From Amoebophrya sp. A120 (taxonomy: Eukaryota; Protista; Dinoflagellata), in NCBI GenBank assembly GCA_905178155.1, contig CAJINV010000003.1, forward strand, positions 11,929,426 to 11,993,425: a DNA stretch of 64,000 bases. The letters are read 5' to 3'. The position numbers were made by a program, and so were the translations under genes. The notes under the pieces are model-generated. The model was given only the letters and a program-made list of their open reading frames with translations, was not told where the DNA came from and made no database searches. Positions 1-64,000 of the stretch are shown here, piece by piece (positions within the stretch are counted from its first letter, which is position 1; each line of letters starts with the position of its first letter).

Positions 1-1722
1 TGAAAAAATCTATGCGCTATTGCTTTCTGTCCGGTATTCTACAACAAGAATGAGCAGGGCGCTAGGACTACTAGGACGGGGGTACATTAGTATACGAGTC
101 TTCGCTACTATATTTCATGATTATCCACCAAGCTGCCGTGCGGTAGCGTATCGATACTACTGCTTTTTTCTCTCTTCGCTACTTTTTTCGTTTGGGTTTA
201 TGTTGGCCTATTGAAATCGATCCGATCCATCACAAATCTTTCTTCTGGGAAAAGGCAGGCATTATGTTTTCTGCTACGCATAATATGAATTTGCACTGCA
301 AAAATGCATTTCTTCAAGGAAAGAAACCATGAATTTCAAAAGTTTCTCAGGCCACAGCGTTGTCGAGCCGCAGGCGCAGGCTTCTGTGAGTTTCCATTCT
401 TTTTATGAGCGGTTACAATTGCAGGCTTCTTTTGCTCTATTTTTGCCGGCTGCATTAGCACTAGCAATTTCTATTTCTATTGAAGAGCTCGGTAGCTCAG
501 AGATGTGTAGAAAGAGGCACCACCAATAGCACTAGGGCCCATCCAAGCGCGTCCTCGGAGTTTCGCGTTTCTCGGGTGTATGAATGATTTTTATCGGAAC
601 AAGGACGGCAAGAATCGACCCTCAAATGATAAATTTGATGCTGGTGCAGTATTGATTCTATTTCCCTCCTGGTAGCAAGTGAAAGCAAGCAGTATCTTGC
701 AGGTTGAACGGCTTATCCATATTCCTCGATTCGTAGAATGATTACAGCGCAAACTGTACAGGTGGTGGAAGACGGAATTACTACAAAAATTCACATTCGG
801 TATGTGGAAAGACAACGACCCTCGCAGGCGTGAGTAAGCGCTTCGTCGGGATTGTAGACCACAGGCAGAAGACAAGAGCTGCAGGTACGTATGGCACGGA
901 GGGGATGGATCTGATAGCAAGACCACACAGAATGGAGTCAATTACAATCTTTTTCGAGTGACAACTCGTCCCATATTAGATCTGTGAGATGAAAACAATT
1001 CGAGTACTAGATCAAGATGCTCATGACTATTGGTGGGGATCTTTGTGTTGCGATTAAACGTGAAAAGGACCGCGTTCTTGTTACGTGAGGACAAAGATCA
1101 TAAGATTATAGAAGAGAGCTACCGTCCTAGATCTGACACGTCCGAGCTGTGGCATTTGTGTTTTGAATGAAGAGCACTTCGATCCCACCACTCTGCAGCT
1201 GCACTGCTACAGAGTCGGATCCAGGGGAGCAGTAGCACGGTTGTAAACGCTTTCGCGCATTATAATAGAAGTAATTTGATGTCAACAACATGGCAATAGA
1301 TTGGCATCGCCTATGGTAAGAAGTATAGGGCGTCTCTCAACTGGCGCTATGACGTATGTATTGCATTTGCAGCCTCTACCAGTTCAAAGTATTCCCTTCA
1401 AAGCCGTTTTGTCACAGGTTCTCGCAAGCAGATCCTCCGTCTATTGGCAGTATCCGTCTATGGCTTTCGATATGAAACATCTTTTTCTACTTTTTTCAAT
1501 TTAAATAATTTCTCGTCCTGATTGATCGACTTGTATCACACAGTACTACGCGTTTTAGTACTCGCTTTCTGCATCTTGCGTGATACTTCTAGAAATACCT
1601 TTACTCTCCATTTATCGAAAACTAAAATCCCAAAGGGAAGTTTGAAAATAAGCACTTCACGGCTAAACCAACTCGACATTTCTACCGCGTGCTTGCATTT
1701 CTACGAGAGACGCATCTTCAAA

Positions 1723-2577
1723 ATGGTTCATCATCTCTTCGCTCTTTTCGGCGCCTCCTTGGGCCTCGGCTTCTGGAGCTGGTGCAGCCTGATTTTGTTC
1801 TCAACCTTTCCCGTGCATGCGGTCCAATTAAAGAAAGCCACGAACGCCAGCGGCCCGGCGACGGCAGCCTCGGACAGTACTCATCTCGATTGCGAAGCTT
1901 TTTTTTCGAGTCCCGACGTCACGGAACGTTCAAAATTGTTCTACCTACGCGACAAGGTATTGGCGCACGATGATTTTGACCAGATCCAGACGTGCCTCGA
2001 GCGCTACAAGGACGACGTCGACGGCGGCGAATTTAAAGTCTGGTGGCCGGACTATGTATCCAGAAGATCATGATAAACTGTGTATAGTGTCAGTCTGGGA
2101 TGTTGCACATGAATATCAGCCGACAAAAATGCATAGGCACGACACTTTTCATGCCGGTGGATATGCTCTGTAGGAGCCTCTCTCTTCTTGCGCGTTTTCG
2201 TGGCGTACTTTGCATGACAAGTTTTTTTGTATCATGCGAGGCAGACCATAGTTTCTGACGTTGCTCATCCAGCACAGAAGTTGCACTAACGCACATTCTT
2301 TTATTTTCGCGGATAAAAGTTCGCCACCCTGGATGATCTTTACTATCAGGCGACGGCGATTGTGCAGGTCCTCGTAAAGCTGCACGCCGAGGAGCCTGGT
2401 TGCTGCAACATGCCGCGAAGCGCAGGAACTGGAAGTAGCGGCGGCACAGGAGAATTACAAACGGAGGTGATGGGCCCTCTTCAACTACAACAAGCCCGGT
2501 CGGTACAAAAACAGCGGTGCGAACTGAAGGAGAGAATTTTGGAACGGATCCGCACGATGGAGCGAGGTGGCATATGA
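1723..2577 (+). CDS. Hypothetical secreted protein, 2 exons (about 1723-2056, 2321-2577)
   Basis: ATG is followed by a hydrophobic signal-like segment (LFALFGASLGLGFWSWCSLILF). The GC3-rich coding frame resumes in phase after the TATCC...GGATA element at 2057-2315. Confidence 0.55.
2057..2315. mobile_element. Introner-like intron (weak TIR TATCC...GGATA)
   Basis: Ends are TATCCAGAAGAT / ATTTTCGCGGATA. The direct repeat is not conserved, but removing the element plus 5 nt restores the frame. Confidence 0.5.
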
Positions 2578-3261
2578 TCCAGAAAAAAAACTGGGGTCTA
2601 GTCTAGGTTTATGTAGTCAACATCTTCCACAGCAGTTGCACTAGGAGGACTATCACGTATGGCTTGGCATGCCAGACGACCTACCGCGAGAGCCTCTCTT
2701 CACACTTTAGCCTCCCTGCGAGTCGAGTTTTTTCTGTAATACTATGCGAGACAAACAACAAGGGATCCAAAAAAGCAACACCATAGCTAGTTTTTTTTTC
2801 TGGATACGATCTAAACAACGATAAATTTGTCGCGGTGGCGCGCAGGACCGCTCCTACAGAGATAAACGTCATTGTCTGGAAAGCGCTACGCATTGCAAGA
2901 ACATCGCTCGATTCGCTGGGTTTAGGCAACTACTATTCATTTTTGAAGCAAGATTTGCAATGCTTAAACGGTAGTAGCATCAACGTCATGTGCACCTTGC
3001 CGACGATGGTGGTTCATTTTTTGTGATAGTGCTGCCGCGCATGTTTGTCGTGGAAAATAAAGACGATTTTTGCTTTGCATGCGCTCCATTGCTTTTCATG
3101 CGCACGATAACGCAGAATACAGGAGAGTTATTGGTCATTCTCATACTTCGTTATCGTTGGGAATCACTGCAGAATTGCATTCACATGAAGACACACAAGC
3201 GTTACAGCTGCATTCCAGATCCAGACAAATCATCGATGTTTTTTGCACAAAACTTTGATAA

Positions 3262-6200
3262 ATGCTGAGTGATTTGCTGGCGATGCCGGGAGGTTACAGC
3301 GTCGATATCGGCACTACCGCCACAATTTTTTCCCGCGGCACCGATTTTGAGCCGCAGAACTGTGTGTTTCGGAGTGCCACCGCCCGGCATCCGCCGCTGT
3401 GGCTAGAAGTCTGCGTGGCTAGGTTTGTGGCTGCCCCAGTCGCGGCTAGGGCTTTCGCCCTGCACACCGCGCAGCAGGCCGCCGCGGTGGCGCTGCTAAA
3501 GATGATGGGAGAAAACCGTAACGGCCTGAGATATGAGCAACTCGATGCGATCTTCGGCAGTCGTAATCACGAACTGGTGCTGTTCGCATTGGAGCGTTGG
3601 TCGTTGACGATTGATCGCTACCAAGTGTCACGGATTCTGTCCGATACGGGACGAGGGCAGAATTCCCATGCGCTCGAAGCCGCCCTTTTCAGTCCGACCG
3701 GTGGCCACACTGTCGTGGATACGACTCGGATACCGAGGAACAGCATATTGCAGCGGAATACCTGGGAAGGCCTCATTCCTACTCCACCAGCTGCAACTTC
3801 TCTACTACCTCATGGAAGCAGTTCCGACCGACCGCACCAAATGCGGCTGTCCAGGGAGAAAGACCGCACGCTTCTTCTGCGCTACCTGACCAAGTTTAAT
3901 AACGCCGGACATGATGGGAACTCCAGCATGCTCAGTTCGATCAACCCGCTTTCCCCCGAAGATTTTACGCTTTTGTTTTCTCCCGTTGTAATGTTTGCGG
4001 CCGAAGGCAGCGAAACAACGACTGAGCAGCAGGAGAATCTGGTCGAGATTGTCGCGCCGTTCCTCCTGGAATTTTTGGAGAACTGCCACCAGGCCCTGCC
4101 GCTTGATTTTTCACGTAGCGTTTGGGAAACCGTACTTACGAGTGGAGACTACAGTCTCGACGGCCGCCCCCAGGGAATGCTGGCTTCCGTTTGGAGTCAG
4201 GGGCTTTTCTCGATGACGACGTCCACTGATGAAGCAGCAACAGAGGCTGGACGAGCAGCAGGTCTTGATAGTGCGACGAGCAGCACAAGAACCTCTCAAG
4301 CAGACATGATCACTGACAACACAGACGCAGCAGTTCTACCTCCACAGAAAGCGGCCGCGAAAGCAAAGGCCCGCGTGATTGCGGCCCTCTTGAAGAAAAA
4401 GCGCGAGCAGCTGCATAGCGATACGGCGCGTTTTTTGCTGCCAAGAATATGTTTTGAGGATGATTATGACCACGTGCTGCAGCAGATACAGAGAACGTCG
4501 ACCGATGTGCCGAGAATTCAAGAAGAAAAGTTTCTTCGGCGTGCCGTCCTACGCGGTCTGTTAATGCAGCGGGGCCCCTGGTCGCTGAACACAGAAATTT
4601 CCGAACAGATTTGGGCCCTCGCGGGAAGAACGCCTGGAACGGTGCAGAGCGACCTGGCTTTGGCCTTGTTGCAGGTGTTTCGGCGAGACAACGTCGGCCT
4701 TAACTCGGAGCAGCTGGACATGATCTTTGGCAGCGAGAACGAGAGCCTGATGCTCTACGCGCTGGAAAATTGGCCCCTGAAAATCAAGCGCTCCCGCTTG
4801 CTGCAGATCTCGGACATGCACAGTGACGCTCTCACCCACGCCTTGTTTGGTTCCGCCGGCGGGCGGTCTCGTCACAGTGTGGTGGATGAAAATTTCGAAA
4901 CACTTGTGTGCTTCAATAGCTGGGGAGAAAATGACACGCGGATAGGCCGTAGCATTTCCTTTCGTGAGGGGGTTCAAGCACGGCACAGAATTTGGCTTGG
5001 CAGCGAGAGAGACCGCAGCCGCCTGCTCCGGTACCTGAGGAAATTTGCCGGGCGAGATGCGACGTCGAAGCTCCGATTTAATCCGCTGTCCCATGGCGAT
5101 TTGGAACAGATATTTTCCGCCGATTTTTTGTTTCCCCCGGATGCTGTTGAAACAGCTGCGGAGCAGCAGGAACAAACGTTGCGCAGCGAGCGTCTGGTGG
5201 ACATCGGTATCGCAGCGCCGTTTCTAGTTCAAGTGCTGGACGCCTACGAGGGAGAGTTTCCACTGCCTCTGTTGATCAGCATTTGGGAGAAAGCATTCGG
5301 GACGACGAGAAACGGCGATCATTACACACTTGATGGCCGCCCGCAGAGTTTCTTGGCTTCATCGTCATCAAATTGGCTGAGCCAGAGACTAGGAGAAGAG
5401 GAGCGTGGCCGCGCTGCCCAGGAGACGGGCGAAGATCCGGCGACCGTCGACCTTCTCCCAGGTGGTCGGGACAGTGCTAGCCATAGCCGGGAAGTACAAC
5501 TGGAGCAAGGAGCACTTGCAAAAGCCCAGGCGCGTATCCTAGCAGCGCTCGCGCGCAAGAGGCGGGAGAACCTCGACAGCGCGACCGCAGCGCGCTTCTT
5601 GGAAGATGCGGAGCTCGATTTTGCCCCATTGCAGCAATGGAACGGAGGGGAAGCAGGCGCGACTGCGACACCGACAACTCTTGCGACTCCGACAAGTGAC
5701 AGCCAAGGAAGTGCTGCGACCATCTCCGCACTCGGCCATTCTTTCGTTCCGAAAGCCACTCACCCGGAAAAAATCGCCGTGCTGCGCAGTTTGTGCACGC
5801 ACCAGGGCGGCTGGTTGTTCACGGACGTGGTTACAAAGACCATCTACACGCACGCGGGAGTGACCCTCGGTACGGTGTTCAGCGACTTGGCGGTCGCGCG
5901 GCTGCGGATGCAGGTCGATCAGAGCATCAGTTATGAGCACATTGACGCAATCCTGCGAACGAAGAACACGGACTTGATCTATCTTTTGCTAGACAAATGG
6001 CCGGTGCGACTGTCCAAGGAAGCCATTGACGGAATTCTGAAATTCGACTGGACATTTTCGGGTTTCAGGTTTCTTTTGCAAGAAAAGCCGAGTAGCAGCA
6101 CTCCAGCAGGAGGTGATGTCTCCGAAGTCACCAACGACATGTCGCCGCAAGTGGAACAGCAGCTACAGCTCCGTCCGAACCGCGCGGGGGCGGTCCGGGT

Positions 6201-6381
6201 GATTGCGAAGCTGCTTGACGGGTGGAAACCCAGACTGGGAATTTCAGAAATCGGTTTTCTTTTGAAGAAGTACCCTGAGTCTGCCGTGTCACAGAATCTA
6301 ATCGCACGATATCCCGAACACGTCCGAACCCGGGCTCTGGCGGCGGATCCGACGGTAAGTTGGGGTAGTAGCGAATATTGA
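3262..6381 (+). CDS. 1039-aa intronless hypothetical protein with about 2.5 internal repeats
   Basis: Long ORF with repeated blocks: YEQLDAIFGS/SEQLDMIFGS/YEHIDAIL, GTVQSDLA/GTVFSDLA, YSLDGRPQ/YTLDGRPQ, AKARVIAAL/AQARILAAL. Start codon uncertain. Confidence 0.85.
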   Translation: MLSDLLAMPGGYSVDIGTTATIFSRGTDFEPQNCVFRSATARHPPLWLEVCVARFVAAPVAARAFALHTAQQAAAVALLKMMGENRNGLRYEQLDAIFGSRNHELVLFALERWSLTIDRYQVSRILSDTGRGQNSHALEAALFSPTGGHTVVDTTRIPRNSILQRNTWEGLIPTPPAATSLLPHGSSSDRPHQMRLSREKDRTLLLRYLTKFNNAGHDGNSSMLSSINPLSPEDFTLLFSPVVMFAAEGSETTTEQQENLVEIVAPFLLEFLENCHQALPLDFSRSVWETVLTSGDYSLDGRPQGMLASVWSQGLFSMTTSTDEAATEAGRAAGLDSATSSTRTSQADMITDNTDAAVLPPQKAAAKAKARVIAALLKKKREQLHSDTARFLLPRICFEDDYDHVLQQIQRTSTDVPRIQEEKFLRRAVLRGLLMQRGPWSLNTEISEQIWALAGRTPGTVQSDLALALLQVFRRDNVGLNSEQLDMIFGSENESLMLYALENWPLKIKRSRLLQISDMHSDALTHALFGSAGGRSRHSVVDENFETLVCFNSWGENDTRIGRSISFREGVQARHRIWLGSERDRSRLLRYLRKFAGRDATSKLRFNPLSHGDLEQIFSADFLFPPDAVETAAEQQEQTLRSERLVDIGIAAPFLVQVLDAYEGEFPLPLLISIWEKAFGTTRNGDHYTLDGRPQSFLASSSSNWLSQRLGEEERGRAAQETGEDPATVDLLPGGRDSASHSREVQLEQGALAKAQARILAALARKRRENLDSATAARFLEDAELDFAPLQQWNGGEAGATATPTTLATPTSDSQGSAATISALGHSFVPKATHPEKIAVLRSLCTHQGGWLFTDVVTKTIYTHAGVTLGTVFSDLAVARLRMQVDQSISYEHIDAILRTKNTDLIYLLLDKWPVRLSKEAIDGILKFDWTFSGFRFLLQEKPSSSTPAGGDVSEVTNDMSPQVEQQLQLRPNRAGAVRVIAKLLDGWKPRLGISEIGFLLKKYPESAVSQNLIARYPEHVRTRALAADPTVSWGSSEY

Positions 6382-7631
6382 GCACGCCGGAAAGGATTTG
6401 GACAGGGGTGGCAATGTCAGGGTAGGAAGAAGCTACAGAGCTATCAGTCCTTCTCCTGCGTCATCCTTTGATACTCGGAGTCGAAACCAGAAAAATTTTT
6501 GGCCTTTTGCAAGCGACAAGCACTGGAAAACGGATGCTTGCAGACCGCCGTCGCGTAGTAATCGGGTACTGGTCCATGTACAGACTCGCCTTTGCAACTA
6601 CTTCTGCATATCACAATACTATGAAGGTATACTAAATCAGTTTTGAAAAGAATTGAGCGCAAAGAAGACGGCGCTGCCTGAAAGATTGGTTTTGAGGACA
6701 AGCACTGACTACGCTTGAGGCACATAATCAGACGATGCCTAGATGATTTTATTCGCAGTTTTGTCGCTCCGATTTACTCATGCGCTATTGTACCGGGGAT
6801 GTCCTCCTGTCTACTAGAAAATGACTGGCCGTGCCTGTGTGGTAATTCTCCGCACACTGTTCACGTAAAAATTCGGAATCGCGCGCGCTTCTCTAGATTT
6901 ACTTGTCTTGGAAGCGTTGGAATCCGTCGCAGTCGCCTGTTAGTCATGTCACCTCTCTCAGTTTTTGTGTGATCGTGTGGGTTCACGTATGTGAAAACAA
7001 ATTTGAGCTAGCTGTTTGAGCGTTGAGGGATGAGGGCTTTGGAGCGCGGGAGAGTTTTGTTTGTTTCTTACTCAGGAATAGAGTTCTTCTGCTCTCGTAG
7101 CTGAAACAGCAAATTCTGAAACAGTGCGCCGCGAGGTAGTATCCGGAAGGACCAGACACAATCTTCGTTGTCAAACGAACTCGAAACCTACTCAGGACCC
7201 AAATATAGATACTTGATAGTGTAACTACCCTGCGTTTTCTTTCACGTCGCAGCTATGAATATCAGCTACAGCAGTAGTTTGAGATAGAGCGGCGTGTCTC
7301 CGCGCCTTTTCTCGTTTTGATTTCTTCTCAAACACGGCCATCTCATCTGCTCGACGTTTCTTTCGTACCGGCGAAAAATGGAGTAGAGAAAGTAAGATTC
7401 GCACTCCAGCACGATGGGGGCGTGGTGATCTCCTGCAAGGGCGCGTCTCATTGGAAAAAGCGTGACGACAGCAACAAAACCAGGATCCGCAGACAGAGCT
7501 TCCATCAGAACTGCAGAAATCACGACCTGGTGTCGCCACGTCGTCTCTAGTACTAAAATCCTAAACCCCCGAAGAACGTCGCCTGCTAGTTGGAGAACCA
7601 GCCACCACCGATAGGCAATTATTACCCGACC

Positions 7632-10600
7632 ATGTCCGTGATCCGTGGGCTGGACCGGGTCGGCATCCGCGACCGACAGGGAGACCAGTCGTTTCCGTCC
7701 GACGCCCGGGACCTCGACGCCCTGTTCGACTATTACGACCGGGACCAATCGGGCGCTCTTTCGCTAGACGAGTTTTGCGACTTGCTAAACGGTACGCATG
7801 GCAAATATATCGGGGTCTCCTAGAATAAACTTGTTAGGTACCATGCGGAGTTGCTGTGCACAATGAAGGGGGGTACTTGCTGACAGGGTGTCTCCACCTT
7901 GATCGGGCCCTCCGCGTCATGCCGTGTGCGCGCAACACACTGCGTTTTGTTTCTATGAGCAGCGAAGCTGTTGTTCGTAACACACAGATTTTGAAGGAGT
8001 GCCAGATCAGCGATATTACAAATTTGACTTTTCTAGACCCTGAAATATTTTTTGCAAGGCATAAAGGAATGGCGCGGGGGGAATCAAACGGACACAAAGC
8101 CCGTCACGAAGCGGCAAGTGATGGAGTTTATGGAGTGGATCGACGACGACGGAAACAAAGAGATCGACAAACGGGAATTCAAGGAGTTTTTCACACAAGC
8201 GCAGTAAGACATGCAATGTATTGCATGATCAGGGAAAGCGCAGCGGTGAACTACAAGAATCTATGATACTGAGATAGATGAAGGATAGACGAGATGTTCT
8301 AGCCATGTAGAAGACGGAAACATGGTCGCTGAATTACAGCAGTTTTGTTCTGCGTGATTAGCAACCTAAAGCTTTTTGCCAAGAAAATATCTCTAGTTCT
8401 GGAAAAGGAACAAAAACTTGCGTTCCCCCTGATCCTGCAGCGGTTTCATTGAATGAGCGATGGGTTTCCGCCATGATGGACGAAGTGCAGGCAGCATACG
8501 ATTGGAAAGTGTTGGAGGTTCTTTGCAAGTCATAGTGCATTGGCACCCTTGGGTCTAGAAACCAACCGTGTTTTGCATGATGCACTGCTCCTACTGCTCC
8601 AATGGCAGCAGTGTTTGATGCATGTTCTCATTGTCGTCCGCAGTGCTCATTTGCATTTTGGAATGACATGTCTGCATGACAGTGATCAGCTGACGAAAGC
8701 GGTCGAAGATCGTTGGTTTGGCACGGACTGCAACTGGCTCAGACCTCTCTCCCTGTGATAAATGCGGGCAGAAGCTGTCAGCACAGAGGACAACGATGGT
8801 ATTGATCTGATCTCAATCTGATGCACAGCTGGACCAATTCGATTGTGTTTGCTAGGCAATGCAGAATGAAAGAGAGGTATTCCTATAGATGTCAAGATGA
8901 AAAAATCGAAATCATGATCGAAATGAAAAATCTCCTGACTTCTGGGACCCGGGTGAGATCTACGATGACCGCAAACCAAATTCAAAACAGCTCGCGTACT
9001 TCGTTCTGATGCTGGTTCTCTGGGCCTTCTTCCTATACCAGCACATGAGCTCCTCAGAGGTACTTACGATCTTTTTCGCATGACAAACCTGTATTCGCAA
9101 TCGAGTTCCCAAATGGCAAATCATGATGATACATTTCTTGGCTGTGGTTCTGCAATTTGGATGGCGGTTTCCGTCCGATAGTTGAAGACGACAACCTACT
9201 AGAATCTCGTTAATCTGACAAAGTCATTTCTCATGCGGAAGTTTGCGATTACGATTGGTGATCTCATTTGTCATGTCACTAACAAGCGAAGACAATGATG
9301 AAAACATTCTTGGCTGTGGAGCGGATTTGAAGCTTACAGCCGAAAAATTTGACGAGATAATCTTTCTCACGTTCCTTTCTGAAATAACACAATTCTGTGG
9401 CTGCACTAATGGTAGCAAATTCTGCACTTGCGAGCTAAACGATTGTTCGTCTTCACCACATTTTGGCATTAAACCCGCGCTACAACTCCTACCGAGGAAA
9501 TAATCTCTTTTCAGGGTGGCGATTCCGGCGGCATGGGCTTCGCGGGTGTCGGCCTCATTCTCACCTCTATTTTCCTCGGGTTCGGCGTTTGCGGTCTCCT
9601 TATCGTCCCGATTTACCAGATGCACAAGGACGACATCCCCACGTGGACCAAGCCGGACGCGAATGCGGTGATGAAAACCCTCCAGGGCCGGCGGCACGAA
9701 CTGAAGCAAAACAAACCCGCAGAGCCGGCCAAGCCGAAGGGACCGAAGCAGCAGATGCGGCAGAGCCTGGGGATCGCGCCGGGAGATGTCATGCCGATGA
9801 TGGGCCCCGGGCCGGGCGGAGACGTGATGATCGACATGCGAACGGGGAAACGGGAGATCCCGTCGGCAGAGTTTCTAGCGGACAAACTTGCGAAGCAACA
9901 GGCAGTCATGCCCGAGTACGCAGGGCCGAACACGATCTCGCCGAAGGAGAAGCTGCAGTTCTCGTACTTTTTGATATAGGTAGTTTCATTCTCACTTTTG
10001 GTCTAGAAAGATAGATCACGTTCGGTTTTGTCGAAAGTCGCCGCCTGAAAAACCGCACATGGTCATGATGATCCAAATGAATATAGCTCGTAGTACTTAC
10101 GACTTCTGCGGCTTGTACTGTCCCCGCACCTGAAAAATCTATGGTGTGCAAGGGAAATAAAAGTTCGCGTAGAGCAACACATCCGGTAAAAAGCCCCGTT
10201 GTCAGTTCTATGGTACTGCGGCGGTCGTCAATCCTGAGACAATTTATTTTCTGCTAGTCAAGAGTCCGTTGTAGCATGAGCAGAAATCCGACGTGCAGAT
10301 CACGATCTAAGTGAGTAAAGCACGTACGATTTTTGCGGCTTGTACTGTCCCCACATCTGAAAAATCTGTGGTGTGCAAGGGAAATAAAAGTTCGCGCAAA
10401 ACAAAACATCCGGTAAAAAGCCCCGTTGTCAGTTCTATGGTACTGCGGCGGTCGTCAGTCCTGAGACAATTTCTCGCTGGACCTACTCTTGAAATCGCTA
10501 AATCGGCCATATTCTTATTCGAGAAGCAAGCTAGCTTCTGGACAGCATGCGGCACCTCTTTTTCCTCTGGCACCGCGATACCCTGTTTGTTTCCAGGCAC

Positions 10601-12120
10601 CTTTCTCACAGTGCTTTGGCTGGGGTACTGTCCTAAACTGAATTTCAGCCTGGATTGAGTGTGCTCTCTCTTGCGGGAAGTGACTCTCCAAGGCCGGATG
10701 CTCCTCATATTCCTTTCCGTGGTGGGTGTGCATGAAGGAGAGAACTCCGGTTTTCTCCTTCTGCATAGGGTTTCTGTATGAAGCCAAACCACCAGGGCAA
10801 ACCATGGGAAGTACAAGACATCTCTTCTAGCAAACAGTATACGTTTCACATCTGTAGTTTTTCCTGCAGCACGACAATTCCGCATGACCAAAACTTCTCA
10901 TTCTATTGAGCCTCCCCATGATGACAAATTTTGAGAACAAAATATCCGTTTCTCAAACATTCGCAGTAAGTGTCCGACTTCAAGGCAGTGCTATGCGGTT
11001 TTTCTAGAATTCGCAAAGCGCTGCCACATGCAGGACAAACTTCCTTAGATGTCTGATCAGAGGCGAATAATAGGATACGGGTGTAGTTTTCAACGTAGCG
11101 CTACTTCTATGAATGGATGACAATGTTGATGCGTGTCAAAACACAAACTTTTTGACATTCTCAACCCCATCAAACTCAGGTACCGTCCACAGAAGATGGC
11201 GATGCGCATGACACAAGACCCCCGCGAAGAGCTCGACGAGTACTACCAGGGCTTGCCCTACGACAACGCGCCCACCGGTATGCCCTTGGAGGCGCCGGAA
11301 GAGGACTACCCCGACGATCCCGACGCGCATCTGTCCATCATTGAACGGCCGCAGACCGCCCCGGCAATGGGCCGCCGGCCCCACAGCGCACACTCCCGGT
11401 CCGGGACCGCAACGCCAATTTCCCGGGACGGGAAGCCCCGCCCGGTAACGCCGGGATCGACCCGCGGCGGGAAGAGAACGGGGCTGCACGACGGCACGCC
11501 TCGATCCGTGGCGAGTAGCCGGCCGGGGAGTAGAAGCGGGGGGAGAACGAGGGGACCGGGTAGTTCACACGGGACTAGGAACAACCTCCAGCGGCCACTA
11601 TCCGCCCCGAGCCGGACATTTGACTCGTCGAGGATTACGCCGATTGTGGAGGAGGGATTGTGGAACGACATACCGGGGTATCAGGAGGCCCAGGAGGAGT
11701 ATCTAGAGCGCCGGGGACCGGCGGGGAGACCGATAAGTGCGCAGAGCAATAGGGAAATGTATAGAATTTTTTCACCTGGCGTCTTGCTTCGCGACTTCGT
11801 TGGACTTCGTTGCTGCGGATTTCGAATTCATCATGATGAGCCATTCTTTCTTTTCAATCTGTCAATCCGCTGATCTCTTCATGATTGAACACAGAAGAAA
11901 TTAAGACTACGACGGACTGACATTTTTCGGTTTTGTTGCACTGCTGTATGATACAAAGATCTAGCTGCAAATCACGCATCTTTCGCATGTCAAATTCCGA
12001 TCCCTTTGAAATCAGCTACACGCCTGATCTCTACCACGACGCGAGACGGTCACAGGTGCAAACGCCGCATTCGGATTTCTTCAATCCGATCAGGATAGGG
12101 GAGAGATGGTACAGTAGTCT
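7632..12120 (+). CDS. EF-hand (2x) protein with two transmembrane helices and a long low-complexity C-terminus; multi-exon, 3' end uncertain
   Basis: EF loops DRDQSGALSLDEF and DDDGNKEIDKREF; TM segments LAYFVLMLVLWAFFLY and FAGVGLILTSIFLGFGVCGLLIV. In-frame GT-AG introns at 7792-8058, 9060-9514 and 9964-11179. Non-canonical introns near 8204-8675, 8713-8920 (GATCG direct repeat) and 11760-11990. Confidence 0.7.
10095..10471. repeat. Direct duplication of about 140 bp inside the long intron
   Basis: GCGGCTTGTACTGTCCCC...CTGAAAAATCT...CCGGTAAAAAGCCCCGTTGTCAGTTCTATGGTACTGCGGCGGTCGTCA...CTGAGACAATTT occurs at about 10095-10245 and 10325-10471. Confidence 0.9.
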
Positions 12121-14531
12121 GCGTTGCATTCTGATTCATCATCTTCTCTGCATGATACGACCCAAAACGTATTCCGGGTCGGATTTATGAACAAAACGTC
12201 CTCCCACCTCCGTGATGACCAATCTTTATTAGCTCTATGTGAAGTTGTTCCACGCGACACTGCTGAGCACTTTCTCAAAGGTTACAACTCTCTGATGAGG
12301 GGTAGATCCGTAGTTGGGGAAGAATTTTTCAGCGTGCGTCTGCATGAAAAGCTGCGCTCCGCTAGTATTTCCAGAATCATCCGCGTCACTTCCGCGTCCA
12401 CGAAAACTGTGATGAATGATTGATATTAGCTCTATGTGAAGGCGAAAGCTTTCGCCAATGAGCAAAGTACTCAATAAGGTTACAACTCTCTGATAGCTAG
12501 ATTGGCATTTGTGAGGCGGGAAGCACAAGAACGAGCTGAATGTGCGTTCTGTGGTCGTGCATTAGAAACACAGCATGATGAACGAATTTTTGATAACTAT
12601 CAAGCTCAACAGATCTGAAATCTTGCGTTGACGATAGTTTAAAACAGTCTTCTTTCTCCGTCTGAAAACTACATGCTTCTTTCAACATGCTCGACCGCAT
12701 TGACAGGGTTATCAGCTTTTCACGCACAACAGATCTGTTCGTATTTTTCCATGGATGCAATGTTGCGCATACTTTGATTTTCCTCTTGCGCAACGACTCC
12801 GAGCCCTTGTCGAGCACCTAACTCAATTTCTATGGTGTTTCGATTTCGGTAGCATCCCAGAACAATTCGTGAATTCCGGTTGAGGATGAAATACTTTTCG
12901 TTCTCCCGAGTAGTAGCTCGCCCTTCATATTCCTTGTCGCGGTAGGTGCACGAATGTTGGGTCTAGCGCTCTTTTTCGACGCTCTTCTCGATGGATCGTG
13001 CAGGGTCGCGGTTGCGGCCAAACTACCGGGTCAAACCATGGAGGGAACATACAATCTAGCAAGAATTTTCGCATCAGATACTTCAGAATGAAGTAGGAAT
13101 TCCCACACATGACAGATTTTCCAATTCAAAATATCAACCAGGAAATCCGAATGGCAAACGGGCGTGAAGTCCCGGCAGCGAGGGGCGAAATACGTGACAT
13201 GATGACACTTTTTCATGCGCGTCAACTGAGGAAGGCTGGGGTTGGAATTTGGTTTGTGGAGAGGTTCTCCGCAGATCGGATTCTCTTTCTTGGTCTTCCC
13301 GTGTGATGAATGCTGAAACAAATCCATTTAAAGTTTGTCTGACTGCGACAAAGCCCTACACTCCCCCGAGTCTCCACTGGTCTACGCCTCGTGCCCATCC
13401 GGACACGGAGGCTGCAACGCGGTCGCCGCGCACAAACCGGGCTGCGCACTGCGGCAGCTACAGGCGGACGCCAGCGCGGGCGGAAGAGACGATGGATTGC
13501 TGAAGATTAGGAGCGACAGACTGTTTGGAAAAGGGGATGAGAGTGGGTGAATGCACTTGGTGTGTTATGTGCTCGATGATAACTGTTAATGGGGGGTTGA
13601 AAGACGTATCAATGATCATCCTTCCTTGTAAGAATTAGTTCAGCATCTCGCTTGGAGCAACCCCATGCGATGTCTGTTCTTTGAGCAAAAGATAGTTGTG
13701 GAATCGCGCAGGAGTATGAATATTGTATGATTTGGTCTTCCTCCACTGCGATCGCTGCCTGTCAGTCGTCGAGTCTCGCGCTTTTTTTCCTGCTCGCGAG
13801 AATGTAATGGTAGTGTCATGACTCCAAGAAGAATCAGATGTCACATCGCTCGCTGAGGCCTGCGGTTTTATGCCCTTCTGCAGCGTCCTCCCATGTACAA
13901 GTCTGCTGTCATTTCAATGCACGCACCCGCGATGGAACGGGAAGTAGTTTTTCAAAAGACAAAAGGGACACGTGCCCTCATGGGTCGTGTCGTCATGATT
14001 TTGCACACAAGGAGCGTGTGCCGATTGGTTTGTCATGATGGGTGTTCGTTTCTACTTCCTTGCAGACCCGTTCTAACTCTGCCTCTGTCAACATGCAGAG
14101 ATCGACCTCCACACTACAATGATGACGAAGAAGTTTTACTGTATCAGGATACGGAGTTTCCGTTTCGACGGAACATGCCGATAACCTACTTCTGCTGCCT
14201 TCCGTCTGATCATACCAACATACTTTCTTTACGTACATAATCGTACACAGTGCATATATGATACACACAGAGGTGGTTAAGATGGAAATCTCCCCCTCCA
14301 ATGAAGCCCGTGGTCGTTCAATAGTTACTGCGTTTCTTTCTGTGCGTGTTGCAAGAGCGAATTTTGAGCGTCATCAAAGCTGCGAGAGAGCAGGTTCGTG
14401 GTTGGATTTTCATTTCCGGCTGTAGGCGTTTTCTAGTGCCATGGTATGGAGATACTCACTTTTTGATGTGTATGCGTCAATGCCGATCTGGAGCTTTGAC
14501 TTAAGATCGAGCGCAGTACTTGTATACCAAG

Positions 14532-16820
14532 ATGAACATGAACAACATGAACTCGCCCATAACCCCTCGCTCGAAGTTCCTCGAGTACAAGTCCCTTGTC
14601 CAAGACGATGCTTCTTTTTCCCGGCGATACTTCGTGCCGCCGAATCCGAAACTTTCCGGCAACAACGGGGTGCCGATAAACCTCCGCTACCACACGGATA
14701 ACGTCACGGACGTGCGGTGGGTGTCGGACTTTGAATGCCTCACCTGCAGCATTGACTCCACGTTGTGCAAGTGGAACTTGGTGGAAGCTAGTGAAGCAGA
14801 TAATGAGAACGGAGCCGGATCGTCTTATCCGAATAGTCCAACCGCGGTTTCCTCTCCGGACTCAGCAGCCTACTTCGGAGCCGGCGGTGGAGGATTGTCG
14901 CCAGAGAACAATAACAGCAATCCGCTTGTTGGTGGTACTATGGCTTCTCTAGGGACTAATAACAATCAACAAACGAGTAACTCAGCCGCGGCGCAGATAA
15001 ACCTCGTCCCGGTGAAAACGGTTTCTGACGCGTCGGCAGAAGGTGTCTACTGCGTGGACGTGATGGGGAAGACCATCGCGACTGGGTCGAGCGGAAAGCA
15101 GCTGAAATTATACGGGCTAGACGAGCTGGATTCCCTTGCGAGTTTGGACACGGAATCGGCGGTTTACGCCGTGCGGTTTCGCGACCCACAGTTCCTGGTT
15201 TGCGGCACGAAACTGGGCTGTTGTATGTTTTTCGACCCGGCGAGCGAAGCGTGCATCTCGCAGATCGAGGGGCTGCACAAGTCCGTGTTGCAAAGCGTCG
15301 ACTTGTCGGAGAACAATGGGGTGCTGACGGGAGGGAGTGATGGTAATTACGAATTGATGGTCATGGAAATGTTTACCGGGAGATGATTTACAAGGTGAAG
15401 AAGTGTGCGTTTGCTCTGTCTTCGCTGAGGAGACATGCATTGTATCTGTTCGCAAATTTTGCACCTCTTTGTACTGACGCAAGATGATAGCAAAAAACCC
15501 TCAAGGTAAAATCTACCTCGTCGACCCTCGTGCGCAGAACTGGTCGCCGGCGAACTTTAGCTACGTGGCAGTTGAAAAAACCGCGATTTACGCCGTTCGG
15601 TGGTGCGCCAACCCGAACTATTTTCTCTCTTCCGGCGACAATTACTGCATTTCGCGGTGGGACGTGCGCAAAATGTCCACGCTCTCGCGCCGCCGCGGGG
15701 AGCAATCCGTGGTGACGAACTACTTTGGGCACAGCTCGGACGTGCGCTGTTTAGAGATGCTGGGCGAAGATTATTTTGTGTCCGGCACGGCGGACGGGTC
15801 GCTTCGGATCTGGCCCGTGGACGAGGTCGGGGCGATTCAGGACACGCTCGTGCAGAACGATTTCCAAATCGAGAAGGCCGAATCGGACCGTGCGGAGATC
15901 GAAGTCAACGTGGTCGCCCACGCGCACAGTGAGCCGGGGCGGAAGAAGGTGCAGAAGAACCTGGAATTACTCCACGATTTGTACGACCGCACGTTTGAGC
16001 TGCAGGAAATCTACAGCGAGAGGTCCGTATCAAATGCAAAAATGTCTGGGTCTGGAAACTTGTGATGCTGTGTGGCGTATCATGAGGAGGCGACAATTGC
16101 TGGCTCAGCATAGCAAGCTTCTGAGCTTCTAAGTGTTGCCTATTCTGCATGACAAACTACGTTTCTGCATGACAGAAAAGTAGGGCTCTTTGGTAATGTG
16201 CATGACAGAATTAAGAGTCATGCCAGACAAGCATGACAAACTTGCATTCTTCCAGACCCAGACACTTTTACTTTTGATAGTCCGCCTTGCAGTGTCTCCA
16301 AGCGACCTACCAGCTGGATGCGCACAGCTCTATCAAATGTAAAAATGTCGGGGTCTGGAAGATTCTGAGACCTGCCATGCATGTTTTGCATTGGCCATGA
16401 TGTCTGTGGTGCATGCCCTAGCATCACGGATTTTTTGAGGGCTTCGCGATGCCTACTCCGCATGACAAATGCCCTCTCCGCGTAGCAAAAATTGCATTCC
16501 CTTTGCTGCTCATGCAATGCAGATTTTTTTGGAATCCAAATTCAGCATCACAAGTTGCATCCTTCCAGACCCAGACACTTTTACATTTGATAAGCTCGCT
16601 GGTGTGCGGATTGTCGGCGAGGAAGTGTCCGCAGAGCAACCACTGGAGAATCCTCACCTCCTCGGCCGACCAAACGGTGAAGCTGTTTCGCTTGGCAAAC
16701 AAGCTAGACAAAAATCGGCATGTCCGGTGGGTGACGCAGTACAGTTCCACGCCGGCCTACGACAACTTCGGATTTCGCGACACCATGGGAAGGCACGACT
16801 CGCTGACCCGGGTGTACTGA
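14532..16820 (+). CDS. WD40-repeat protein (exons 14532-15342, 15506-16027, 16285-16330, 16598-16820; about 533 aa)
   Basis: WD motifs HTDNVTDVRW...TCSIDSTLCKWN, GHSSDVRCL...VSGTADGSLRIWP, HSSLV...ILTSSADQTVKLF. One GT-AG intron and two introners; summed exon length is 1602 nt, in frame. Confidence 0.9.
16028..16279. mobile_element. Introner, ~30-bp TIR, perfect 5-bp direct repeat GTCCG
   Basis: GTCCG|TATCAAATGCAAAAATGTCTGGGTCTGGAA...TTCCAGACCCAGACACTTTTACTTTTGATA|GTCCG. Confidence 0.95.
16331..16592. mobile_element. Introner, ~30-bp TIR, perfect 5-bp direct repeat AGCTC
   Basis: AGCTC|TATCAAATGTAAAAATGTCGGGGTCTGGAAG...CTTCCAGACCCAGACACTTTTACATTTGATA|AGCTC. Confidence 0.95.
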
Positions 16821-18523
16821 GAAAGGGCCTAGGGTAGAATGTTGTGCTCAGCAGGTCGGAAATAGCACGAGGCATGTAAACTGGAGTTGGCATCATAGTA
16901 CACATAGAAATTTCAATATTTTCAACTGAAAGAAAGGGACCAGAAAGATCAACGCTGTATTCTTGTTGTTGACGTCAAGCTGCTCAAATATTTTCAAGGT
17001 TTTGGTGTTGTCAGTGCAAAACTGAGAACATGTCATTTTTCGGATCGAAGAACGCGAACAAAAACAAAATTCAAGATGCTCAGTACTTATGCAAATCTTC
17101 AGGCATACGCATACAGAAGGTGTGTGGTACTTGTACCCTGCATATTCGTGTGTGATAGCAGTGCTCGCGTTTGGCGTTCCTCGTCGATAGTGTGATCGGT
17201 CAGTTTCGCTTTCGATGTAGTGTAGCAATATGCAATTCCTAGATGTTGCGACTGCCCTTTCGTCGGTCTGCCCGTGTCTGCCATTTTGAAAAAACGAATT
17301 TGAAACCGATGAGTCATTATTTCGTGGTCAGCAATGTCGTCCGCGGACAAACGTCGTTGCATACCGCGTGGTTTTTGCCAAGTCCTCCTTAAGCTTTAAG
17401 GTAGTGTTTTGAAAGATCCAGAAAAATGAGGGCTCTCGTCCTAGCTGAAGACGAACAAAGCTTGTTTTTCTTTTAGAAAGTGGCTCCCTTACCTTTAATA
17501 TGTAAAGATCCAGAAAAATGGAGAATCCCGCCCATTCTAGACAGGAGCAGAAGGGTCAGCAAGAGAGTGCTTTACTACTTCTTTTTTCCATAGTGCACTT
17601 CTTTCTCGATTAGCTTTGTTTTCTCTTTTAGTATTTGTGCTTGTTGCTTTACTTTTTTTTCCTTGCTATAATCTCTTCTAGTTCTATCTATCTCGTAGTT
17701 GTAGGTCACTGCTATTTTTTTTCCTCTTCCATTGCCATTGCGGTTTTCACCATTGCCAATGCTGATTTTCGCTGACTTTTTGTCATACCACGCCTCACGT
17801 ACACCATTAGAAGTGTAGCATTGGCGTCGGCCGCAAAAAAAAGTCGGTCGGTTTCGACCGTGGACACGCGCTGTAGCCGAAACTTTGCACTCTTAAAGTT
17901 CTGGAACGCCGCCCCGCAGCCAAGCCAAGCCAAACTTTTCTGATTCTGATTCTGATTCGGTGGTAGTGTAGCTACTTATGTACGAAGGTGCAGTTCGGTC
18001 GTGAGCAACAAGGAGCAATGATTCCAATAGACGTGCCGCAGCCACGACACCTCCCGGTTCCAATTCGGTCTTCGTGCAAAGCATTTCTGATTTTGCTTAT
18101 GGCTTAGAAAGTCTAGTGCTCCTCGGTAAGAAAAAGCAATATTCGTCGGTCCTCGTCTTTGCACTTTGATGTGTCCGCGCAGTTGAACTTAACTTGATAG
18201 CAGTGGAACAAATCAGTGCGGCGTTTCTAGTGTGAAAGAAACCAAGCAGTGAATACTTATTTCTCACCACCACCACCAGGTTTGTAACAAACACTCAAAA
18301 GCTTCATGATCCCATTTCTACAACTAGTGTCAAGGAACTTCTTTACAACGACCCTGTGCGGAGCAGCTCCTTTTTGACTTCTCCGCAGCAGTATATTCTA
18401 AGCCTACACGGACGTTCCATTATCATGTTGTCTCGAATTCGACCCATCCCATCTGTTTGTTGAGTTAGACGTGCTACTTTACATCAACGCTTTTGTCCTT
18501 CCTAGCACGTGCGACGGAACACG

Positions 18524-21500
18524 ATGTCTTCGTCCCGCCACCAGCGGTACTACGAAGAAGATCACGAGACGGAGAGCGGGAGCTACGGCTACGAGGAGGA
18601 CTACGAAAACGAGGCGTACGATCATCGCGAGAAAAATTACTACAAAAACCACGGCAAGTACTACCAAGACGAGGAGTCGTACGAAGACGATGGCTCCTAC
18701 AATGGATTCGATCACGACGAAGCCTACGATGACTACGTAGCCAGTGCAAAAAATTGTATGGTGCACCATCAGTGAGAGTGACAGTGAGGAGAATTAGAAT
18801 AGATAAATGGATGTCATAAGTAGTCATACATAGCGCGCCGGAATGAGAAGATTCCCTGAAAGGTGGAGCAGCTGCCAATACTCGGGGCGCTCAGCCATCA
18901 TTCATTAGTGACGTTTCCTGCACGCCGCCGGATGATTGTTTTTTGCATTCCTCGAACCTCTGAGCCTCGCAGGTGAATATCGCATAATTTCGTTCTGTAG
19001 CACGACACTGAGTGTAGCTGACCAGTTTTTGCACAAGCTCCATAAGGAGAAAACTACTACGATTCCGCCTATCTTTCGCACCACGTCGGTGCCGAGCACT
19101 ACCCCCGCGTCGCGGCCCGGCCGGCCAAATCGCCCAAGCCCTTCCGAGCCAAGAGACGAGACGGGGAGGGCGAGGCGGCGCCGAAAGCCATGCGACCCTC
19201 CAATCGGCCCACGGGGGTGGAGGTGGAGCAGGAGGAGGAGGAGCAGGAGGAGGAGGGGATTGAACTTGCGGAAGTGGTGCCGGCCGGGAAGCCGAAAATA
19301 CCTCGACTGTCCCCGGAGGGGGCGCGGGTAGCGAAAAAGAAACGGGGAAAGAAGAGGCAACAAGAATGGGAAGACGAGGAGTTATCGGTTAGAAATACTG
19401 ATATGTCTGGGCCTGGAAAATTCTAGAGGAATTTGTATTATCATGGAGAAAAAGAGCGTGGTTTTCATGACCGGCTTTTAAAGGGACAATCTATGTTTTC
19501 GTCCAAAAAGGCAGTTTGCAATGCGAGCTACGGTGCACCATGAGAAAAGGTCAAGAAAACCTGTCATTTCAGACTCGTCGTCCACACTTCAGCATCGCAG
19601 GTTTCCAGGCGCAGGCTAATGTTTGCAGTGGATAGCAGGAGTACGGCGAAGACGACTACGACGGGGAGGACTACGAAGACGCACGACGGGAAAGGCACCA
19701 GAAAAAACGCAAGCAGGGCCGGCGGGGACATGGAGGAGACTCGGAAAACGCGTTCCTCATCTTTGGTGCAAATCCATTGTACGTTGGGTTGGCGGGACTG
19801 ATTATTGTGGGTCTGATCGTCGCCATCATTGTCGTGGCCACCAGTTCTGACGAGAGCGATTCCAGCACAGCCCCCGCACCGGCCCCCGCGGCAGGCAGTG
19901 GCAGTAGCAGTTCTCCGAGTCTTATGGAAGTTCACAACTGCCGGCTTTCCTCGTTTTCCTTTTCGTCATTTTTATTTGTGCACCTACACGACCAACACGC
20001 CAGCAATGATGCAGCTTGCGCTTCTGTAATAGCGCAAGTCTACACATTGTTCGTGAAGTACCGGTCGGTAGTATAGTTTCCGAAAGTTGTCGTGCTCGTG
20101 TGCACTGAATGCAAAAAAGCAGCGTGTGGACTCGGCCTGTGGCATGACAAACGTGCGAGGGTGAGGGGAGGTTGTTGTGCACTCTGATAAGCCCGAGCCC
20201 AAGTACACCATCTCCGACGCCAGCAGCAGCAACTCCGACCCCAGCAGCGACCCCAGCAACTCCGACCCCGACTCCGGTCGCCAATCCCCCCGTGGCTGTA
20301 TCAATCGCAAACCACATCATGATCCTCGATCTGGGAGGTCATCCGCTATGCATCGGGATACAACTACAGCGGCTAAAAATAACGACTGTGTTTTCGTTCT
20401 AAAAAGCATGCGAAACATCAAGCGTTTGCCTTAGGACATCTCGGTTTGAGGTTCCTTTGCCTTGTTTATTGGTTTCCTTTCATTTTGTTGAATTGACGCC
20501 GTTTTTTCTGTACGGAAAAAAAGGAATGATATCGCAACGTAGTCTTACTGAGGGGGGGGAGTATGCAGAAATTAATCGCGTAGCCGCTGGGACAGTCGGA
20601 TTGCATACGGCAAAAGCAAGTACTTTAGTATGATCAAATAAGCGCACTACGATTGATTGTGATTTCTCCTAGAGGTTGATGTAGATCGATGATGGAAGAT
20701 TTGCGCTGCATAGCCCGGGAGCGGGTTCGACAAGGCGCCGCACTGGTTCTACAAGAGCTACTTCATGTGCACCGCCGCCGATGCGCCCGACGACAAGAAG
20801 TGCGCGCCAAGTGTTATCCTACGTGGAAATTAATCGTGATAGATCAACATCACGTCGCACAATGCGCTTCCGATATAGAATTTCTCCTCTTCGAAGTCCT
20901 TCAGTCTTCCCGACCGTTGTTGAGGTGGCGCGCGCTGTTTTGCAACTTTTCTTTGCACGACCGATAAACTTTTGCATCGACAGTTGTCCTTAATTCTGCT
21001 TGTGCGCTCGCTCCGTCTGGTAAACATTCGGTGATGAAGAGACACCTATCATCGAAGCGCTGAGCTGACAAGACAATGACAACATTTTTGACTCAGCAGG
21101 TCTACACGACCTACTGTCTGCGGCTTCAGGCATTTCTTGCGCAGATATTAACCCATTTCTCGAGTTTAAGGAACAAAAGAAAGCGAATTTATACAGCATC
21201 CACAAAGAAAATGTAGAGTACTTTTCACTGAGGTGGTCTGCGGGGCGGCGAAGATGCTGCGGATGATGTTGATTCTACATGATTTTCAGTTCGATACTTT
21301 CCGACTGGCCCGCCTGCGGAGGCTCTTGGCATCCGGAGTAGATCTTCTTGAAAGCGCTTTTGTTCTTTTGTGTGCGTCATGCTCTGTGTCGGTTGCCCGT
21401 GGTTCTTATGCTCTCTCATGCGCATGCAGCCCCTGGTGAACATGAGTATGTATTCACGAAAAACAAAAATCATTTTTAGCACAATCAAAATCTAAGGTAC

Positions 21501-24500
21501 TGCCAGGAGGCGGAGAAGCAAACCTGTTCCGCGATGTATTCCTTGCAAATATGTCTCGGTCGGGAAAAGTGCAAACTTGTGATGCGTGTTGCGGACGATC
21601 ATATAAAAGTCTGTATTGCAAGACTTCACAAAACTCGGCCATTTCTGGCCATGCTGCAACGGCCATTTCGCATGCAGAAGAGGCAGTAACATGGGGCTGC
21701 AGAACGTCTCATAGTAAGCCCTGCATTCCTGACTTGGTGGAGCTTGGGATGATTGAAAAACTGCATGATAAATCTGAAAATTTTCCAGACTCACCAGACC
21801 TATTTGCATCGTTGATACGATGGGCACCGCGACGATGAAGCCCACGCCGACGGGGGGGAGCGTGGGCGACAAGCTCGACTCTATGGGTGGATACGGGTTC
21901 ATGTGCCCGCACTTGATGCTGGGTTCCTCCGAGCTCCTCGCGGCTGCCCGAGCCGACGGCCTGGACCCGGACGTGCACGCGTACGGCGTGGCCACGATGG
22001 ATGAACTAAAATGCGGGCAGTGCGCGGAACTGGAGAACACGGAGCCGAAGCTGAAGCTGGCGCCGAAGTTGACGGTGCAGGTTTTTAACACCGTGGTATT
22101 ACAATGAAAAATGCCCCCACGACCCCATAGCCTGGTGACGGCATTTGTATTGCAAAACCTTTCCAATGGAAACATTCCCCATCTTGCATGTTTCAGCATC
22201 GGAAACTTTTAATTATGCGGAACAACTACAATTTGTGTTGCGCGAGAGCCCAGGAGCAGCCGGGCCTGTCATATAAAAAGATGCCTGACTCGCCTAGATT
22301 CTGCATCAGAAACACTCATGTAGTCCTTTCATGCAAGACAAAAAGTTTTTCATTTGGAAACTTTGCATCGCATATTTTTGCAACGTCCGGGGTCGTGAGG
22401 GCATTTTTCCTTATGATACGTGGCCGACCACGTTGATGTCTACATGGCCGGAGGCGGTTACGGGGCCCACAACGGTATGCTTTGGAAGAAAAGCACTTGC
22501 ATGTTGGTGTGTTCCAGGGCGGAGTAGACGATGCGCAGAAGCCGTGCGGCTTCTACCAGTAGCGACGAAATATTGCGGCAGGACCTTTTATTTTCGCTAG
22601 ACAATTATTTTTTGTCCCCATGTGAGATTCTTGGCTGCGTTTGTCTACTTCAAGAAAGAGATTTTTGTAAAACTCGAAACTGGAGTTGTGGTTGCCTTGT
22701 TGTTGCCACAGAACCCATGTTCTATTCGTCACCTCTGCCGAACACGCCGATAAAACTTGCATAATTTTTCTACTCCATACCCGGTTGTTCGGAGTCCAAC
22801 TCCCAGGTCAAGAGCGGCACGCCAAACACAGGCTATTTCTACGAGAAGCACGTGTCGCATATGAGAGTTCACATCTCCCCCTCTCCCTCATTTGTGCCGC
22901 AAAATACGAAAAAACGCACGTCTTGCCTCTAAACACTGTCCGCGTGGCGACAAATGTTGGATAATTTTCAAACAGTACTACAATTTTTATCCGTGTCCAG
23001 ATTTGTTCTTGTCATGCGGAAGCAACATGATTTCTGCCGTTGCTTGTGGTGCTACTCGAGCTTTCTAAATGCGGGCGGAGGGGGAGTTGTGCACTCTCAT
23101 TGCGCACTCGGAATTTATGGACCACCTGAATTCGCTGCCCGAAAAGGACAAGATTGTGGGTCCGGGGAGTCTGGACCTGGACCAGGCCATATCAAAATGA
23201 AAAAATCCCCCACGACGTCTCCACATTGAAATGGAAACCTCTGTTGCTGAATTTGTGTACACGAATCTCCGGCTTTGTTGTATTTTAGCAAGGGTCTGGA
23301 GGCATTTTCAGAGCCTGTTTGGGTCTGTAGAAGGTTTTTAGAAATTAAGTAGTACCAGACACCCTTCATAAACAAGTACGCAAAAGTGCATTGCGACAGA
23401 TTGGCTGTAGAATACGGCAGATAAAAAATAAACCAGCATCATAACTTTGAGGTTGGAGAGGGGAGATTTTTCCATACGATAGGCCATTGCGTGGGGCGGG
23501 GGAATTCGGGGCGGGAAGACTTACGCGGACTGCATGCGCGCCTGCACGGACACAGTTGCTCAGTGCCGCAGCAGCTGCCAGCTCCCCAAGGCGGGATGCT
23601 CGGGGAGCACCGAATTCATATCACGTGCAAAATTTTTGCTGCTCTGCGTGATAGTACAAGAGCTGTGCGAGAAACAGACTATGCTGGTGTCAATCTGTGA
23701 CGCAGCTGAAAAAATACTTGCAACACAGTTAGACTTAGATCTGTCAGGCCGGACATTCTTGAGTAAATTGTAAGTGAGAACCCCAGCGCTTGATGAAAGG
23801 CACTGTCACAACGTATAACTAGCGGCGCAGGACAAGCTTTTCTTTTAGTCAGGGAGAACCAACTACAGGTTTGTGATGGTCTGTTGATATTATTTGGTAT
23901 TTCCGGCCCAACATATCGATCAATAGCGAAACGAGGCTAAGCGCTGCCAGCTAACGGGAGCGACACCGCTGTAGGGGCAACAGCGCGCGCCGGGCGCGTG
24001 TTGTCGTTTCTTTGGCGTTGGGAGTTAATCTCCACCCGCCTCGATGCATGGATTAGCGAGCGCGCCGCAGCTGCGACGCACGGCAAAACGCAGCCGGCCG
24101 ACAATGCCGCCCTGCGTGCTCGCAGCGACCCAAGGTCGCTGCAAGCTGGTGCCGTGGCCGCAACTGCTGCGTGCTCGCTGGTCTGGCGTCGCCCAATCCC
24201 CCAAAGCTGTGACAGCTAACCTCGCGCACATGTCGCGAATAATGCCAGCAGCGGTTAACTTCTCTCAAACTGTTTCTCGGTGGCGAGGAAGAGGACACCA
24301 GCGAGAGCACAAGAAGTTTTGCCAACGTGCATAATTCTGCATTCTCGACCCCAGCAGCTGCGAACACGCGTTCCGAGGACATTCTCAGTACGTGACTGAC
24401 AAGGCCATCGAGTCCTGCAAATGGAGCTTCAACCACGACCTGCACTGGAACCGTGACATCAAATACAAGGTGGTGGCTTGCCCTGCGAGTCTTGTGCAAC

Positions 24501-25246
24501 TGACCGGGCTGCGCCCGGTTGATCTGGCGCAGAGCACGGAGGCTGGGTTTCCGAAGGGAATCGGGTTCGAGAAGGTAACAATGACCACAACCATGGAGGA
24601 CTGCTCTGCCCCGACCTGTGCTTTATCCGCTGGGAACATAATCTTCATGAAAAATCATGTGTGACTCGTCGGGAAAATGAAAAGTGACAGGTTACTAGTA
24701 GGGTGGTGGTGTAGTTCTAGTTGTTTCCTTATGAAGATTTGTTGCGAGGATGTCCTCGTAGTCAACATAGAATTTTTCTTTAGCCGAGGACTTTCTTGAT
24801 GCCCCATCATTGTAGTCATTGTTCTTGTTCTTCCGCGTCCGCCTCAACTACAGCCGCCACAGGCATCCAGAATCTTGCTTTTCTACTCCTTTTTCCCAGC
24901 ACATGTAAGTGCAACGGTACTCAGACAGATTTTTCTCCTGTTGCATACGCACGCACGATGAACAACAACCTGGGCAATTGGCAATCGGGCTACGATTCGT
25001 TGTACACTTGCAACGCGATGTATCCACAGGAAATTTTCCGTACAACGGGTGAAAATGCTGACACTGCATGACAAGACGTGCTGTGCTCAATCGCATTGCG
25101 CATGACAGGTTTTATTTTCCAGGTTGGCAAGAAATTTGTGATGTATTTTGCAGCATGTCCTGTACGGCAAAGTTGTAATGCATACGAAGGGCGAGAAAAT
25201 GTTGGACGGCTACGCCCCAGCCAACACCTGCTCCGCGAGCCGGTGA
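18524..25246 (+). CDS. Membrane-anchored GH45-like endoglucanase, apparently circularly permuted; 15 exons, about 709 aa
   Basis: Acidic Tyr-rich N-terminus, TM helix (VGLAGLIIVGLIVAIIVVA), Pro/Thr/Ser linker. GH45-type motifs follow: AYGVAT...CGQCAEL...LTVQVFNT-VADHVDVYMAGGGYGAHNGC...WGGGIRG...SCKWSF...VACPASLVQLTGLR...TTTMEDCSAPTCA...LYTCN. Introns at about 18734-19048, 19383, 19923, 20299, 20815, 21338-21496 (GT-AG), 21537, 22097, 22476, 22860, 23190, 23619, 24624 and 25021. Confidence 0.85.
19383..19634. mobile_element. Introner (decayed TIR; flanks fit an 8-nt repeat CGAGGAGT/GCAGGAGT)
   Basis: TATC...ATGTCTGGGCCTGGAAA at the left end and TTTCCAGGCGCAGG...GGATA at the right end. Confidence 0.7.
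19923..20189. mobile_element. Introner
   Basis: TATGGAAGTTCACAAC / TTGTGCACTCTGATA; direct repeat AGTCT/AGCCC; frame restored. Confidence 0.8.
20299..20712. mobile_element. Introner
   Basis: TATCAATCGCAAA...CATCATGATC / GATCGATGATG...TTTGCGCTGCATA; direct repeat GGCTG/GCCCG; frame restored. Confidence 0.8.
20815..21296. mobile_element. Introner (direct repeat decayed)
   Basis: TATCCTACGTGGAAAT...ATCAACATCA / TGATGTTGAT...ATTTTCAGTTCGATA; frame restored by removing 5 extra nt. Confidence 0.65.
21537..21817. mobile_element. Introner, perfect direct repeat CGATG
   Basis: CGATG|TATTCCTTGCAAATATGTCT...AGACCTATTTGCATCGTTGATA|CGATG. Confidence 0.9.
22097..22418. mobile_element. Introner, ~30-bp TIR, perfect direct repeat CGTGG
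   Basis: CGTGG|TATTACAATGAAAAATGCCCCCACGACCCC...GGGGTCGTGAGGGCATTTTTCCTTATGATA|CGTGG. Confidence 0.95.
22476..22779. mobile_element. Introner (weak TIR)
   Basis: TATG...CATA ends; direct repeat AACGG/CCCGG. Removal joins HNG|C of the GH45 motif. Confidence 0.7.
22860..23101. mobile_element. Introner
   Basis: TATGAGAGTTCACATCTCCCC / GGGGAGTTGTGCACTCTCATT; direct repeat TCGCA/GCGCA. Confidence 0.85.
23190..23481. mobile_element. Introner, perfect direct repeat GGCCA
   Basis: GGCCA|TATCAAAATGAAAAAATCCCCC...GGGGAGATTTTTCCATACGATA|GGCCA. Confidence 0.92.
23619..24333. mobile_element. Long introner (715 bp)
   Basis: TATCACGTGCAAAATTTTTGCTGCTC / GAGCACAAGAAGTTTTGCCAACGTGCATA; direct repeat ATTCA/ATTCT. 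Confidence 0.88.
24624..24947. mobile_element. Introner (decayed)
   Basis: TATCCGCTGGGAACATAATCT / AGATTTTTCTCCTGTTGCATA; frame restored by removing 5 extra nt. Confidence 0.6.
25021..25184. mobile_element. Introner
   Basis: TATCCA...TTTCCGTACA / TGTACGGCAAA...TGCATA; direct repeat CGATG/CGAAG. Confidence 0.85.
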
Positions 25247-26475
25247 GACCGACTTCAGGAGTTGGGAAGGAAGGAATTTCAGTATGCAGAGCACCACTTT
25301 TCCTTTTGATATAGGATTTACGCCCCCGTAGTTTTCTTCATTTTCCGCGTCAGTACAGCTTTTTCTCTATTGCAGCCGCTTTCCTGGTACTGCGACTGCC
25401 ATAACCGTTTTCTCTTTCATCTACTGTTTTGAACGTACTAAAATGAGCTGCAGTTGTGGTTTTGCAATGTACGGGCGGAAAAAAATATCACGAAGATTCA
25501 GTGAGATGACCACTCGTCTCAACGACCGGGTGGGAACGAAGTGCAAAACAACTGCTACATTCTTATACTTCCACTTTTTTGTAAAGCTCAGTGTAATTCT
25601 GCTTCTCTCTCTCTCTTTCAAATATCAAACTTCTTTTCGTACTTCTCATGCATAGAAATTGTGGTGCCTTTGCCTTATCATTAAAGAGGTTCATTCGGGC
25701 TTGTTCCCACCACAAATCAATAAAGTGTATCACTGGTCCACCAACAAGTTTTCCAAAAATTGCAGGGGACCACACGTGAAGTCGGCCTGTGCTTTATCTG
25801 TTACTTCTTAACTGCTTCTACATCAAATAAAATTAGAAAAAGCACTACTCAAAAAGCTTTTCTCCCTTCTGAATCGAACCAACTTCAAGTGCGTACTTCC
25901 CCACCGTGAATAAAAGAAGAGCAAACTCTTTCATTTTTCTAGCCTGTCAGTTGCATAACAAGAAAAAATGCGAACGTCGTTGTGGACGATAAGGCCTGCT
26001 GGAATGAAGAAATCAAACCAAGTCCGAAATAATTCTCGTTCGCGTGCTATTTTCGTCACCTCGCATTCGTAGGTAAGAATCCGAATCTTCTGTCGGGGCT
26101 GCTTGTTGGAAGTAGGCGAAGTCGTCGACTCGCAGTCGTTTTGTCGTCCTCGATTCGCAGCTTGGTACGCTTCCATCGCTCAAGAAAGTGTAGTCCGGCC
26201 GAATTGGAATTTATCATCGCAACAACAATGTTCATGTGCAGTTGTACGACAGAGCGCATAGTAAGAATTCGAGTATAAAGGAAGATTTTTGATGTTCGGC
26301 GCTAGAATGTAGTTGTCGCTGGTGGTTCCAGTGAAGCTACTACATCAGTGTTACTTGAAAAATGAGCAATCGCCCGGAAGTAGTACGAGGCTTTACTAGG
26401 ATGCCATCTTTGTGGAGTAAGTCGCTCCTGTAAGTAGTTCTACCTGTTTCGATATCTTCTCAGACGTTGATCATA

Positions 26476-27433
26476 ATGCCCGCTTTGTACGGAGCCGCGA
26501 CCGAGGACCTGTTGGCGCATGTGGCGCACAAAAACACGTTTCGGGCGGAAACCTACGTGGACTATTCCACCTGTCCTGGCTATGTTGGAACCGTTTTCAG
26601 GTGGGGGCAGTCGGCAAATGGAGATCGAGCTATGAGTTTGTATATGTATTGCGTATTATAAACTCAATTACAATACCGGGTTTTCACAGGATCACAATGT
26701 TTCAGAAGGAACCTCCGCTAGAAATTCTGAAGGTAGCAACTGATTGAACTCATCACTCTGTCATCCGCTATATCTATTTATGTGGCGATGAAGACGCCTT
26801 CCCTTCGGCAATGAGCGGCCTATCCCCGTCGTTCTTGTCTGTTCCCCATTTGACACAACCATACCGGCGCCAAGTTCTTTCACAAACCGAACAAGGAAGA
26901 CCGTTCTGTTTTCGTGAAAGCCGAGGAGAAGGTGGAAAAAGGAGCAGAAGCGCTGCGTTCCGGATTCGGAAAATTCTACATCCAGACCATGCCTAGTATG
27001 TTTTACCGCAAGAAAAGACGGTCTCGGTCTCATGATACTATGATTGTGAAAGTCCTCCTCGCTGACTGTAGCTTCGTTTTCTGTCATGTTTGGCATGAAC
27101 CTAAGGCAGAGTATTTGCCACGTGTTTTAATCATTTCTTGCTCATGACGCATCTTTACGGTTTTTTTCGCTTGCCTAGTTAAGAACTTCATGCAGAGCAA
27201 CAAGTTTGTGTTTGTCTTGCTAAGTGTCCGTTGTAAACAAAGGTTTGAGCAGCAGACCGAGATCGGTTTTTCCTTAGGATATTTTTCAGTCAGCCTGCAC
27301 CATTCTTGGCGGGCTTGTGCTCGGGTCCGGCGTACTTCAAGTCAGCGAGGGTGTGGCAAGGTATCTGGAGCGCAAGGCTGACGCGGGACGGCGAAGGTGG
27401 AGCGGCGATACGAACAGAAAGCCAATTCTATGA
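26476..27433 (+). CDS. Small hypothetical protein with a C-terminal hydrophobic helix (exons 26476-26580, 26869-26995, 27294-27433; about 123 aa)
   Basis: MPALYGAATEDLLAH...TCPG|AKFFHKP...QTMP|TCTILGGLVLGSGVLQV...; one introner and one GT-AG intron give an in-frame join. Confidence 0.6.
26581..26863. mobile_element. Introner
   Basis: TATGTTGG / CAACCATA ends; direct repeat CTGGC/CCGGC. Confidence 0.7.
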
Positions 27434-29177
27434 AAGTGCACAAGAATTGTTCTCCCTTGTTCTCATTTCTCATGTGAGACACCAAGTTTAGGACCAGATC
27501 CAGATCTAGTTGCTCCTGTTTTCTTACGACCCTTTTCTTGCCGCTAGTATGCATGACAAATTCCAGAAGCCGTCGAAACTGTGCTACTTCGTGGCACAGG
27601 AAAAACTTGTCATGCACGGTCTCCATGATAGCGGGGGTGAGTTTGTACTGCAATTGAGGAGGAGGGGAAGTTTTGCACGGTCATAAATTCCAAAGGGGCG
27701 CTACAATTGAGGTGACGCGAGTCCTCGGCGGAGCATTTTAGTTATTCCGGATTTGAAGTACTGAGACTAACTTGCTCTTCGTTTTCCTCCGGCCACCGAG
27801 GAAGGATTTTGGGTTCTCAGGATCTTTTGACCAGGTGACCACGTAAGTAGTGCAACTGGGCGCTTGTTACCTACACATAATACATTCCGCACCAGTGCTT
27901 TGTACCGAAGTGATCAGTACGTCTACGTTTTTACTAGCACGACGCTTGTTGTGTGGAAGCGAAATTGGTTCTTGCCGCTCATATTGAAGCGAGCGCAACG
28001 CCACCTTTTCTGCGTGCTCCTCGTCCCATGAGGTGCATGACGAGGATGCCTTCATCACTCAGTCTTCAAACGGGTTCGGTCGTACTGCTTTATTGACGAA
28101 CTACACCGCACCTACGCTTGTCTTTGATTGTCTTTTGTGCGAAAGAACGGTATCGGAATCGGTTCGTGCATCCTCTGTCGTTTTTGCCGCCACCCTCGTT
28201 CTCGTGCGAAGTGTGTGTATGAACGTCAACATACAACAGGCCACCTCGTCGGCGAACCTCGGTAGAGAGAGACGATGCTTTCGGTCGCAATAGGCAAATC
28301 CTCTCCCTAGGTAAAAATATCGTGTGTCGTTCGTTGCAAAGGTGAAACGTAGGCTCTTGCATGATCTCGGAGCAGCACAAGCCTTGCAGTCCGGGTCCAG
28401 ACAAGAACTCCACAGCCTGCTTCGTTAATAAAAGCCTGTCTTTCGGTCCTGCTTAGTCGTCTTGCTCCTGTCGGTATAGCTCGTGCTGGTCACTGATTGC
28501 TTACCGCTTCCTCTTCCTCGGTGCGTGCATTGTGGTCGATTGAATACGTAAACGCCGCCGGTTTTCTGCCCCGACGACGTGCGGCAGGAGGGTGTCCTGG
28601 TGTTTCGTGCAATCCATATCTCGTTCGGAAAAGTTGGCGTGAAATCGAAGTTGGAGTTGGACATGCTGCAAACAAATAACCTGATTCATCGCAATTTACC
28701 CCATTCTACTTCCCCAGCTGCAAGTATAAGTTCGCCTTGTGCTAGCTTTTGTGGCCCCTTGGGATATCCTCCTTCACAAAGTCATTTTTTTCGCTTTACA
28801 ACCAAGACCAACAAATTTTAATAAAATCGAGTTTCTTGTCACAATTAAGGTCGTTTGATATTTTCGCTCCTCTCATATTCAGCATTAGTATTTTAACTAT
28901 TTTTCTCTCGCCAGCTTGAGTAGTACTTTTTTCATTCGCTTTACAACAAACATTTTCACAAAATTAATTTCTTTTCATCTTTCACTACAACTTTTTTCAT
29001 TTTTTTTGTATTACAACTTGCCATCCCAGCACTTCGTTCTTTATTTTTCCCCTTTTTCTGAATTTCTCAAACGAAGAACTAAAACCAAACGACCCCAATT
29101 TTTCCAACTTTAAAACAGCGAAAACGAATTCAGTTTCATAAAAAAGGTTCACTCGTACTTCTAAAACAACAAACATC

Positions 29178-31441
29178 ATGTCACGTGGTGAGAAGCAGCG
29201 AGGCCGATCTAAACGGGCACGTCCGCGAAGACGGCTTGCCCAGGAGCAAAACACGGACAGGCTATCCTACACAAAAAATACACCCACATCAGAAAACTGA
29301 TGGATTTCTACACGCGTTTGCATAAAGAAAGATGTAAGTGCTAGCATTTCTTTCATGAGAATAAATGTAGACTTTGCTTTCCATGCGGAATCGGGATAAA
29401 TAAGCTGGCAAAAAATTGTCTTACATACTGAATAGCTGCACGGCAATAGATGATATTCCCCAAAGCTGAATTTTCTGGTCTGGGTGTGCTTTTCTTCGCG
29501 ACAAGGTTGACATTTTTCCGCTTCAGCACTTCTTGAGCCATTTTTGCAGGACGTGCAACTATCCAAGTATGCCGCACTTCGCTTGCTCGGAAGTAGATGC
29601 AACAATTGTACTAAAAATCGTCATTTTCACGACTTCCTTTTGAAATGAATTTTTCATCGCATACGTTTTACACAATACAGGCGCGCCGCCGCGGCCGGCC
29701 GTGCAGAGGAGGCGCCAAAGCGGGCGGCATCGACGAGCTGCGCCCGCATGTCGTCGTGTCCCGCGGCCGGTTCGGTGGCGAAGAGAACTTGCTCGACACT
29801 GGTCGTGCTCCAGGCCTCCCCCGCGGGCGGCCCCTTGCCCGTGGATGGAGAGAAAAAGAAGAAGGGCAAAAAGAAGAGCGCCGCAAGAAAGAAGTCCACC
29901 CCCCGGGGCTCGGCGGCGCGGCTCGGCAGGCAAGGTATGAAAATTCACAACTTGTCTCTCATCTCCGTGTCATTTGTACTCGTGTACGACCTTCCGAAAA
30001 TTACTTACGCAGGGGCTAGCATGTACAACGCAGTGTCTGCGTCACAAATTTGAAGGGGGATAGTTGTAGTACGGTTTGGACTTCCGCTCACGGTTTTGTC
30101 ATCCAAAAAGTGCCAAATAGCAAAAGGGCACTTGGTATCTATTTCTATGTCAGATGAGGGGGGGGGGAGTTGTGCATTGGCATACGGGAGCGGGATGACA
30201 TTTTGAACGGTTTCGACCTGGAGCCAGACGAGGAGGAAGTCCGCGCTCAGCACTTTCACGCCCGGGCCGTTTATGCATTGCAATATGTTTGGGTCTGGAT
30301 TTGTGATGCGAGATTTGTGTGACAGCAAGATGTGTGATGCGTGAAAGTGACTGGGTAAGATTTTTTGTCATGCTGAATGTATGTTTGCGATGATCTGGTA
30401 ACCAAAGCGTGTGCAGCGCATTGAGCCACGAAAAACAGCTCATCGCACTTTTATGCCGAAGAAGCGGCCGCCCTGCAATTTTCATGTGGGTATCTTCAGC
30501 AACACAAACTTGTTCCACGCCCAGACATAGTTGGATTCAATAACATGCGACCCCGAGCAAAACGCTCGAGCGAGGCTGTTTTGCCTGGGGACGAAGGGGG
30601 TCGGCGCTCGAGCCTACGAGAGGCAGAAGCGGGAGCGGAGTTTCTGGAAAAAAAACATGTGGTGACTGAAAAACCGATTGAATTGGTGCCCAAAAAGAAG
30701 GAGGTCCGCATACAGGACTTCCACGCCCCCGGCACGCCACCCGAAACGAACCTCCCTTCCGAGGGTGCGGAAAAATCGACCCAGCCGGAGAAGGCCGCGG
30801 AAGCGAAATCAGCGGAGGCTGGCCCGGCTGCTTTGTTCGGGGACGAAGCGGGTCGCAGTTCGAGCCTGGGAGAGGCAGAGCCGGCGGGAGCGGAGTTCCT
30901 GGAAAAAAAACCTGCGTCGACCGGTTTGTCGACCGAAAAACCGGTCGAGTTGGTGCCGGCCAAGGAGGATGTTCGGGTGCAGGACTTCCACGCCCCCGGC
31001 ACGCCACTCGAAACGAACCTCCCTTCCGAGGGTGCGGAAAAATCGACCCAGCCGGAGAAGGCCGCGGAAGCGAAATCAGCGGAGGCTGGCCCGGCTGCTT
31101 TGCCCGGGGACGAAGCGGGTCGCAGCTCGGGCCAGGGGGAGGCTGAGCCGGTGGGAGCGGAGTTCCTGGAAAAAAAACCTGCGTCGAGGTCGACCGAAAA
31201 ACCGACTGAATTGGTTGCCGAAAAGGAAGAGGTCCCCCGCACCCAGGACTTGCACGCCCCCGGCATGCGACCCGGAACAAACCCCGCGGGCGAGGGTGCG
31301 GAGAAATCGACAATGCCTCGGGAGGCCGGAGAAACGGAGACAGCGGAGGCTGGCCCGGCTGCTTTGTCTGGACACGAGGGGGCTCACAGTATGCGAGGGA
31401 GAGTTGCTAGCATAGCATGTTCACGATCACATCCGCTGTGA
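29178..31441 (+). CDS. Basic N-terminus plus ~85-aa tandem-repeat protein (exons 29178-29262, 29683-29935, 30190-30271, 30548-; may continue to about 31825)
   Basis: In-frame joins across three introners; NLS-like KKKKGKKK; Glu/Ala/Pro-rich repeats. Confidence 0.7.
29263..29677. mobile_element. Introner, perfect direct repeat CAGGC
   Basis: CAGGC|TAT...ATA|CAGGC; the TIR is weak. Confidence 0.8.
29936..30184. mobile_element. Introner
   Basis: TATGAAAATTCACAACT...CTCATCT / AGATGAGG...AGTTGTGCATTGGCATA. Confidence 0.85.
30272..30542. mobile_element. Introner
   Basis: TATGCATTGCAATATGTTTGGGTCTGGA / TCCACGCCCAGACATAGTTGGATTCAATA. Confidence 0.8.
30570..31385 (+). repeat. Coding tandem repeat, period about 250-267 nt, about 3 copies
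   Basis: CAGGACTT(C/G)CACGCCCCCGGC recurs at about 30713, 30980 and 31244; GCGGAGGCTGGCCCGGCTGCTTTG occurs three times. Confidence 0.95.
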
Positions 31442-32159
31442 AGCGGCAGCGCAATTTAATCTTTCGGTTTTTCTTTTTGGCACACTCATAATTATCTGCA
31501 ATTCCGCTTTGCAACTTCACGCTCACCGCTGTTTGTTTTTTTGCATGGACTTCTGTTTTTCGTTTTGGCGCAAATGTGGCGAAAACGTGCGGAGAGTAGC
31601 TGCGTGGATGCTATGCTAATAATTTTCGGTGTGACTCCGTGCTCAAGCTTGGGAGAGGCAGAGCAGCTACCCCATTACAAACCGCCCTTGGCTTGGTCAC
31701 GATTGTCATCTACTTTGGATATCTCTCGGGCGATCATTCTCGGACTGAGCGTGAGGTTATTTGTTATTACATCACGGCGTACTAGCCGACTCTGTTTTGG
31801 CTGCAACGTGAATCTTCACTCATGATTTCGATCCAAACGAGCACAAAAAGCAAAGACATATCGAATTAGTGACGAGTCAAAGGCGGCTTTGATTGCGATA
31901 CAGCATTGGAACGGAATTTTTGTTATCTCCCGAAGCTGCAGCAAAGGCGTCCCCTTTTCAGAAAAAGTGAAATTTTGCACTGCGTGGCTCTTGAAGATGT
32001 TAATTGAGGTATATTAAACAAAGAGTGGCTCGCTAGCCGAACGCCGTCGTATTGCGATTGTGATAGTAAAAGTATTTCTCTTTCTGGAGTGGGGACTTCT
32101 ACTTTTTCTACTGTGATGCGTGCAATCTTATCAATTGCCTGCGCGGTTGCAGCACGATA

Positions 32160-35100
32160 TCAGCGCGCAAACACTTCTACCCAGACCGGAAATCGCATTT
32201 GTGCGACGGTACTGTACAACTCGCGGAAGAAGTGGATGTTGAAGAATAAGCATTTACATTTACTTAGATACGTGTCATTGTATGTAGTGAGGTCACCGAA
32301 CGGTTCTAACCAGGGAGTTTTTTTGACACCCAGCCAGCAAAACGACCGTCAGTTTTCAAGCGGGCGGGAGTGTTTTTTGACGAAAAAGATTTTCAGTTAT
32401 CAAGCGGCCGGGGCTTTGCCGTCAAACAAGCCCGGTCGAAAACTATCGATTCGCACTTGATAAAACGACGCCGGGGAGCCGGCAAAAGGGGCGCCCTTCT
32501 GAGGCGCCCGCCGCCTTGATTTCTGGCGATTTGGGGCGCCCAAAAAGGGGCGCGCAGAAAACGCGCCCAAAATCAGAACAGCGAAACAGCATGGCACGGC
32601 CGCGATTTGGGAGTATTTTGGGCGGCCGCGAAAGCGGCCGCCTTTTCGCCGGTTTGGGAGCCTGGGAAGCTTTGCAAAAAGCGCCGGCGTGAAAAATAAA
32701 AACGCGAAAAATAAAAAGCGCGCCAGACGCGCAAAGCCAATCCGCATGCTATGGGGCCGGTTTTTCTTCGCTTTGTGGGCGCCCCCCGTGGCACCCAGAT
32801 CGGCCCCATAGCATCGGGGCTGGCTTTCGAAAAGGAATTTTGGAAATGTGCCAAAATTTGCGACGTTTCCCAAGTGGCCGCCCTACCGTGCGGCATAACG
32901 TTACTCACGGTGGTATGCCGAGCCCATAAAAAGCAAAGCCGCGGCCAAGGCGGCGGTCGGCAAAAAAACACCCACGACCTCACTACCCCCGCCCCGGCGG
33001 CTATATTTGGTATTTTGTTTTTGAGGGAATTGCCCGAGCGGGGGTAGCTATGTATAGCGGGACAGGAGTGCACGCACTTGTATTTACCGCGTTTGTTCGT
33101 CATGCACTTCGCTTCCACTTGAGGACCCCAACGCACACTGGCAGGAAACAAACCGGGATTTGAGTAAATTGCATGTCATCGGGGACGAGATCATAAGTCT
33201 GCCGTCCTCACTCTCGTTGCTTGTAGCAATGGTCCCCATAATGTCCTCTTATTCTACGATGTCGCTTTGACACTCTTGAGCGTTTTTTGTCCGCGACCCC
33301 CAGAGACGTGGGGAGACAAACCCACTGCAGCATGCATGTGCTGTGTTTGTCTTCTGGTCTGCTTTTTTCGTTGATAAATATCATTTTTCTTTTGTTGCGC
33401 TGCTGCGCAAGTAAAAGTATGGCGAAGACCCGTAAAAAAAAGTTCCATGTGGCCATCCGCTTCGTTTGCGAAGGCACAGTGTACCGTATGCGTGCTTGTA
33501 TGGGTAGAATTTTTGAATTTCGATTCTAGGTCAGATACTCGGGCCGCTTTCAGTTGAGGAAGTTCAAGCATTGCGGGCTAATGGACAGGTGCAGGTGGCG
33601 TCTCCGCATGATGATATCACAGCGCAAGCACTTCTACCCAGACGACCAGAAACCGCATCAGTGCAACGGCACTGTACAACTCGCGGAAGTGGATGAAGAT
33701 TAAACATGGAAGTGGACACGATGAATCCACCCCTTGCATTGACCGCGTTGTTTCGTTATGCACTTGAGGGCGCCAAGGCCAACGCACGCTAATAGGACAC
33801 TGATCGGGATTTGAGTAATTTGGATGTCATTGAGGACAAGATCATGAGTCTGCGCGTTTTAAGTACTGTGGCTCTCGCCATATTAGCCCTCGTGTGCGCA
33901 TAGACTTACTCTACGACATAGCTTTGACCCGTTTGAGCATCCGCTGACCGCGACTTCTAGATAAGTAGTCAGAGAAACTACAGTACACTGTGTGTACCTT
34001 ATGGTCTGCTTGTTTCGTCTTGCTGCGCAAGGGCAAGTATGACGTCTTGCCAAGTATGACAAGTGCTCTGTTGTATCATCTGTGTCGCCTGCTAAGGTGC
34101 AGCGTGCCGTCTGCGTCCTTGCATGGGTAGAGTTGTTGACTTTTGATTGCAGCCGTGGTCAGGACCAAGTCTCTGCCGAATCTACCAGGAGGATTGCCCC
34201 AACAACAAAATCATTTTGCTGGTTATGGACATATCACCGCGAAGACACCTCTACCTAGGCCAGAAATCGCATGAGTGCGCCTAATCTACACAACCAGCGA
34301 AAAGTCAAAATGTTGATGAAGATATAACATTAAGCATTTATTGTGTCCGTATTGAGACAGTACTCACTGTGGATGTGGATTGTGGAACAACGGGAAAAAA
34401 TTGGGCGAGCAGGGAAGATTATGTAAGGTACGACCGGAAGAAACGTTTTTTCATGAGTTTTCATAGTGCGCTCCCGCTTCGTGACGTCATGCTGCAGATC
34501 ATGATTATGCTCAGTATGATGTCCTGGTTTCGAGTATATTTGTATGTAGTGAGATCACCGAGCTGCTCTAGCCGGGCAGTTTTTTTTTGCAATGAAGGCC
34601 ATTTACATGAAAAAACCCGAGCGGTCTAGCCTGTTTGACTTTGCTTTCAGGGAGGTCCATTGCTAAGGGAGGTCCATTGCTCACCGCCCAAAAAAAACGA
34701 CGATCGCGAGCGGGCATCAAAAGTGGCACGACGATCGCGAGCGGGCATCAAAAGTGGTGCCCGCCGCCTTCGGTTCTGCAACTTTGTGGCGCCCAAAAAA
34801 TCAACGCGCGCAAAACCGAGTGACGACAGACACCCCGCGGCATAGCCCCGATCTCGGGGCATCTATTGTAGGCAGGCGCGAAAGCTGCCGCCCTTTCGCC
34901 GGATGCGAATTCTGAGCCGGGGAGCCGGTGCACGAAGTGCGCTCGTGAAAAATCAAATCGGAAAACAAGAGGAAAAGCGCGTCGTATTCATGATGCAAGA
35001 CCGCCTGCTTTAGCCCGCTCTTACTTTTCCCGCGTTTTGGGCGCATCCCGCGGCGCCCGGACCCGTCTCTTAGCATCGGGCCTAGCTTTCTACGAGGAGT

Positions 35101-35290
35101 TTCTATAAGTAGCCAAAATTTGCGGTGTTTCTTCATGCATTAACGTCCTGCGTGCGGCGGGCCTAGCGTTCTGCGTTGTGTCATGGCGCGCCAGCCAAGG
35201 GCAAAATCGCGGTCAATGCGCGGCCAAGGTGGAGGCAAGAAAACGGCAGCGGCCCCAGGAGCTCCGCCTCCGGTGGCTATTTTTGGTATG
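32160..35290. repeat. Decayed tandem/segmental repeat family (copies start near 32160, 33620 and 34230)
   Basis: Shared anchors: CACTTCTACCCAGAC...AAATCGCAT three times; TGTATGTAGTGAG(G/A)TCACCGA at about 32279 and 34541; CGGGATTTGAGTAA...ATGTCAT at about 33154 and 33805. Confidence 0.8.
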
Positions 35291-37832
35291 CCGTGGCGGA
35301 GGTCATGCTCGCGCGTGACGGCTGCTCTTGTTCCCTCATTTGTCCCGATGCCCTCTCACTTGCTTGAAGGCTGAAGCTGAAGAGGCCGCAGGCGCTGAAG
35401 AGTGCGCGAAGCAGCTTCTATTTGCGGCGTGCTTGTTTTCTGTTGATTTCTTCTGTAGTGTGCACTTTTTTAGTACTGGGCAAGTGGCTTTGTAGCCTCA
35501 ACTGCTCCATTACGTTCGCGTCTGTTGTGCGGGTGGTGGTGAAGATCGATTTGGTTGTGGTTGGGTTGCCTATCAATCTACAAGTGCCGCATGCTTTCTT
35601 GTGGGGGTAGAGGTTTTTCAAGTTCGATTCCGGTCCATCGTGCTACGAGTGCGCCACCTCGTCTCCAAGTGACGCCTAAACGGATTATCCAAGCAAAAAC
35701 ATTGCCAAAGCCAGACCGCCGCCCCTCTTCAACATTTGCGCACCACATGAACGTATTTTGGCCTACGAATATGTATAGGATGGTTTTCGGATTGAGTATG
35801 CCTACCTCGCTGGCGCGGTGATTCTTGCAGCAAAGATAACGAAAGCTTCAGTTTCATATTGACGTAACAGCTCGTAGTGTTGCCTTGCGCATCCCAACGT
35901 TGGCAGCTGTATGCATTGTATGTGAAGGGCCTCCTACGCATTTTGTTGGATTTCTGGGAAGTCGATCACATGATGATCAAAAATAGAACGTGGTTAAAGA
36001 GGCGCCATTATTTTGTGAACAAGTGCGGGCAGCCACGACGCTCTAGCCCCCTCACATCGTTGATTGCGTTCTGACTTCTGCTCAAACTGCGTGAGGAACT
36101 GACAACCGTTTGTGTTTGTATTTGTGTGTGTGTGGCTGTGCGCGGTATGGGATCGGGTGATTTTCCAAAGTCGAATCGTTTGGAGCCAGTCAACATCATG
36201 AAGCATGTCGTGGATCCTCTGACTCGCAAGTGGAGCCAGGTGATACGTCAACAAGTGATACCAACGTTCATCAATCACCAGCCCAGTCCCGGAAACGTAA
36301 ACCAGCGCGGTTTTCCCGGAGAAGTTGACCACATATCTATATTCGAAAAAGTAGTTCCGGCGTACTTCCCGTTATTCATACATGGAGTCGGAAAATACCT
36401 GATCCAGACGCTTCGGAATGTTGACAGAAGTTCGGGAGGTGATGGAGATTGGAATCCGAATCTTCACGTCATGTATCCAGACGCCCAGCTAGATGTCAAA
36501 CCTTTTATCCCACCACATGGCAGAACGATAACGATTAGCAAAGAGCGTGTTATGTTCCGGTCAACAAGAAGATAGCAAAATCTTGAAAATCTAAAAAGAC
36601 AAGAACTGATCTGGGATTTCTTTGCAATCGGCAGCCACAGCTGATGCGGAACCAGTGATCGCCTTTGAATTTGATGGGGCGGAACCCTTTCTAAACCTCG
36701 GGGCAGGTATAGTTAAGCACAACGCCGCAGGCTAAGCTAGAAAAAGTTGATCTTGCTGTTGCAAAGCCCTTGCTTTTTATACTCCGCCCAAGGCAACGGC
36801 GAGGGCGATAGGGTTTACAAAAAGGGGTCCGGCCGGGTATGCTTACGGTTCTGATTATTCCGACCCTGCCGAAGGCGGTTTTTTTTCGCTTAGCCTGTGC
36901 GCTGCTGCGCGCAGTGCGAAGGCCCTACACGGAGGGACGATCTCCATATCCAGGGAGCTGCCAGGAGTCTAACTACTTTTTACTGCTCCAGACCGGGTTG
37001 GTCATTTGCATTTAGGCCTCTGCACCAGCACCCGCCGCCGCCGCTGCCTAGCTGCCTAGGAGTACACTTCTTGTAGAGGCAGTCCAAAATTTACGTGCAT
37101 CGGTGTGCGAAGTCGCGCCATGAATTCGAAAGCAAGACACGGAACTCAGGATCCCGGCTTCGCTTGATCCTTGCGTTTTGATTTCTGCTCGGCTTTGGGC
37201 GTTCTTGGAAAGATATAAAGGTCCAGCGGGCGCATGCTAAACGAAAACAGAAGGGAGAACGATGTTGCGAAGACGGCAAGAGCAGGAGACGCCAAAGCAA
37301 TCCTTCTATCCCGCTTTTATGACTTCTATATCCCTTTTGTAAAGTAATTTCTATAAAAAAATAAAGATATTATCGCGCGCGCGCGCCAGCATGGTTCATT
37401 TTGTTAGAACTACAGGCCAGCTTGTTGTTATCTCCGAACCGCAGTAGAGCGGGGTAAGAGGGTGTTTTGCTTACTTCGGCATCATCAAACTAGTCGCGAG
37501 CCAACGGACGGCCACCAGTGAAAATGGGCGAGGAGCGGCCCGTGAGAGGCGCTTGCGGGCGCATGCATTTTGGGAGGAGTTCAATTGATACTTGCTCGTC
37601 GGGAATCTCAAAGAGAAGCATGGCAATGTCGTGCTCACCAATAGAAAAGGGTCGGCGCGCGCTTCTTTCCAAGATTCCTAAAGCCATGCCGACGCCGCAA
37701 GTTAAGCTAAATACCCTGAGCACCTCGGCCTAGCAGGGTAGAGATGCAGGGCCCGCGGCCCGTTTGCGCTCTTCGAACTCGTCGCGGCACCGAAGAGTTG
37801 CCCAGCTTCCCTTCGCAGTGATATTTGCATGA

Positions 37833-39400
37833 GTGCAGTTTTGTTTCTTCGCTGTGTTTGTTCTATTCTCGGTCTTGTTGTCTTCGTTGGCCGGAATACA
37901 AGTGGACGGAACTACGCAAATAAAGGAGACTTTTACGACGCATCTCCATCTCCTCGAGGGCGAGGGAAACCGCAACAAAGTCGCCAACAGCGTAGCTGCG
38001 ATCGACCGGGCCCCGCCCTTCGATGTGCCGAGTCAGAATCTTCTGATCGGTACGTGGTACAGCAACTGGCGGTTTATTGGGGGGGTTTGGTACTACTCCG
38101 CTAAGGTGGATGCAGCGAACGTCTCCGACCCACCGCTTTACCCATGTGCTTTTGATATGGCTAAACGGGCCTCGTACAGTATCCAGAAAAAAATGACGTG
38201 GGCGTAGGCGGTATGGAAAGCAGCTCGGGTGCCGATAGCGAGGCTTTCAGAATACTTTAGATCTGCCACGATTTCTGGGCGTTTTTTGCCTTGCAATTTG
38301 CAGCGCTTTTGATCCAATACCCCGGCACTGTTCGGCCTCACGCATTTACAGTGTCAGGGCTCTCCGAACTGCTCCAGCGCATCGCGCTTGGCCGGCGCCT
38401 TCCTCGATTTTGCAAGATGTAGAGGGCCTGTAATGGTGCCGCGGGCTTGCGTTTGATTTGAAAGTTTTCTTTTTGGTTTTGCTTTTGCCCGTCGAAAAGA
38501 TTAGCTCCTTGACCTTCCGGAACGCCCGCGCCCACAGAAATTTTTTACTCAATACGGAGGCGGGCTGAGGACGTATTTCAGGCGGCTCGAAGCACCACAA
38601 AGCAAATTGCTCAAACGTTTGCCAGCAGCAGCACGCCGAGGGAACCGAACCGGGGCAAAAGAGAAGTCCCGCCGATGGGGGTAAAGCCGCCAGAGCTGGC
38701 AGGAGAACCCGATCCCTTGTTGCTGGACCTCATGAAGGCTTATCGGAATTCCTTCACTGATCAAGAACAGTCTGAAAAGATCCTAGAAGAACAAAAGTAT
38801 TATCCCGTCTTTCCAATGTTGTCGCGCCATTCGTCTGACAACCTCAAGGACTTGAAAGGAAGGATGCCCGCGATCAGTCCGGCAAGGCTTGTTGAATCCC
38901 TCCAGACGGTTGCCAACGCAAGGAACGGCCCTGCCGGTGAGCTGAAGCTCGAGGCAATGTGGGTAGACGGGCCAAGCTTTCAAAGCAAAGTGCATCCAAT
39001 CCTTACACAGGTGGTCCGGGATATATTTTCGGACGCTTTGCTCTTCCTTGCTTGTAGCATCGACGGGGTTGAGGAGGCAGAATGTTCGAGGAAAACAAGG
39101 ATGGTGTACGATCTCAGTCAGAAATATGCCGATAACCGCAAGCGCTTTCAAAACATCATCCACAGCCGTGTGCAGTCAGGGACAAGGGACGAAACCATTG
39201 TACGCCTTATTGAGATGGAGTTGCAAATCACGAAGAGGTTGGCTCACCACCACGCTGTCGAGTGGCAATCAATCAACCAACCCCAGCCGGATGCTCTTTA
39301 TCCGCTGCAGACATGCTCGGTGGATCTGGATTCTCCTGCGAGGCGCGCTGCGGGTGTGTGTCTCGCAAGGCGTCTCATGTTCTTGCTCGCAGTAGGGTAG
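37833..39400 (+). pseudogene. Coding-like fragments (signal-peptide-like ORF 37833-38207; 241-aa ORF 38675-39400), unidentified gene or pseudogene
   Basis: The ORFs read like protein but no motif was recognised and no splice junction was resolved. Confidence 0.3.
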
Positions 39401-39599
39401 TTAAGCTGTGGCCGGCGAACCAACTATCGCTAGGCGCCGTGCTCAGTGATAGTCAATTCGTGTGAGAAGTCGCTAGCCCGAGCAGTTAAAAATAGTATTT
39501 AGTGGGGCCACCGACACCGAGAGGCCTTAGACTGGGCTGGCAGTTTTTTTGCTATGTCGCGCCAAAAGCGGCCAGCAGTGTCAGACCCTGTAGAGCGTT

Positions 39600-40275
39600 C
39601 TTTCGGATTCGGACGAAGACAAAAAATCAACCGCGCCGGCCTGCTTGGCTTGCCGGGAAGGAGTCGCTCGCGGTGAGGAGGCTATCGCCCACCAACGTAC
39701 AAAACGGCGAACGATAGCGGGCCACCCAAGGCGGCCCCCTTCTGAGGCGCTGTCCGCGCCCGGTGCTTGCGATTTGCGGCGCCCGATAGAGCGCCCAAAA
39801 AAAGAACGCAGAAAAAGTCGGAACAGCCAAGCCGCCTGGCGCGGCTGCGGTTTTGGAGCTTTTGGGCGATCGCGCAAGCAGACGCCTCGCCAGCTTCTGT
39901 TGCTGGGAAGCTCTTGAAAAAGCGCCGCCTCGAAAAATGAAAACACAAAGAAGAAAAGGCGCCCCAGACTCATGAAGCCAGCCCACATGCCTTCGGCCCG
40001 GTTTCCTTTCGCCTTTTGGGCGCCCCCCCGCGGCGCCCGGGCCGCCCCCCTGGCGCCGGGGCTTTCTTCCGACTTGGAATGCCGGAAGCCTGCCAAAATG
40101 TGAGACGGCTTCCAATTGGCCGCCATTCCGTGTTGTGCCTCTGGTTGTAACGGCATGGCCGACGGGGCGGCGGGCCCGTAGCAAGGCCAGGAGCAAGCAA
40201 GGCCGCGGCCAGGGCGGCGGCAGGCAAGCGGCAGCGGTGCCATTATCGCTGCCCCGGCGGCTAAGCTATTTTTGG
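39600..40275. repeat. Further decayed copy of the GC-rich 32400-33010 / 34760-35290 segment
   Basis: Shared CCCTTCTGAGGCGC, GCGCCCAAAAA, GGGAAGCT and GCCCCGGCGGCTA...TTTTGG. Confidence 0.65.
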
Positions 40276-43200
40276 TAGCTTCAGGCCCCCGGTAAGACAG
40301 GGTGTAGTGGGACCGTTCTGCGTATTCGAAGCCTGAAACCAGCCGGCGCGCGAGTTGCCTCTCCTTTCCGTGCACGGACGCCGGCGCGGGACAGTGGCGG
40401 CAGGCAGCTCTCAGGCTGAGGCCCCGGCGCTTGGATTTTGGGAGCCTATGTCCCGCGAAGGGAGGCGCCCCGCTTCCTGAATCTGCGCCCGGCTGCGGTA
40501 GAAAGCACAGGCCACGGAGCGGGGTCGCGCTTCCTAGCCAAACTAGGAATTGCGCCGCTTCGACGTTTCCAGCCAGTCAGAGAAAGCTTTAGGAAGGTAG
40601 CCACGCCGCGGTCGCCCGCCCGGCCGTCCCTGATCTGGTAACGAAAGTGCGCGCACGGCGGGCGCGCTCTCAGGGGTGTGGCCCAGTTTGAGTGCTTTCC
40701 GCTGACACACCGGCGCCACTCGGCCGGAGCTATTTATGTGGCCGGTCGCAGTGCCGGTCATCTCTTCTTTTTCGGCCGGCCGCCCCTTGTTTTTCTTTTC
40801 TTAGGCTGTCTTTCTTCGCGAGGAAGGAGGGGTGGCGGCAGATTCCTGTCGGAGGAATCGGGGGGGGGGCGAACCTTTTTCGGCGTTGCGCGATTCATTT
40901 GGCAACCAAGCCTCCGAAGGAGGAGCCGCACGGCCTTGGTTCGGGACCACACTGCTGGCGGCCGGCGGTGTTTGGTGGCGTAGGTACGTAGCCAGAACCA
41001 ACCCGCCGGCCGGCTGTCCAGGCGCGCGGCGGGGTTCGACACGAGATGGGAAAAAGGCCGCGAAATGTAGATGGGGCAGGGAATTCACCGAAAGCGCCCG
41101 AAGCCCGAAGGCCAACTAGAAGTAGGGGACGGTTTCTTTTGCTGAAAGCCCGCTTTTTCCACCGAGAAGAAGCCGCCGTTCCTCCCGAGAGAGAAGCCAG
41201 GAGGGGCTGTTTCATCTTGCGTAAGTCCTGGAAGGCGCAGCCCCCCCCCCCGCCGCGCGCGCCCTTTTCTGTGGGGCGAGGCGCGCGCACCGCCCGGAAT
41301 GGCGCTTTGCCCGGACGCTGCGAATGCCGGCGCTGGGAGTGCGGCCGATGATTGAATGTGTTGCGCGTCGCTGCCTGTATATCGCCCAGGCAGGGGGGGA
41401 CACGGTGGGGGCCTGGCCCGGGGCAGTGTCAAGCCCGGCGCCAGGCCGCGGCCAGCCATGCCGCCCTAGTGGCGCCGTGCCACCGATTCTCCACTATGCC
41501 CCTTTTAGTGCGCTCTCCCAAGGCCACGAGGTGTCTGGAGCGAGTGGATATAGGAGAATTCGTTCAGGTTGTTGAGACGCAGCCTCCGACGGCTGCCGCC
41601 CGTTTTGCGAACGTTTGGCCAGCCACCTTTGGCGGGGTCGGGGCCACGCCGAAAGCGAAACCACAACTACTGCTACCGGAGTCGAAGAAGCCCTGGGGCC
41701 AGCGGGTCACCTATGGGCCAGGGGGCTTATTGATCAATGAGCGCCGGGGCGGGCAAGGCGAAGGCGAAGAAAAGATCCTGCATTCGTGGACAACGTTAAC
41801 GCAGCGAAGACCGCCCGCCGTCCTCTCAGTATGGAGTTGGGGGATATTGTTCAAAGCTTGTGTTCATTTCTCGCATGGCCTCCTCCGAATGCTGCAGACC
41901 TTCGCATGCAGCTGCGACCTTAGCCTTGCAGGAACGATAGGCGCCCCGCGATGTGTTGCATTCCGGTGGCTAGGTATGTGCATAAGCGGTGCTGCCGGCG
42001 TCGCCAACACACAAATGGCAGCCGGCTATTTCTTATTGCTGCGCGCGTGCGCCCAGCAGATTTCTGCTTTTGATATCACATCCGCGGAGGCGCCGCTGCG
42101 CCAGACCTTTGCATTCGCACCATACAGAGGGCTGCCGGGCGGTTTTCCACTCGGTAAGGCAAGATGACCCGTGGGGAGGTGAAGGCGCTAACTATCGCCC
42201 AAGAGCTGATCGGGTTCGGAAACGGGCTCAACTACCAAATGGTCGAAGTATGAGGGGCGCTCGCATAGATACCCACTGCCCGCGTGAATTTTTACAAAAT
42301 GCATTGCGCACGCACGCGGATTCTGGCCGCTTCCTGGAACGGGACTAGTCTGGGGCTGGGGCGGGGGCGTGGTATGTCGGTTTTTTTTACTAAAATGGCG
42401 CAATGGATGGAGGAGAACAGCCCTCGTTCTTCCTTTTTTCGGGGAAGGGTAACCGGCAGTGGGGCCATACAGAGTAGGCTGCCCACGCCCGTTTGCAGTG
42501 AAGCTGCCGTGGTGTCGATCTGGATGTAAACAAAGTGCGCCACTGGGGGCAAAATATTACAGAAATGCGGCGCGCCCCTTTTGGATTGCGATTCGACTTT
42601 GGAAAATTTGCGTGGTCGCGGGCGCGCGGCTGATTGGTTTTGCGGGCATCGGCGCGACGGGAGCCCCAGCCATTAATCCGGCTAGGGCCCCCGGCTATTC
42701 TTTCAAGTTGCTAGCTTGCCGTCGTGTACGAGCAGGAATACCCAAGAAAACCGCACCGCCGAGTACAACATGCGGGAGCAGCAATATCCAAGAAAAAAGC
42801 GCCATCGCGCCTGCATTGCTTCAAGTTTTTTTTGCGCCAGAAATTTGTCTGGCGTGACAAATTGTCCGTGTCTTGCGAAAGCACTTACATGGGGAAGCTG
42901 TGCGCAAATCCTGGCTGTGAAGATGCATAAAAAGAATTTTGATACTCTTAGTGCAAAAATGCTCAAAAGTGGTTGCGATGGCCTATTTTTCTTGGAGGAG
43001 CAGCCACGAAGAGAGGCGGGCCGGCTATGCAGCCGGATGTGGCATTCTCCGTTCTTTCTAGTGCTGGGGGCGCTTGGGATTGTGGCCGGCCACTGCTTGT
43101 TTGGCTTGGTTGATATCAGTGCCTTCGTCAGTAGATCCGACTCCCTTCCTGAGCGCACAAAAAGCGTCGCCCCTGTTTGCTACATGGCGCAACTGATGGC

Positions 43201-46200
43201 ACGGCCGTTGCTATGGTGATGGCCGCGCCTCCTGTTTTTTTCAATCGCGGGCTCCATGCCGGTGTGGTGAGGCTGTCTGGTGGCCGGCGGTGCGCGGGTT
43301 GCGTTGAAGCCCCATGTCTGGCCGGCTTCAGACAGAGAATTTCACAGGTTGCCCTGATGTCGTGTCTTTGACCGGCGCGCCCCCTTAGCTCAGGTAGGCA
43401 CTTTATTACAATTTGCGGTTTCGCGGGACGCGGCCGTGGGCGCGAAGGGGGGCACCGGAGGTTACTTCGATCTCTTGGGAGGGACGGCACGCAGCTGCGG
43501 CACACTTGACGACGACTGGCTGTATCAATTAGACTGCTGGGCGCGGAGATAGGGTTGCTCTTGCTCTTGCTGGTCGAGATGGGCGTAGCTGCTAAAACAA
43601 CCGTACCGTGTGCAGAGATAGGGCGCTTGCCGGGTATTGTGGGTTTTTTCATATCATACCGAAACCCATTCGCATCTTTTCAGTTCAATTGCCAAACCCA
43701 CGCCCGGCATACCCTTCACCTGGCGATCGGTGAAGATCTTGCGGTTGGAGACTCACGCGACTTCGCCTGGCTAGTATGCATTGTGAAAAGCGCGGCATCT
43801 TGCTTTCGGCGGCTGCCGATCTGCATACATTTATATGGACGCCAACACATTTGCGCAGCCGCGCGGAAGCACCCACTGAGCAACGCCTTTTTGGCATCGA
43901 GGCCCGCAGTTCTGCGCAGTCTGTCCCAGACTGCGCGAGCGTGCTTCGTTTTTATTGGCTTTGCAAAAGGTGTTTGCGCCTTCGGGCCTGCGTTGTTGCA
44001 GAAATATCGCAAAACCTGATGTCTAGCTTTTCCCAGATGATATCAGAAAATTCGCTCTCGCGAGGTATTCGAGGACGAGGCTTAATTGCGCAGCACCTTC
44101 TGTCACGGCGCGGCTGGAAGAACTAGAAGGGATATGCCGAGCGGCCAGGGTTCCATGTGGTGCTCGCTGCCGGCCGATGTGCAGCAGCCCTATCGTCCAA
44201 CCCCAAGTAAATAGCTGCGCGCGCAAGTACATCAAGAAGCCTTGCACTTTCCAAATTCCGTGTTTAGAGTGCCGCAACCATGGACTCCAGGCACTCTTGT
44301 AGATTTTTTGAAGACTACAGCAGAAGAAGAGCTGCGGATGCACACTCTGGACTGGTATGACTAACAGGTTCGTCCTTTTGAACTCTCTACTGTGCAACGT
44401 CATCATCATTAGTATGGACGTAGCTGGCACGACAATAAACTAGCACATTTATAGTTTTTTACATATTTATCGATAGATGAAGACTTTTCAAATACCTAGT
44501 GGCGCGCTTCTGTCCAATGAGGCAGGCGTGGGCGCCATCATGCCGGCCATACGATTGTGCTTTGACTCCTCCACATTAAAATAGTAGTGCGTAGCAAAGT
44601 TTGTAGTTTAGATGCTGATGATCGTGTTACTAGATATCATCGAGTTATTTTTGTCAATTTTTGAATAGAGTTTGTAGAATTGTTTTTGCTACCTTGTGCT
44701 CATCATGATAAAGCTCGCCACAATCTTAATCACGGAGTAAATGCGATTTGACGAACACGTTTGCAATCTCAGCCAGTAACGAAGCTGACCGTGACGAACC
44801 CCACTCGACTGCGGCAGGTGTAGCGCATAGCTGCAATAGCAAGTGGCTCATTCCCATGCGCTCACCATCAGCGTCTCGTTTGCTACTTCTCATGAAGATC
44901 AATAAGTAGATGAAACAAAGTGGAACCATGGAAGTGGATGATCGTCGTAGCCGGATGAAGTGCCTTCGCGTGGAAGAAGTTGGCATATCCCTTGAGCAGC
45001 CGCTGTGTTGGTTTCTGGAAGGTGGAATCATGGCCATACACGGGAACGCCTTCTCCTCCCGCGAATGCATTTTTTCGGTTGTTCATGGCGCTTTGGCTTT
45101 GGGATAGAAGCGCAAACTCTAGTGCAGATGGCTTTCCTTTAATCTTCGTCCCTTCGCGCAGCCAAAAAATTTGGAACTGCTCCTTCTATTTTTGCCACCG
45201 GAGTGTAGTTTTTTTGCAAATTCTATTAAGATGTACCAAGCTCTATTGGAGGGGTCGGGCGAGCGCCCACAAAAGTTGATGAAACAAAGTGTCACAGAGT
45301 GCTATGGGGGCAAAGCGCATTTTGCCCCATTGTGAGTTCATCAGCGTAGTATTTTTGAATCTTGTCTCTATGTGATGAATACTATGCACTCGTCTGCTAT
45401 CTTACGTGAAACACCAAGTCTCAACAAGTGAGTGTCCGCGTGAGTTCGATATGAAAGAACAGTGCTGATTTTGTCGTTGTCGGCTTACACTTTTTCCGAA
45501 AAGACAGAACTCGGGCATTTTTGTCGAGTAGTTGACTCCAGGTTTTATCATCGGTCGAGCGATGCTACATGTTTTGTGATTGTGATGCATCGGTTAGCCT
45601 CGGTCTGTACGTATACGGAAGCGCCGGTTATTTCTTATTTTTTGCTCGGAAGCCAAAGCCTATCCAAACCGCGTTGGCAGAGAGGAGCGACCAGAAAAAA
45701 AGAGCGACGCGGATATAGACCTAGGTTGCCTTGTCCCATGTGGCACGAATGCGAGTAGATGTCTTCCTTGTTTAATATGCATCCCTCCTGGCTATGGAAG
45801 TCATGATGCATTGGATGCGTTACGGCAAAGCAGGTCCCTTCCCACTGTTGTCATTTTTTCCATCGTTCTTGTTCGCCCCCATGTCATTTATTGTGATTTA
45901 GGGCGCCGGGCATTAGAGCAGTATTCGTGTGATTATTTTCCTCAATTTTTCGCTGCATAAGCATATCTTTGTCCTCGTGCCTTGCTTAGCAAATATGTGT
46001 GTCAAAGGATGGCATTGTCTTCTTGATCATTCGGATTCGTAACGCTATCTTGCGTAGTCACCAGGGCACTCGTACAAGAGACAGCCCTTCTTGATTACAT
46101 GCCTTCGCGTTTCAATTTGATCCCTCGGACCATTTTCCCAGCGTCGCGGAGCAAAAAGGCCGAAGAAACAGTGGGGTGCTACGAAATATTTTGATCCTGC

Positions 46201-46601
46201 GGAGAATAAATCAGCAAATAAAAATATTCTTCATTCAAGCGAAGAGAAGACGGATCGCACCTGTCCGACCACAACCTTTTCTGCTACGGCGACGTGGTTT
46301 TTTTTCCGCCGCGCTGTTTCGGATATATAACGATAAGCGTAACAACAAGCACGCAAGTTATAGTCGAGAATCTCCCAGGAAAGGAGGATTGTCGTGTGCC
46401 CAGCAGAAAGACTATGTATTGCAAGAAAAGCATCGCTATCGTGCTAGTAGACATTGCATGACTGACAAACTTTTGCTTGAAGAACAAAAATGGAATTTGT
46501 CATGGAGATTTAGGTATTAGTCTAGACCTGTCATGCAAGATTGCGACTCCTTCTCCTACGAGCGCGATACTTTTACACTGCATAGAGACCGATCTTCAAG
46601 A

Positions 46602-49600
46602 ATGCCTCGCCCGACGGACAACGACAACTCAGGGGAAGCCCGTATGCAGGTCTCAAGTGGGAAGAGTTGCGCTTTCAAGATGAAAATGGTAATTGAAACG
46701 AAAATGAAAAATGTACATATGTACATTTTTCATTTTATGTACATTTTTCATTTTCGTTTCAATTACCATTTTCATCTACTGAACCTATGCAACTATCTAT
46801 TGAAGAAGAAAATGATCAGAGCAAGCTAACCGGGTGATCGTCATGGATACAGTTTTTGTGTCACCTTTTCGTTAAAAGCGAGCGAGAACTTTGATTGAAG
46901 ACCCATTTTGAAAAAGCTCGCAATTCTCAACTTGAGACCTGCATACTCGCCCGATCGAGAAAAACCGTGGTGCCGAAAATATGCCACGAAGAAAATGAGT
47001 CAACAAAATAAAAGCTTGCTCGCGAATTTGGTTTTATCTTTTTGTGCATCTGAGGACTATTTCTATCGCGTTCGCGATATGTTCGATTCTCATTCTGAGA
47101 TGCTTCTTGCGCTGTCGTTTGAGTGCAAAAAAGTGCATGATTCCTGTGGACTGGGTTTCGCGACCACGACGAGGACCACAAAGTATGCAGTTTTTAGACC
47201 GATGGGAGAAGTAGAGAAACGATGATAAAATATGTAGTCACGACTGCACCGTGAAAAGCAGCTATTGCAGCTTCATGCACCATTGTAGACTCAAAGTTCT
47301 GTGGTGATACAGGCGATTTGGGCTGAAATACGATCCCCCACAGGTCGTTCTGGAGTACCTGGACCCTGTATCACAGGAATAATGGTTAAGAGAAGCGCGA
47401 TCACCACAGTTTCAGGTGCATCACAGGTGTTGAAATATGCATCGCTTCCTTTCGTATGTGGATGGAAGTTTTTTGAACAAAGTTGAGGGCCAATGATATT
47501 CTCTCTTGGTGATCGTGCTTTTGAATGCCTTTCGACAGGATAGCGGAGCAGCGGAAAACTATTTCACCGCGTCATGGGACTCAGCAAGCTAAAGCCAGGT
47601 AAAAATCTGTCGCATTGCAGAAGACACCAGAAGAATTGTTGCATCCATTCGAAGTAGAAGAAGGCCACGACTCGGCCATGATCGCGGTGCGCATGCACAC
47701 GATACTGCAGAATTTAGATAAATCTCTTGCAGATTCTTATTTTTTTCTCGCGACGGTTGTTTGAAAGTAGAATATGACTTAATCGATTTCAAAAACTACA
47801 GATACCGACCCGGTAAAAGTCGCTTTGAAGCTGAAAGAGAAAAACGAAGAGTACCTCAGCGACGACAAGGTGGCAATAGAACAGCTGGTACTATGTTTTT
47901 CTCTTCCACACTGAATGTTAAAAAGTAACTTCTTCAAAGTTACCGTTCTGCTTCCGCAAGCGTCTATTTCCGTTTGTATATATACGGAATCTACAGAGTA
48001 GGACCGTTATGCCGTGTGCTTTTCGTGCTGTAGCACGAGCAGCAGCTGTGCAGTGTCAAAAACGTCGCTCATACGAAGATCAATACGACCCAATCTAAAC
48101 ATTCGTAAAAACGCGCTTCAGGTGTCGCTGATAACCAAGTTGCAGGCGAAGCGCAAGCAGCAGCAGCAGCCGCACGCCGCAACCGAGGACGCCACAACAG
48201 CGGAGTCCACGTTAAACCTAGGACGGACAAGGAGCGAAAGCAGTTATCTGTCGCAAGTGATGTATCTTCAGAGTCAGATGGTGATGAAATTTTCGTTCGT
48301 CCACCACCTGGTGAGGTGTTGTGGTTTTCTTGGACGGAGGTTGAAACTTGCATTTGAAAGTGTTTATTTGCCACTCCGCAGGGGCTAGTAGTTTAGCGCT
48401 TTGCAACAGGGTCTTGCAGATGCAACCGCGGTCACTGCTTACTCGTACACCCATGTACTATCGATATGCAGTACCAGAAATTCAATCCCTGCTGACTCTG
48501 ACGTGTTTGCAGTGCATACCAGTTCAGTAATGCCGATTTCTGAGGACCCCGCGATCGTGCCGCCTCTGACTATGCAATTATGAAAAAGCTGTGATATTTT
48601 TACAGGACGATGCAATAGATAAGTCGGTCGCAGCAGAATATGCAACACACATTTGGCGGTTTCGGTGTGTGTAGCAGAGCCGGGCTATTCTTGTGTAATT
48701 TTTTCTTGCGTGAACAACGTGAAGCTTGTTCTAAATACCGCTTCACTCACGACCACTTCTGGGTGGGCAACAAGTAAGACGACTTTTTTTCGTTTCTTGC
48801 ATGCTCCTGCTGCTTGTGCTCGACCTCGAGAACTTCATCCGTCACTAGAATATACGTATTAAAGTGCGTCCACGTTATTTATAGCACACACTTTTTCTCT
48901 TCCATACTGACCTCCAGTAATTTGAAAGCGCTGAACGACAAGTCCAAGGAGCGCACCATATCGAAAGGAAAAATCCCCCTTCCCCATATCGAAAAGGAAA
49001 TCTGTGATGCTGGATTTGCGTACACAAATCAGATTTGTCTTGCAGTAGAGGACTGCACGCAGTTCGCCAGCCGAGATAGGGGCCTCTTGGTGTAGGCGCC
49101 TAGCATGGTAGACGGCTGTCGTGTAGTCCTTACAGCATTACAAATCGCCTGCATAGTGTGGCAGAGAGCCTGGGCGTGTCTTCTCGCAAGACAGACAGAA
49201 TTTGTGGCCACAAATCTGCGTCACAAATATGCAGAAGATACGTTGTCAATATGGGGAGGGGGGATTTTTCCTTGCAATACACCAAGGAGTTTCTGAACGA
49301 CCTGCCACCACTCGAGCAGCTAGACCACGCGCACCTCTCGAGCAGTTCGTTCGACCGCGACAACCGGGACGCGCAGCGCACGACAGGCGCCGGTACAACT
49401 AGCAACCGACAAATCTCGGGGGGGCAGCTGCGGGGAACCTCCAACGCGGTCCCAAGTGGATCATCTGCGCCGAGACCAAACGCCGGCGGCACCGCGCGGT
49501 CGCCCGAGCACCAGCAGCGCGCGGTTTCCTCGGCGAAGCAGCAGAGTATGTCTCGAGAAAAATTCTCCTCCTAGCGAAGCATACAGTAAAGTATAAATCC

Positions 49601-50820
49601 TGTCCACAAGCCTCGTAGTACTCGTAGTAATTGTTGTCTGACATCATGATCATGACTCAGCTCGTTTTTTCAACAGAATCTGCATCACGACAGATTCCGC
49701 CCGAAAAGTACCATAATCAAAAAGCTGTGCTCGTGCTCCTCATGTTGGTACAATTGTAACCACGAACCAAGATTAGATAGCTCTTTCTACTTTCCGAGGT
49801 GCTGTAGCTGAACCACGGGAGGACGATTAGCGACAAAACATCAGCTACCCCAGTTGACTACAACAGGATCATAGTCTTTGCTTCTGTAGTATCAAGTAGA
49901 ACCAGACTGACAATTTATGTTGTGTAGGTAGTAGTTCTTCCACTTGAGGAGAAAGACCACGCGATTGCTCAGAAGAAAATGCATTGCAGAATCACCTAGT
50001 AAGGGAGAATTTTTTTCCGTTGCACACTGCTGTCACCTGGCTCTTCGCCCTCCAATGCGGTGACGACAAACCCGCGGAGCCCGACCGCGCGAGACCGGAC
50101 GATCAGCCAGCAGCTGAACGAGATCGAGGGCCAGCAGCAGGGCCAACAGAGCGGGCATAGCAGAACCAGGTCCGCCGGGTCCCACCCGGTGCCGCCGAGT
50201 CCCACGGGGAGCAAGGATTCCAAAAACATCGGGTTGGACGGGTACGATTACGACCACTTCGACCTCAACAAACTGACCAAGGAGGAGGTACAAAAACACA
50301 AAGACGCGATGACGAAGCACTTCGAAATATCAAAATGAAAAAAGCCCCCGTTGGCCCATACTCAATCTGATATTCATATTTGTGTAGCACCAGCATTATA
50401 ATTTGCGTCGACGTACACAATAAATCCTTGGTTATTATTTTGCAAGAAGGCATTGAGTTTTTGTTTTTCTATTTTGTCGGGTTGTGAGGCTGTGCAGTAA
50501 GTAGGCTCCTAATGCTAGCTATTTGGCATGGCTAATGTCGACCTAACAGGAGCAAAAATCTCTTGCAAAATGTTTGTGCAATACAGAAGTTTTTTTTCTC
50601 AGGATTTGCCTTTGCGATTGCGTGCACAGACGGCGCACCACAATAGTTCGTCTTCTAACGAGTGTGGGGGTGGGGGGATTTTTTGTCAGAATACTAAGCG
50701 AACCAGATCAAGCCGGGCGATCCCAGGTACGTGTACGACCTGCGCAAGGACTTTCGGGAGTCGCCGCAGTTGGTGAATGACTGGGACAGCGAGGAGAGTA
50801 TCGACTTGCCGAGGATGTGA
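46602..50820 (+). CDS. CEP19: CEP19-like centrosomal/ciliary protein, 11 exons, about 385 aa
   Basis: N-terminus VVPKRFGLKYDPPQVVLEYL...GKLFHRVMGL...KLKEKNEEYL...EQLVSLITKLQ. C-terminus DLNKLTKEEVQKHKDAMTKHFE.NQIKPGDPRYVYDLRKDF. Two GT-AG introns (47599-47801, 47888-48121) and eight introners; exons sum to 1158 nt, in frame. Confidence 0.88.
46643..46945. mobile_element. Introner with a perfect 16-bp TIR
   Basis: TATGCAGGTCTCAAGT / ACTTGAGACCTGCATA; flanks GAAGCCCG / CTCGCCCG. Confidence 0.92.
46678..46777. repeat. 100-bp AT-rich perfect-arm palindrome nested in an introner
   Basis: AGATGAAAATGGTAATTGAAACGAAAATGAAAAATGTACATA ... TATGTACATTTTTCATTTTCGTTTCAATTACCATTTTCATCT. Confidence 0.95.
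46980..47309. mobile_element. Introner
   Basis: TATGCCACGAAGAAAATGAGTCAACAA / TTGTAGACTCAAAGTTCTGTGGTGATA; joins PK|RFG. Confidence 0.8.
47369..47542. mobile_element. Introner (weak TIR)
   Basis: TATC...GATA ends; joins LDP|GSGKL in frame. Confidence 0.65.
48245..48518. mobile_element. Introner
   Basis: TAT...GCAA / TTGC...ATA; direct repeat GCAGT/CCAGT. Confidence 0.75.
48571..48906. mobile_element. Introner, perfect direct repeat CTGAC
   Basis: CTGAC|TATG...CATA|CTGAC. Confidence 0.85.
48959..49279. mobile_element. Introner, ~31-bp TIR, perfect direct repeat CACCA
   Basis: CACCA|TATCGAAAGGAAAAATCCCCCTTCCCCATAT...ATATGGGGAGGGGGGATTTTTCCTTGCAATA|CACCA. Confidence 0.95.
49547..50026. mobile_element. 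Introner (3' end ACA instead of ATA)
   Basis: TATGTCTCGAGAAAAATTCTCCTCCTAG / CTAGTAAGGGAGAATTTTTTTCCGTTGCACA. Confidence 0.75.
50328..50693. mobile_element. Introner
   Basis: TATCAAAATGAAAAAAGCCCCC (nearly identical to the left end at 23190) / GGGGGATTTTTTGTCAGAATA; direct repeat CGAAA/CTAAG. Confidence 0.85.
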
Positions 50821-50846
50821 TCATCATCTCAATCAACCAATACAAC

Positions 50847-53661
50847 TTAATAGCGGCGACTGCACCAGTCTTCCAGTTGGATATTACCTCTTTCTTCAAA
50901 CAACTTCACCGGCGGTGGCTCCTGTACTACCTCCTCGGCTCTCGTCGCAGGTGCGGCTGCAGATCAAGCTTTTACACTACTACTACACATTTGATCTTTT
51001 TATTTGCGCAACAGATGAAAAGGATGTGCTGCTGCATGTGGTTGCGCTGCAATGTCGCTACTTGTGGCGTAACCTACAGTGCTGAGGAATCATAACATGA
51101 TGGCTGCTACAGTACGCGCTGCGATTTTTTCACATGAATCGTTATACTGCTGGCATAGGGTATCTATCATCTTTTGATACTTCGTAGTTGGGATGCTGGT
51201 GATGCTACGTAGCAGAAGTGGAGCATTTGCAACTATTAACAGTCCGGTACTACTAGTTGTGTTTTTCGCAGTAAAAATTGTCACATGAGGCTTGTTTGCA
51301 CCAGGCAGGCTCCACCTGCAGCTCGTATTCTTGAAGTGCTTTAGGTGGATCTTACTCTCCTTGTCTGTAATCCTGTACAGCATTTTCAGGTGGTAGTACG
51401 GTAGAAGTCGTTTATTTGGTACTAGATGATAACGGCCCGAGCCCGACGGAGATGGTTCTTGAGCAAGCCTCACTACAACATTTAGATGTGATGTATGAGG
51501 ACTGTTGAGAGAGCAGAGATCCCGCCAATGCCAAATTGCTGGATAGCTTTTATACTTTTTTCTTGCCACGGCCATTATCATTGCGTACCGTCTTGACAGC
51601 GACAGCCTTTTTTTTGCTACCACTATCGGATCTCGACGACGACGCGACTAAAAAACCACACCACCACTTTGCTCCACCGGCGCACACTCCGACTCACATT
51701 ATTTGTGGCCTATGTAAATCGATGAGATGAAAGTGATAATATCATGTCAACAAACGGTCGAAACGCGGGCATTGCAGGAGCACAGATCTTTAAGCACTAG
51801 AATTTACAAGCAGCAGGGACAAATAATTGTGATTTTTGTGCTGCGAGTGCGAGTCCTCTAGCCACGCCAGTGAAAGACTAGATACGCGATGTTGCATCCG
51901 GGAGATGGAGCAGGTCATCTTTTTCGTAGTACTGTAGTTGAATCATTTGAACTTAATCTACAAATAATTCGAATGTAGCATATACGTTGATGTGGGAATA
52001 AAGAAAAAGCAGACATTACTTACCTGCTGCTGTTGCACATGAAAATTGTTTACGAAGACGATAAGAAATGCGAGATAAATTTCAGTCTAAAAACTAACCC
52101 AGAGCATGATGCCGTGAAGGTGAGAATTATGCGCAGGAGGGACGAAGTCAAAGGCATCCTCGGCTTCCCGTGACTGTTCTAAGGCTAAGCAGCCTGCGTT
52201 CTGTTTTCATATGTGAAGTCTCACTCTCAGTGTCACAAAACGAACCCTCGTGGTTTTTGTTTTCGTCGGTCCAGTTGGTCGATTCGGAAATTCCAAACAC
52301 AAATTTTTGTTGTAAAGAGATATGATATGGCCGCGTTATCCAGGTTTCGTTTTATTGCAAGACCATGATGAATCACTCCCTTGATCGAAAGTTTTTACGG
52401 CAGGATTAATGGCAACCGATCCAAATGCGATCGTTGCGTGCCGTAATAAAGATCTGCTTATTTTTTTTGTGGTCGTCTGCACCATGAGACACAGTATCGT
52501 TTACGATCTTTCGTATGCCGCGTTTTCGCTTCGGAGATCGTGATGAGGATTATGGCCTTGTTGAAAAAATCTGTGAATGATTCCTGTAGCCGCTACAGCA
52601 CTCCGTGCGAGTCCAATGAAAATGACAATTATGCTGCTAGATACCCTTCGCATGATTCCGTTCATGGTAGGTTCTTGCTCGTGCATGAACATGAAGCTTT
52701 TTCGTACAACACGCAGAAGTAGTAAATACTGCTTTCCTCGTTCGCAACACCGATTCGATCTTTTCGCACTTCGTGTAAATGTCGTTGTAAATAATTTTTG
52801 CAGACCCCAGATCGGGGTAGTTCTACATGCTCAGCATTGAAAGGCACAGCAAGATACTCGCCTGACATATTTGTCTGTTAATACCGTCGTCGTTCTTTAG
52901 AGGATCGTTGATATAACGTCTAGCAGATAAAATCGTCCTCTGTCGTTGTACACCGGGCCGTAGCGTACAGACAAATTGACTCAATACCCCGTAGGTGGAG
53001 CTTTTTGACATTCGTTTTCGTAGGGTAGTATAATCCTTGTCGTTTTAGTTGTTGGGGATATTGCTCAGCAGAAATGGATCCCGCAAGAGCCGTCTGAATT
53101 TTAGTTAAAAAAATATGATTTCTTGTGGTGCGACAAACAGGAAACTTTTTTGTTCTTCTCCGCCCTCAGGGACTACAGAGAACAACCAAGTAAAACGCAA
53201 AGTCAGCCAGCTCGAAGAAGATTTTTCTACCACGACGTCGCCGGTCGTGTGCTAAGTAGCTGTAAAGCAAATCAGCGGTAAATCGTAGCGGAGAAAAAAT
53301 ATACTACAGCAATCGCTTTGCCTGTGAAACCAAAAACGAACCCGAAATCATGCCGATCCAGAAGTCTTCCATTGCGCGCGTCGCAAAGACTGCGGCCCTG
53401 GCGGTCCCCCTTGGGCATTTTCGGCGCGAAACTTGGTCCTGCCACCACGTCTGAACGGGCCGGAAGCGATACTTCTCCCGCCGGATTCACCGAAGTGGAT
53501 CGCGTCGTATGAGCTGTGCATTGTAGTGCCGATCTGGGAGGTCTGAAGGATTTTTGCAACAAGAACTCGAAGAAGCAATGCTGGGATAGCAACCCGAAGC
53601 CGAACCGCTTGACCTCTGTCATGCGTGTGCTTCTCCTCACGCAATCGCACACGGAAATCAA
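50847..53661 (-). CDS. Probable multi-exon hypothetical gene on the minus strand (structure unresolved)
   Basis: Several coding-like minus-strand segments (about 53300-53650, 52860-53040, 52022-52090 with TTAG/GTAAGT borders, 51300-51530, and 50847-50965 ending ...LEDWCSRRY*). Confidence 0.35.
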
Positions 53662-55317
53662 TGTTCACTTGTCATGGTAAAAAGCGATTTTTAAAGGTTG
53701 ATGCGAACAAGAGCGCGGTGTTGCATAAACCGCTCAGCATGACTTTGATGTCGTTCTTCGCAGCTTAGCACTGAAGAACACTCGTCAACATCAAGACGAA
53801 TTTTCAGCACCACAGCTTTCCAGAGCCGGACCACCTTATTGCAGTGCATACCTGCGTCATGCGGAAGCGAACAAGAAAGTATGGGGGGACGCTATTCCAG
53901 ATTTCAACCTTACGGTAGTTCCTAAAATCCTTATATCAGAATATTATTTTTGTCATGCAAAATATTTTTCTTCTTTTTCGGTGAAGAAATGGCGGCTTCA
54001 AACCCAGTGGCTGCTGAGCTTCGGTGCGGGTTTTTGATAGTGTGTGCATGGGCAGAGCACAATAACTCTTGCCATCGAATGTTCGTTTTCGGTGAGTCGA
54101 AGATTATCCCGGCGGTGGGTCACTACCTCCTATCGGTCGACGAACATAAATACCGGTTGCGGTGTCGGGGAAAAATGAATATGGGATGGCGGCTTTGTTG
54201 TGAGTCGGGGAGGTGGTGAAAGAGGTGAAGGAAAAACCAGATGGAGCTGCAGTTTATGACTAGTAAGAATACAAATACAATAACAATACACAAACTCAAA
54301 CTCCACACGAAGCACTATACACAGAGGCTGCAGTCGCAGCTGCAACACGCAGGCGAGCAGCAATCCGTGACAAGCTGTTTCTTTGAACCTGAGAACCAAC
54401 GTTGAGCCTGAGAGCCAACGACAGACAGAAGAGATTCGGAAAAGCAAAAGCACTTGTCGGCGCGAATGTACCTCGTTTCGAGGATAGTTGTAGGAGCGCA
54501 AGCGCGAAACAGTGCGCGGCTGCTATGATTTGTTGTGGAGCTTTTTGTTCCCCGGTGTAGGCCGTTCCCGTTTTTTTGAATGTCAGTTTCGTCGCAGGGA
54601 TAGCGATAGCCATAGCGGAGGTTGAGAGCGTTTTTTTTTTCTGGCGATGATGAGCGGGCTTTGAGATGGCGAGAGAAATGAGATGATTTTTTTTTTTTGA
54701 TTCCAGCACCCCGGGAGTAGTGTTAGCTCATTACTGAAAGCCGGTCTTTTTGTTTTTTCAATGATGTTTGTGATTTTCCACTTCCCTTGGGAATATCTAT
54801 ATCAACTATGCGAAAGCGCTTTTCAGAATTCAGATTCAGAATTAGAAATAGAATTAGCAATACAAATAGACAGAGAATTATTAGAAATAAACACAGAAAC
54901 AGAAGCAGGCACGTAAGCAAGTATTGTTACTGGTATTAGTAGCAGTATTTCGCATCTTCCTTTTCTTAGTGGTAGAGTGTTACTTTTCTTCTTCTTCTAT
55001 CTCGTGTTATTGACATACGGAGCGTCTGGATCTCATTCACACCCTAAAGCTAAAAACTAAATGGCTATGGCATGAAACAAAGACAAACTCCGACCGAACA
55101 CGCGCGAACGAGTTCGGTAAATGCAGCAAAGAACTGCATCGAACTCTGATGCTGCGTCATCATCTTTTTTCGCTTTTTCTTTTTCATTTTCATAAATTAG
55201 CTGGTGAGGAGAGCTTCGTGCGTCGGTTCCCACTTGGACTTGCACTTGCTCTTGCACTTGCTGTCGCCTACCGAGGTACGTACGCTTTGAGCGCGACACC
55301 AGCAATCCCGTCCGCGA

Positions 55318-56304
55318 ATGCCGACTCCGCGATTCATCTTCCCGGAACTTGCTGAACCCGAGCCGGAACCGGAGCCCTTGAACCCAAAGCGGACAATCAG
55401 CGCGGAAGCGGTCACCAATCGAGCACGGGTTCTTGCCTCCGCAGCGGTTCCCGATACCTGGATTCCGTTTCCCTCGGCGGATACCATCAACAGTTGGATT
55501 GAGGAACGCGTTTTTGAGTGTCAGCGTTCATCTGCCGTTCCGGAAAGTTGGCACACTTGGATTAATAATCGCTTCCGGGAGGTCGGCGGAAACCACACCC
55601 TGCCGGCGTTGGACCTTCTCGAGCGAGAGCGTCGTGACAGCAGGAACGAAGACCATCTGCGCTTGCTGATACGGAACTTCTCACCAGGAGCTGGAGGTGC
55701 GCCAGGGGCTGGAGGTGCGTCGACTGGAGGCACAGAACTTCCCAGGGGCTCGGAGAATTCGGAGCTGGAGTTTCAGCGGCGTACCTGGCAGAGCAGGAAC
55801 CCAAAAATCAGCTTTGAAACTTGGCTCCGATTGAAGAAGAAAGTAGAATCGCGGAGCTCCTCTTCTTCGTCGAGTTCCTCTTCTTCGTCGAGCTCGAGTT
55901 CCTCTTCGTCGAGCTCGAGTTCCTCTTCGTCGTCGAGTTCCTCTTCGTCGTCGAGTTCCTCTTCGTCGTCGAGTTCCTCTTCGTCGTCGAGTTCCTCTTC
56001 GTCGTCGAGTTCCTCGTCCTCCTCTTCGTCTTCTGGCGTTGGGCGCGGTTTCGGCGCCGGATCTGTGTCGACAACTACATCCACGTCAGTATTGGGGCCG
56101 ATTAGTTCTTCCACTTCCACTTCCAGTACCACTTCAACTTCCACCAACGCAAATTATATTCCGTTTGGACCGCTACTAGACCCAAACTGCCTCGACGAAA
56201 GCGAATCCGACGAGGACGACGACGAGGGCGATAGCGATAGCAGTTTTAGCCTGCCCCCTCTCGAGACGAACTCCGGGTGGTGTGATCTCGAGGAAATAGA
56301 CTAA
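55318..56304 (+). CDS. Hypothetical 328-aa protein with a ~60-residue poly-Ser tract and an acidic tail
   Basis: Open ORF with GC3-rich flanks, just upstream of the transposase gene. Confidence 0.6.
   Translation: MPTPRFIFPELAEPEPEPEPLNPKRTISAEAVTNRARVLASAAVPDTWIPFPSADTINSWIEERVFECQRSSAVPESWHTWINNRFREVGGNHTLPALDLLERERRDSRNEDHLRLLIRNFSPGAGGAPGAGGASTGGTELPRGSENSELEFQRRTWQSRNPKISFETWLRLKKKVESRSSSSSSSSSSSSSSSSSSSSSSSSSSSSSSSSSSSSSSSSSSSSSSSSSSSSSSSSSSSSGVGRGFGAGSVSTTTSTSVLGPISSSTSTSSTTSTSTNANYIPFGPLLDPNCLDESESDEDDDEGDSDSSFSLPPLETNSGWCDLEEID
55855..56034. repeat. Minisatellite, unit GAGTTCCTCTTCGTCGTC (18 nt), encoding poly-Ser
   Basis: Directly visible tandem copies. Confidence 0.95.
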
Positions 56305-56762
56305 CGACACACGGGTTTACAGAAGAGGAGGGGAGTCGGTATTCTGCTCTGTTCCTTCACGTTCACCTATTTGAAAACGAAATTGCGTTTGACTTCTTTG
56401 AGTTTGATCTTGTGTGTATTTCGAAACGCATTTGATTGCAGTTCCAGTTCCAGTTGAAAATGCAAACCAGTGTAGATTTGTGGAAAGACGAAAATGTGTG
56501 TATGGTGCTGCTGCTGCTGCTGCTGCTGCTGTGGCAGTGGCTGCGCGCGTGCCTGTGGAAGAGGAAGTGGAACTGCAGCTGGAGCTGTTGCTGGAATTGG
56601 ATGTAGATCTGGTTCCGGACGTGGATGTGGTTGCGGAGTTACGAATTGAAAAAAAAATGACAATCAGGTGGTCCTGGCCGCCGGGGGCCAGTAGCTGCAG
56701 CTCCGTCCTTTTTCAGTGGTTCCGCTTTCACTTCTTCTACCTCCTCTTCCATAGCCGTGCCC

Positions 56763-59700
56763 ATGCCGCCCAAAAAGGAGCTTCCGCATGGATACGACTC
56801 CATGCTGCTGGAGGAGAAATGCCGGCTCGTCAAGTCGATGAACGATATCTGCCGGCTCTTGCAGTGGGCACGCTCCTCGAACCGAGACGAGCAGGACAAT
56901 CTGGGGCACAAGTCCGTAACGCCGAGCGTGCAGTCACTGTCTAAGCAGTTCCTCAAGTGGTGCGAGTCGGAAGAAGATAGTGGAGGAAAAAAAGTGGCGA
57001 AGGAAAGGCAGTACGAGTTTTACGCCCGCTTCTGCTATGAGGCGCGCTTCAAGTTGAATCCGCGCGAGAGCCAGGTCTTTCAGGACGGGAAAAACAACAC
57101 AAGCAGCGCCAGCAGTTCCACAGTAAAAAAGGATGGCGAGGAGTTTGATCTCGGGATACCGGAGGAGATCCGGAAAGATCCGAAAATGATGAAGTTGTAT
57201 GGGCGCTGGTTGTGTGCGCAGTTTCGCGGAACCGGGGCGGAAAGAGGGAAAATAGTCAAAGCATCGATGGGAATGGTCGACGAAATCAAACAAACAAGAC
57301 GCTGCTTCAAAAATAGCGTGCAAGCGTTAGCAAACCACGACTACCGCGGACCCGGGAGTTTGTTGACAACACGGAAACGCGCTGCCACCGCCGATTGTCT
57401 TGACAGCGGTTTGCTGCTGGATAGCCGGAGCCAGATAATCCCGAAGGAACTAAAAAAGACCAGGACTCACTCTTCTCCGCGGGCGCGGCCACAGCCACAA
57501 GCTGAAGCACAACTGCATGATGCAAAAGCAAATGCGCTTCCAATCAATTTCAATATCAATGAAGACCAAGACGAAGCATTGTTTCCAGATCTAAAACAAC
57601 GCCAGCAGCAACAACAACTACAAAATCAAAAGCAAAAACGGCAGCGACAAGACTCCATCTCTCGCGATGTTGTTCCTGCTGCCAGTGCGGCTGCGGGACC
57701 AGGAGTGGGCGGAGGTGCAAACGCATCCTCGAGTTCGGGCAGTTTCTTGCTGTACGACGATGAGCAGTTTCGTGCTGTCGGTGGGCAGGTAGAAGAGGAA
57801 GTACTAGAAGGGGACGACTTTTTTGAGGAAGACGAGTGGAACTACACCTCGGGCACGGGCGAGCATAAGAAGACCACCTCCACCACCCGCGCGCGCCCGC
57901 GTGCAAACACAGCCCCCGAAACCGGCAGTCTCCGACGAATGGGCGCAGACGCACGCGCCGAAGACAAAGTTGAAATCTCCGACGACTGGGTGCAGAAAGC
58001 GTATCACGATTTGAGCGAGCAAGTCGATTTAGCCATGACGGTAGATGAGGACGACTTCGAGTTGGATCACGAGGAAGGTGAGGGCAACCAGACCAGCTAC
58101 AGGGATCAAGTCTTGGAAGACGAGGCGATGGCGTACAAACCGGACCTCCACCCGAGTCTGTTCAGCACATCTATTGTTGTTGCTGCACCGGTATGTAATG
58201 CAAAAGCTAAAGCAGAACCAGAAGCATCGCATTTGCACTAGATCTAGAACTAGTACTAGTTCTAGTAATTATAGTATAAATTGCATGACAAATAATTAGA
58301 GCTGATCTACGTTTACGTGTGCGTCTACGTTTAAATTCTAAAAGTAAATGAAAAACCAAAATTCGCAATCGCATTCGCGATTGCTTTTAGTTTTGCATTT
58401 ACTATGAGTGCGATGCTTTTACTTTTGCACAGGATAAGCGGACGTCTCAGCTGAGGAAGCCCGAGCCGCCCAAAAAATGGCGGATAAGCAGGTCCAGAGG
58501 GAGAACGACCGCATGAAGAAGTGGGTGAAGAGGTCGGAGCTGATATCCTAAGCAAAAATGCCCTCGCTCCATAGCCAGCAACGCTGGCAGCGTTGCAGCT
58601 ATCGGGTGGGGATGTCTTTGCTCAGCATAGCTAACGTACAGGGACTGCTTGCGGTGGGTGATGAGAATGCGGTTTCTGAATTTTGTCAGCGCGACGGCGT
58701 TCCAAATCATCAACCGTTCGAAAGCGCAACAGCAGAATAGCAAAAAGCCAGCAAGCTCCGCCCCGCAGGCGAACAGGGATGCAGGTCTGGACCAAGATGA
58801 AACGCACACCGGGCCGGTGTACCGAGCGGCCGGTATTCGGGACGAGTTATCCGGTGCTCCGGACGGCATTGATGTGGAGTTCAAAGGCGTGTACACCGAA
58901 AACTACACCTACGATTCCGCCAAGAACGTTTTCCACCCGGTGAGCCAAGACAACAAAACCAACTCGGAAAGGGAATACAACTACCCCGCGGAGCCGGGCA
59001 AGGGCGATTCCCGCGACAAGGGGCAGCAACCTGGCAGAAAGCCACGAGTGGTATTCCGAATTACATCGGACGCAACTCCGATGGGAGACTGTAAAGTATT
59101 AAACAGTAAGTGTTCGATGTACCGGTCGGTTGGGACGGGGCGGCATGTTGTCTTCGAGCAGTTCGCACTTGAGTCCATCACCACCGCCGGCAGCTTCGAC
59201 AACATTACGAGAGTGCACAGCCTCCTCCACCTCCGCCTCGCCCATTTGAGTTCCCATTTGTTTTTATGGCAAGCAGCGGATGCTGCTTGCCATAAGAAAA
59301 AGACTTGGGTTTGCATTTAGGTTGAGACGTAGCAAGAAACAGTATGCGTTTTTGTTTTTGTAATGGAAATGGAAATCCTATTCATACTCATACAGGCCTA
59401 TGCCTGTAGCTGGAGGCATAGCTATTTCTAATCCTAAATTAGGCATAGCTATTCCTATTCCTTATCCTATTTCCGAGGCTAGTACTAATTTGCATTGTAG
59501 TGGGCGGGGGGGGGGGGACGGGGGTTGTGCATTCGCATAACAATTTTGGACGACTTGTTCGAACAAGCGTGGCGTGCAGGGATCCCGCTGCCAACGGCGA
59601 GTAAATGCTGTGGAATGCCGGGTTTTATGCCCGAATTCCGCCCGGCATTGATTGGAGTCGCGGATTGCGGAAGCGAGATGGTGAAAGCGCTGCGGGTATC

Positions 59701-62700
59701 TTTTGGAAAACGTGTTTTGCAGCACGCCCGAGACCGATCCTCCCGAAAAGCATTTTTGTCTCAACTTGCAAAACATCCCTCGTAGATAGTGCCTGCGAGA
59801 AGTGTTTTGCAAGGTCGGCCACACAATAAAAAAAGCGGCTTTTGGGTTCGGGCGTGCTACAGGGAATTTTTTTCCAATTCATACACGAGGCTCGTGCTAC
59901 TTGCCGAGGCGTGGCGCATCAAAATGCCCACAGACCTCCAATGGAGTGACGCATACGTATTTTGCCAATTGCATCATATTATCCATTGAAAAAGATAGAG
60001 ACCCAGAGCCAGACCCTCAGGCTCAGGCTCACCCTGTGCCTGTGCAGGGTCTGACTCTGTGTCTCTGAATCGCACTAGCACTCGCTGTCGCGCTCGTAGT
60101 AATTGCAATTCTGCTTGTGCAAGGGGAAGGGGTAGTGGATAGGATGGGATTGGGGTTGGGGAAGAGTAAGAGCTGCTCTTCCTTTTGCGCAGATGTGCAA
60201 GGGGAAAGCTGCTCTAGTACTTGCAGTAGTAGTGCTTGTTGTTGTTCAACAACAAGTGATTTGTTTTATTTGTATTCCCACTACCACCATGCGCCGCGTG
60301 GTGGTAGTACTAGTACTAGTAGCTAGGAGAAGCGCGAGTAGTAGTGCTAGTGCGATGCTTTTGCAGTCCATACACTTGAATAATGCCGGCAAAAGTGCAG
60401 TGCTCTGCATGTCGGCGTGTTTCGGCGAAAAACTCGACAAGACGGTCACAGCGGTCTCCAAGACCATTAACCTCTGGTTGGCCGAAAAATACAACACGGT
60501 TGTGCCCCGCCTTGGGGAGGAGGAGCGGAAGCTCCTCCAGCCGATAGGCGACATCTCGAAACAATTCGAGTTTCACAACCAATTGGCGGACGCCCAAGGT
60601 GTCCTCCGGGCGGTTGACCCCAAGCATGTGCTCCATGGCCACGCCGAGGAGGAGTACAGCAGATTGGCAGACATCGCAATCCGCGACGGGTGGGGGCCTG
60701 CTGAAAAAAAGCAGAGGAAGGTGACGCACTACGTCAGGAGCCGGTGGCTTTCGATCAACAACACCATCAAGGACATCATCCAACAGGCGGACAAGTATGC
60801 ACTGCAACAGTATCGCGCGACCTAGAGCGCATGGTCATTCTCCTATGCTTGCATATGCATTTGCGTTTAGATTTAGATTTTGATTTACTCGCGCAAATGC
60901 ATGGGCATGAGCTTCGCCTCTGTCTTTAGCATTCGAGAACGAGCACGCGTGGGCGTGCGATATTTTTGCACAGGATAGCAAAATTATCGTCACAATTCCG
61001 TTGCTGTACAAGAAGAACAACCTACAGGCGTGCAACAAGGCCCTGCTGTCCAGGGCATACAATGCGGATACCGATCCCAACTATGAAAAGGAAAACGAAA
61101 AGTAGTGCTGCGACAATCCCGCTGGCCGCTGCCCTCTTTCCCACCCCCACCCAATCCCGAACCCAATGCAAAGGCAAAACCAGAAACAAAATCTGACCCT
61201 GAACATGTACCCGTTGCGACTGCAACCACGCGCAGCCACAGTGGCTGTGCGTGGTCACAGTCACGCCAACTTCTCTTTTTGCATTTGGTAGGGTTAAGCT
61301 TGCCGCAGCGCAGGTTTTCGATTTCATAAGAGGTGGTGGTCCTGTATTTCGGCGCTGGACTCGGTTCTGGACTTTGTGACGGAGGCTAGCCGCCGGACAA
61401 TGCGACAGGCAGCTCTTTCTGCGAGTGGCTGCGACACGTACGAGCTGGCGCGGGCCGCCATGGTGCCGTTCACCGACGAGCAGTTTATCCGGCAGCTGGA
61501 GTTGAGTAGTTCGAAGTTCGACTTCGACGGGGACTCCTTCGGCCGGTGTATCTGCGGATACGGCCGGCTGATGAAAGAATTACGAGGCAGGCAAAGGGCC
61601 ATGGAGGAGTACCCGTACGCCCTATTCGGGCTTTGCACGGCGGGAAGAGTCCGAGCAACAGCACAGCGGTTACTTGAGCTGGGCCGGCGGAAAGAGTTGG
61701 ACCGGATCACGTTGGACCTATACGAGGACTTCTACTTCGAGCTGAGCGAGCTGGCAAACAACGCCGATCTCCCGGACGGTCCGGAACCCGACGCGCTTCC
61801 TTCCCTGTCCGAAAACCTGATGGCGGACCTCTGCCCCTTGTTGCATGCTTTGAGCTTAACAAGTCAAGAAGCAGAAGGCCTGAACTCCGAGACGACATCG
61901 GTGAAGCGCGAGGTGAACACGTTGATCGGGTCGGTCATGTCTTCGGCAAGGTATCTTTTTGAGTTTTGTTTTCTTCTATGTAGTAGGGATTCTCATTCTT
62001 TCACGGCCCATGGCCATGACCAAATCGAATAAGCACTACTACTACAGCATGTCCATGTCCATGTGGTGCTGGTGCAGTTCCAGTCCCACTCCCATCGTCA
62101 GTTCCAACCCCGCTATGTCTCTGTGATGCGCGGGGCACTAAGGGTTAGGATGTCCCGTTTTAAAAGTCTTGACTTTGCAACTAAGTTGAGTGAGTCTCGC
62201 CGTCGCCGTCGCCATCTACATCTTGAACTTGGAATTAAATTGAATCAGGTTTTTCATCCGGGCAAACCTGCGGCTCTCCTGGGAACAGTATTTTTTTGCG
62301 TACCAGCGGGTCAGTGCTAACTACGCCACACGGTACGGCAAACACAGGAAGTTCATGCCCGAGGTCGGGCTGGTCCTTTTCAGTGACAACTGCCACGTGG
62401 TGATGGACAAGGACGTGGCGCCCAGAATGTACACCCCGCCGCAGCCGATTACGGGAGCAAAGTCCACTCGGCTTCACTCCTTCGCGGTAGATACAGAAGT
62501 TTTTCGACTACGGCCGGGCGTTTTGCTGGCATTCGAGGTCGACGAGAGGGAGGACTGCCAGTTCCTGGTGCTCGACGTCACCGCGAATGACGCGCTGGTG
62601 TGTGCTGTTGATTGCAACTCCGAGGGGGATTACTTCGTCGACCTCAACAAAACTTCTCTCTTTTCCGAGGTGGTTTTCAAGAAGAACTGCTGGTACGACC

Positions 62701-63871
62701 ACAAGGCCCATAGAAACATCCAGCGCCGGGGCTGTTTACCAGACGCGCCGCGGGCTGGTAAGGAAAACCACAACAGCATCGGAGCCGGACTTGCGGCGGC
62801 GCGGGTAGTGGCCGACAGGGAACAACCGAGCGAACGGGAGAAGTTTGAAGCGCTTCTTGAGGGGTCTCATCAAATGCCGCCACTGCGCATACCAGGGAAA
62901 GGCACGGTTCCGAAGCTTACCGGTCCGAAAGCGAAGGCGAAGGCGAGCCGGGAAAAGGAGAAGACCGAGTTGCAATTGGTACAGATAGGCATAAGTATTG
63001 TTTTAGTCTTCCCTATTTTCAAGATCAAGCTCAGCTTCATGGTAGTCCCACTCCCAGTCCCATTCTACCACAACCATATCCATCGCGTCATCTCAGTTGC
63101 ATTTACATACTATTTGCAACTGCCTTTCCTTGGATGAAAAAGTAAAAGAAAAAGATAAAATAAACTTTTCAGGTGCACGAGCAGCGACATCCGAGCAATA
63201 GCAGCTCTTCATCTTCTTCGTCGTCTAGCTCAAGCTCCTCTTCTTCGTCATCCTCGAGATCTAGCGCGGGCCCATCCTCCGCGAATCTGGGTGGCAAGGC
63301 AAGTTTGTTCAACGCCGGATCGAGCAGTGCGGCGGCCTCTTTTCTGCGTAAGAACACAAGCAAAACGAAAACAGCAGTCAGCAAGGCCTCCTCCTCTTCT
63401 CGCGCTGCGTCTGGATTCGGAGGAACTGCGACTTTCGGGGGAGTGTTGGTGCAGAAGAAAAACAGCAAGCAGAAACCGAAAGCAAAGGCCGCCGGCAAGA
63501 AGGAGTTGGTGTTGAACGACGAGACACAGGGTCAGGAACTAGCAGCTCCTGCGAGCGGAAAGAAACAGAAAGAAAAATCGAACGAGGGGATTGTTAACGA
63601 TTCTGGTGCAACAGCAACTGATCAAGACTATTGCCACGTGTGGATGAAAGTGTGCGACTTCAAGTTGTTTTATTGGGACCGGGAATCGAGGCAGCTCCGG
63701 TACAACGAATCCGAGAAGTGGAAGGAGCTCTTCAAGCTCCGCGCCGAGGCCGGGAAGTCTAACAAGGAGGATTCCCGCAAATTCCGGTATCGGATGCAAT
63801 TTGGGCAGTCCTCGGAGTACAGCTTGAAATCCGTCATGAAACAAAGAAGGCTACGCACTGCAAAACTGTGA
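56763..63871 (+). CDS. hAT-like DDE transposase, 10 exons (56763-58191, 58442-58543, 58635-59205, 59545-59696, 59889-59979, 60378-60795, 60983-61081, 61334-61950, 62249-62978, 63173-63871), about 1635 aa
   Basis: The spliced frame is open (4908 nt). hAT motifs appear in canonical order: FRITSDATP (D1, about 59069), GVADCGSEMVKA (D2, about 59663), FCQLHHLNN (CxxH, about 59963), VRSRWLS (RW, about 60742), WW.CISALDSVL, LSLTSQEAEGLNS (E, about 61874). Confidence 0.82.
58192..58436. mobile_element. Introner in the transposase gene
   Basis: TATGTAATGCAAAAGCTAAAGCA / TGCTTTTACTTTTGCACAGGATA; direct repeat ACCGG/AGCGG. Confidence 0.85.
58544..58629. mobile_element. Minimal 86-bp fold-back introner in the transposase gene
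   Basis: TATCCTAAGCAAAAATGCCCTCGCTCCATAGCCAGCAACGCT pairs with AGCGTTGCAGCTATCGGGTGGGGATGTCTTTGCTCAGCATA; direct repeat GCTGA/GCTAA. Confidence 0.9.
59206..59539. mobile_element. Introner in the transposase gene
   Basis: TACGAGAGTGCACAGCC / GGTTGTGCATTCGCATA; direct repeat AACAT/ACAAT; joins DNI|LDDLF. Confidence 0.8.
59697..59883. mobile_element. Introner in the transposase gene
   Basis: TATCTTTTGGAAAA / TTTTCCAATTCATA; frame restored. Confidence 0.8.
59980..60372. mobile_element. Introner in the transposase gene, just after the CxxH motif
   Basis: TATCCATTGAAAAAG / CTTTTGCAGTCCATA; direct repeat CATAT/CACTT; joins CQLHH|LNN. Confidence 0.8.
60796..60977. mobile_element. Introner in the transposase gene
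   Basis: TATGCACTGCAACAGTATCGCGCG / CGTGCGATATTTTTGCACAGGATA; direct repeat ACAAG/GCAAA. Confidence 0.85.
61082..61328. mobile_element. Introner in the transposase gene
   Basis: TATGAAAAGGAAAAC...GCTGCGACAA / TTGCCGCAGC...GTTTTCGATTTCATA; the direct repeat is not conserved but the frame is restored. Confidence 0.8.
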
Positions 63872-63944
63872 CTATCTGCTTCTGCAACAGCATCAGCTTC
63901 AACACGAGCTCGAGCACGGGGAAACGCACAGTCGAAGCGACAAA

Positions 63945-64000
63945 GTGCCTGCGCGTGCGCGCCTGCGCGTGCGCGCGCCCGCACGTGCGCGCGCCCGCAC
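63945..64000. repeat. GC-alternating simple repeat running off the window end
   Basis: GCCTGCGCGTGCGC and GTGCGCGCGCCCGCAC tandem units. Confidence 0.8.

What the first reader, a model, noticed from the sequence alone, without database searches (positions are those of the whole stretch)
2057..61328. About 35 non-canonical introns follow one rule: TAT...ATA inverted ends plus a 5-nt target duplication
Seen: across seven genes, introns begin TAT and end ATA, with imperfect TIRs up to about 30 bp. Eight have perfect 5-bp flanking repeats (GTCCG, AGCTC, CGATG, CGTGG, GGCCA, CAGGC, CTGAC, CACCA). In the cases checked (e.g. 16028, 16331) no register within the repeat gives GT-AG, yet removing the element plus 5 nt restores conserved motifs. 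Known: IR/DR introners have been reported in Amoebophrya. Inference: splice sites are defined by the terminal RNA stem rather than by dinucleotides, implying an unusual splicing mechanism that coexists with GT-AG introns in the same genes.
Basis: partly seen in the sequence, partly recalled or inferred. Interest (0 to 1): 0.8.

Follow-up and report, generated by a model that had tools for sequence, protein, structure and literature searches.

The report
Transposon introns cut by fixed ruler
In a parasitic marine dinoflagellate, dozens of transposon-like introns that ignore the usual GT-AG rule are removed from transcript assemblies at fixed distances from their TAT and ATA end motifs, which would let them insert anywhere without leaving a scar, and a much larger element with the same kind of left end carries a likely transposase that may spread them.

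Summary
The additions here are an exact rule and a candidate mobiliser. All 23 non-GT-AG junctions shown in transcript-like contigs fit one register: the intron starts 1 nt before TAT and ends 4 nt after ATA. The next-best offset fits 13 of 23; eight junctions have only one possible register. The 2021 paper calls these sites 'variable'. The cut removes element + 5 nt, cancelling a 5-bp target duplication, yet only 5 of 23 tested elements keep a perfect repeat. In-frame GT-AG shortcuts were skipped in 3 of 3 cases. One junction inferred from a loose end breaks the ATA motif. A two-copy segment of more than 10 kb starts exactly at a TAT (53880), is apparently skipped in RNA, and encodes a D-D-CxxH-RW protein with an Amoebophrya AT5 homologue; its transposase identity rests on motifs only. 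The splicing machinery is untested.

The parts
18737..24951 (+). Twelve non-GT-AG introns in one gene, each N.TAT...ATA.NNNN: 18737-19048, 19382-19638, 19922-20193, 20298-20716, 20814-21300, 21536-21821, 22096-22422, 22475-22783, 22859-23105, 23189-23485, 23618-24337, 24623-24951
   Evidence: RNA joints in X1/X4, absent in X5; registers; with one inferred GT-AG intron (21338-21496) they give a 708-710 aa frame
46412..50697 (+). Nine non-GT-AG introns of a CEP19-like gene: 46412-46588 (alternative donor 46416), 46642-46949, 46979-47313, 47368-47546, 48244-48522, 48570-48910, 48958-49283, 49546-50030, 50327-50697; two GT-AG introns (47599-47801, 47888-48121) lie between them
   Evidence: RNA joints; 385-aa frame; PF14933 CEP19 E=4e-7 on the last exon
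53507..53854 (+). Non-GT-AG intron (GT..TG), single possible register
43774..44046 (+). Intron that is both GT-AG and in the -1/+4 register (G.TAT...ATA.TCAG)
   Evidence: inferred from a loose end in three runs, placed
16027..16596 (+). Two young, related elements in a WD40 gene (predicted introns 16027-16283 and 16330-16596) with perfect 5-bp repeats; members of a high-copy family
   Evidence: very high summed contig depth; their joints were not shown by RNA
2056..2810 (+). Predicted introns 2056-2319 (also GT-AG) and 2572-2810
25020..30546 (+). Predicted -1/+4 introns 25020-25188, 26580-26867, 26996-27285, 27428-27689, 29262-29681, 29935-30188, 30271-30546
   Evidence: reading frame and end motifs only; other in-frame solutions exist for some
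31389..31904 (+). Two introns inferred from one RNA loose end: 31389-31640 (G.TAT start, but ACT where ATA is expected: an exception) and 31667-31904 (C.TAC...ATA.CAGC, fits; only 5 letters beyond the joint)
   Evidence: table 7
53879..64000 (+). Left part of a large two-copy element beginning G.TAT; its right end lies outside the window; apparently skipped as one intron of more than 10 kb
   Evidence: X5 depth about 44 before and 77-83 from 53880, contig starts at 53880; X1/X2 contigs leave the genome after 53878 into letters absent from the window
56763..63871 (+). Predicted gene of about 1,640 aa with D (59069), D (59663), CxxH (59963), RW (60742) and a possible E (61874); candidate DDE transposase
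   Evidence: Amoebophrya AT5.2 homologue P0001; no Pfam, PDB or confident fold support
58191..61332 (+). Seven -1/+4 introns inside that gene: 58191-58440, 58543-58633, 59205-59543, 59696-59887, 59976-60376, 60795-60981, 61081-61332
   Evidence: removal of element + 5 nt keeps the frame in 7 of 7 and gives the best alignment to P0001 in 6 of 7

Best explanation
These are Amoebophrya A120-type introner elements, likely miniature DNA transposons that duplicate 5 bp on insertion, and they are removed from transcript contigs in one fixed register (1 nt before TAT, 4 nt after ATA), most likely by a modified spliceosome that reads N-UAU as a relaxed donor and measures the acceptor from AUA, with the arm pairing predicted to tether the two ends. 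Shown: the register, the removal of element + 5 nt, independence from terminal dinucleotides and from an intact direct repeat. Inferred: 1 + 4 = 5 cancels the target duplication, so a new insertion at any exonic position would be spliced out without trace; transposase-bound ends (TAT-N7-AAA) double as splice signals; the spliceosome, rather than another enzyme, does the cutting; the large TAT element supplies the transposase.
For: 23 of 23 non-GT-AG junctions fit (20 exact, 3 with one motif mismatch); next offset 13 of 23; random pseudo-junctions fit at 0.004. Eight junctions have a single register. Five of five pre-registered predictions with RNA cover were hit (note, result). Joints are absent from the DNA-like run X5, whose contigs run through the introns. 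Seven more introns are checked against an AT5 homologue. For the spliceosome: U at +2 is kept in all 23; 4 of the 5 GT-AG introns seen in RNA also begin GTAT or GTAC, so both types share the donor register, and one intron (43774-44046) obeys both rules. A tandem TATGTAT gives two donors with one acceptor. Genome-wide, all nine predominant A120 non-canonical pairs and all nine A25 pairs have T at +2 (PMC7789003 Table S4). Nearly all spliceosomal proteins and U2/U4/U5/U6 were found in A120 and U1 snRNA was not. Tunicates process non-GT-AG introns with a modified spliceosome (PMC13326754 abstract).
Against: No call tests the enzyme. Intron positions +1, -1 and -2 are free, which a normal spliceosome does not tolerate (established knowledge). 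A branch-point-like YTRAY lies 10-60 nt from the 3' end in only 8 of 23 (3 of 23 in a control window). One loose-end junction (31389-31640) lacks ATA. One search hid 171 lower-supported joint rows that may hold exceptions. Contigs drop minor isoforms, the runs are only guessed to be RNA, and the joints come from two samples of one study. One of the 23 junctions (23189) could also be read as GC-AG. Three of my seven predictions in the region without RNA had the wrong 5' end (two wrong TAT choices, one indexing slip).
Confidence: 0.55

Rival explanations
1. Same elements and same register, but excision is non-spliceosomal, as proposed for Euglena nonconventional introns: a dedicated nuclease and ligase recognise the paired ends and cut at fixed spacers.
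For: Euglena has an analogous, genetically defined code, 5'-N3CDG-/-CH'GN5-6|R, with circular introns proposed (PMC12501133 abstract and Discussion). No AG, free +1 and weak branch signal here. Arm-specific pairing survives repeat decay in 13 of 14. U1 snRNA not detected in A120.
Against: The donor register coincides with that of GT-AG introns in the same genes and hybrids occur, whereas Euglena hybrids are rare. Closing pairs are predicted in only 7 of 23 and the G.U/A.C test is inconclusive.
Confidence: 0.33
2. Splice sites are variable relative to the hairpin (the published view), and the fixed register is a local or sampling artefact.
For: PMC7789003 Fig. 3 legend states variability; Fig. 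S23 legend places repeats 1-5 nt from the sites. One exception here, and 171 joint rows unseen.
Against: Eight single-register junctions in three genes all give -1/+4. Direct repeats of up to 7 ambiguous letters explain scatter in aligner output. Table S4 shows T at +2 throughout.
Confidence: 0.07
3. The elements are excised from DNA (as in ciliate internal eliminated sequences) or the joints are assembly artefacts, not RNA splicing.
For: Runs X1-X4 are only guessed to be RNA, and most joints carry 'between: not known'.
Against: The DNA-like run X5 holds none of the joined forms and spans the introns. The same contigs join GT-AG introns too, some retain introns at low depth, and the joined forms give long frames.
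Confidence: 0.03
4. On the large segment only: it is a segmental duplication or a passenger transposon unrelated to the small introners, and the mobiliser is something else (for example a Ginger-like integrase).
For: Its left end (TATGGGGGG...) does not match the TAT-N7-AAA consensus and has no partner in the window. No RNA contig covers its gene. AT5 holds the homologue yet has 99.98% canonical introns. One A120 family with 5-bp duplication and TA termini was classed Ginger (PMC12130899 dataset).
Against: The two-copy boundary falls exactly on a TAT and the RNA contig leaves one base before it, in the same register. D, D, CxxH and RW are conserved with AT5. hAT5 elements make 5-bp duplications (PMC12730594), and an 18.8-kb A120 introner family carries hAT5/hAT6 terminus flags.
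Confidence: 0.5

Closest known systems
Introner elements (IEs) of Amoebophrya sp. A120 (Farhat et al. 2021, PMC7789003; read: abstract, sections 10, 11, 12, 16, 34, passages, supplement legends and part 3 of 5; figures not visible)
   Same: 8-20 nt inverted repeats starting TAT, seven looser bases, then AAA; 3-5 nt direct repeats; about 240 nt; mixed with GT-AG introns; hairpin proposed to join exons.
   Different: The paper calls splice sites variable or unknown relative to the hairpin, limited introns to 40-1000 bp, and found no transposase in A120. Here the register is fixed, and a TAT element of more than 10 kb with a transposase-like gene appears. [quoted passage not shown]
A120 introner families in Gozashti et al. 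2025 (PMC12130899; read: passages, dataset file 8 parts 15-17 of 33)
   Same: TIR DNA elements; fam38 noted '5-bp TSD, TA/TA termini'; some consensus lengths of many kb, fam135 about 18.8 kb with hAT5/hAT6 terminus flags.
   Different: In the rows seen, most families are 'unknown' superfamily, splice sites are tallied as scattered dinucleotides, automated duplication lengths run 2-6, and none is finally classed hAT. I did not see all 58 A120 rows.
Euglena nonconventional introns (PMC12501133; read: abstract, Discussion)
   Same: Paired terminal triplets at fixed spacers from the junctions, no GT-AG, MITE origin suspected, coexistence with spliceosomal introns.
   Different: Motif CAG/CTG with 3 and 5-6 nt spacers and a purine after the junction; here TAT/ATA with 1 and 4 nt spacers, no purine rule (exon +1: 12 of 23 purines), and hybrids with GT-AG introns occur.
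Fritillaria MITE-derived non-canonical introns (PMC13326754 abstract; PMC11282704 passages)
   Same: Transposon-derived introns with inverted repeats and target duplications that escape GT-AG.
   Different: They keep preferred dinucleotides (AG-AC, AG-AT) and are handled by a spliceosome with divergent U2AF; here both ends are free except U at +2.
hAT / P / MuDR / Kolobok / Dada group of DDE transposases with C/DxxH (PMC3706591 and PMC4763223 passages); hAT5 subgroup (PMC12730594 passage)
   Same: D, D, CxxH shortly after the second D, then a long insertion with RW (the RW label for hAT is recalled; the papers give Hermes W319); hAT5 makes 5-bp duplications.
   Different: No profile, PDB or fold match; third acidic residue not confirmed by the homologue; protein much longer (about 1,640 aa).

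Membership tests
Amoebophrya A120 introner elements | Inverted repeat starting TAT, then 7 looser bases and AAA | tested here: met
   profile; A-rich positions 11-15 in 18 of 22 at each end
Amoebophrya A120 introner elements | 3-5 nt direct repeat at the junction | tested here: met
   nine perfect 5-bp repeats; perfect in 5 of 23 RNA-tested elements, decayed in the rest
Amoebophrya A120 introner elements | Removed from RNA at non-GT-AG sites | tested here: met
   23 junctions
Amoebophrya A120 introner elements | Repeated elsewhere in the genome | tested here: met
   shown for some: many divergent contigs pile on 16028, 16331 and 22097; related pairs in the window; not shown for every element
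Amoebophrya A120 introner elements | Host is strain A120 | tested here: inconclusive
   motif match, GC 50.6% against AT 48.8% listed for A120, AT5 homologue; no genome held
U2-type spliceosomal introns | GT/GC-AG termini | tested here: not met
   23 junctions lack a GT-AG register; one has a GC-AG register
U2-type spliceosomal introns | Branch point and lariat intermediate | not testable with these tools
   motif count weak; no intron-derived reads available
Euglena-type nonconventional introns | N3CDG / CH'GN5-6|R signature | tested here: not met
   motif and spacers differ; works alike, not a member
hAT transposase (large element) | D, D and CxxH in order, conserved in a homologue | tested here: met
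   the motif is shared with P, MuDR, Kolobok, Dada and IS256
hAT transposase (large element) | Third catalytic E after the insertion domain | tested here: inconclusive
   candidate at 61874 lies in a stretch missing from the AT5 gene model
hAT transposase (large element) | Profile or fold similarity to hAT proteins | tested here: inconclusive
   no Pfam or PDB hit; Atlas leads 0.80-0.81 to FAM200/DUF4371 clusters, below its evidence level; models at pLDDT 41 and 36
hAT transposase (large element) | Paired terminal inverted repeats and target duplication | not testable with these tools
   right end lies outside the window; no genome held

The most novel reading that the evidence does not exclude
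Amoebophrya runs a genome-wide, dinucleotide-free splicing code, N|TAT...ATA|NNNN, whose 1 + 4 geometry is matched to the 5-bp duplication of a previously unrecognised CxxH-type DDE transposase. The autonomous element is itself a self-erasing intron of more than 10 kb, so transposon and splicing machinery together allow scarless insertion at any site, and the cutting is done by a U1-less spliceosome or a new enzyme.
Probability: 0.35. Interest if true: 0.85.

Novelty: new variant of a known kind. Interest (0 to 1): 0.62.

Why it matters
About two thirds of introns in this organism are non-canonical and were described as having no clear splice signature and no known mobiliser. A fixed register turns that into a precise, testable code: it allows re-annotation of tens of thousands of junctions, gives minigene predictions (U at +2, 4-nt spacer), and explains why the elements can invade coding sequence freely. 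It would be a second case, after Euglena, of a ruler-type code built from transposon ends, in an unrelated lineage. The large element offers a concrete candidate for the missing transposase.

Tried and rejected
No genome is held for the window, so no genome-wide scan and no right end for the large element. No listed run is on record as RNA. Raw-read run X7 was uninformative: 95 reads laid, 98% running on unlike the window. No RNA contig covers 54673-64000; this is not evidence of silence. Homologue searches for the large element's protein were blank in the search for homologous proteins and metagenome contigs; only the exhaustive search found one relative. The second Atlas search gave nothing. 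Both structure models were too poor to use, so no fold search was run. My first hand model of that gene used two GT-AG introns; the homologue overturned it. The G.U versus A.C test gave p from 0.004 to 0.59 across eight settings, with a composition baseline of 0.50-0.54, and is treated as inconclusive. Drift towards G at +1 in older elements was not significant (p=0.31). An internal CATGACA motif is enriched but present in a minority of elements and on both strands, so it was rejected as a branch signal. The EF-hand gene at 7632 could not be resolved by frame alone. Literature searches for a published register or A120 transposase returned none in listings or in the passages read. Roy et al. 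2023 and Henriet et al. 2019 were not read, and figure images, including Figs 3 and S19-S23 of PMC7789003, could not be seen and may bear on novelty.
Full report
Observation. The eight named direct repeats are present, each flanking a TAT...ATA element, and a ninth was missed. Elements with a perfect 5-bp repeat and at least 12 of 20 matching arm positions number 6, against 0 in each of 20 shuffles. The signal is real.

Identity. The ends match the published description of Amoebophrya A120 introner elements: inverted repeats starting TAT, seven looser bases, then AAA, with 3-5 nt direct repeats (PMC7789003 section 11; profile). GC content (50.6%) and an Amoebophrya AT5 homologue agree. The class, the TAT start and the hairpin idea are therefore known. 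One family with '5-bp TSD, TA/TA termini' is also in a later dataset.

RNA evidence. Two stretches were laid, 11500-31499 and 44001-64000. The joint tables showed 27 rows from transcript-like runs and 2 repeat artefacts from the DNA-like run; one search hid 171 further rows. With one joint placed from a loose end, 28 junctions were analysed: 5 have a GT-AG register and 23 do not. All 23 fit one register, intron = N.TAT...ATA.NNNN (20 exact, 3 with one mismatch in the six motif letters). The next-best offset fits 13 of 23, and random pseudo-junctions fit at 0.004. Eight junctions have no flanking ambiguity, and their terminal pairs include TT-TT, TT-CA, AT-GG, GT-CG and GT-TG. The rule was derived from the first stretch and written down before the second; the five predictions with RNA cover were all hit. 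Where G|TAT...ATA|G offered an in-frame GT-AG cut (20298, 46416, 47368) the contigs used -1/+4 in 3 of 3. X5 contigs run through these introns and hold none of the joined forms. The joined frames give a 385-aa CEP19-like protein and a 708-710 aa protein. Against the rule: one junction inferred from a loose end has ACT in place of ATA (31389-31640), contigs hide minor isoforms, and the joints come from two samples of one study.

What defines the sites. The direct repeat is not needed: it is perfect in 5 of 23 tested elements and differs at 3 or more positions in 9 (this set is the 22 non-GT-AG introns plus 43774). Arms pair better with their own partner than with swapped ones (242 against 189 paired positions, p=0.0002), and this holds in 13 of 14 elements with decayed repeats (8 of 9 among RNA-tested ones), which suggests selection on pairing. 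However, the three closing pairs are all predicted in only 7 of 23 folds, and the strand-specific G.U test was inconclusive. A tandem TATGTAT gives two donors with one acceptor. So the simplest description is fixed offsets from two motifs with a loose tether, not a perfect terminal helix. Because 1 + 4 = 5, the cut removes exactly one copy's worth of a 5-bp duplication, so insertion would be silent anywhere (inference).

Which machine. U at intron position +2 is invariant here and in all 18 predominant non-canonical pairs listed for A120 and A25. Four of five GT-AG introns seen start GTAT or GTAC, and one intron obeys both rules. A120 has nearly all spliceosomal proteins but no detected U1 snRNA. 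I therefore favour a modified spliceosome (about 0.55) over a Euglena-like separate enzyme (about 0.33). Nothing here tests this directly, and the free +1, -1 and -2 positions and weak branch signal count against it.

A large element. In run X5, depth rises from about 44 to 77-83 at a contig that starts exactly at 53880, the T of a TAT, and stays there to the window end. Contigs of X1 and X2 follow the genome to 53878 and continue in letters not found in the window. This reads as a two-copy element of more than 10 kb spliced in the same donor register. It holds a predicted gene of about 1,640 aa. An exhaustive search found one relative, an Amoebophrya AT5.2 protein, which aligns across all core exons (298 identities in 922 columns). 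Both share D, D, CQLH and RW motifs. C/DxxH after the second D marks hAT, P, MuDR, Kolobok, Dada and IS256 transposases, and hAT5 elements make 5-bp duplications. Seven introns in this gene give an independent test: element + 5 keeps the frame in 7 of 7 and scores best against the homologue in 6 of 7. Limits: no Pfam, PDB or usable fold support, the third acidic residue is unconfirmed, the left end does not match the small-element consensus, the right end is unseen, and AT5 has the homologue without non-canonical introns. I put about 0.75 on a DDE transposase and about 0.4 on it being the mobiliser of the small introners.

Novelty. The 2021 paper says splice sites are variable relative to the hairpin and found no transposase in A120. 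My searches showed no later statement of a fixed register, but figures could not be seen and subscription papers were not read. Verdict: known elements, with a probably unpublished exact code and a candidate mobiliser; new variant of a known kind, interest 0.62.

Noticed in passing
window 53879-64000: Two-copy segment starting at G.TAT, apparently skipped in RNA, with a transposase-like gene and a second ORF (55291-56304) bearing a long serine run.
   Followed up: partly
window 54678-63581: At 17 positions the window reads A where the X5 contig reads another base, with no other kind of difference listed; this looks like assembly ambiguity written as A.
   Followed up: partly
window 46412-46588: Alternative donors 4 nt apart at TATGTAT, upstream of the predicted start codon; X1 shows one, X2 and X4 the other.
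   Followed up: yes
window 46678-46777: An internal palindrome of about 100 nt (89% identity between arms) inside intron 46642-46949.
   Followed up: no
window 59265-59294 and 59399-59420: Two short TAT...ATA hairpins nested inside intron 59205-59543.
   Followed up: no
window 32486-32890, 34756-35131, 39728-40132: Three diverged copies (67-73% identity) of a GC-rich block of about 400 nt, with further repeats at 32156-33371 and 33613-34018, and a 295-codon frame at 38513-39397; possibly another large mobile element.
   Followed up: no
window 30574-31390: Coding tandem repeat of about 255 nt, three copies at about 77-81% identity, within one exon.
   Followed up: no
window 10092-10245 and 10319-10472: Direct repeat of 154 nt at 92% identity in non-coding sequence.
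   Followed up: no
window 17430-17940 and 23930-24170: Intergenic repeats hit by several divergent contigs from elsewhere in the genome.
   Followed up: no

Follow-up and report, generated by a model that had tools for sequence, protein, structure and literature searches.

Farhat et al. reported no transposase in Amoebophrya sp. A120 and, because none was found, argued against the transposase-mediated spread of introners (PMC7789003). One locus of this strain raises the question of whether a transposase gene can be hidden by introners, and whether such a gene moves them. It lies in a window of 64,000 nucleotides (the whole stretch of DNA that was analysed). Here the first-pass annotation joined scattered open reading frames into a hAT-like transposase and proposed it as the mobiliser of the elements that split it. 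The reading favoured here, by little more than an even chance, is that the frame belongs to a single long predicted gene descended from a hAT-type DDE transposase. It is likely a lone domesticated copy fixed in the host and later colonised by seven or eight TIR introners.

The reading frame and its TIR elements

The frame begins with an ATG at 56763 and is composed of ten exons on the forward strand. In silico removal of seven TIR elements, each with 5 nt, and of two GT-AG introns gives 4908 nt, or 1635 codons with one stop, which confirms the stop-free frame of about 1635 aa first proposed from the separate ORFs. Exon 1 (56763-58191, aa 1-476) is the N-terminal part, which is partly acidic and low-complexity, has no CxxC, and gives nothing in Pfam below E 1. 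Exon 2 (58442-58543, aa 477-510) has one open frame of three. Exon 3 (58635-59205, aa 511-700) holds the predicted first catalytic Asp, D656, and exon 4 (59545-59696, aa 701-751) the predicted second, D741. Exon 5 (59889-59979, aa 752-781) carries C777xxH780, whose profile block crosses the E5 junction. The RW motif of the insertion domain, with W905, is in exon 6 (60378-60795, aa 782-921). Exon 7 (60983-61081, aa 922-954) is open in three frames, with its phase set by exon 8, and is crossed by the HMM alignment at 890-974. Exon 8 (61334-61950, aa 955-1159) contains a helical region and the predicted catalytic Glu, E1135, in a deviant EGLNS motif. The two GT-AG introns, of 298 nt (61951-62248) and 194 nt (62979-63172), are on the forward strand and are joined out in silico. 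Between them, exon 9 (62249-62978, aa 1160-1403) completes the hAT C-terminal helix and continues into a beta-rich domain without a fold match. Exon 10 (63173-63851, from aa 1404) has a poly-Ser stretch, a basic linker, and the beginning of a further domain, and is likely not the last exon. Upstream of the gene, an ORF at 55318-56304 ends in a separate stop codon.

The frame used is the sole open frame in 8 of the 10 exons. By arithmetic, the chance that a single fixed rule gives an open frame at all seven TIR junctions is about 0.003, or 0.008 with three offset classes. Removal offsets of +3, +4, +6, and +7 lead to 28-34 stops; offsets of -1, +2, +8, and +11 are open as well, and +5 is not fixed by the frame alone. 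The hAT block score favours +5 only slightly (10.2, against 9.1 at +8, 3.7 at +2, 2.6 at +11, and -0.6 at -1). GC3 of the core is 0.72 and GC2 is 0.43, similar to neighbouring genes. Coding appears to have been kept, with the frame open over ten exons despite decayed repeats and with gene-like GC3/GC2, and this counts for a domesticated gene.

The seven elements are E1 (58192-58436, 245 nt, TAT...ATA, flanks ACCGG/AGCGG), E2 (58544-58629, 86 nt, flanks GCTGA/GCTAA), E3 (59206-59539, 334 nt, flanks AACAT/ACAAT), E4 (59697-59883, 187 nt), E5 (59980-60372, 393 nt, flanks CATAT/CACTT), E6 (60796-60977, 182 nt, flanks ACAAG/GCAAA), and E7 (61082-61328, 247 nt). All seven had been described as TAT...ATA elements; seven TIR elements are present, but E3 begins with TAC. 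Over the first 16 nt, 11-13 positions of their TIRs pair. When six perfect-TSD elements in other parts of the window were the sole source of a scoring matrix, all 14 gene-internal ends fell in the top 0.6% of positions. A matrix of 26 ends fits the published A120 IR motif TAT-N7-AAA, the left end of E3 being TAC. In one DNA run, the ends of E2, E5, and E6, though not the whole elements, recur on other contigs; the right ends of E5 and E6 are common to other loci, and contigs with common element ends split off precisely after 60372 in 5 cases and after 60977 in 3. A GT-AG intron in place of E1 was rejected, since translation then meets a stop in exon 2.

The 5-nt flanks of E1 to E7 match at 4, 4, 3, 1, 3, 3, and 1 of 5 positions, so that none has a perfect TSD and 5 of the 7 match at 3-4. 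The repeats of all seven have decayed, which implies long residence. Outside the gene, 6 of 25 pairs found blind to repeats have perfect 5-bp repeats, and the numbers (0/7 vs 6/25) are too few to call E1 to E7 older than other introners, an idea that was rejected. The six elements elsewhere in the window with perfect 5-bp TSDs have TIRs matching at 11 or more of 16 positions, compared with 0.1 such elements in shuffles, and they suggest that a TIR transposase acted recently.

A probable eighth TIR element occupies 63852-64000 on the forward strand, with its right end beyond the window. Its left end, TAC..., resembles that of E6 and has a score equalled by only 22 of about 128,000 positions. 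This end lies 17 nt before the TGA, so the C-terminus is likely outside the window. The TGA (63869-63871) falls within the probable element, and the gene, which had been called intact, likely extends beyond 64000. The window ends 129 nt past this TGA. An unpaired left-end look-alike is found at 56640-56655 on the forward strand (score 11.0), 123 nt 5' of the ATG, and is a candidate outer TIR or decayed 5'-UTR element. It is weak evidence because unpaired ends are common in the window.

Likeness to hAT transposases

The profile is made up of 135 Hermes-family transposases, 15 of 150 proteins having been excluded as shorter than 450 aa, and the reference set was identified as Hermes family at E 3e-70. 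Four of the eight profile blocks rank first among about 1600 positions, exactly on D741, C777xxH, W905, and E1135. The D741 block is rank 1 of 1615 with 14.1 bits, the C777/H780 block is rank 1 of 1614 on the only CxxH in the whole protein, and the W905 block is rank 1 of 1604. At E1135 the C-terminal block, 49 columns wide, takes first place among 1580 positions, yet its score is negative (-11.2 bits). D656 is chosen by the collinear chain and alone is only rank 17 of 1616; the remaining three blocks rank 10-41. The chain scores 10.2, a value reached by 0 of 900 shuffles (mean near -28) and, at the same settings, by 0 of 100 window-ORF concatenates and 0 of 43 unrelated bacterial ORFs (best -23.2). 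Block windows and spacing limits were chosen with the HMM output already known, and the residues had been named in the first-pass annotation before the test.

The hmmsearch result is a single comparison with P=0.002, its score being reached by 4 of 2000 shuffles. The absolute signal is weak (2.9-3.9 bits), and both stretches are in register and cross four junctions. Held-out hATs score 216-366 compared with 10 for this protein, which is very remote. The D/D/CxxH/RW/E motifs are found in hAT order as claimed, at aa 654, 739, 777, 903, and 1130; the bare order also turns up in 404 of 5000 local shuffles and is weak evidence alone.

ERxFS is replaced by EGLNS, with T-5, S-4, E, and S+4 retained and R+1 and F+3 lost. 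In the family consensus, R is at E+1 in 129 of 135 proteins and F is at E+3 in 123 of 135. Basic residues at E+13/+14/+16 contact the TIR in Hermes and are required by Kat1 (PMC4763223 for Kat1); the residues here are V, N, and L. Catalytic activity is uncertain because the ERxFS positions are replaced and the basic residues are absent. No BED zinc finger is present, as all 1635 aa lack CxxC. Judged from its sequence, the protein is hAT-derived but very remote. The call of a hAT-like transposase is supported by the profile test at the residues named beforehand, for a remote protein without ERxFS or a BED finger.

Word-based searches gave no homologue at E<=1 for exon 6 (longer lengths) or exon 8 (longer and near). 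Scans of metagenomes with these two exons gave no match, and a PDB sequence search gave nothing below E 0.86. Pfam found no hAT family on ten single exons and two read-throughs, and no Dimer_Tnp_hAT domain on exon 8 or 9 taken separately. On 74 of 107 window ORFs (at least 115 aa), a WD40 gene was all that it found, with no integrase. Neither a pairwise alignment to a single hAT (z below 1) nor hhalign (probability 0.5-0.6%, N-terminal half out of register) is significant. Single-sequence models of exon 8 (pLDDT 36.7, all-helical) and part of exon 9 (pLDDT 38.7) gave nothing in Foldseek at E<=0.001. Atlas gave no usable match for exon 8. For exon 6, it gave leads to FAM200/GTF2IRD2-like (0.84) and DUF4371 (0.81) clusters, below the 0.9 bar; these are the sole Pfam families named among the best 5 of 30 matches. 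DUF4371 is presumably a hAT-related family. GTF2IRD2 is listed as hAT-derived (PMC3257199). The search for reference hATs yielded 0 in viral scans, 1 of 32 genome loci, and 2 of 401 genomes with PF05699. A hand-made strict motif pattern failed to catch the real protein and was dropped.

A probable domesticated gene or a possible mobiliser

Three long contigs with an even depth of 37-42 span the greater part of the gene and show few differences; depth goes up only at element ends. This coverage is from one DNA run (possibly the window's own source) at 90% likeness, where depth is not a copy count and older paralogues would be missed. A count of genomic copies had been suggested as a check, and on this even depth and these long contigs the gene looks single-copy. 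No outer TIR pair was found around it within the window, and no second copy in the one DNA run. The gene has 9-10 introns, where a published density of 1.42 per kb predicts 6.9 (P 0.16-0.26). Non-canonical introns number 7-8, compared with 4.2-4.6 expected (P 0.06-0.18). The load is close to the mean published for the genome and is not enriched. The proposed feedback loop, in which the gene depends on splicing out its own substrates, would fit most genes, since such a load is typical of this type of genome.

Chance hAT motifs in a real gene of another kind, or in a relic, are very improbable. No exon has a database match, the bare order arises in 8% of shuffles, and the block limits were set with the HMM output known; against this, no shuffle, concatenate, or bacterial ORF reaches the chain score, the residues were named ahead of the profile test, and the exon 6 Atlas matches, as leads only, name FAM200/GTF2IRD2-like and DUF4371 families. 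An inactive transposase-derived scaffold, or a neighbouring CxxH-type DDE lineage outside hAT proper, is unlikely. The loss of ERxFS, the absent basic patch, and the distance from held-out hATs (with one hAT subfamily sampled) favour it, and the T-S-x-x-x-E-x-x-N-S motif is one that we take to resemble Mutator/FAR1-type motifs. It fits poorly with the retention of all three acidic residues, CxxH, and RW, and with a C-to-E spacing of 358 aa compared with 328 in the reference hAT. The gene is quite unlikely to be part of a hAT-like element, whether autonomous or recently immobilised, whose own ends have nothing to do with the introners. Such an element would agree with the kept triad, the downstream flank outside the window, and the separate stop of the upstream ORF. 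Single-copy coverage, the lack of a BED finger, and the long residence implied by the decayed repeats speak against it, as does a size of more than 7.1 kb with 9-10 introns, when less than 4 kb is typical of hAT elements (PMC3517528).

That the gene is the missing transposase of the A120-type TAT...ATA introners with 5-bp TSDs, acting in trans or as an autonomous element, is rather unlikely. It would then represent a hAT lineage both new and remote, with TAT...ATA ends and a stagger of 5 bp, in the form of one resident gene acting in trans. It would have been missed as its own substrates cut it into short exons, and it would need non-canonical splicing before spreading introners. The DDE triad, the six perfect-TSD elements as signs of recent TIR transposase action, and the unpaired left end at 56640 are consistent with this, and hAT5 families have 5-bp TSDs (PMC12730594). 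No transposase has been found in A120, the strain with the same IR motif, and core exons of 91-617 nt could evade the RPS-BLAST transposase search used there. The deviant E motif could accompany non-standard ends. Several points oppose a mobiliser role. TA...TA ends with a 5-bp TSD are integrase-type features (PMC6839031). In Gozashti et al. 2025, A120 family 38 has a '5-bp TSD, TA/TA Termini' and ORFs with Copia/Gypsy homology and is classed by the authors as Ginger, and none of the 33 A120 family rows covered (of 58) has hAT as final class (PMC12130899). hAT5 sits within an animal Blackjack lineage (PMC12730594). The intron load is ordinary, and an element that encloses 7-8 further pairs of its own ends would probably not be mobilised whole. 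With no outer TIR pair in the window and no second copy in the one DNA run, the proposal that the gene mobilises the introners is not supported.

Under the favoured domestication of a hAT-derived gene, one copy of a hAT-type DDE transposase gene would have become fixed in the host, and seven or eight TIR introners would have entered it later. General non-canonical host splicing would take out each TIR hairpin together with one of its 5-nt repeats. In three RNA runs under this species label, 0 reads fell on the 9.5 kb stretch, a result that does not bear on expression or splicing. The core may adopt an RNase H fold interrupted by a helical insertion and, in the manner of Kat1, may work as an endonuclease that forms hairpins. 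In the role of a BED finger, the long non-hAT N- and C-terminal parts may direct the protein to host sites. The introners inside the gene would be passengers, likely moved by another, integrase-type enzyme. Domesticated hAT genes are known to acquire coding introns (PMC3257199 Table 1) and are able to retain nuclease activity, e.g., Kat1 (PMC4763223).

A DDE-retaining hAT-like gene hidden by introners means that a search such as that in A120 can miss one, and the argument of Farhat et al. needs redoing on spliced proteins. The gene offers one concrete enzyme for tests on introner ends, in addition to the integrase-like candidate already published. If it is a domesticated gene laden with passengers, it would still be a distant variant of hAT whose catalytic Glu motif is altered. 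No report of a hAT gene in Amoebophrya was found in the literature covered, a scope outside which most subscription papers fall, e.g., Roy et al. 2023.

Comparison with known systems

E1 to E7 are ordinary members of the A120-type introners (Farhat et al. 2021, PMC7789003), with the same TAT-N7-AAA motif, ends able to form a hairpin, a comparable size, and candidate short direct repeats at their borders, and no element-level difference. A120 family 38, a Ginger-like family (Gozashti et al. 2025, PMC12130899), has TA...TA ends and a 5-bp TSD, as do the introners here; it measures about 810 bp and is present in 5 copies, and that paper shows no complete transposase for it. GingerRoot (PMC6839031) also has TA...TA ends. 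Both point to an integrase-related enzyme, unlike this hAT-like protein. hAT5, compared by its description, shares its 5-bp TSD with the introners and its hAT-likeness with the gene. It differs in sitting among animal Blackjack-type hATs.

The hAT transposases (Hermes, PDB 8edg/4d1q; the Ac-type set P0001-P0150) have the same D-D-CxxH-RW-E order. The motif spacing is comparable, with 85/36/128/230 aa here and about 75/19/64/264 in reference hAT L014, and the C-terminal block after the Glu is gapless here too. Unlike them, this protein has no BED finger, EGLNS in place of ERxFS, no LDPR, and no basic patch from E+13 to +16, and it has about 650 aa of extra N-terminal and more than 450 aa of extra C-terminal sequence and 9-10 introns. 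The domesticated hATs (Kat1, GTF2IRD2, ZNF862, and PRKRIR) are single copy, as this gene looks to be, with introns in the coding region and extra domains, and Kat1 retains the DDE, CxxH, and W as here. The present gene differs from them in having TIR introners as introns and a protist as host.

Frame and elements of the predicted gene

The predicted hAT-like gene starts at ATG 56763 (+) and is made up of ten exons. The first-pass annotation had proposed a stop-free frame here, and 1635 codons and one stop are indeed left once two GT-AG introns and seven TIR elements, each together with 5 nt, are removed in silico. The elements are E1 (58192-58436), E2 (58544-58629), E3 (59206-59539), E4 (59697-59883), E5 (59980-60372), E6 (60796-60977), and E7 (61082-61328). 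The frame reached is the sole open one in 8 of 10 exons, and moving the removal offset into either of the other two classes yields 28-34 stops. By arithmetic from the exon open frames, one rule would fit all seven TIR junctions by chance with a probability of ~0.003-0.008. All six cut positions tried within the repeat keep the frame. GC content is 0.68 at third codon positions (0.72 in the core, the hAT-like part) versus 0.43 at second positions, resembling other genes of the window. Splicing is putative; reads of three RNA runs placed on this stretch number 0, which is not evidence on expression. The TIR arms of E1-E7 are predicted to pair in RNA with a mean pair probability of 0.32-0.77, and the value for the two GT-AG introns is 0.00.

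Contigs of other loci run along the ends of E5 and E6, then part exactly at 60372 and 60977. All seven elements had been described as TAT...ATA introners; they do carry TIRs, but E3 starts with TAC. Their flanking 5-nt repeats match at 4, 4, 3, 1, 3, 3, and 1 of 5 positions, in order. The ORF had originally been called intact, but its TGA falls inside a probable further element starting at 63852, where the left end is similar to that of E6 and scores in the top 22 of ~128,000 positions. Because the TGA sits within this element, the gene likely ends beyond the window.

The end motif of the window elements is TAT, seven variable bases, and AAA (matrix of 26 ends). The same motif is published for Amoebophrya A120 introners (PMC7789003), and this identity is the basis on which the host type is putatively assigned. 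Outside the gene, six elements have TIRs of at least 11/16 together with target duplications that are perfect and exactly 5 bp long, compared to a mean of 0.1 in shuffles (n=30). These young TAT...ATA elements lie at 16028-16279, 16331-16592, 22097-22418, 23190-23481, 27429-27685, and 48959-49279. The first two are close relatives (82-94% alike, 30-nt TIRs, 51 nt between them), with WD40-coding ORFs upstream.

Several other features are found in the window. Directly upstream of the gene, a single ORF of ~328 aa (55318-56304, +) contains a ~60-Ser run and an acidic tail; it has no family above the cut-off and no exact match in the protein collection searched. An imperfect inverted repeat (56554-56753, TGT...ATA, 16/22 matching) ends in an AG with a pyrimidine-rich context, 8 nt upstream of the ATG; it may represent an element of the 5' UTR or the gene's splice acceptor. 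Between 54500 and 64000, contigs of sequencing run X1 differ from the window at 15 positions, each a window A, which suggests that the window holds substituted or ambiguous bases. Six differences alter residues of the gene, with no catalytic residue affected and no stop introduced. A diverged repeat family (32150-35130 and 39728-40132; three partial copies, 66-85% identity over 50-410 nt) is possibly a decayed larger element, and its scanned ORFs have no Pfam match. An AT-rich inverted repeat at 46678-46777 has perfect 42-nt arms separated by 16 nt, and a coding tandem repeat (three copies of a ~267-nt unit) and a direct repeat of 154 nt (92%) are present at 30574-31390 and 10092-10472.

Evidence for hAT-type descent

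Searches with single exons found no relative or family, and the bare motif order is present in 404 of 5000 shuffles; a reference hAT profile was therefore built. The reference is a true hAT (PF05699, E 2.8e-14) encoded by locus L014. This intact eukaryote-type transposase (526-3198, -) lies on a contig of 3.2 kb that was binned with a Hydrogenophaga metagenome, probably through contamination. Its search returned 150 relatives, of which 135 of at least 450 aa were aligned; an alignment of 29 reference members matches Hermes (E 2.9e-70). Against the spliced protein, the HMM scores 2.9 bits (P 0.002, one comparison), a score reached by 4 of 2000 core shuffles. The matching stretches, aa 739-811 (in register on D741-CxxH) and aa 890-974 (in register on RW and the helices after it), together cross junctions E4-E7.

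Eight ungapped family blocks were also scanned over 1629 aa. The block windows were set after the HMM output was known, and the controls were run with identical settings. The D741, C777, W905, and E1135 blocks each rank 1, D656 ranks 17, and the remaining three rank 10, 19, and 41. All five residues named in the first-pass annotation lie, in hAT order, on the highest-scoring collinear chain (10.2). The open frame and these residues stand in the sequence itself; the fold around them is putative. The mean score over shuffles is -28 to -29, and 0 of 900 attain 10.2. Reversing the protein gives -31; the top score is -23.2 among 43 bacterial ORFs and -11.3 among 100 concatenates of window ORFs. That the hAT motifs arose by chance is very improbable. 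Below the tool's bar, exon 6 matches a FAM200/GTF2IRD2-like cluster (0.84) and a DUF4371 cluster (0.81) in the Atlas, DUF4371 being a hAT domain; as a lead, this may point independently to hAT.

Other results speak against the hAT call, among them the altered Glu motif and the missing basic residues described below. Held-out hATs (n=22) score 216-366 in the block test. With hhalign, the alignment to the hAT profile falls short of significance and puts the N-terminal half in the wrong place, the spliced protein has no BED finger, and fold prediction of single exons is uninformative on hAT identity. Overall, the protein is very probably of hAT-type descent, and it has about an even chance of present catalytic activity.

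Proposed history and alternatives

The most likely account, held with slightly better than even confidence, is that a hAT-type transposase of old origin settled as a resident gene, was invaded by introners, and now acts as a Kat1-like endonuclease, Kat1 being a domesticated hAT that keeps nuclease activity. The domesticated gene would have acquired host-like flanking domains, with introners entering at the background rate. Expression would depend solely on host non-canonical splicing, and the product would cut at host sites.

It is unlikely that the product mobilizes the introners. In favor of this role, the catalytic triad is retained, hAT5 families make 5-bp TSDs (PMC12730594), and Farhat et al. 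report no transposase in A120 by RPS-BLAST of the assembly (PMC7789003). Against this, the gene has 9-10 introns versus 6.9 expected for any gene, 7-8 of them non-canonical versus 4.2-4.6 (P 0.06-0.26). With an intron load near expectation, the need for introner splicing is not special to this gene, and neither is the feedback loop once suggested, in which expression depends on splicing out its own substrates. A120 family 38 is classed as Ginger by Gozashti et al., who give it "5-bp TSD, TA/TA Termini" and report Copia/Gypsy homology in its ORFs. In their data the largest A120 family, fam3, includes integrase-domain matches, which may be nested insertions, and hAT is the final class in 0 among 33 of the 58 A120 family rows (PMC12130899). 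TA...TA ends are a GingerRoot feature and 5-bp TSDs an LTR-element feature (PMC6839031).

Next in probability, and also improbable, is an inactive protein or one from another CxxH-type lineage. The hAT family reads ERxFS at the Glu (R in 129/135 members, F in 123/135), whereas this protein reads EGLNS. Its Glu motif presumably resembles Mutator/FAR1. In Hermes, the TIR is contacted by basic residues located 13-16 positions beyond the Glu, and their joint mutation inactivates Kat1 (PMC4763223); numbered from the Hermes alignment, the protein lacks them in register. An independent autonomous element is slightly less probable still. The sole candidate outer end is an unpaired left end at 56640, of a kind frequent in the window, and 63871-64000 contains no right TIR. 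In one DNA run, most of 54.5-64 kb is spanned by three contigs (2.1, 3.5, and 4.5 kb; depth 37-42), with depth climbing to 68-146 solely in bins containing element ends. This suggests that the gene has no near-identical second copy, though the window may itself derive from this run and depth does not count copies. Finally, this gene exceeds 7.1 kb, whereas a length below 4 kb is described for hAT elements (PMC3517528).
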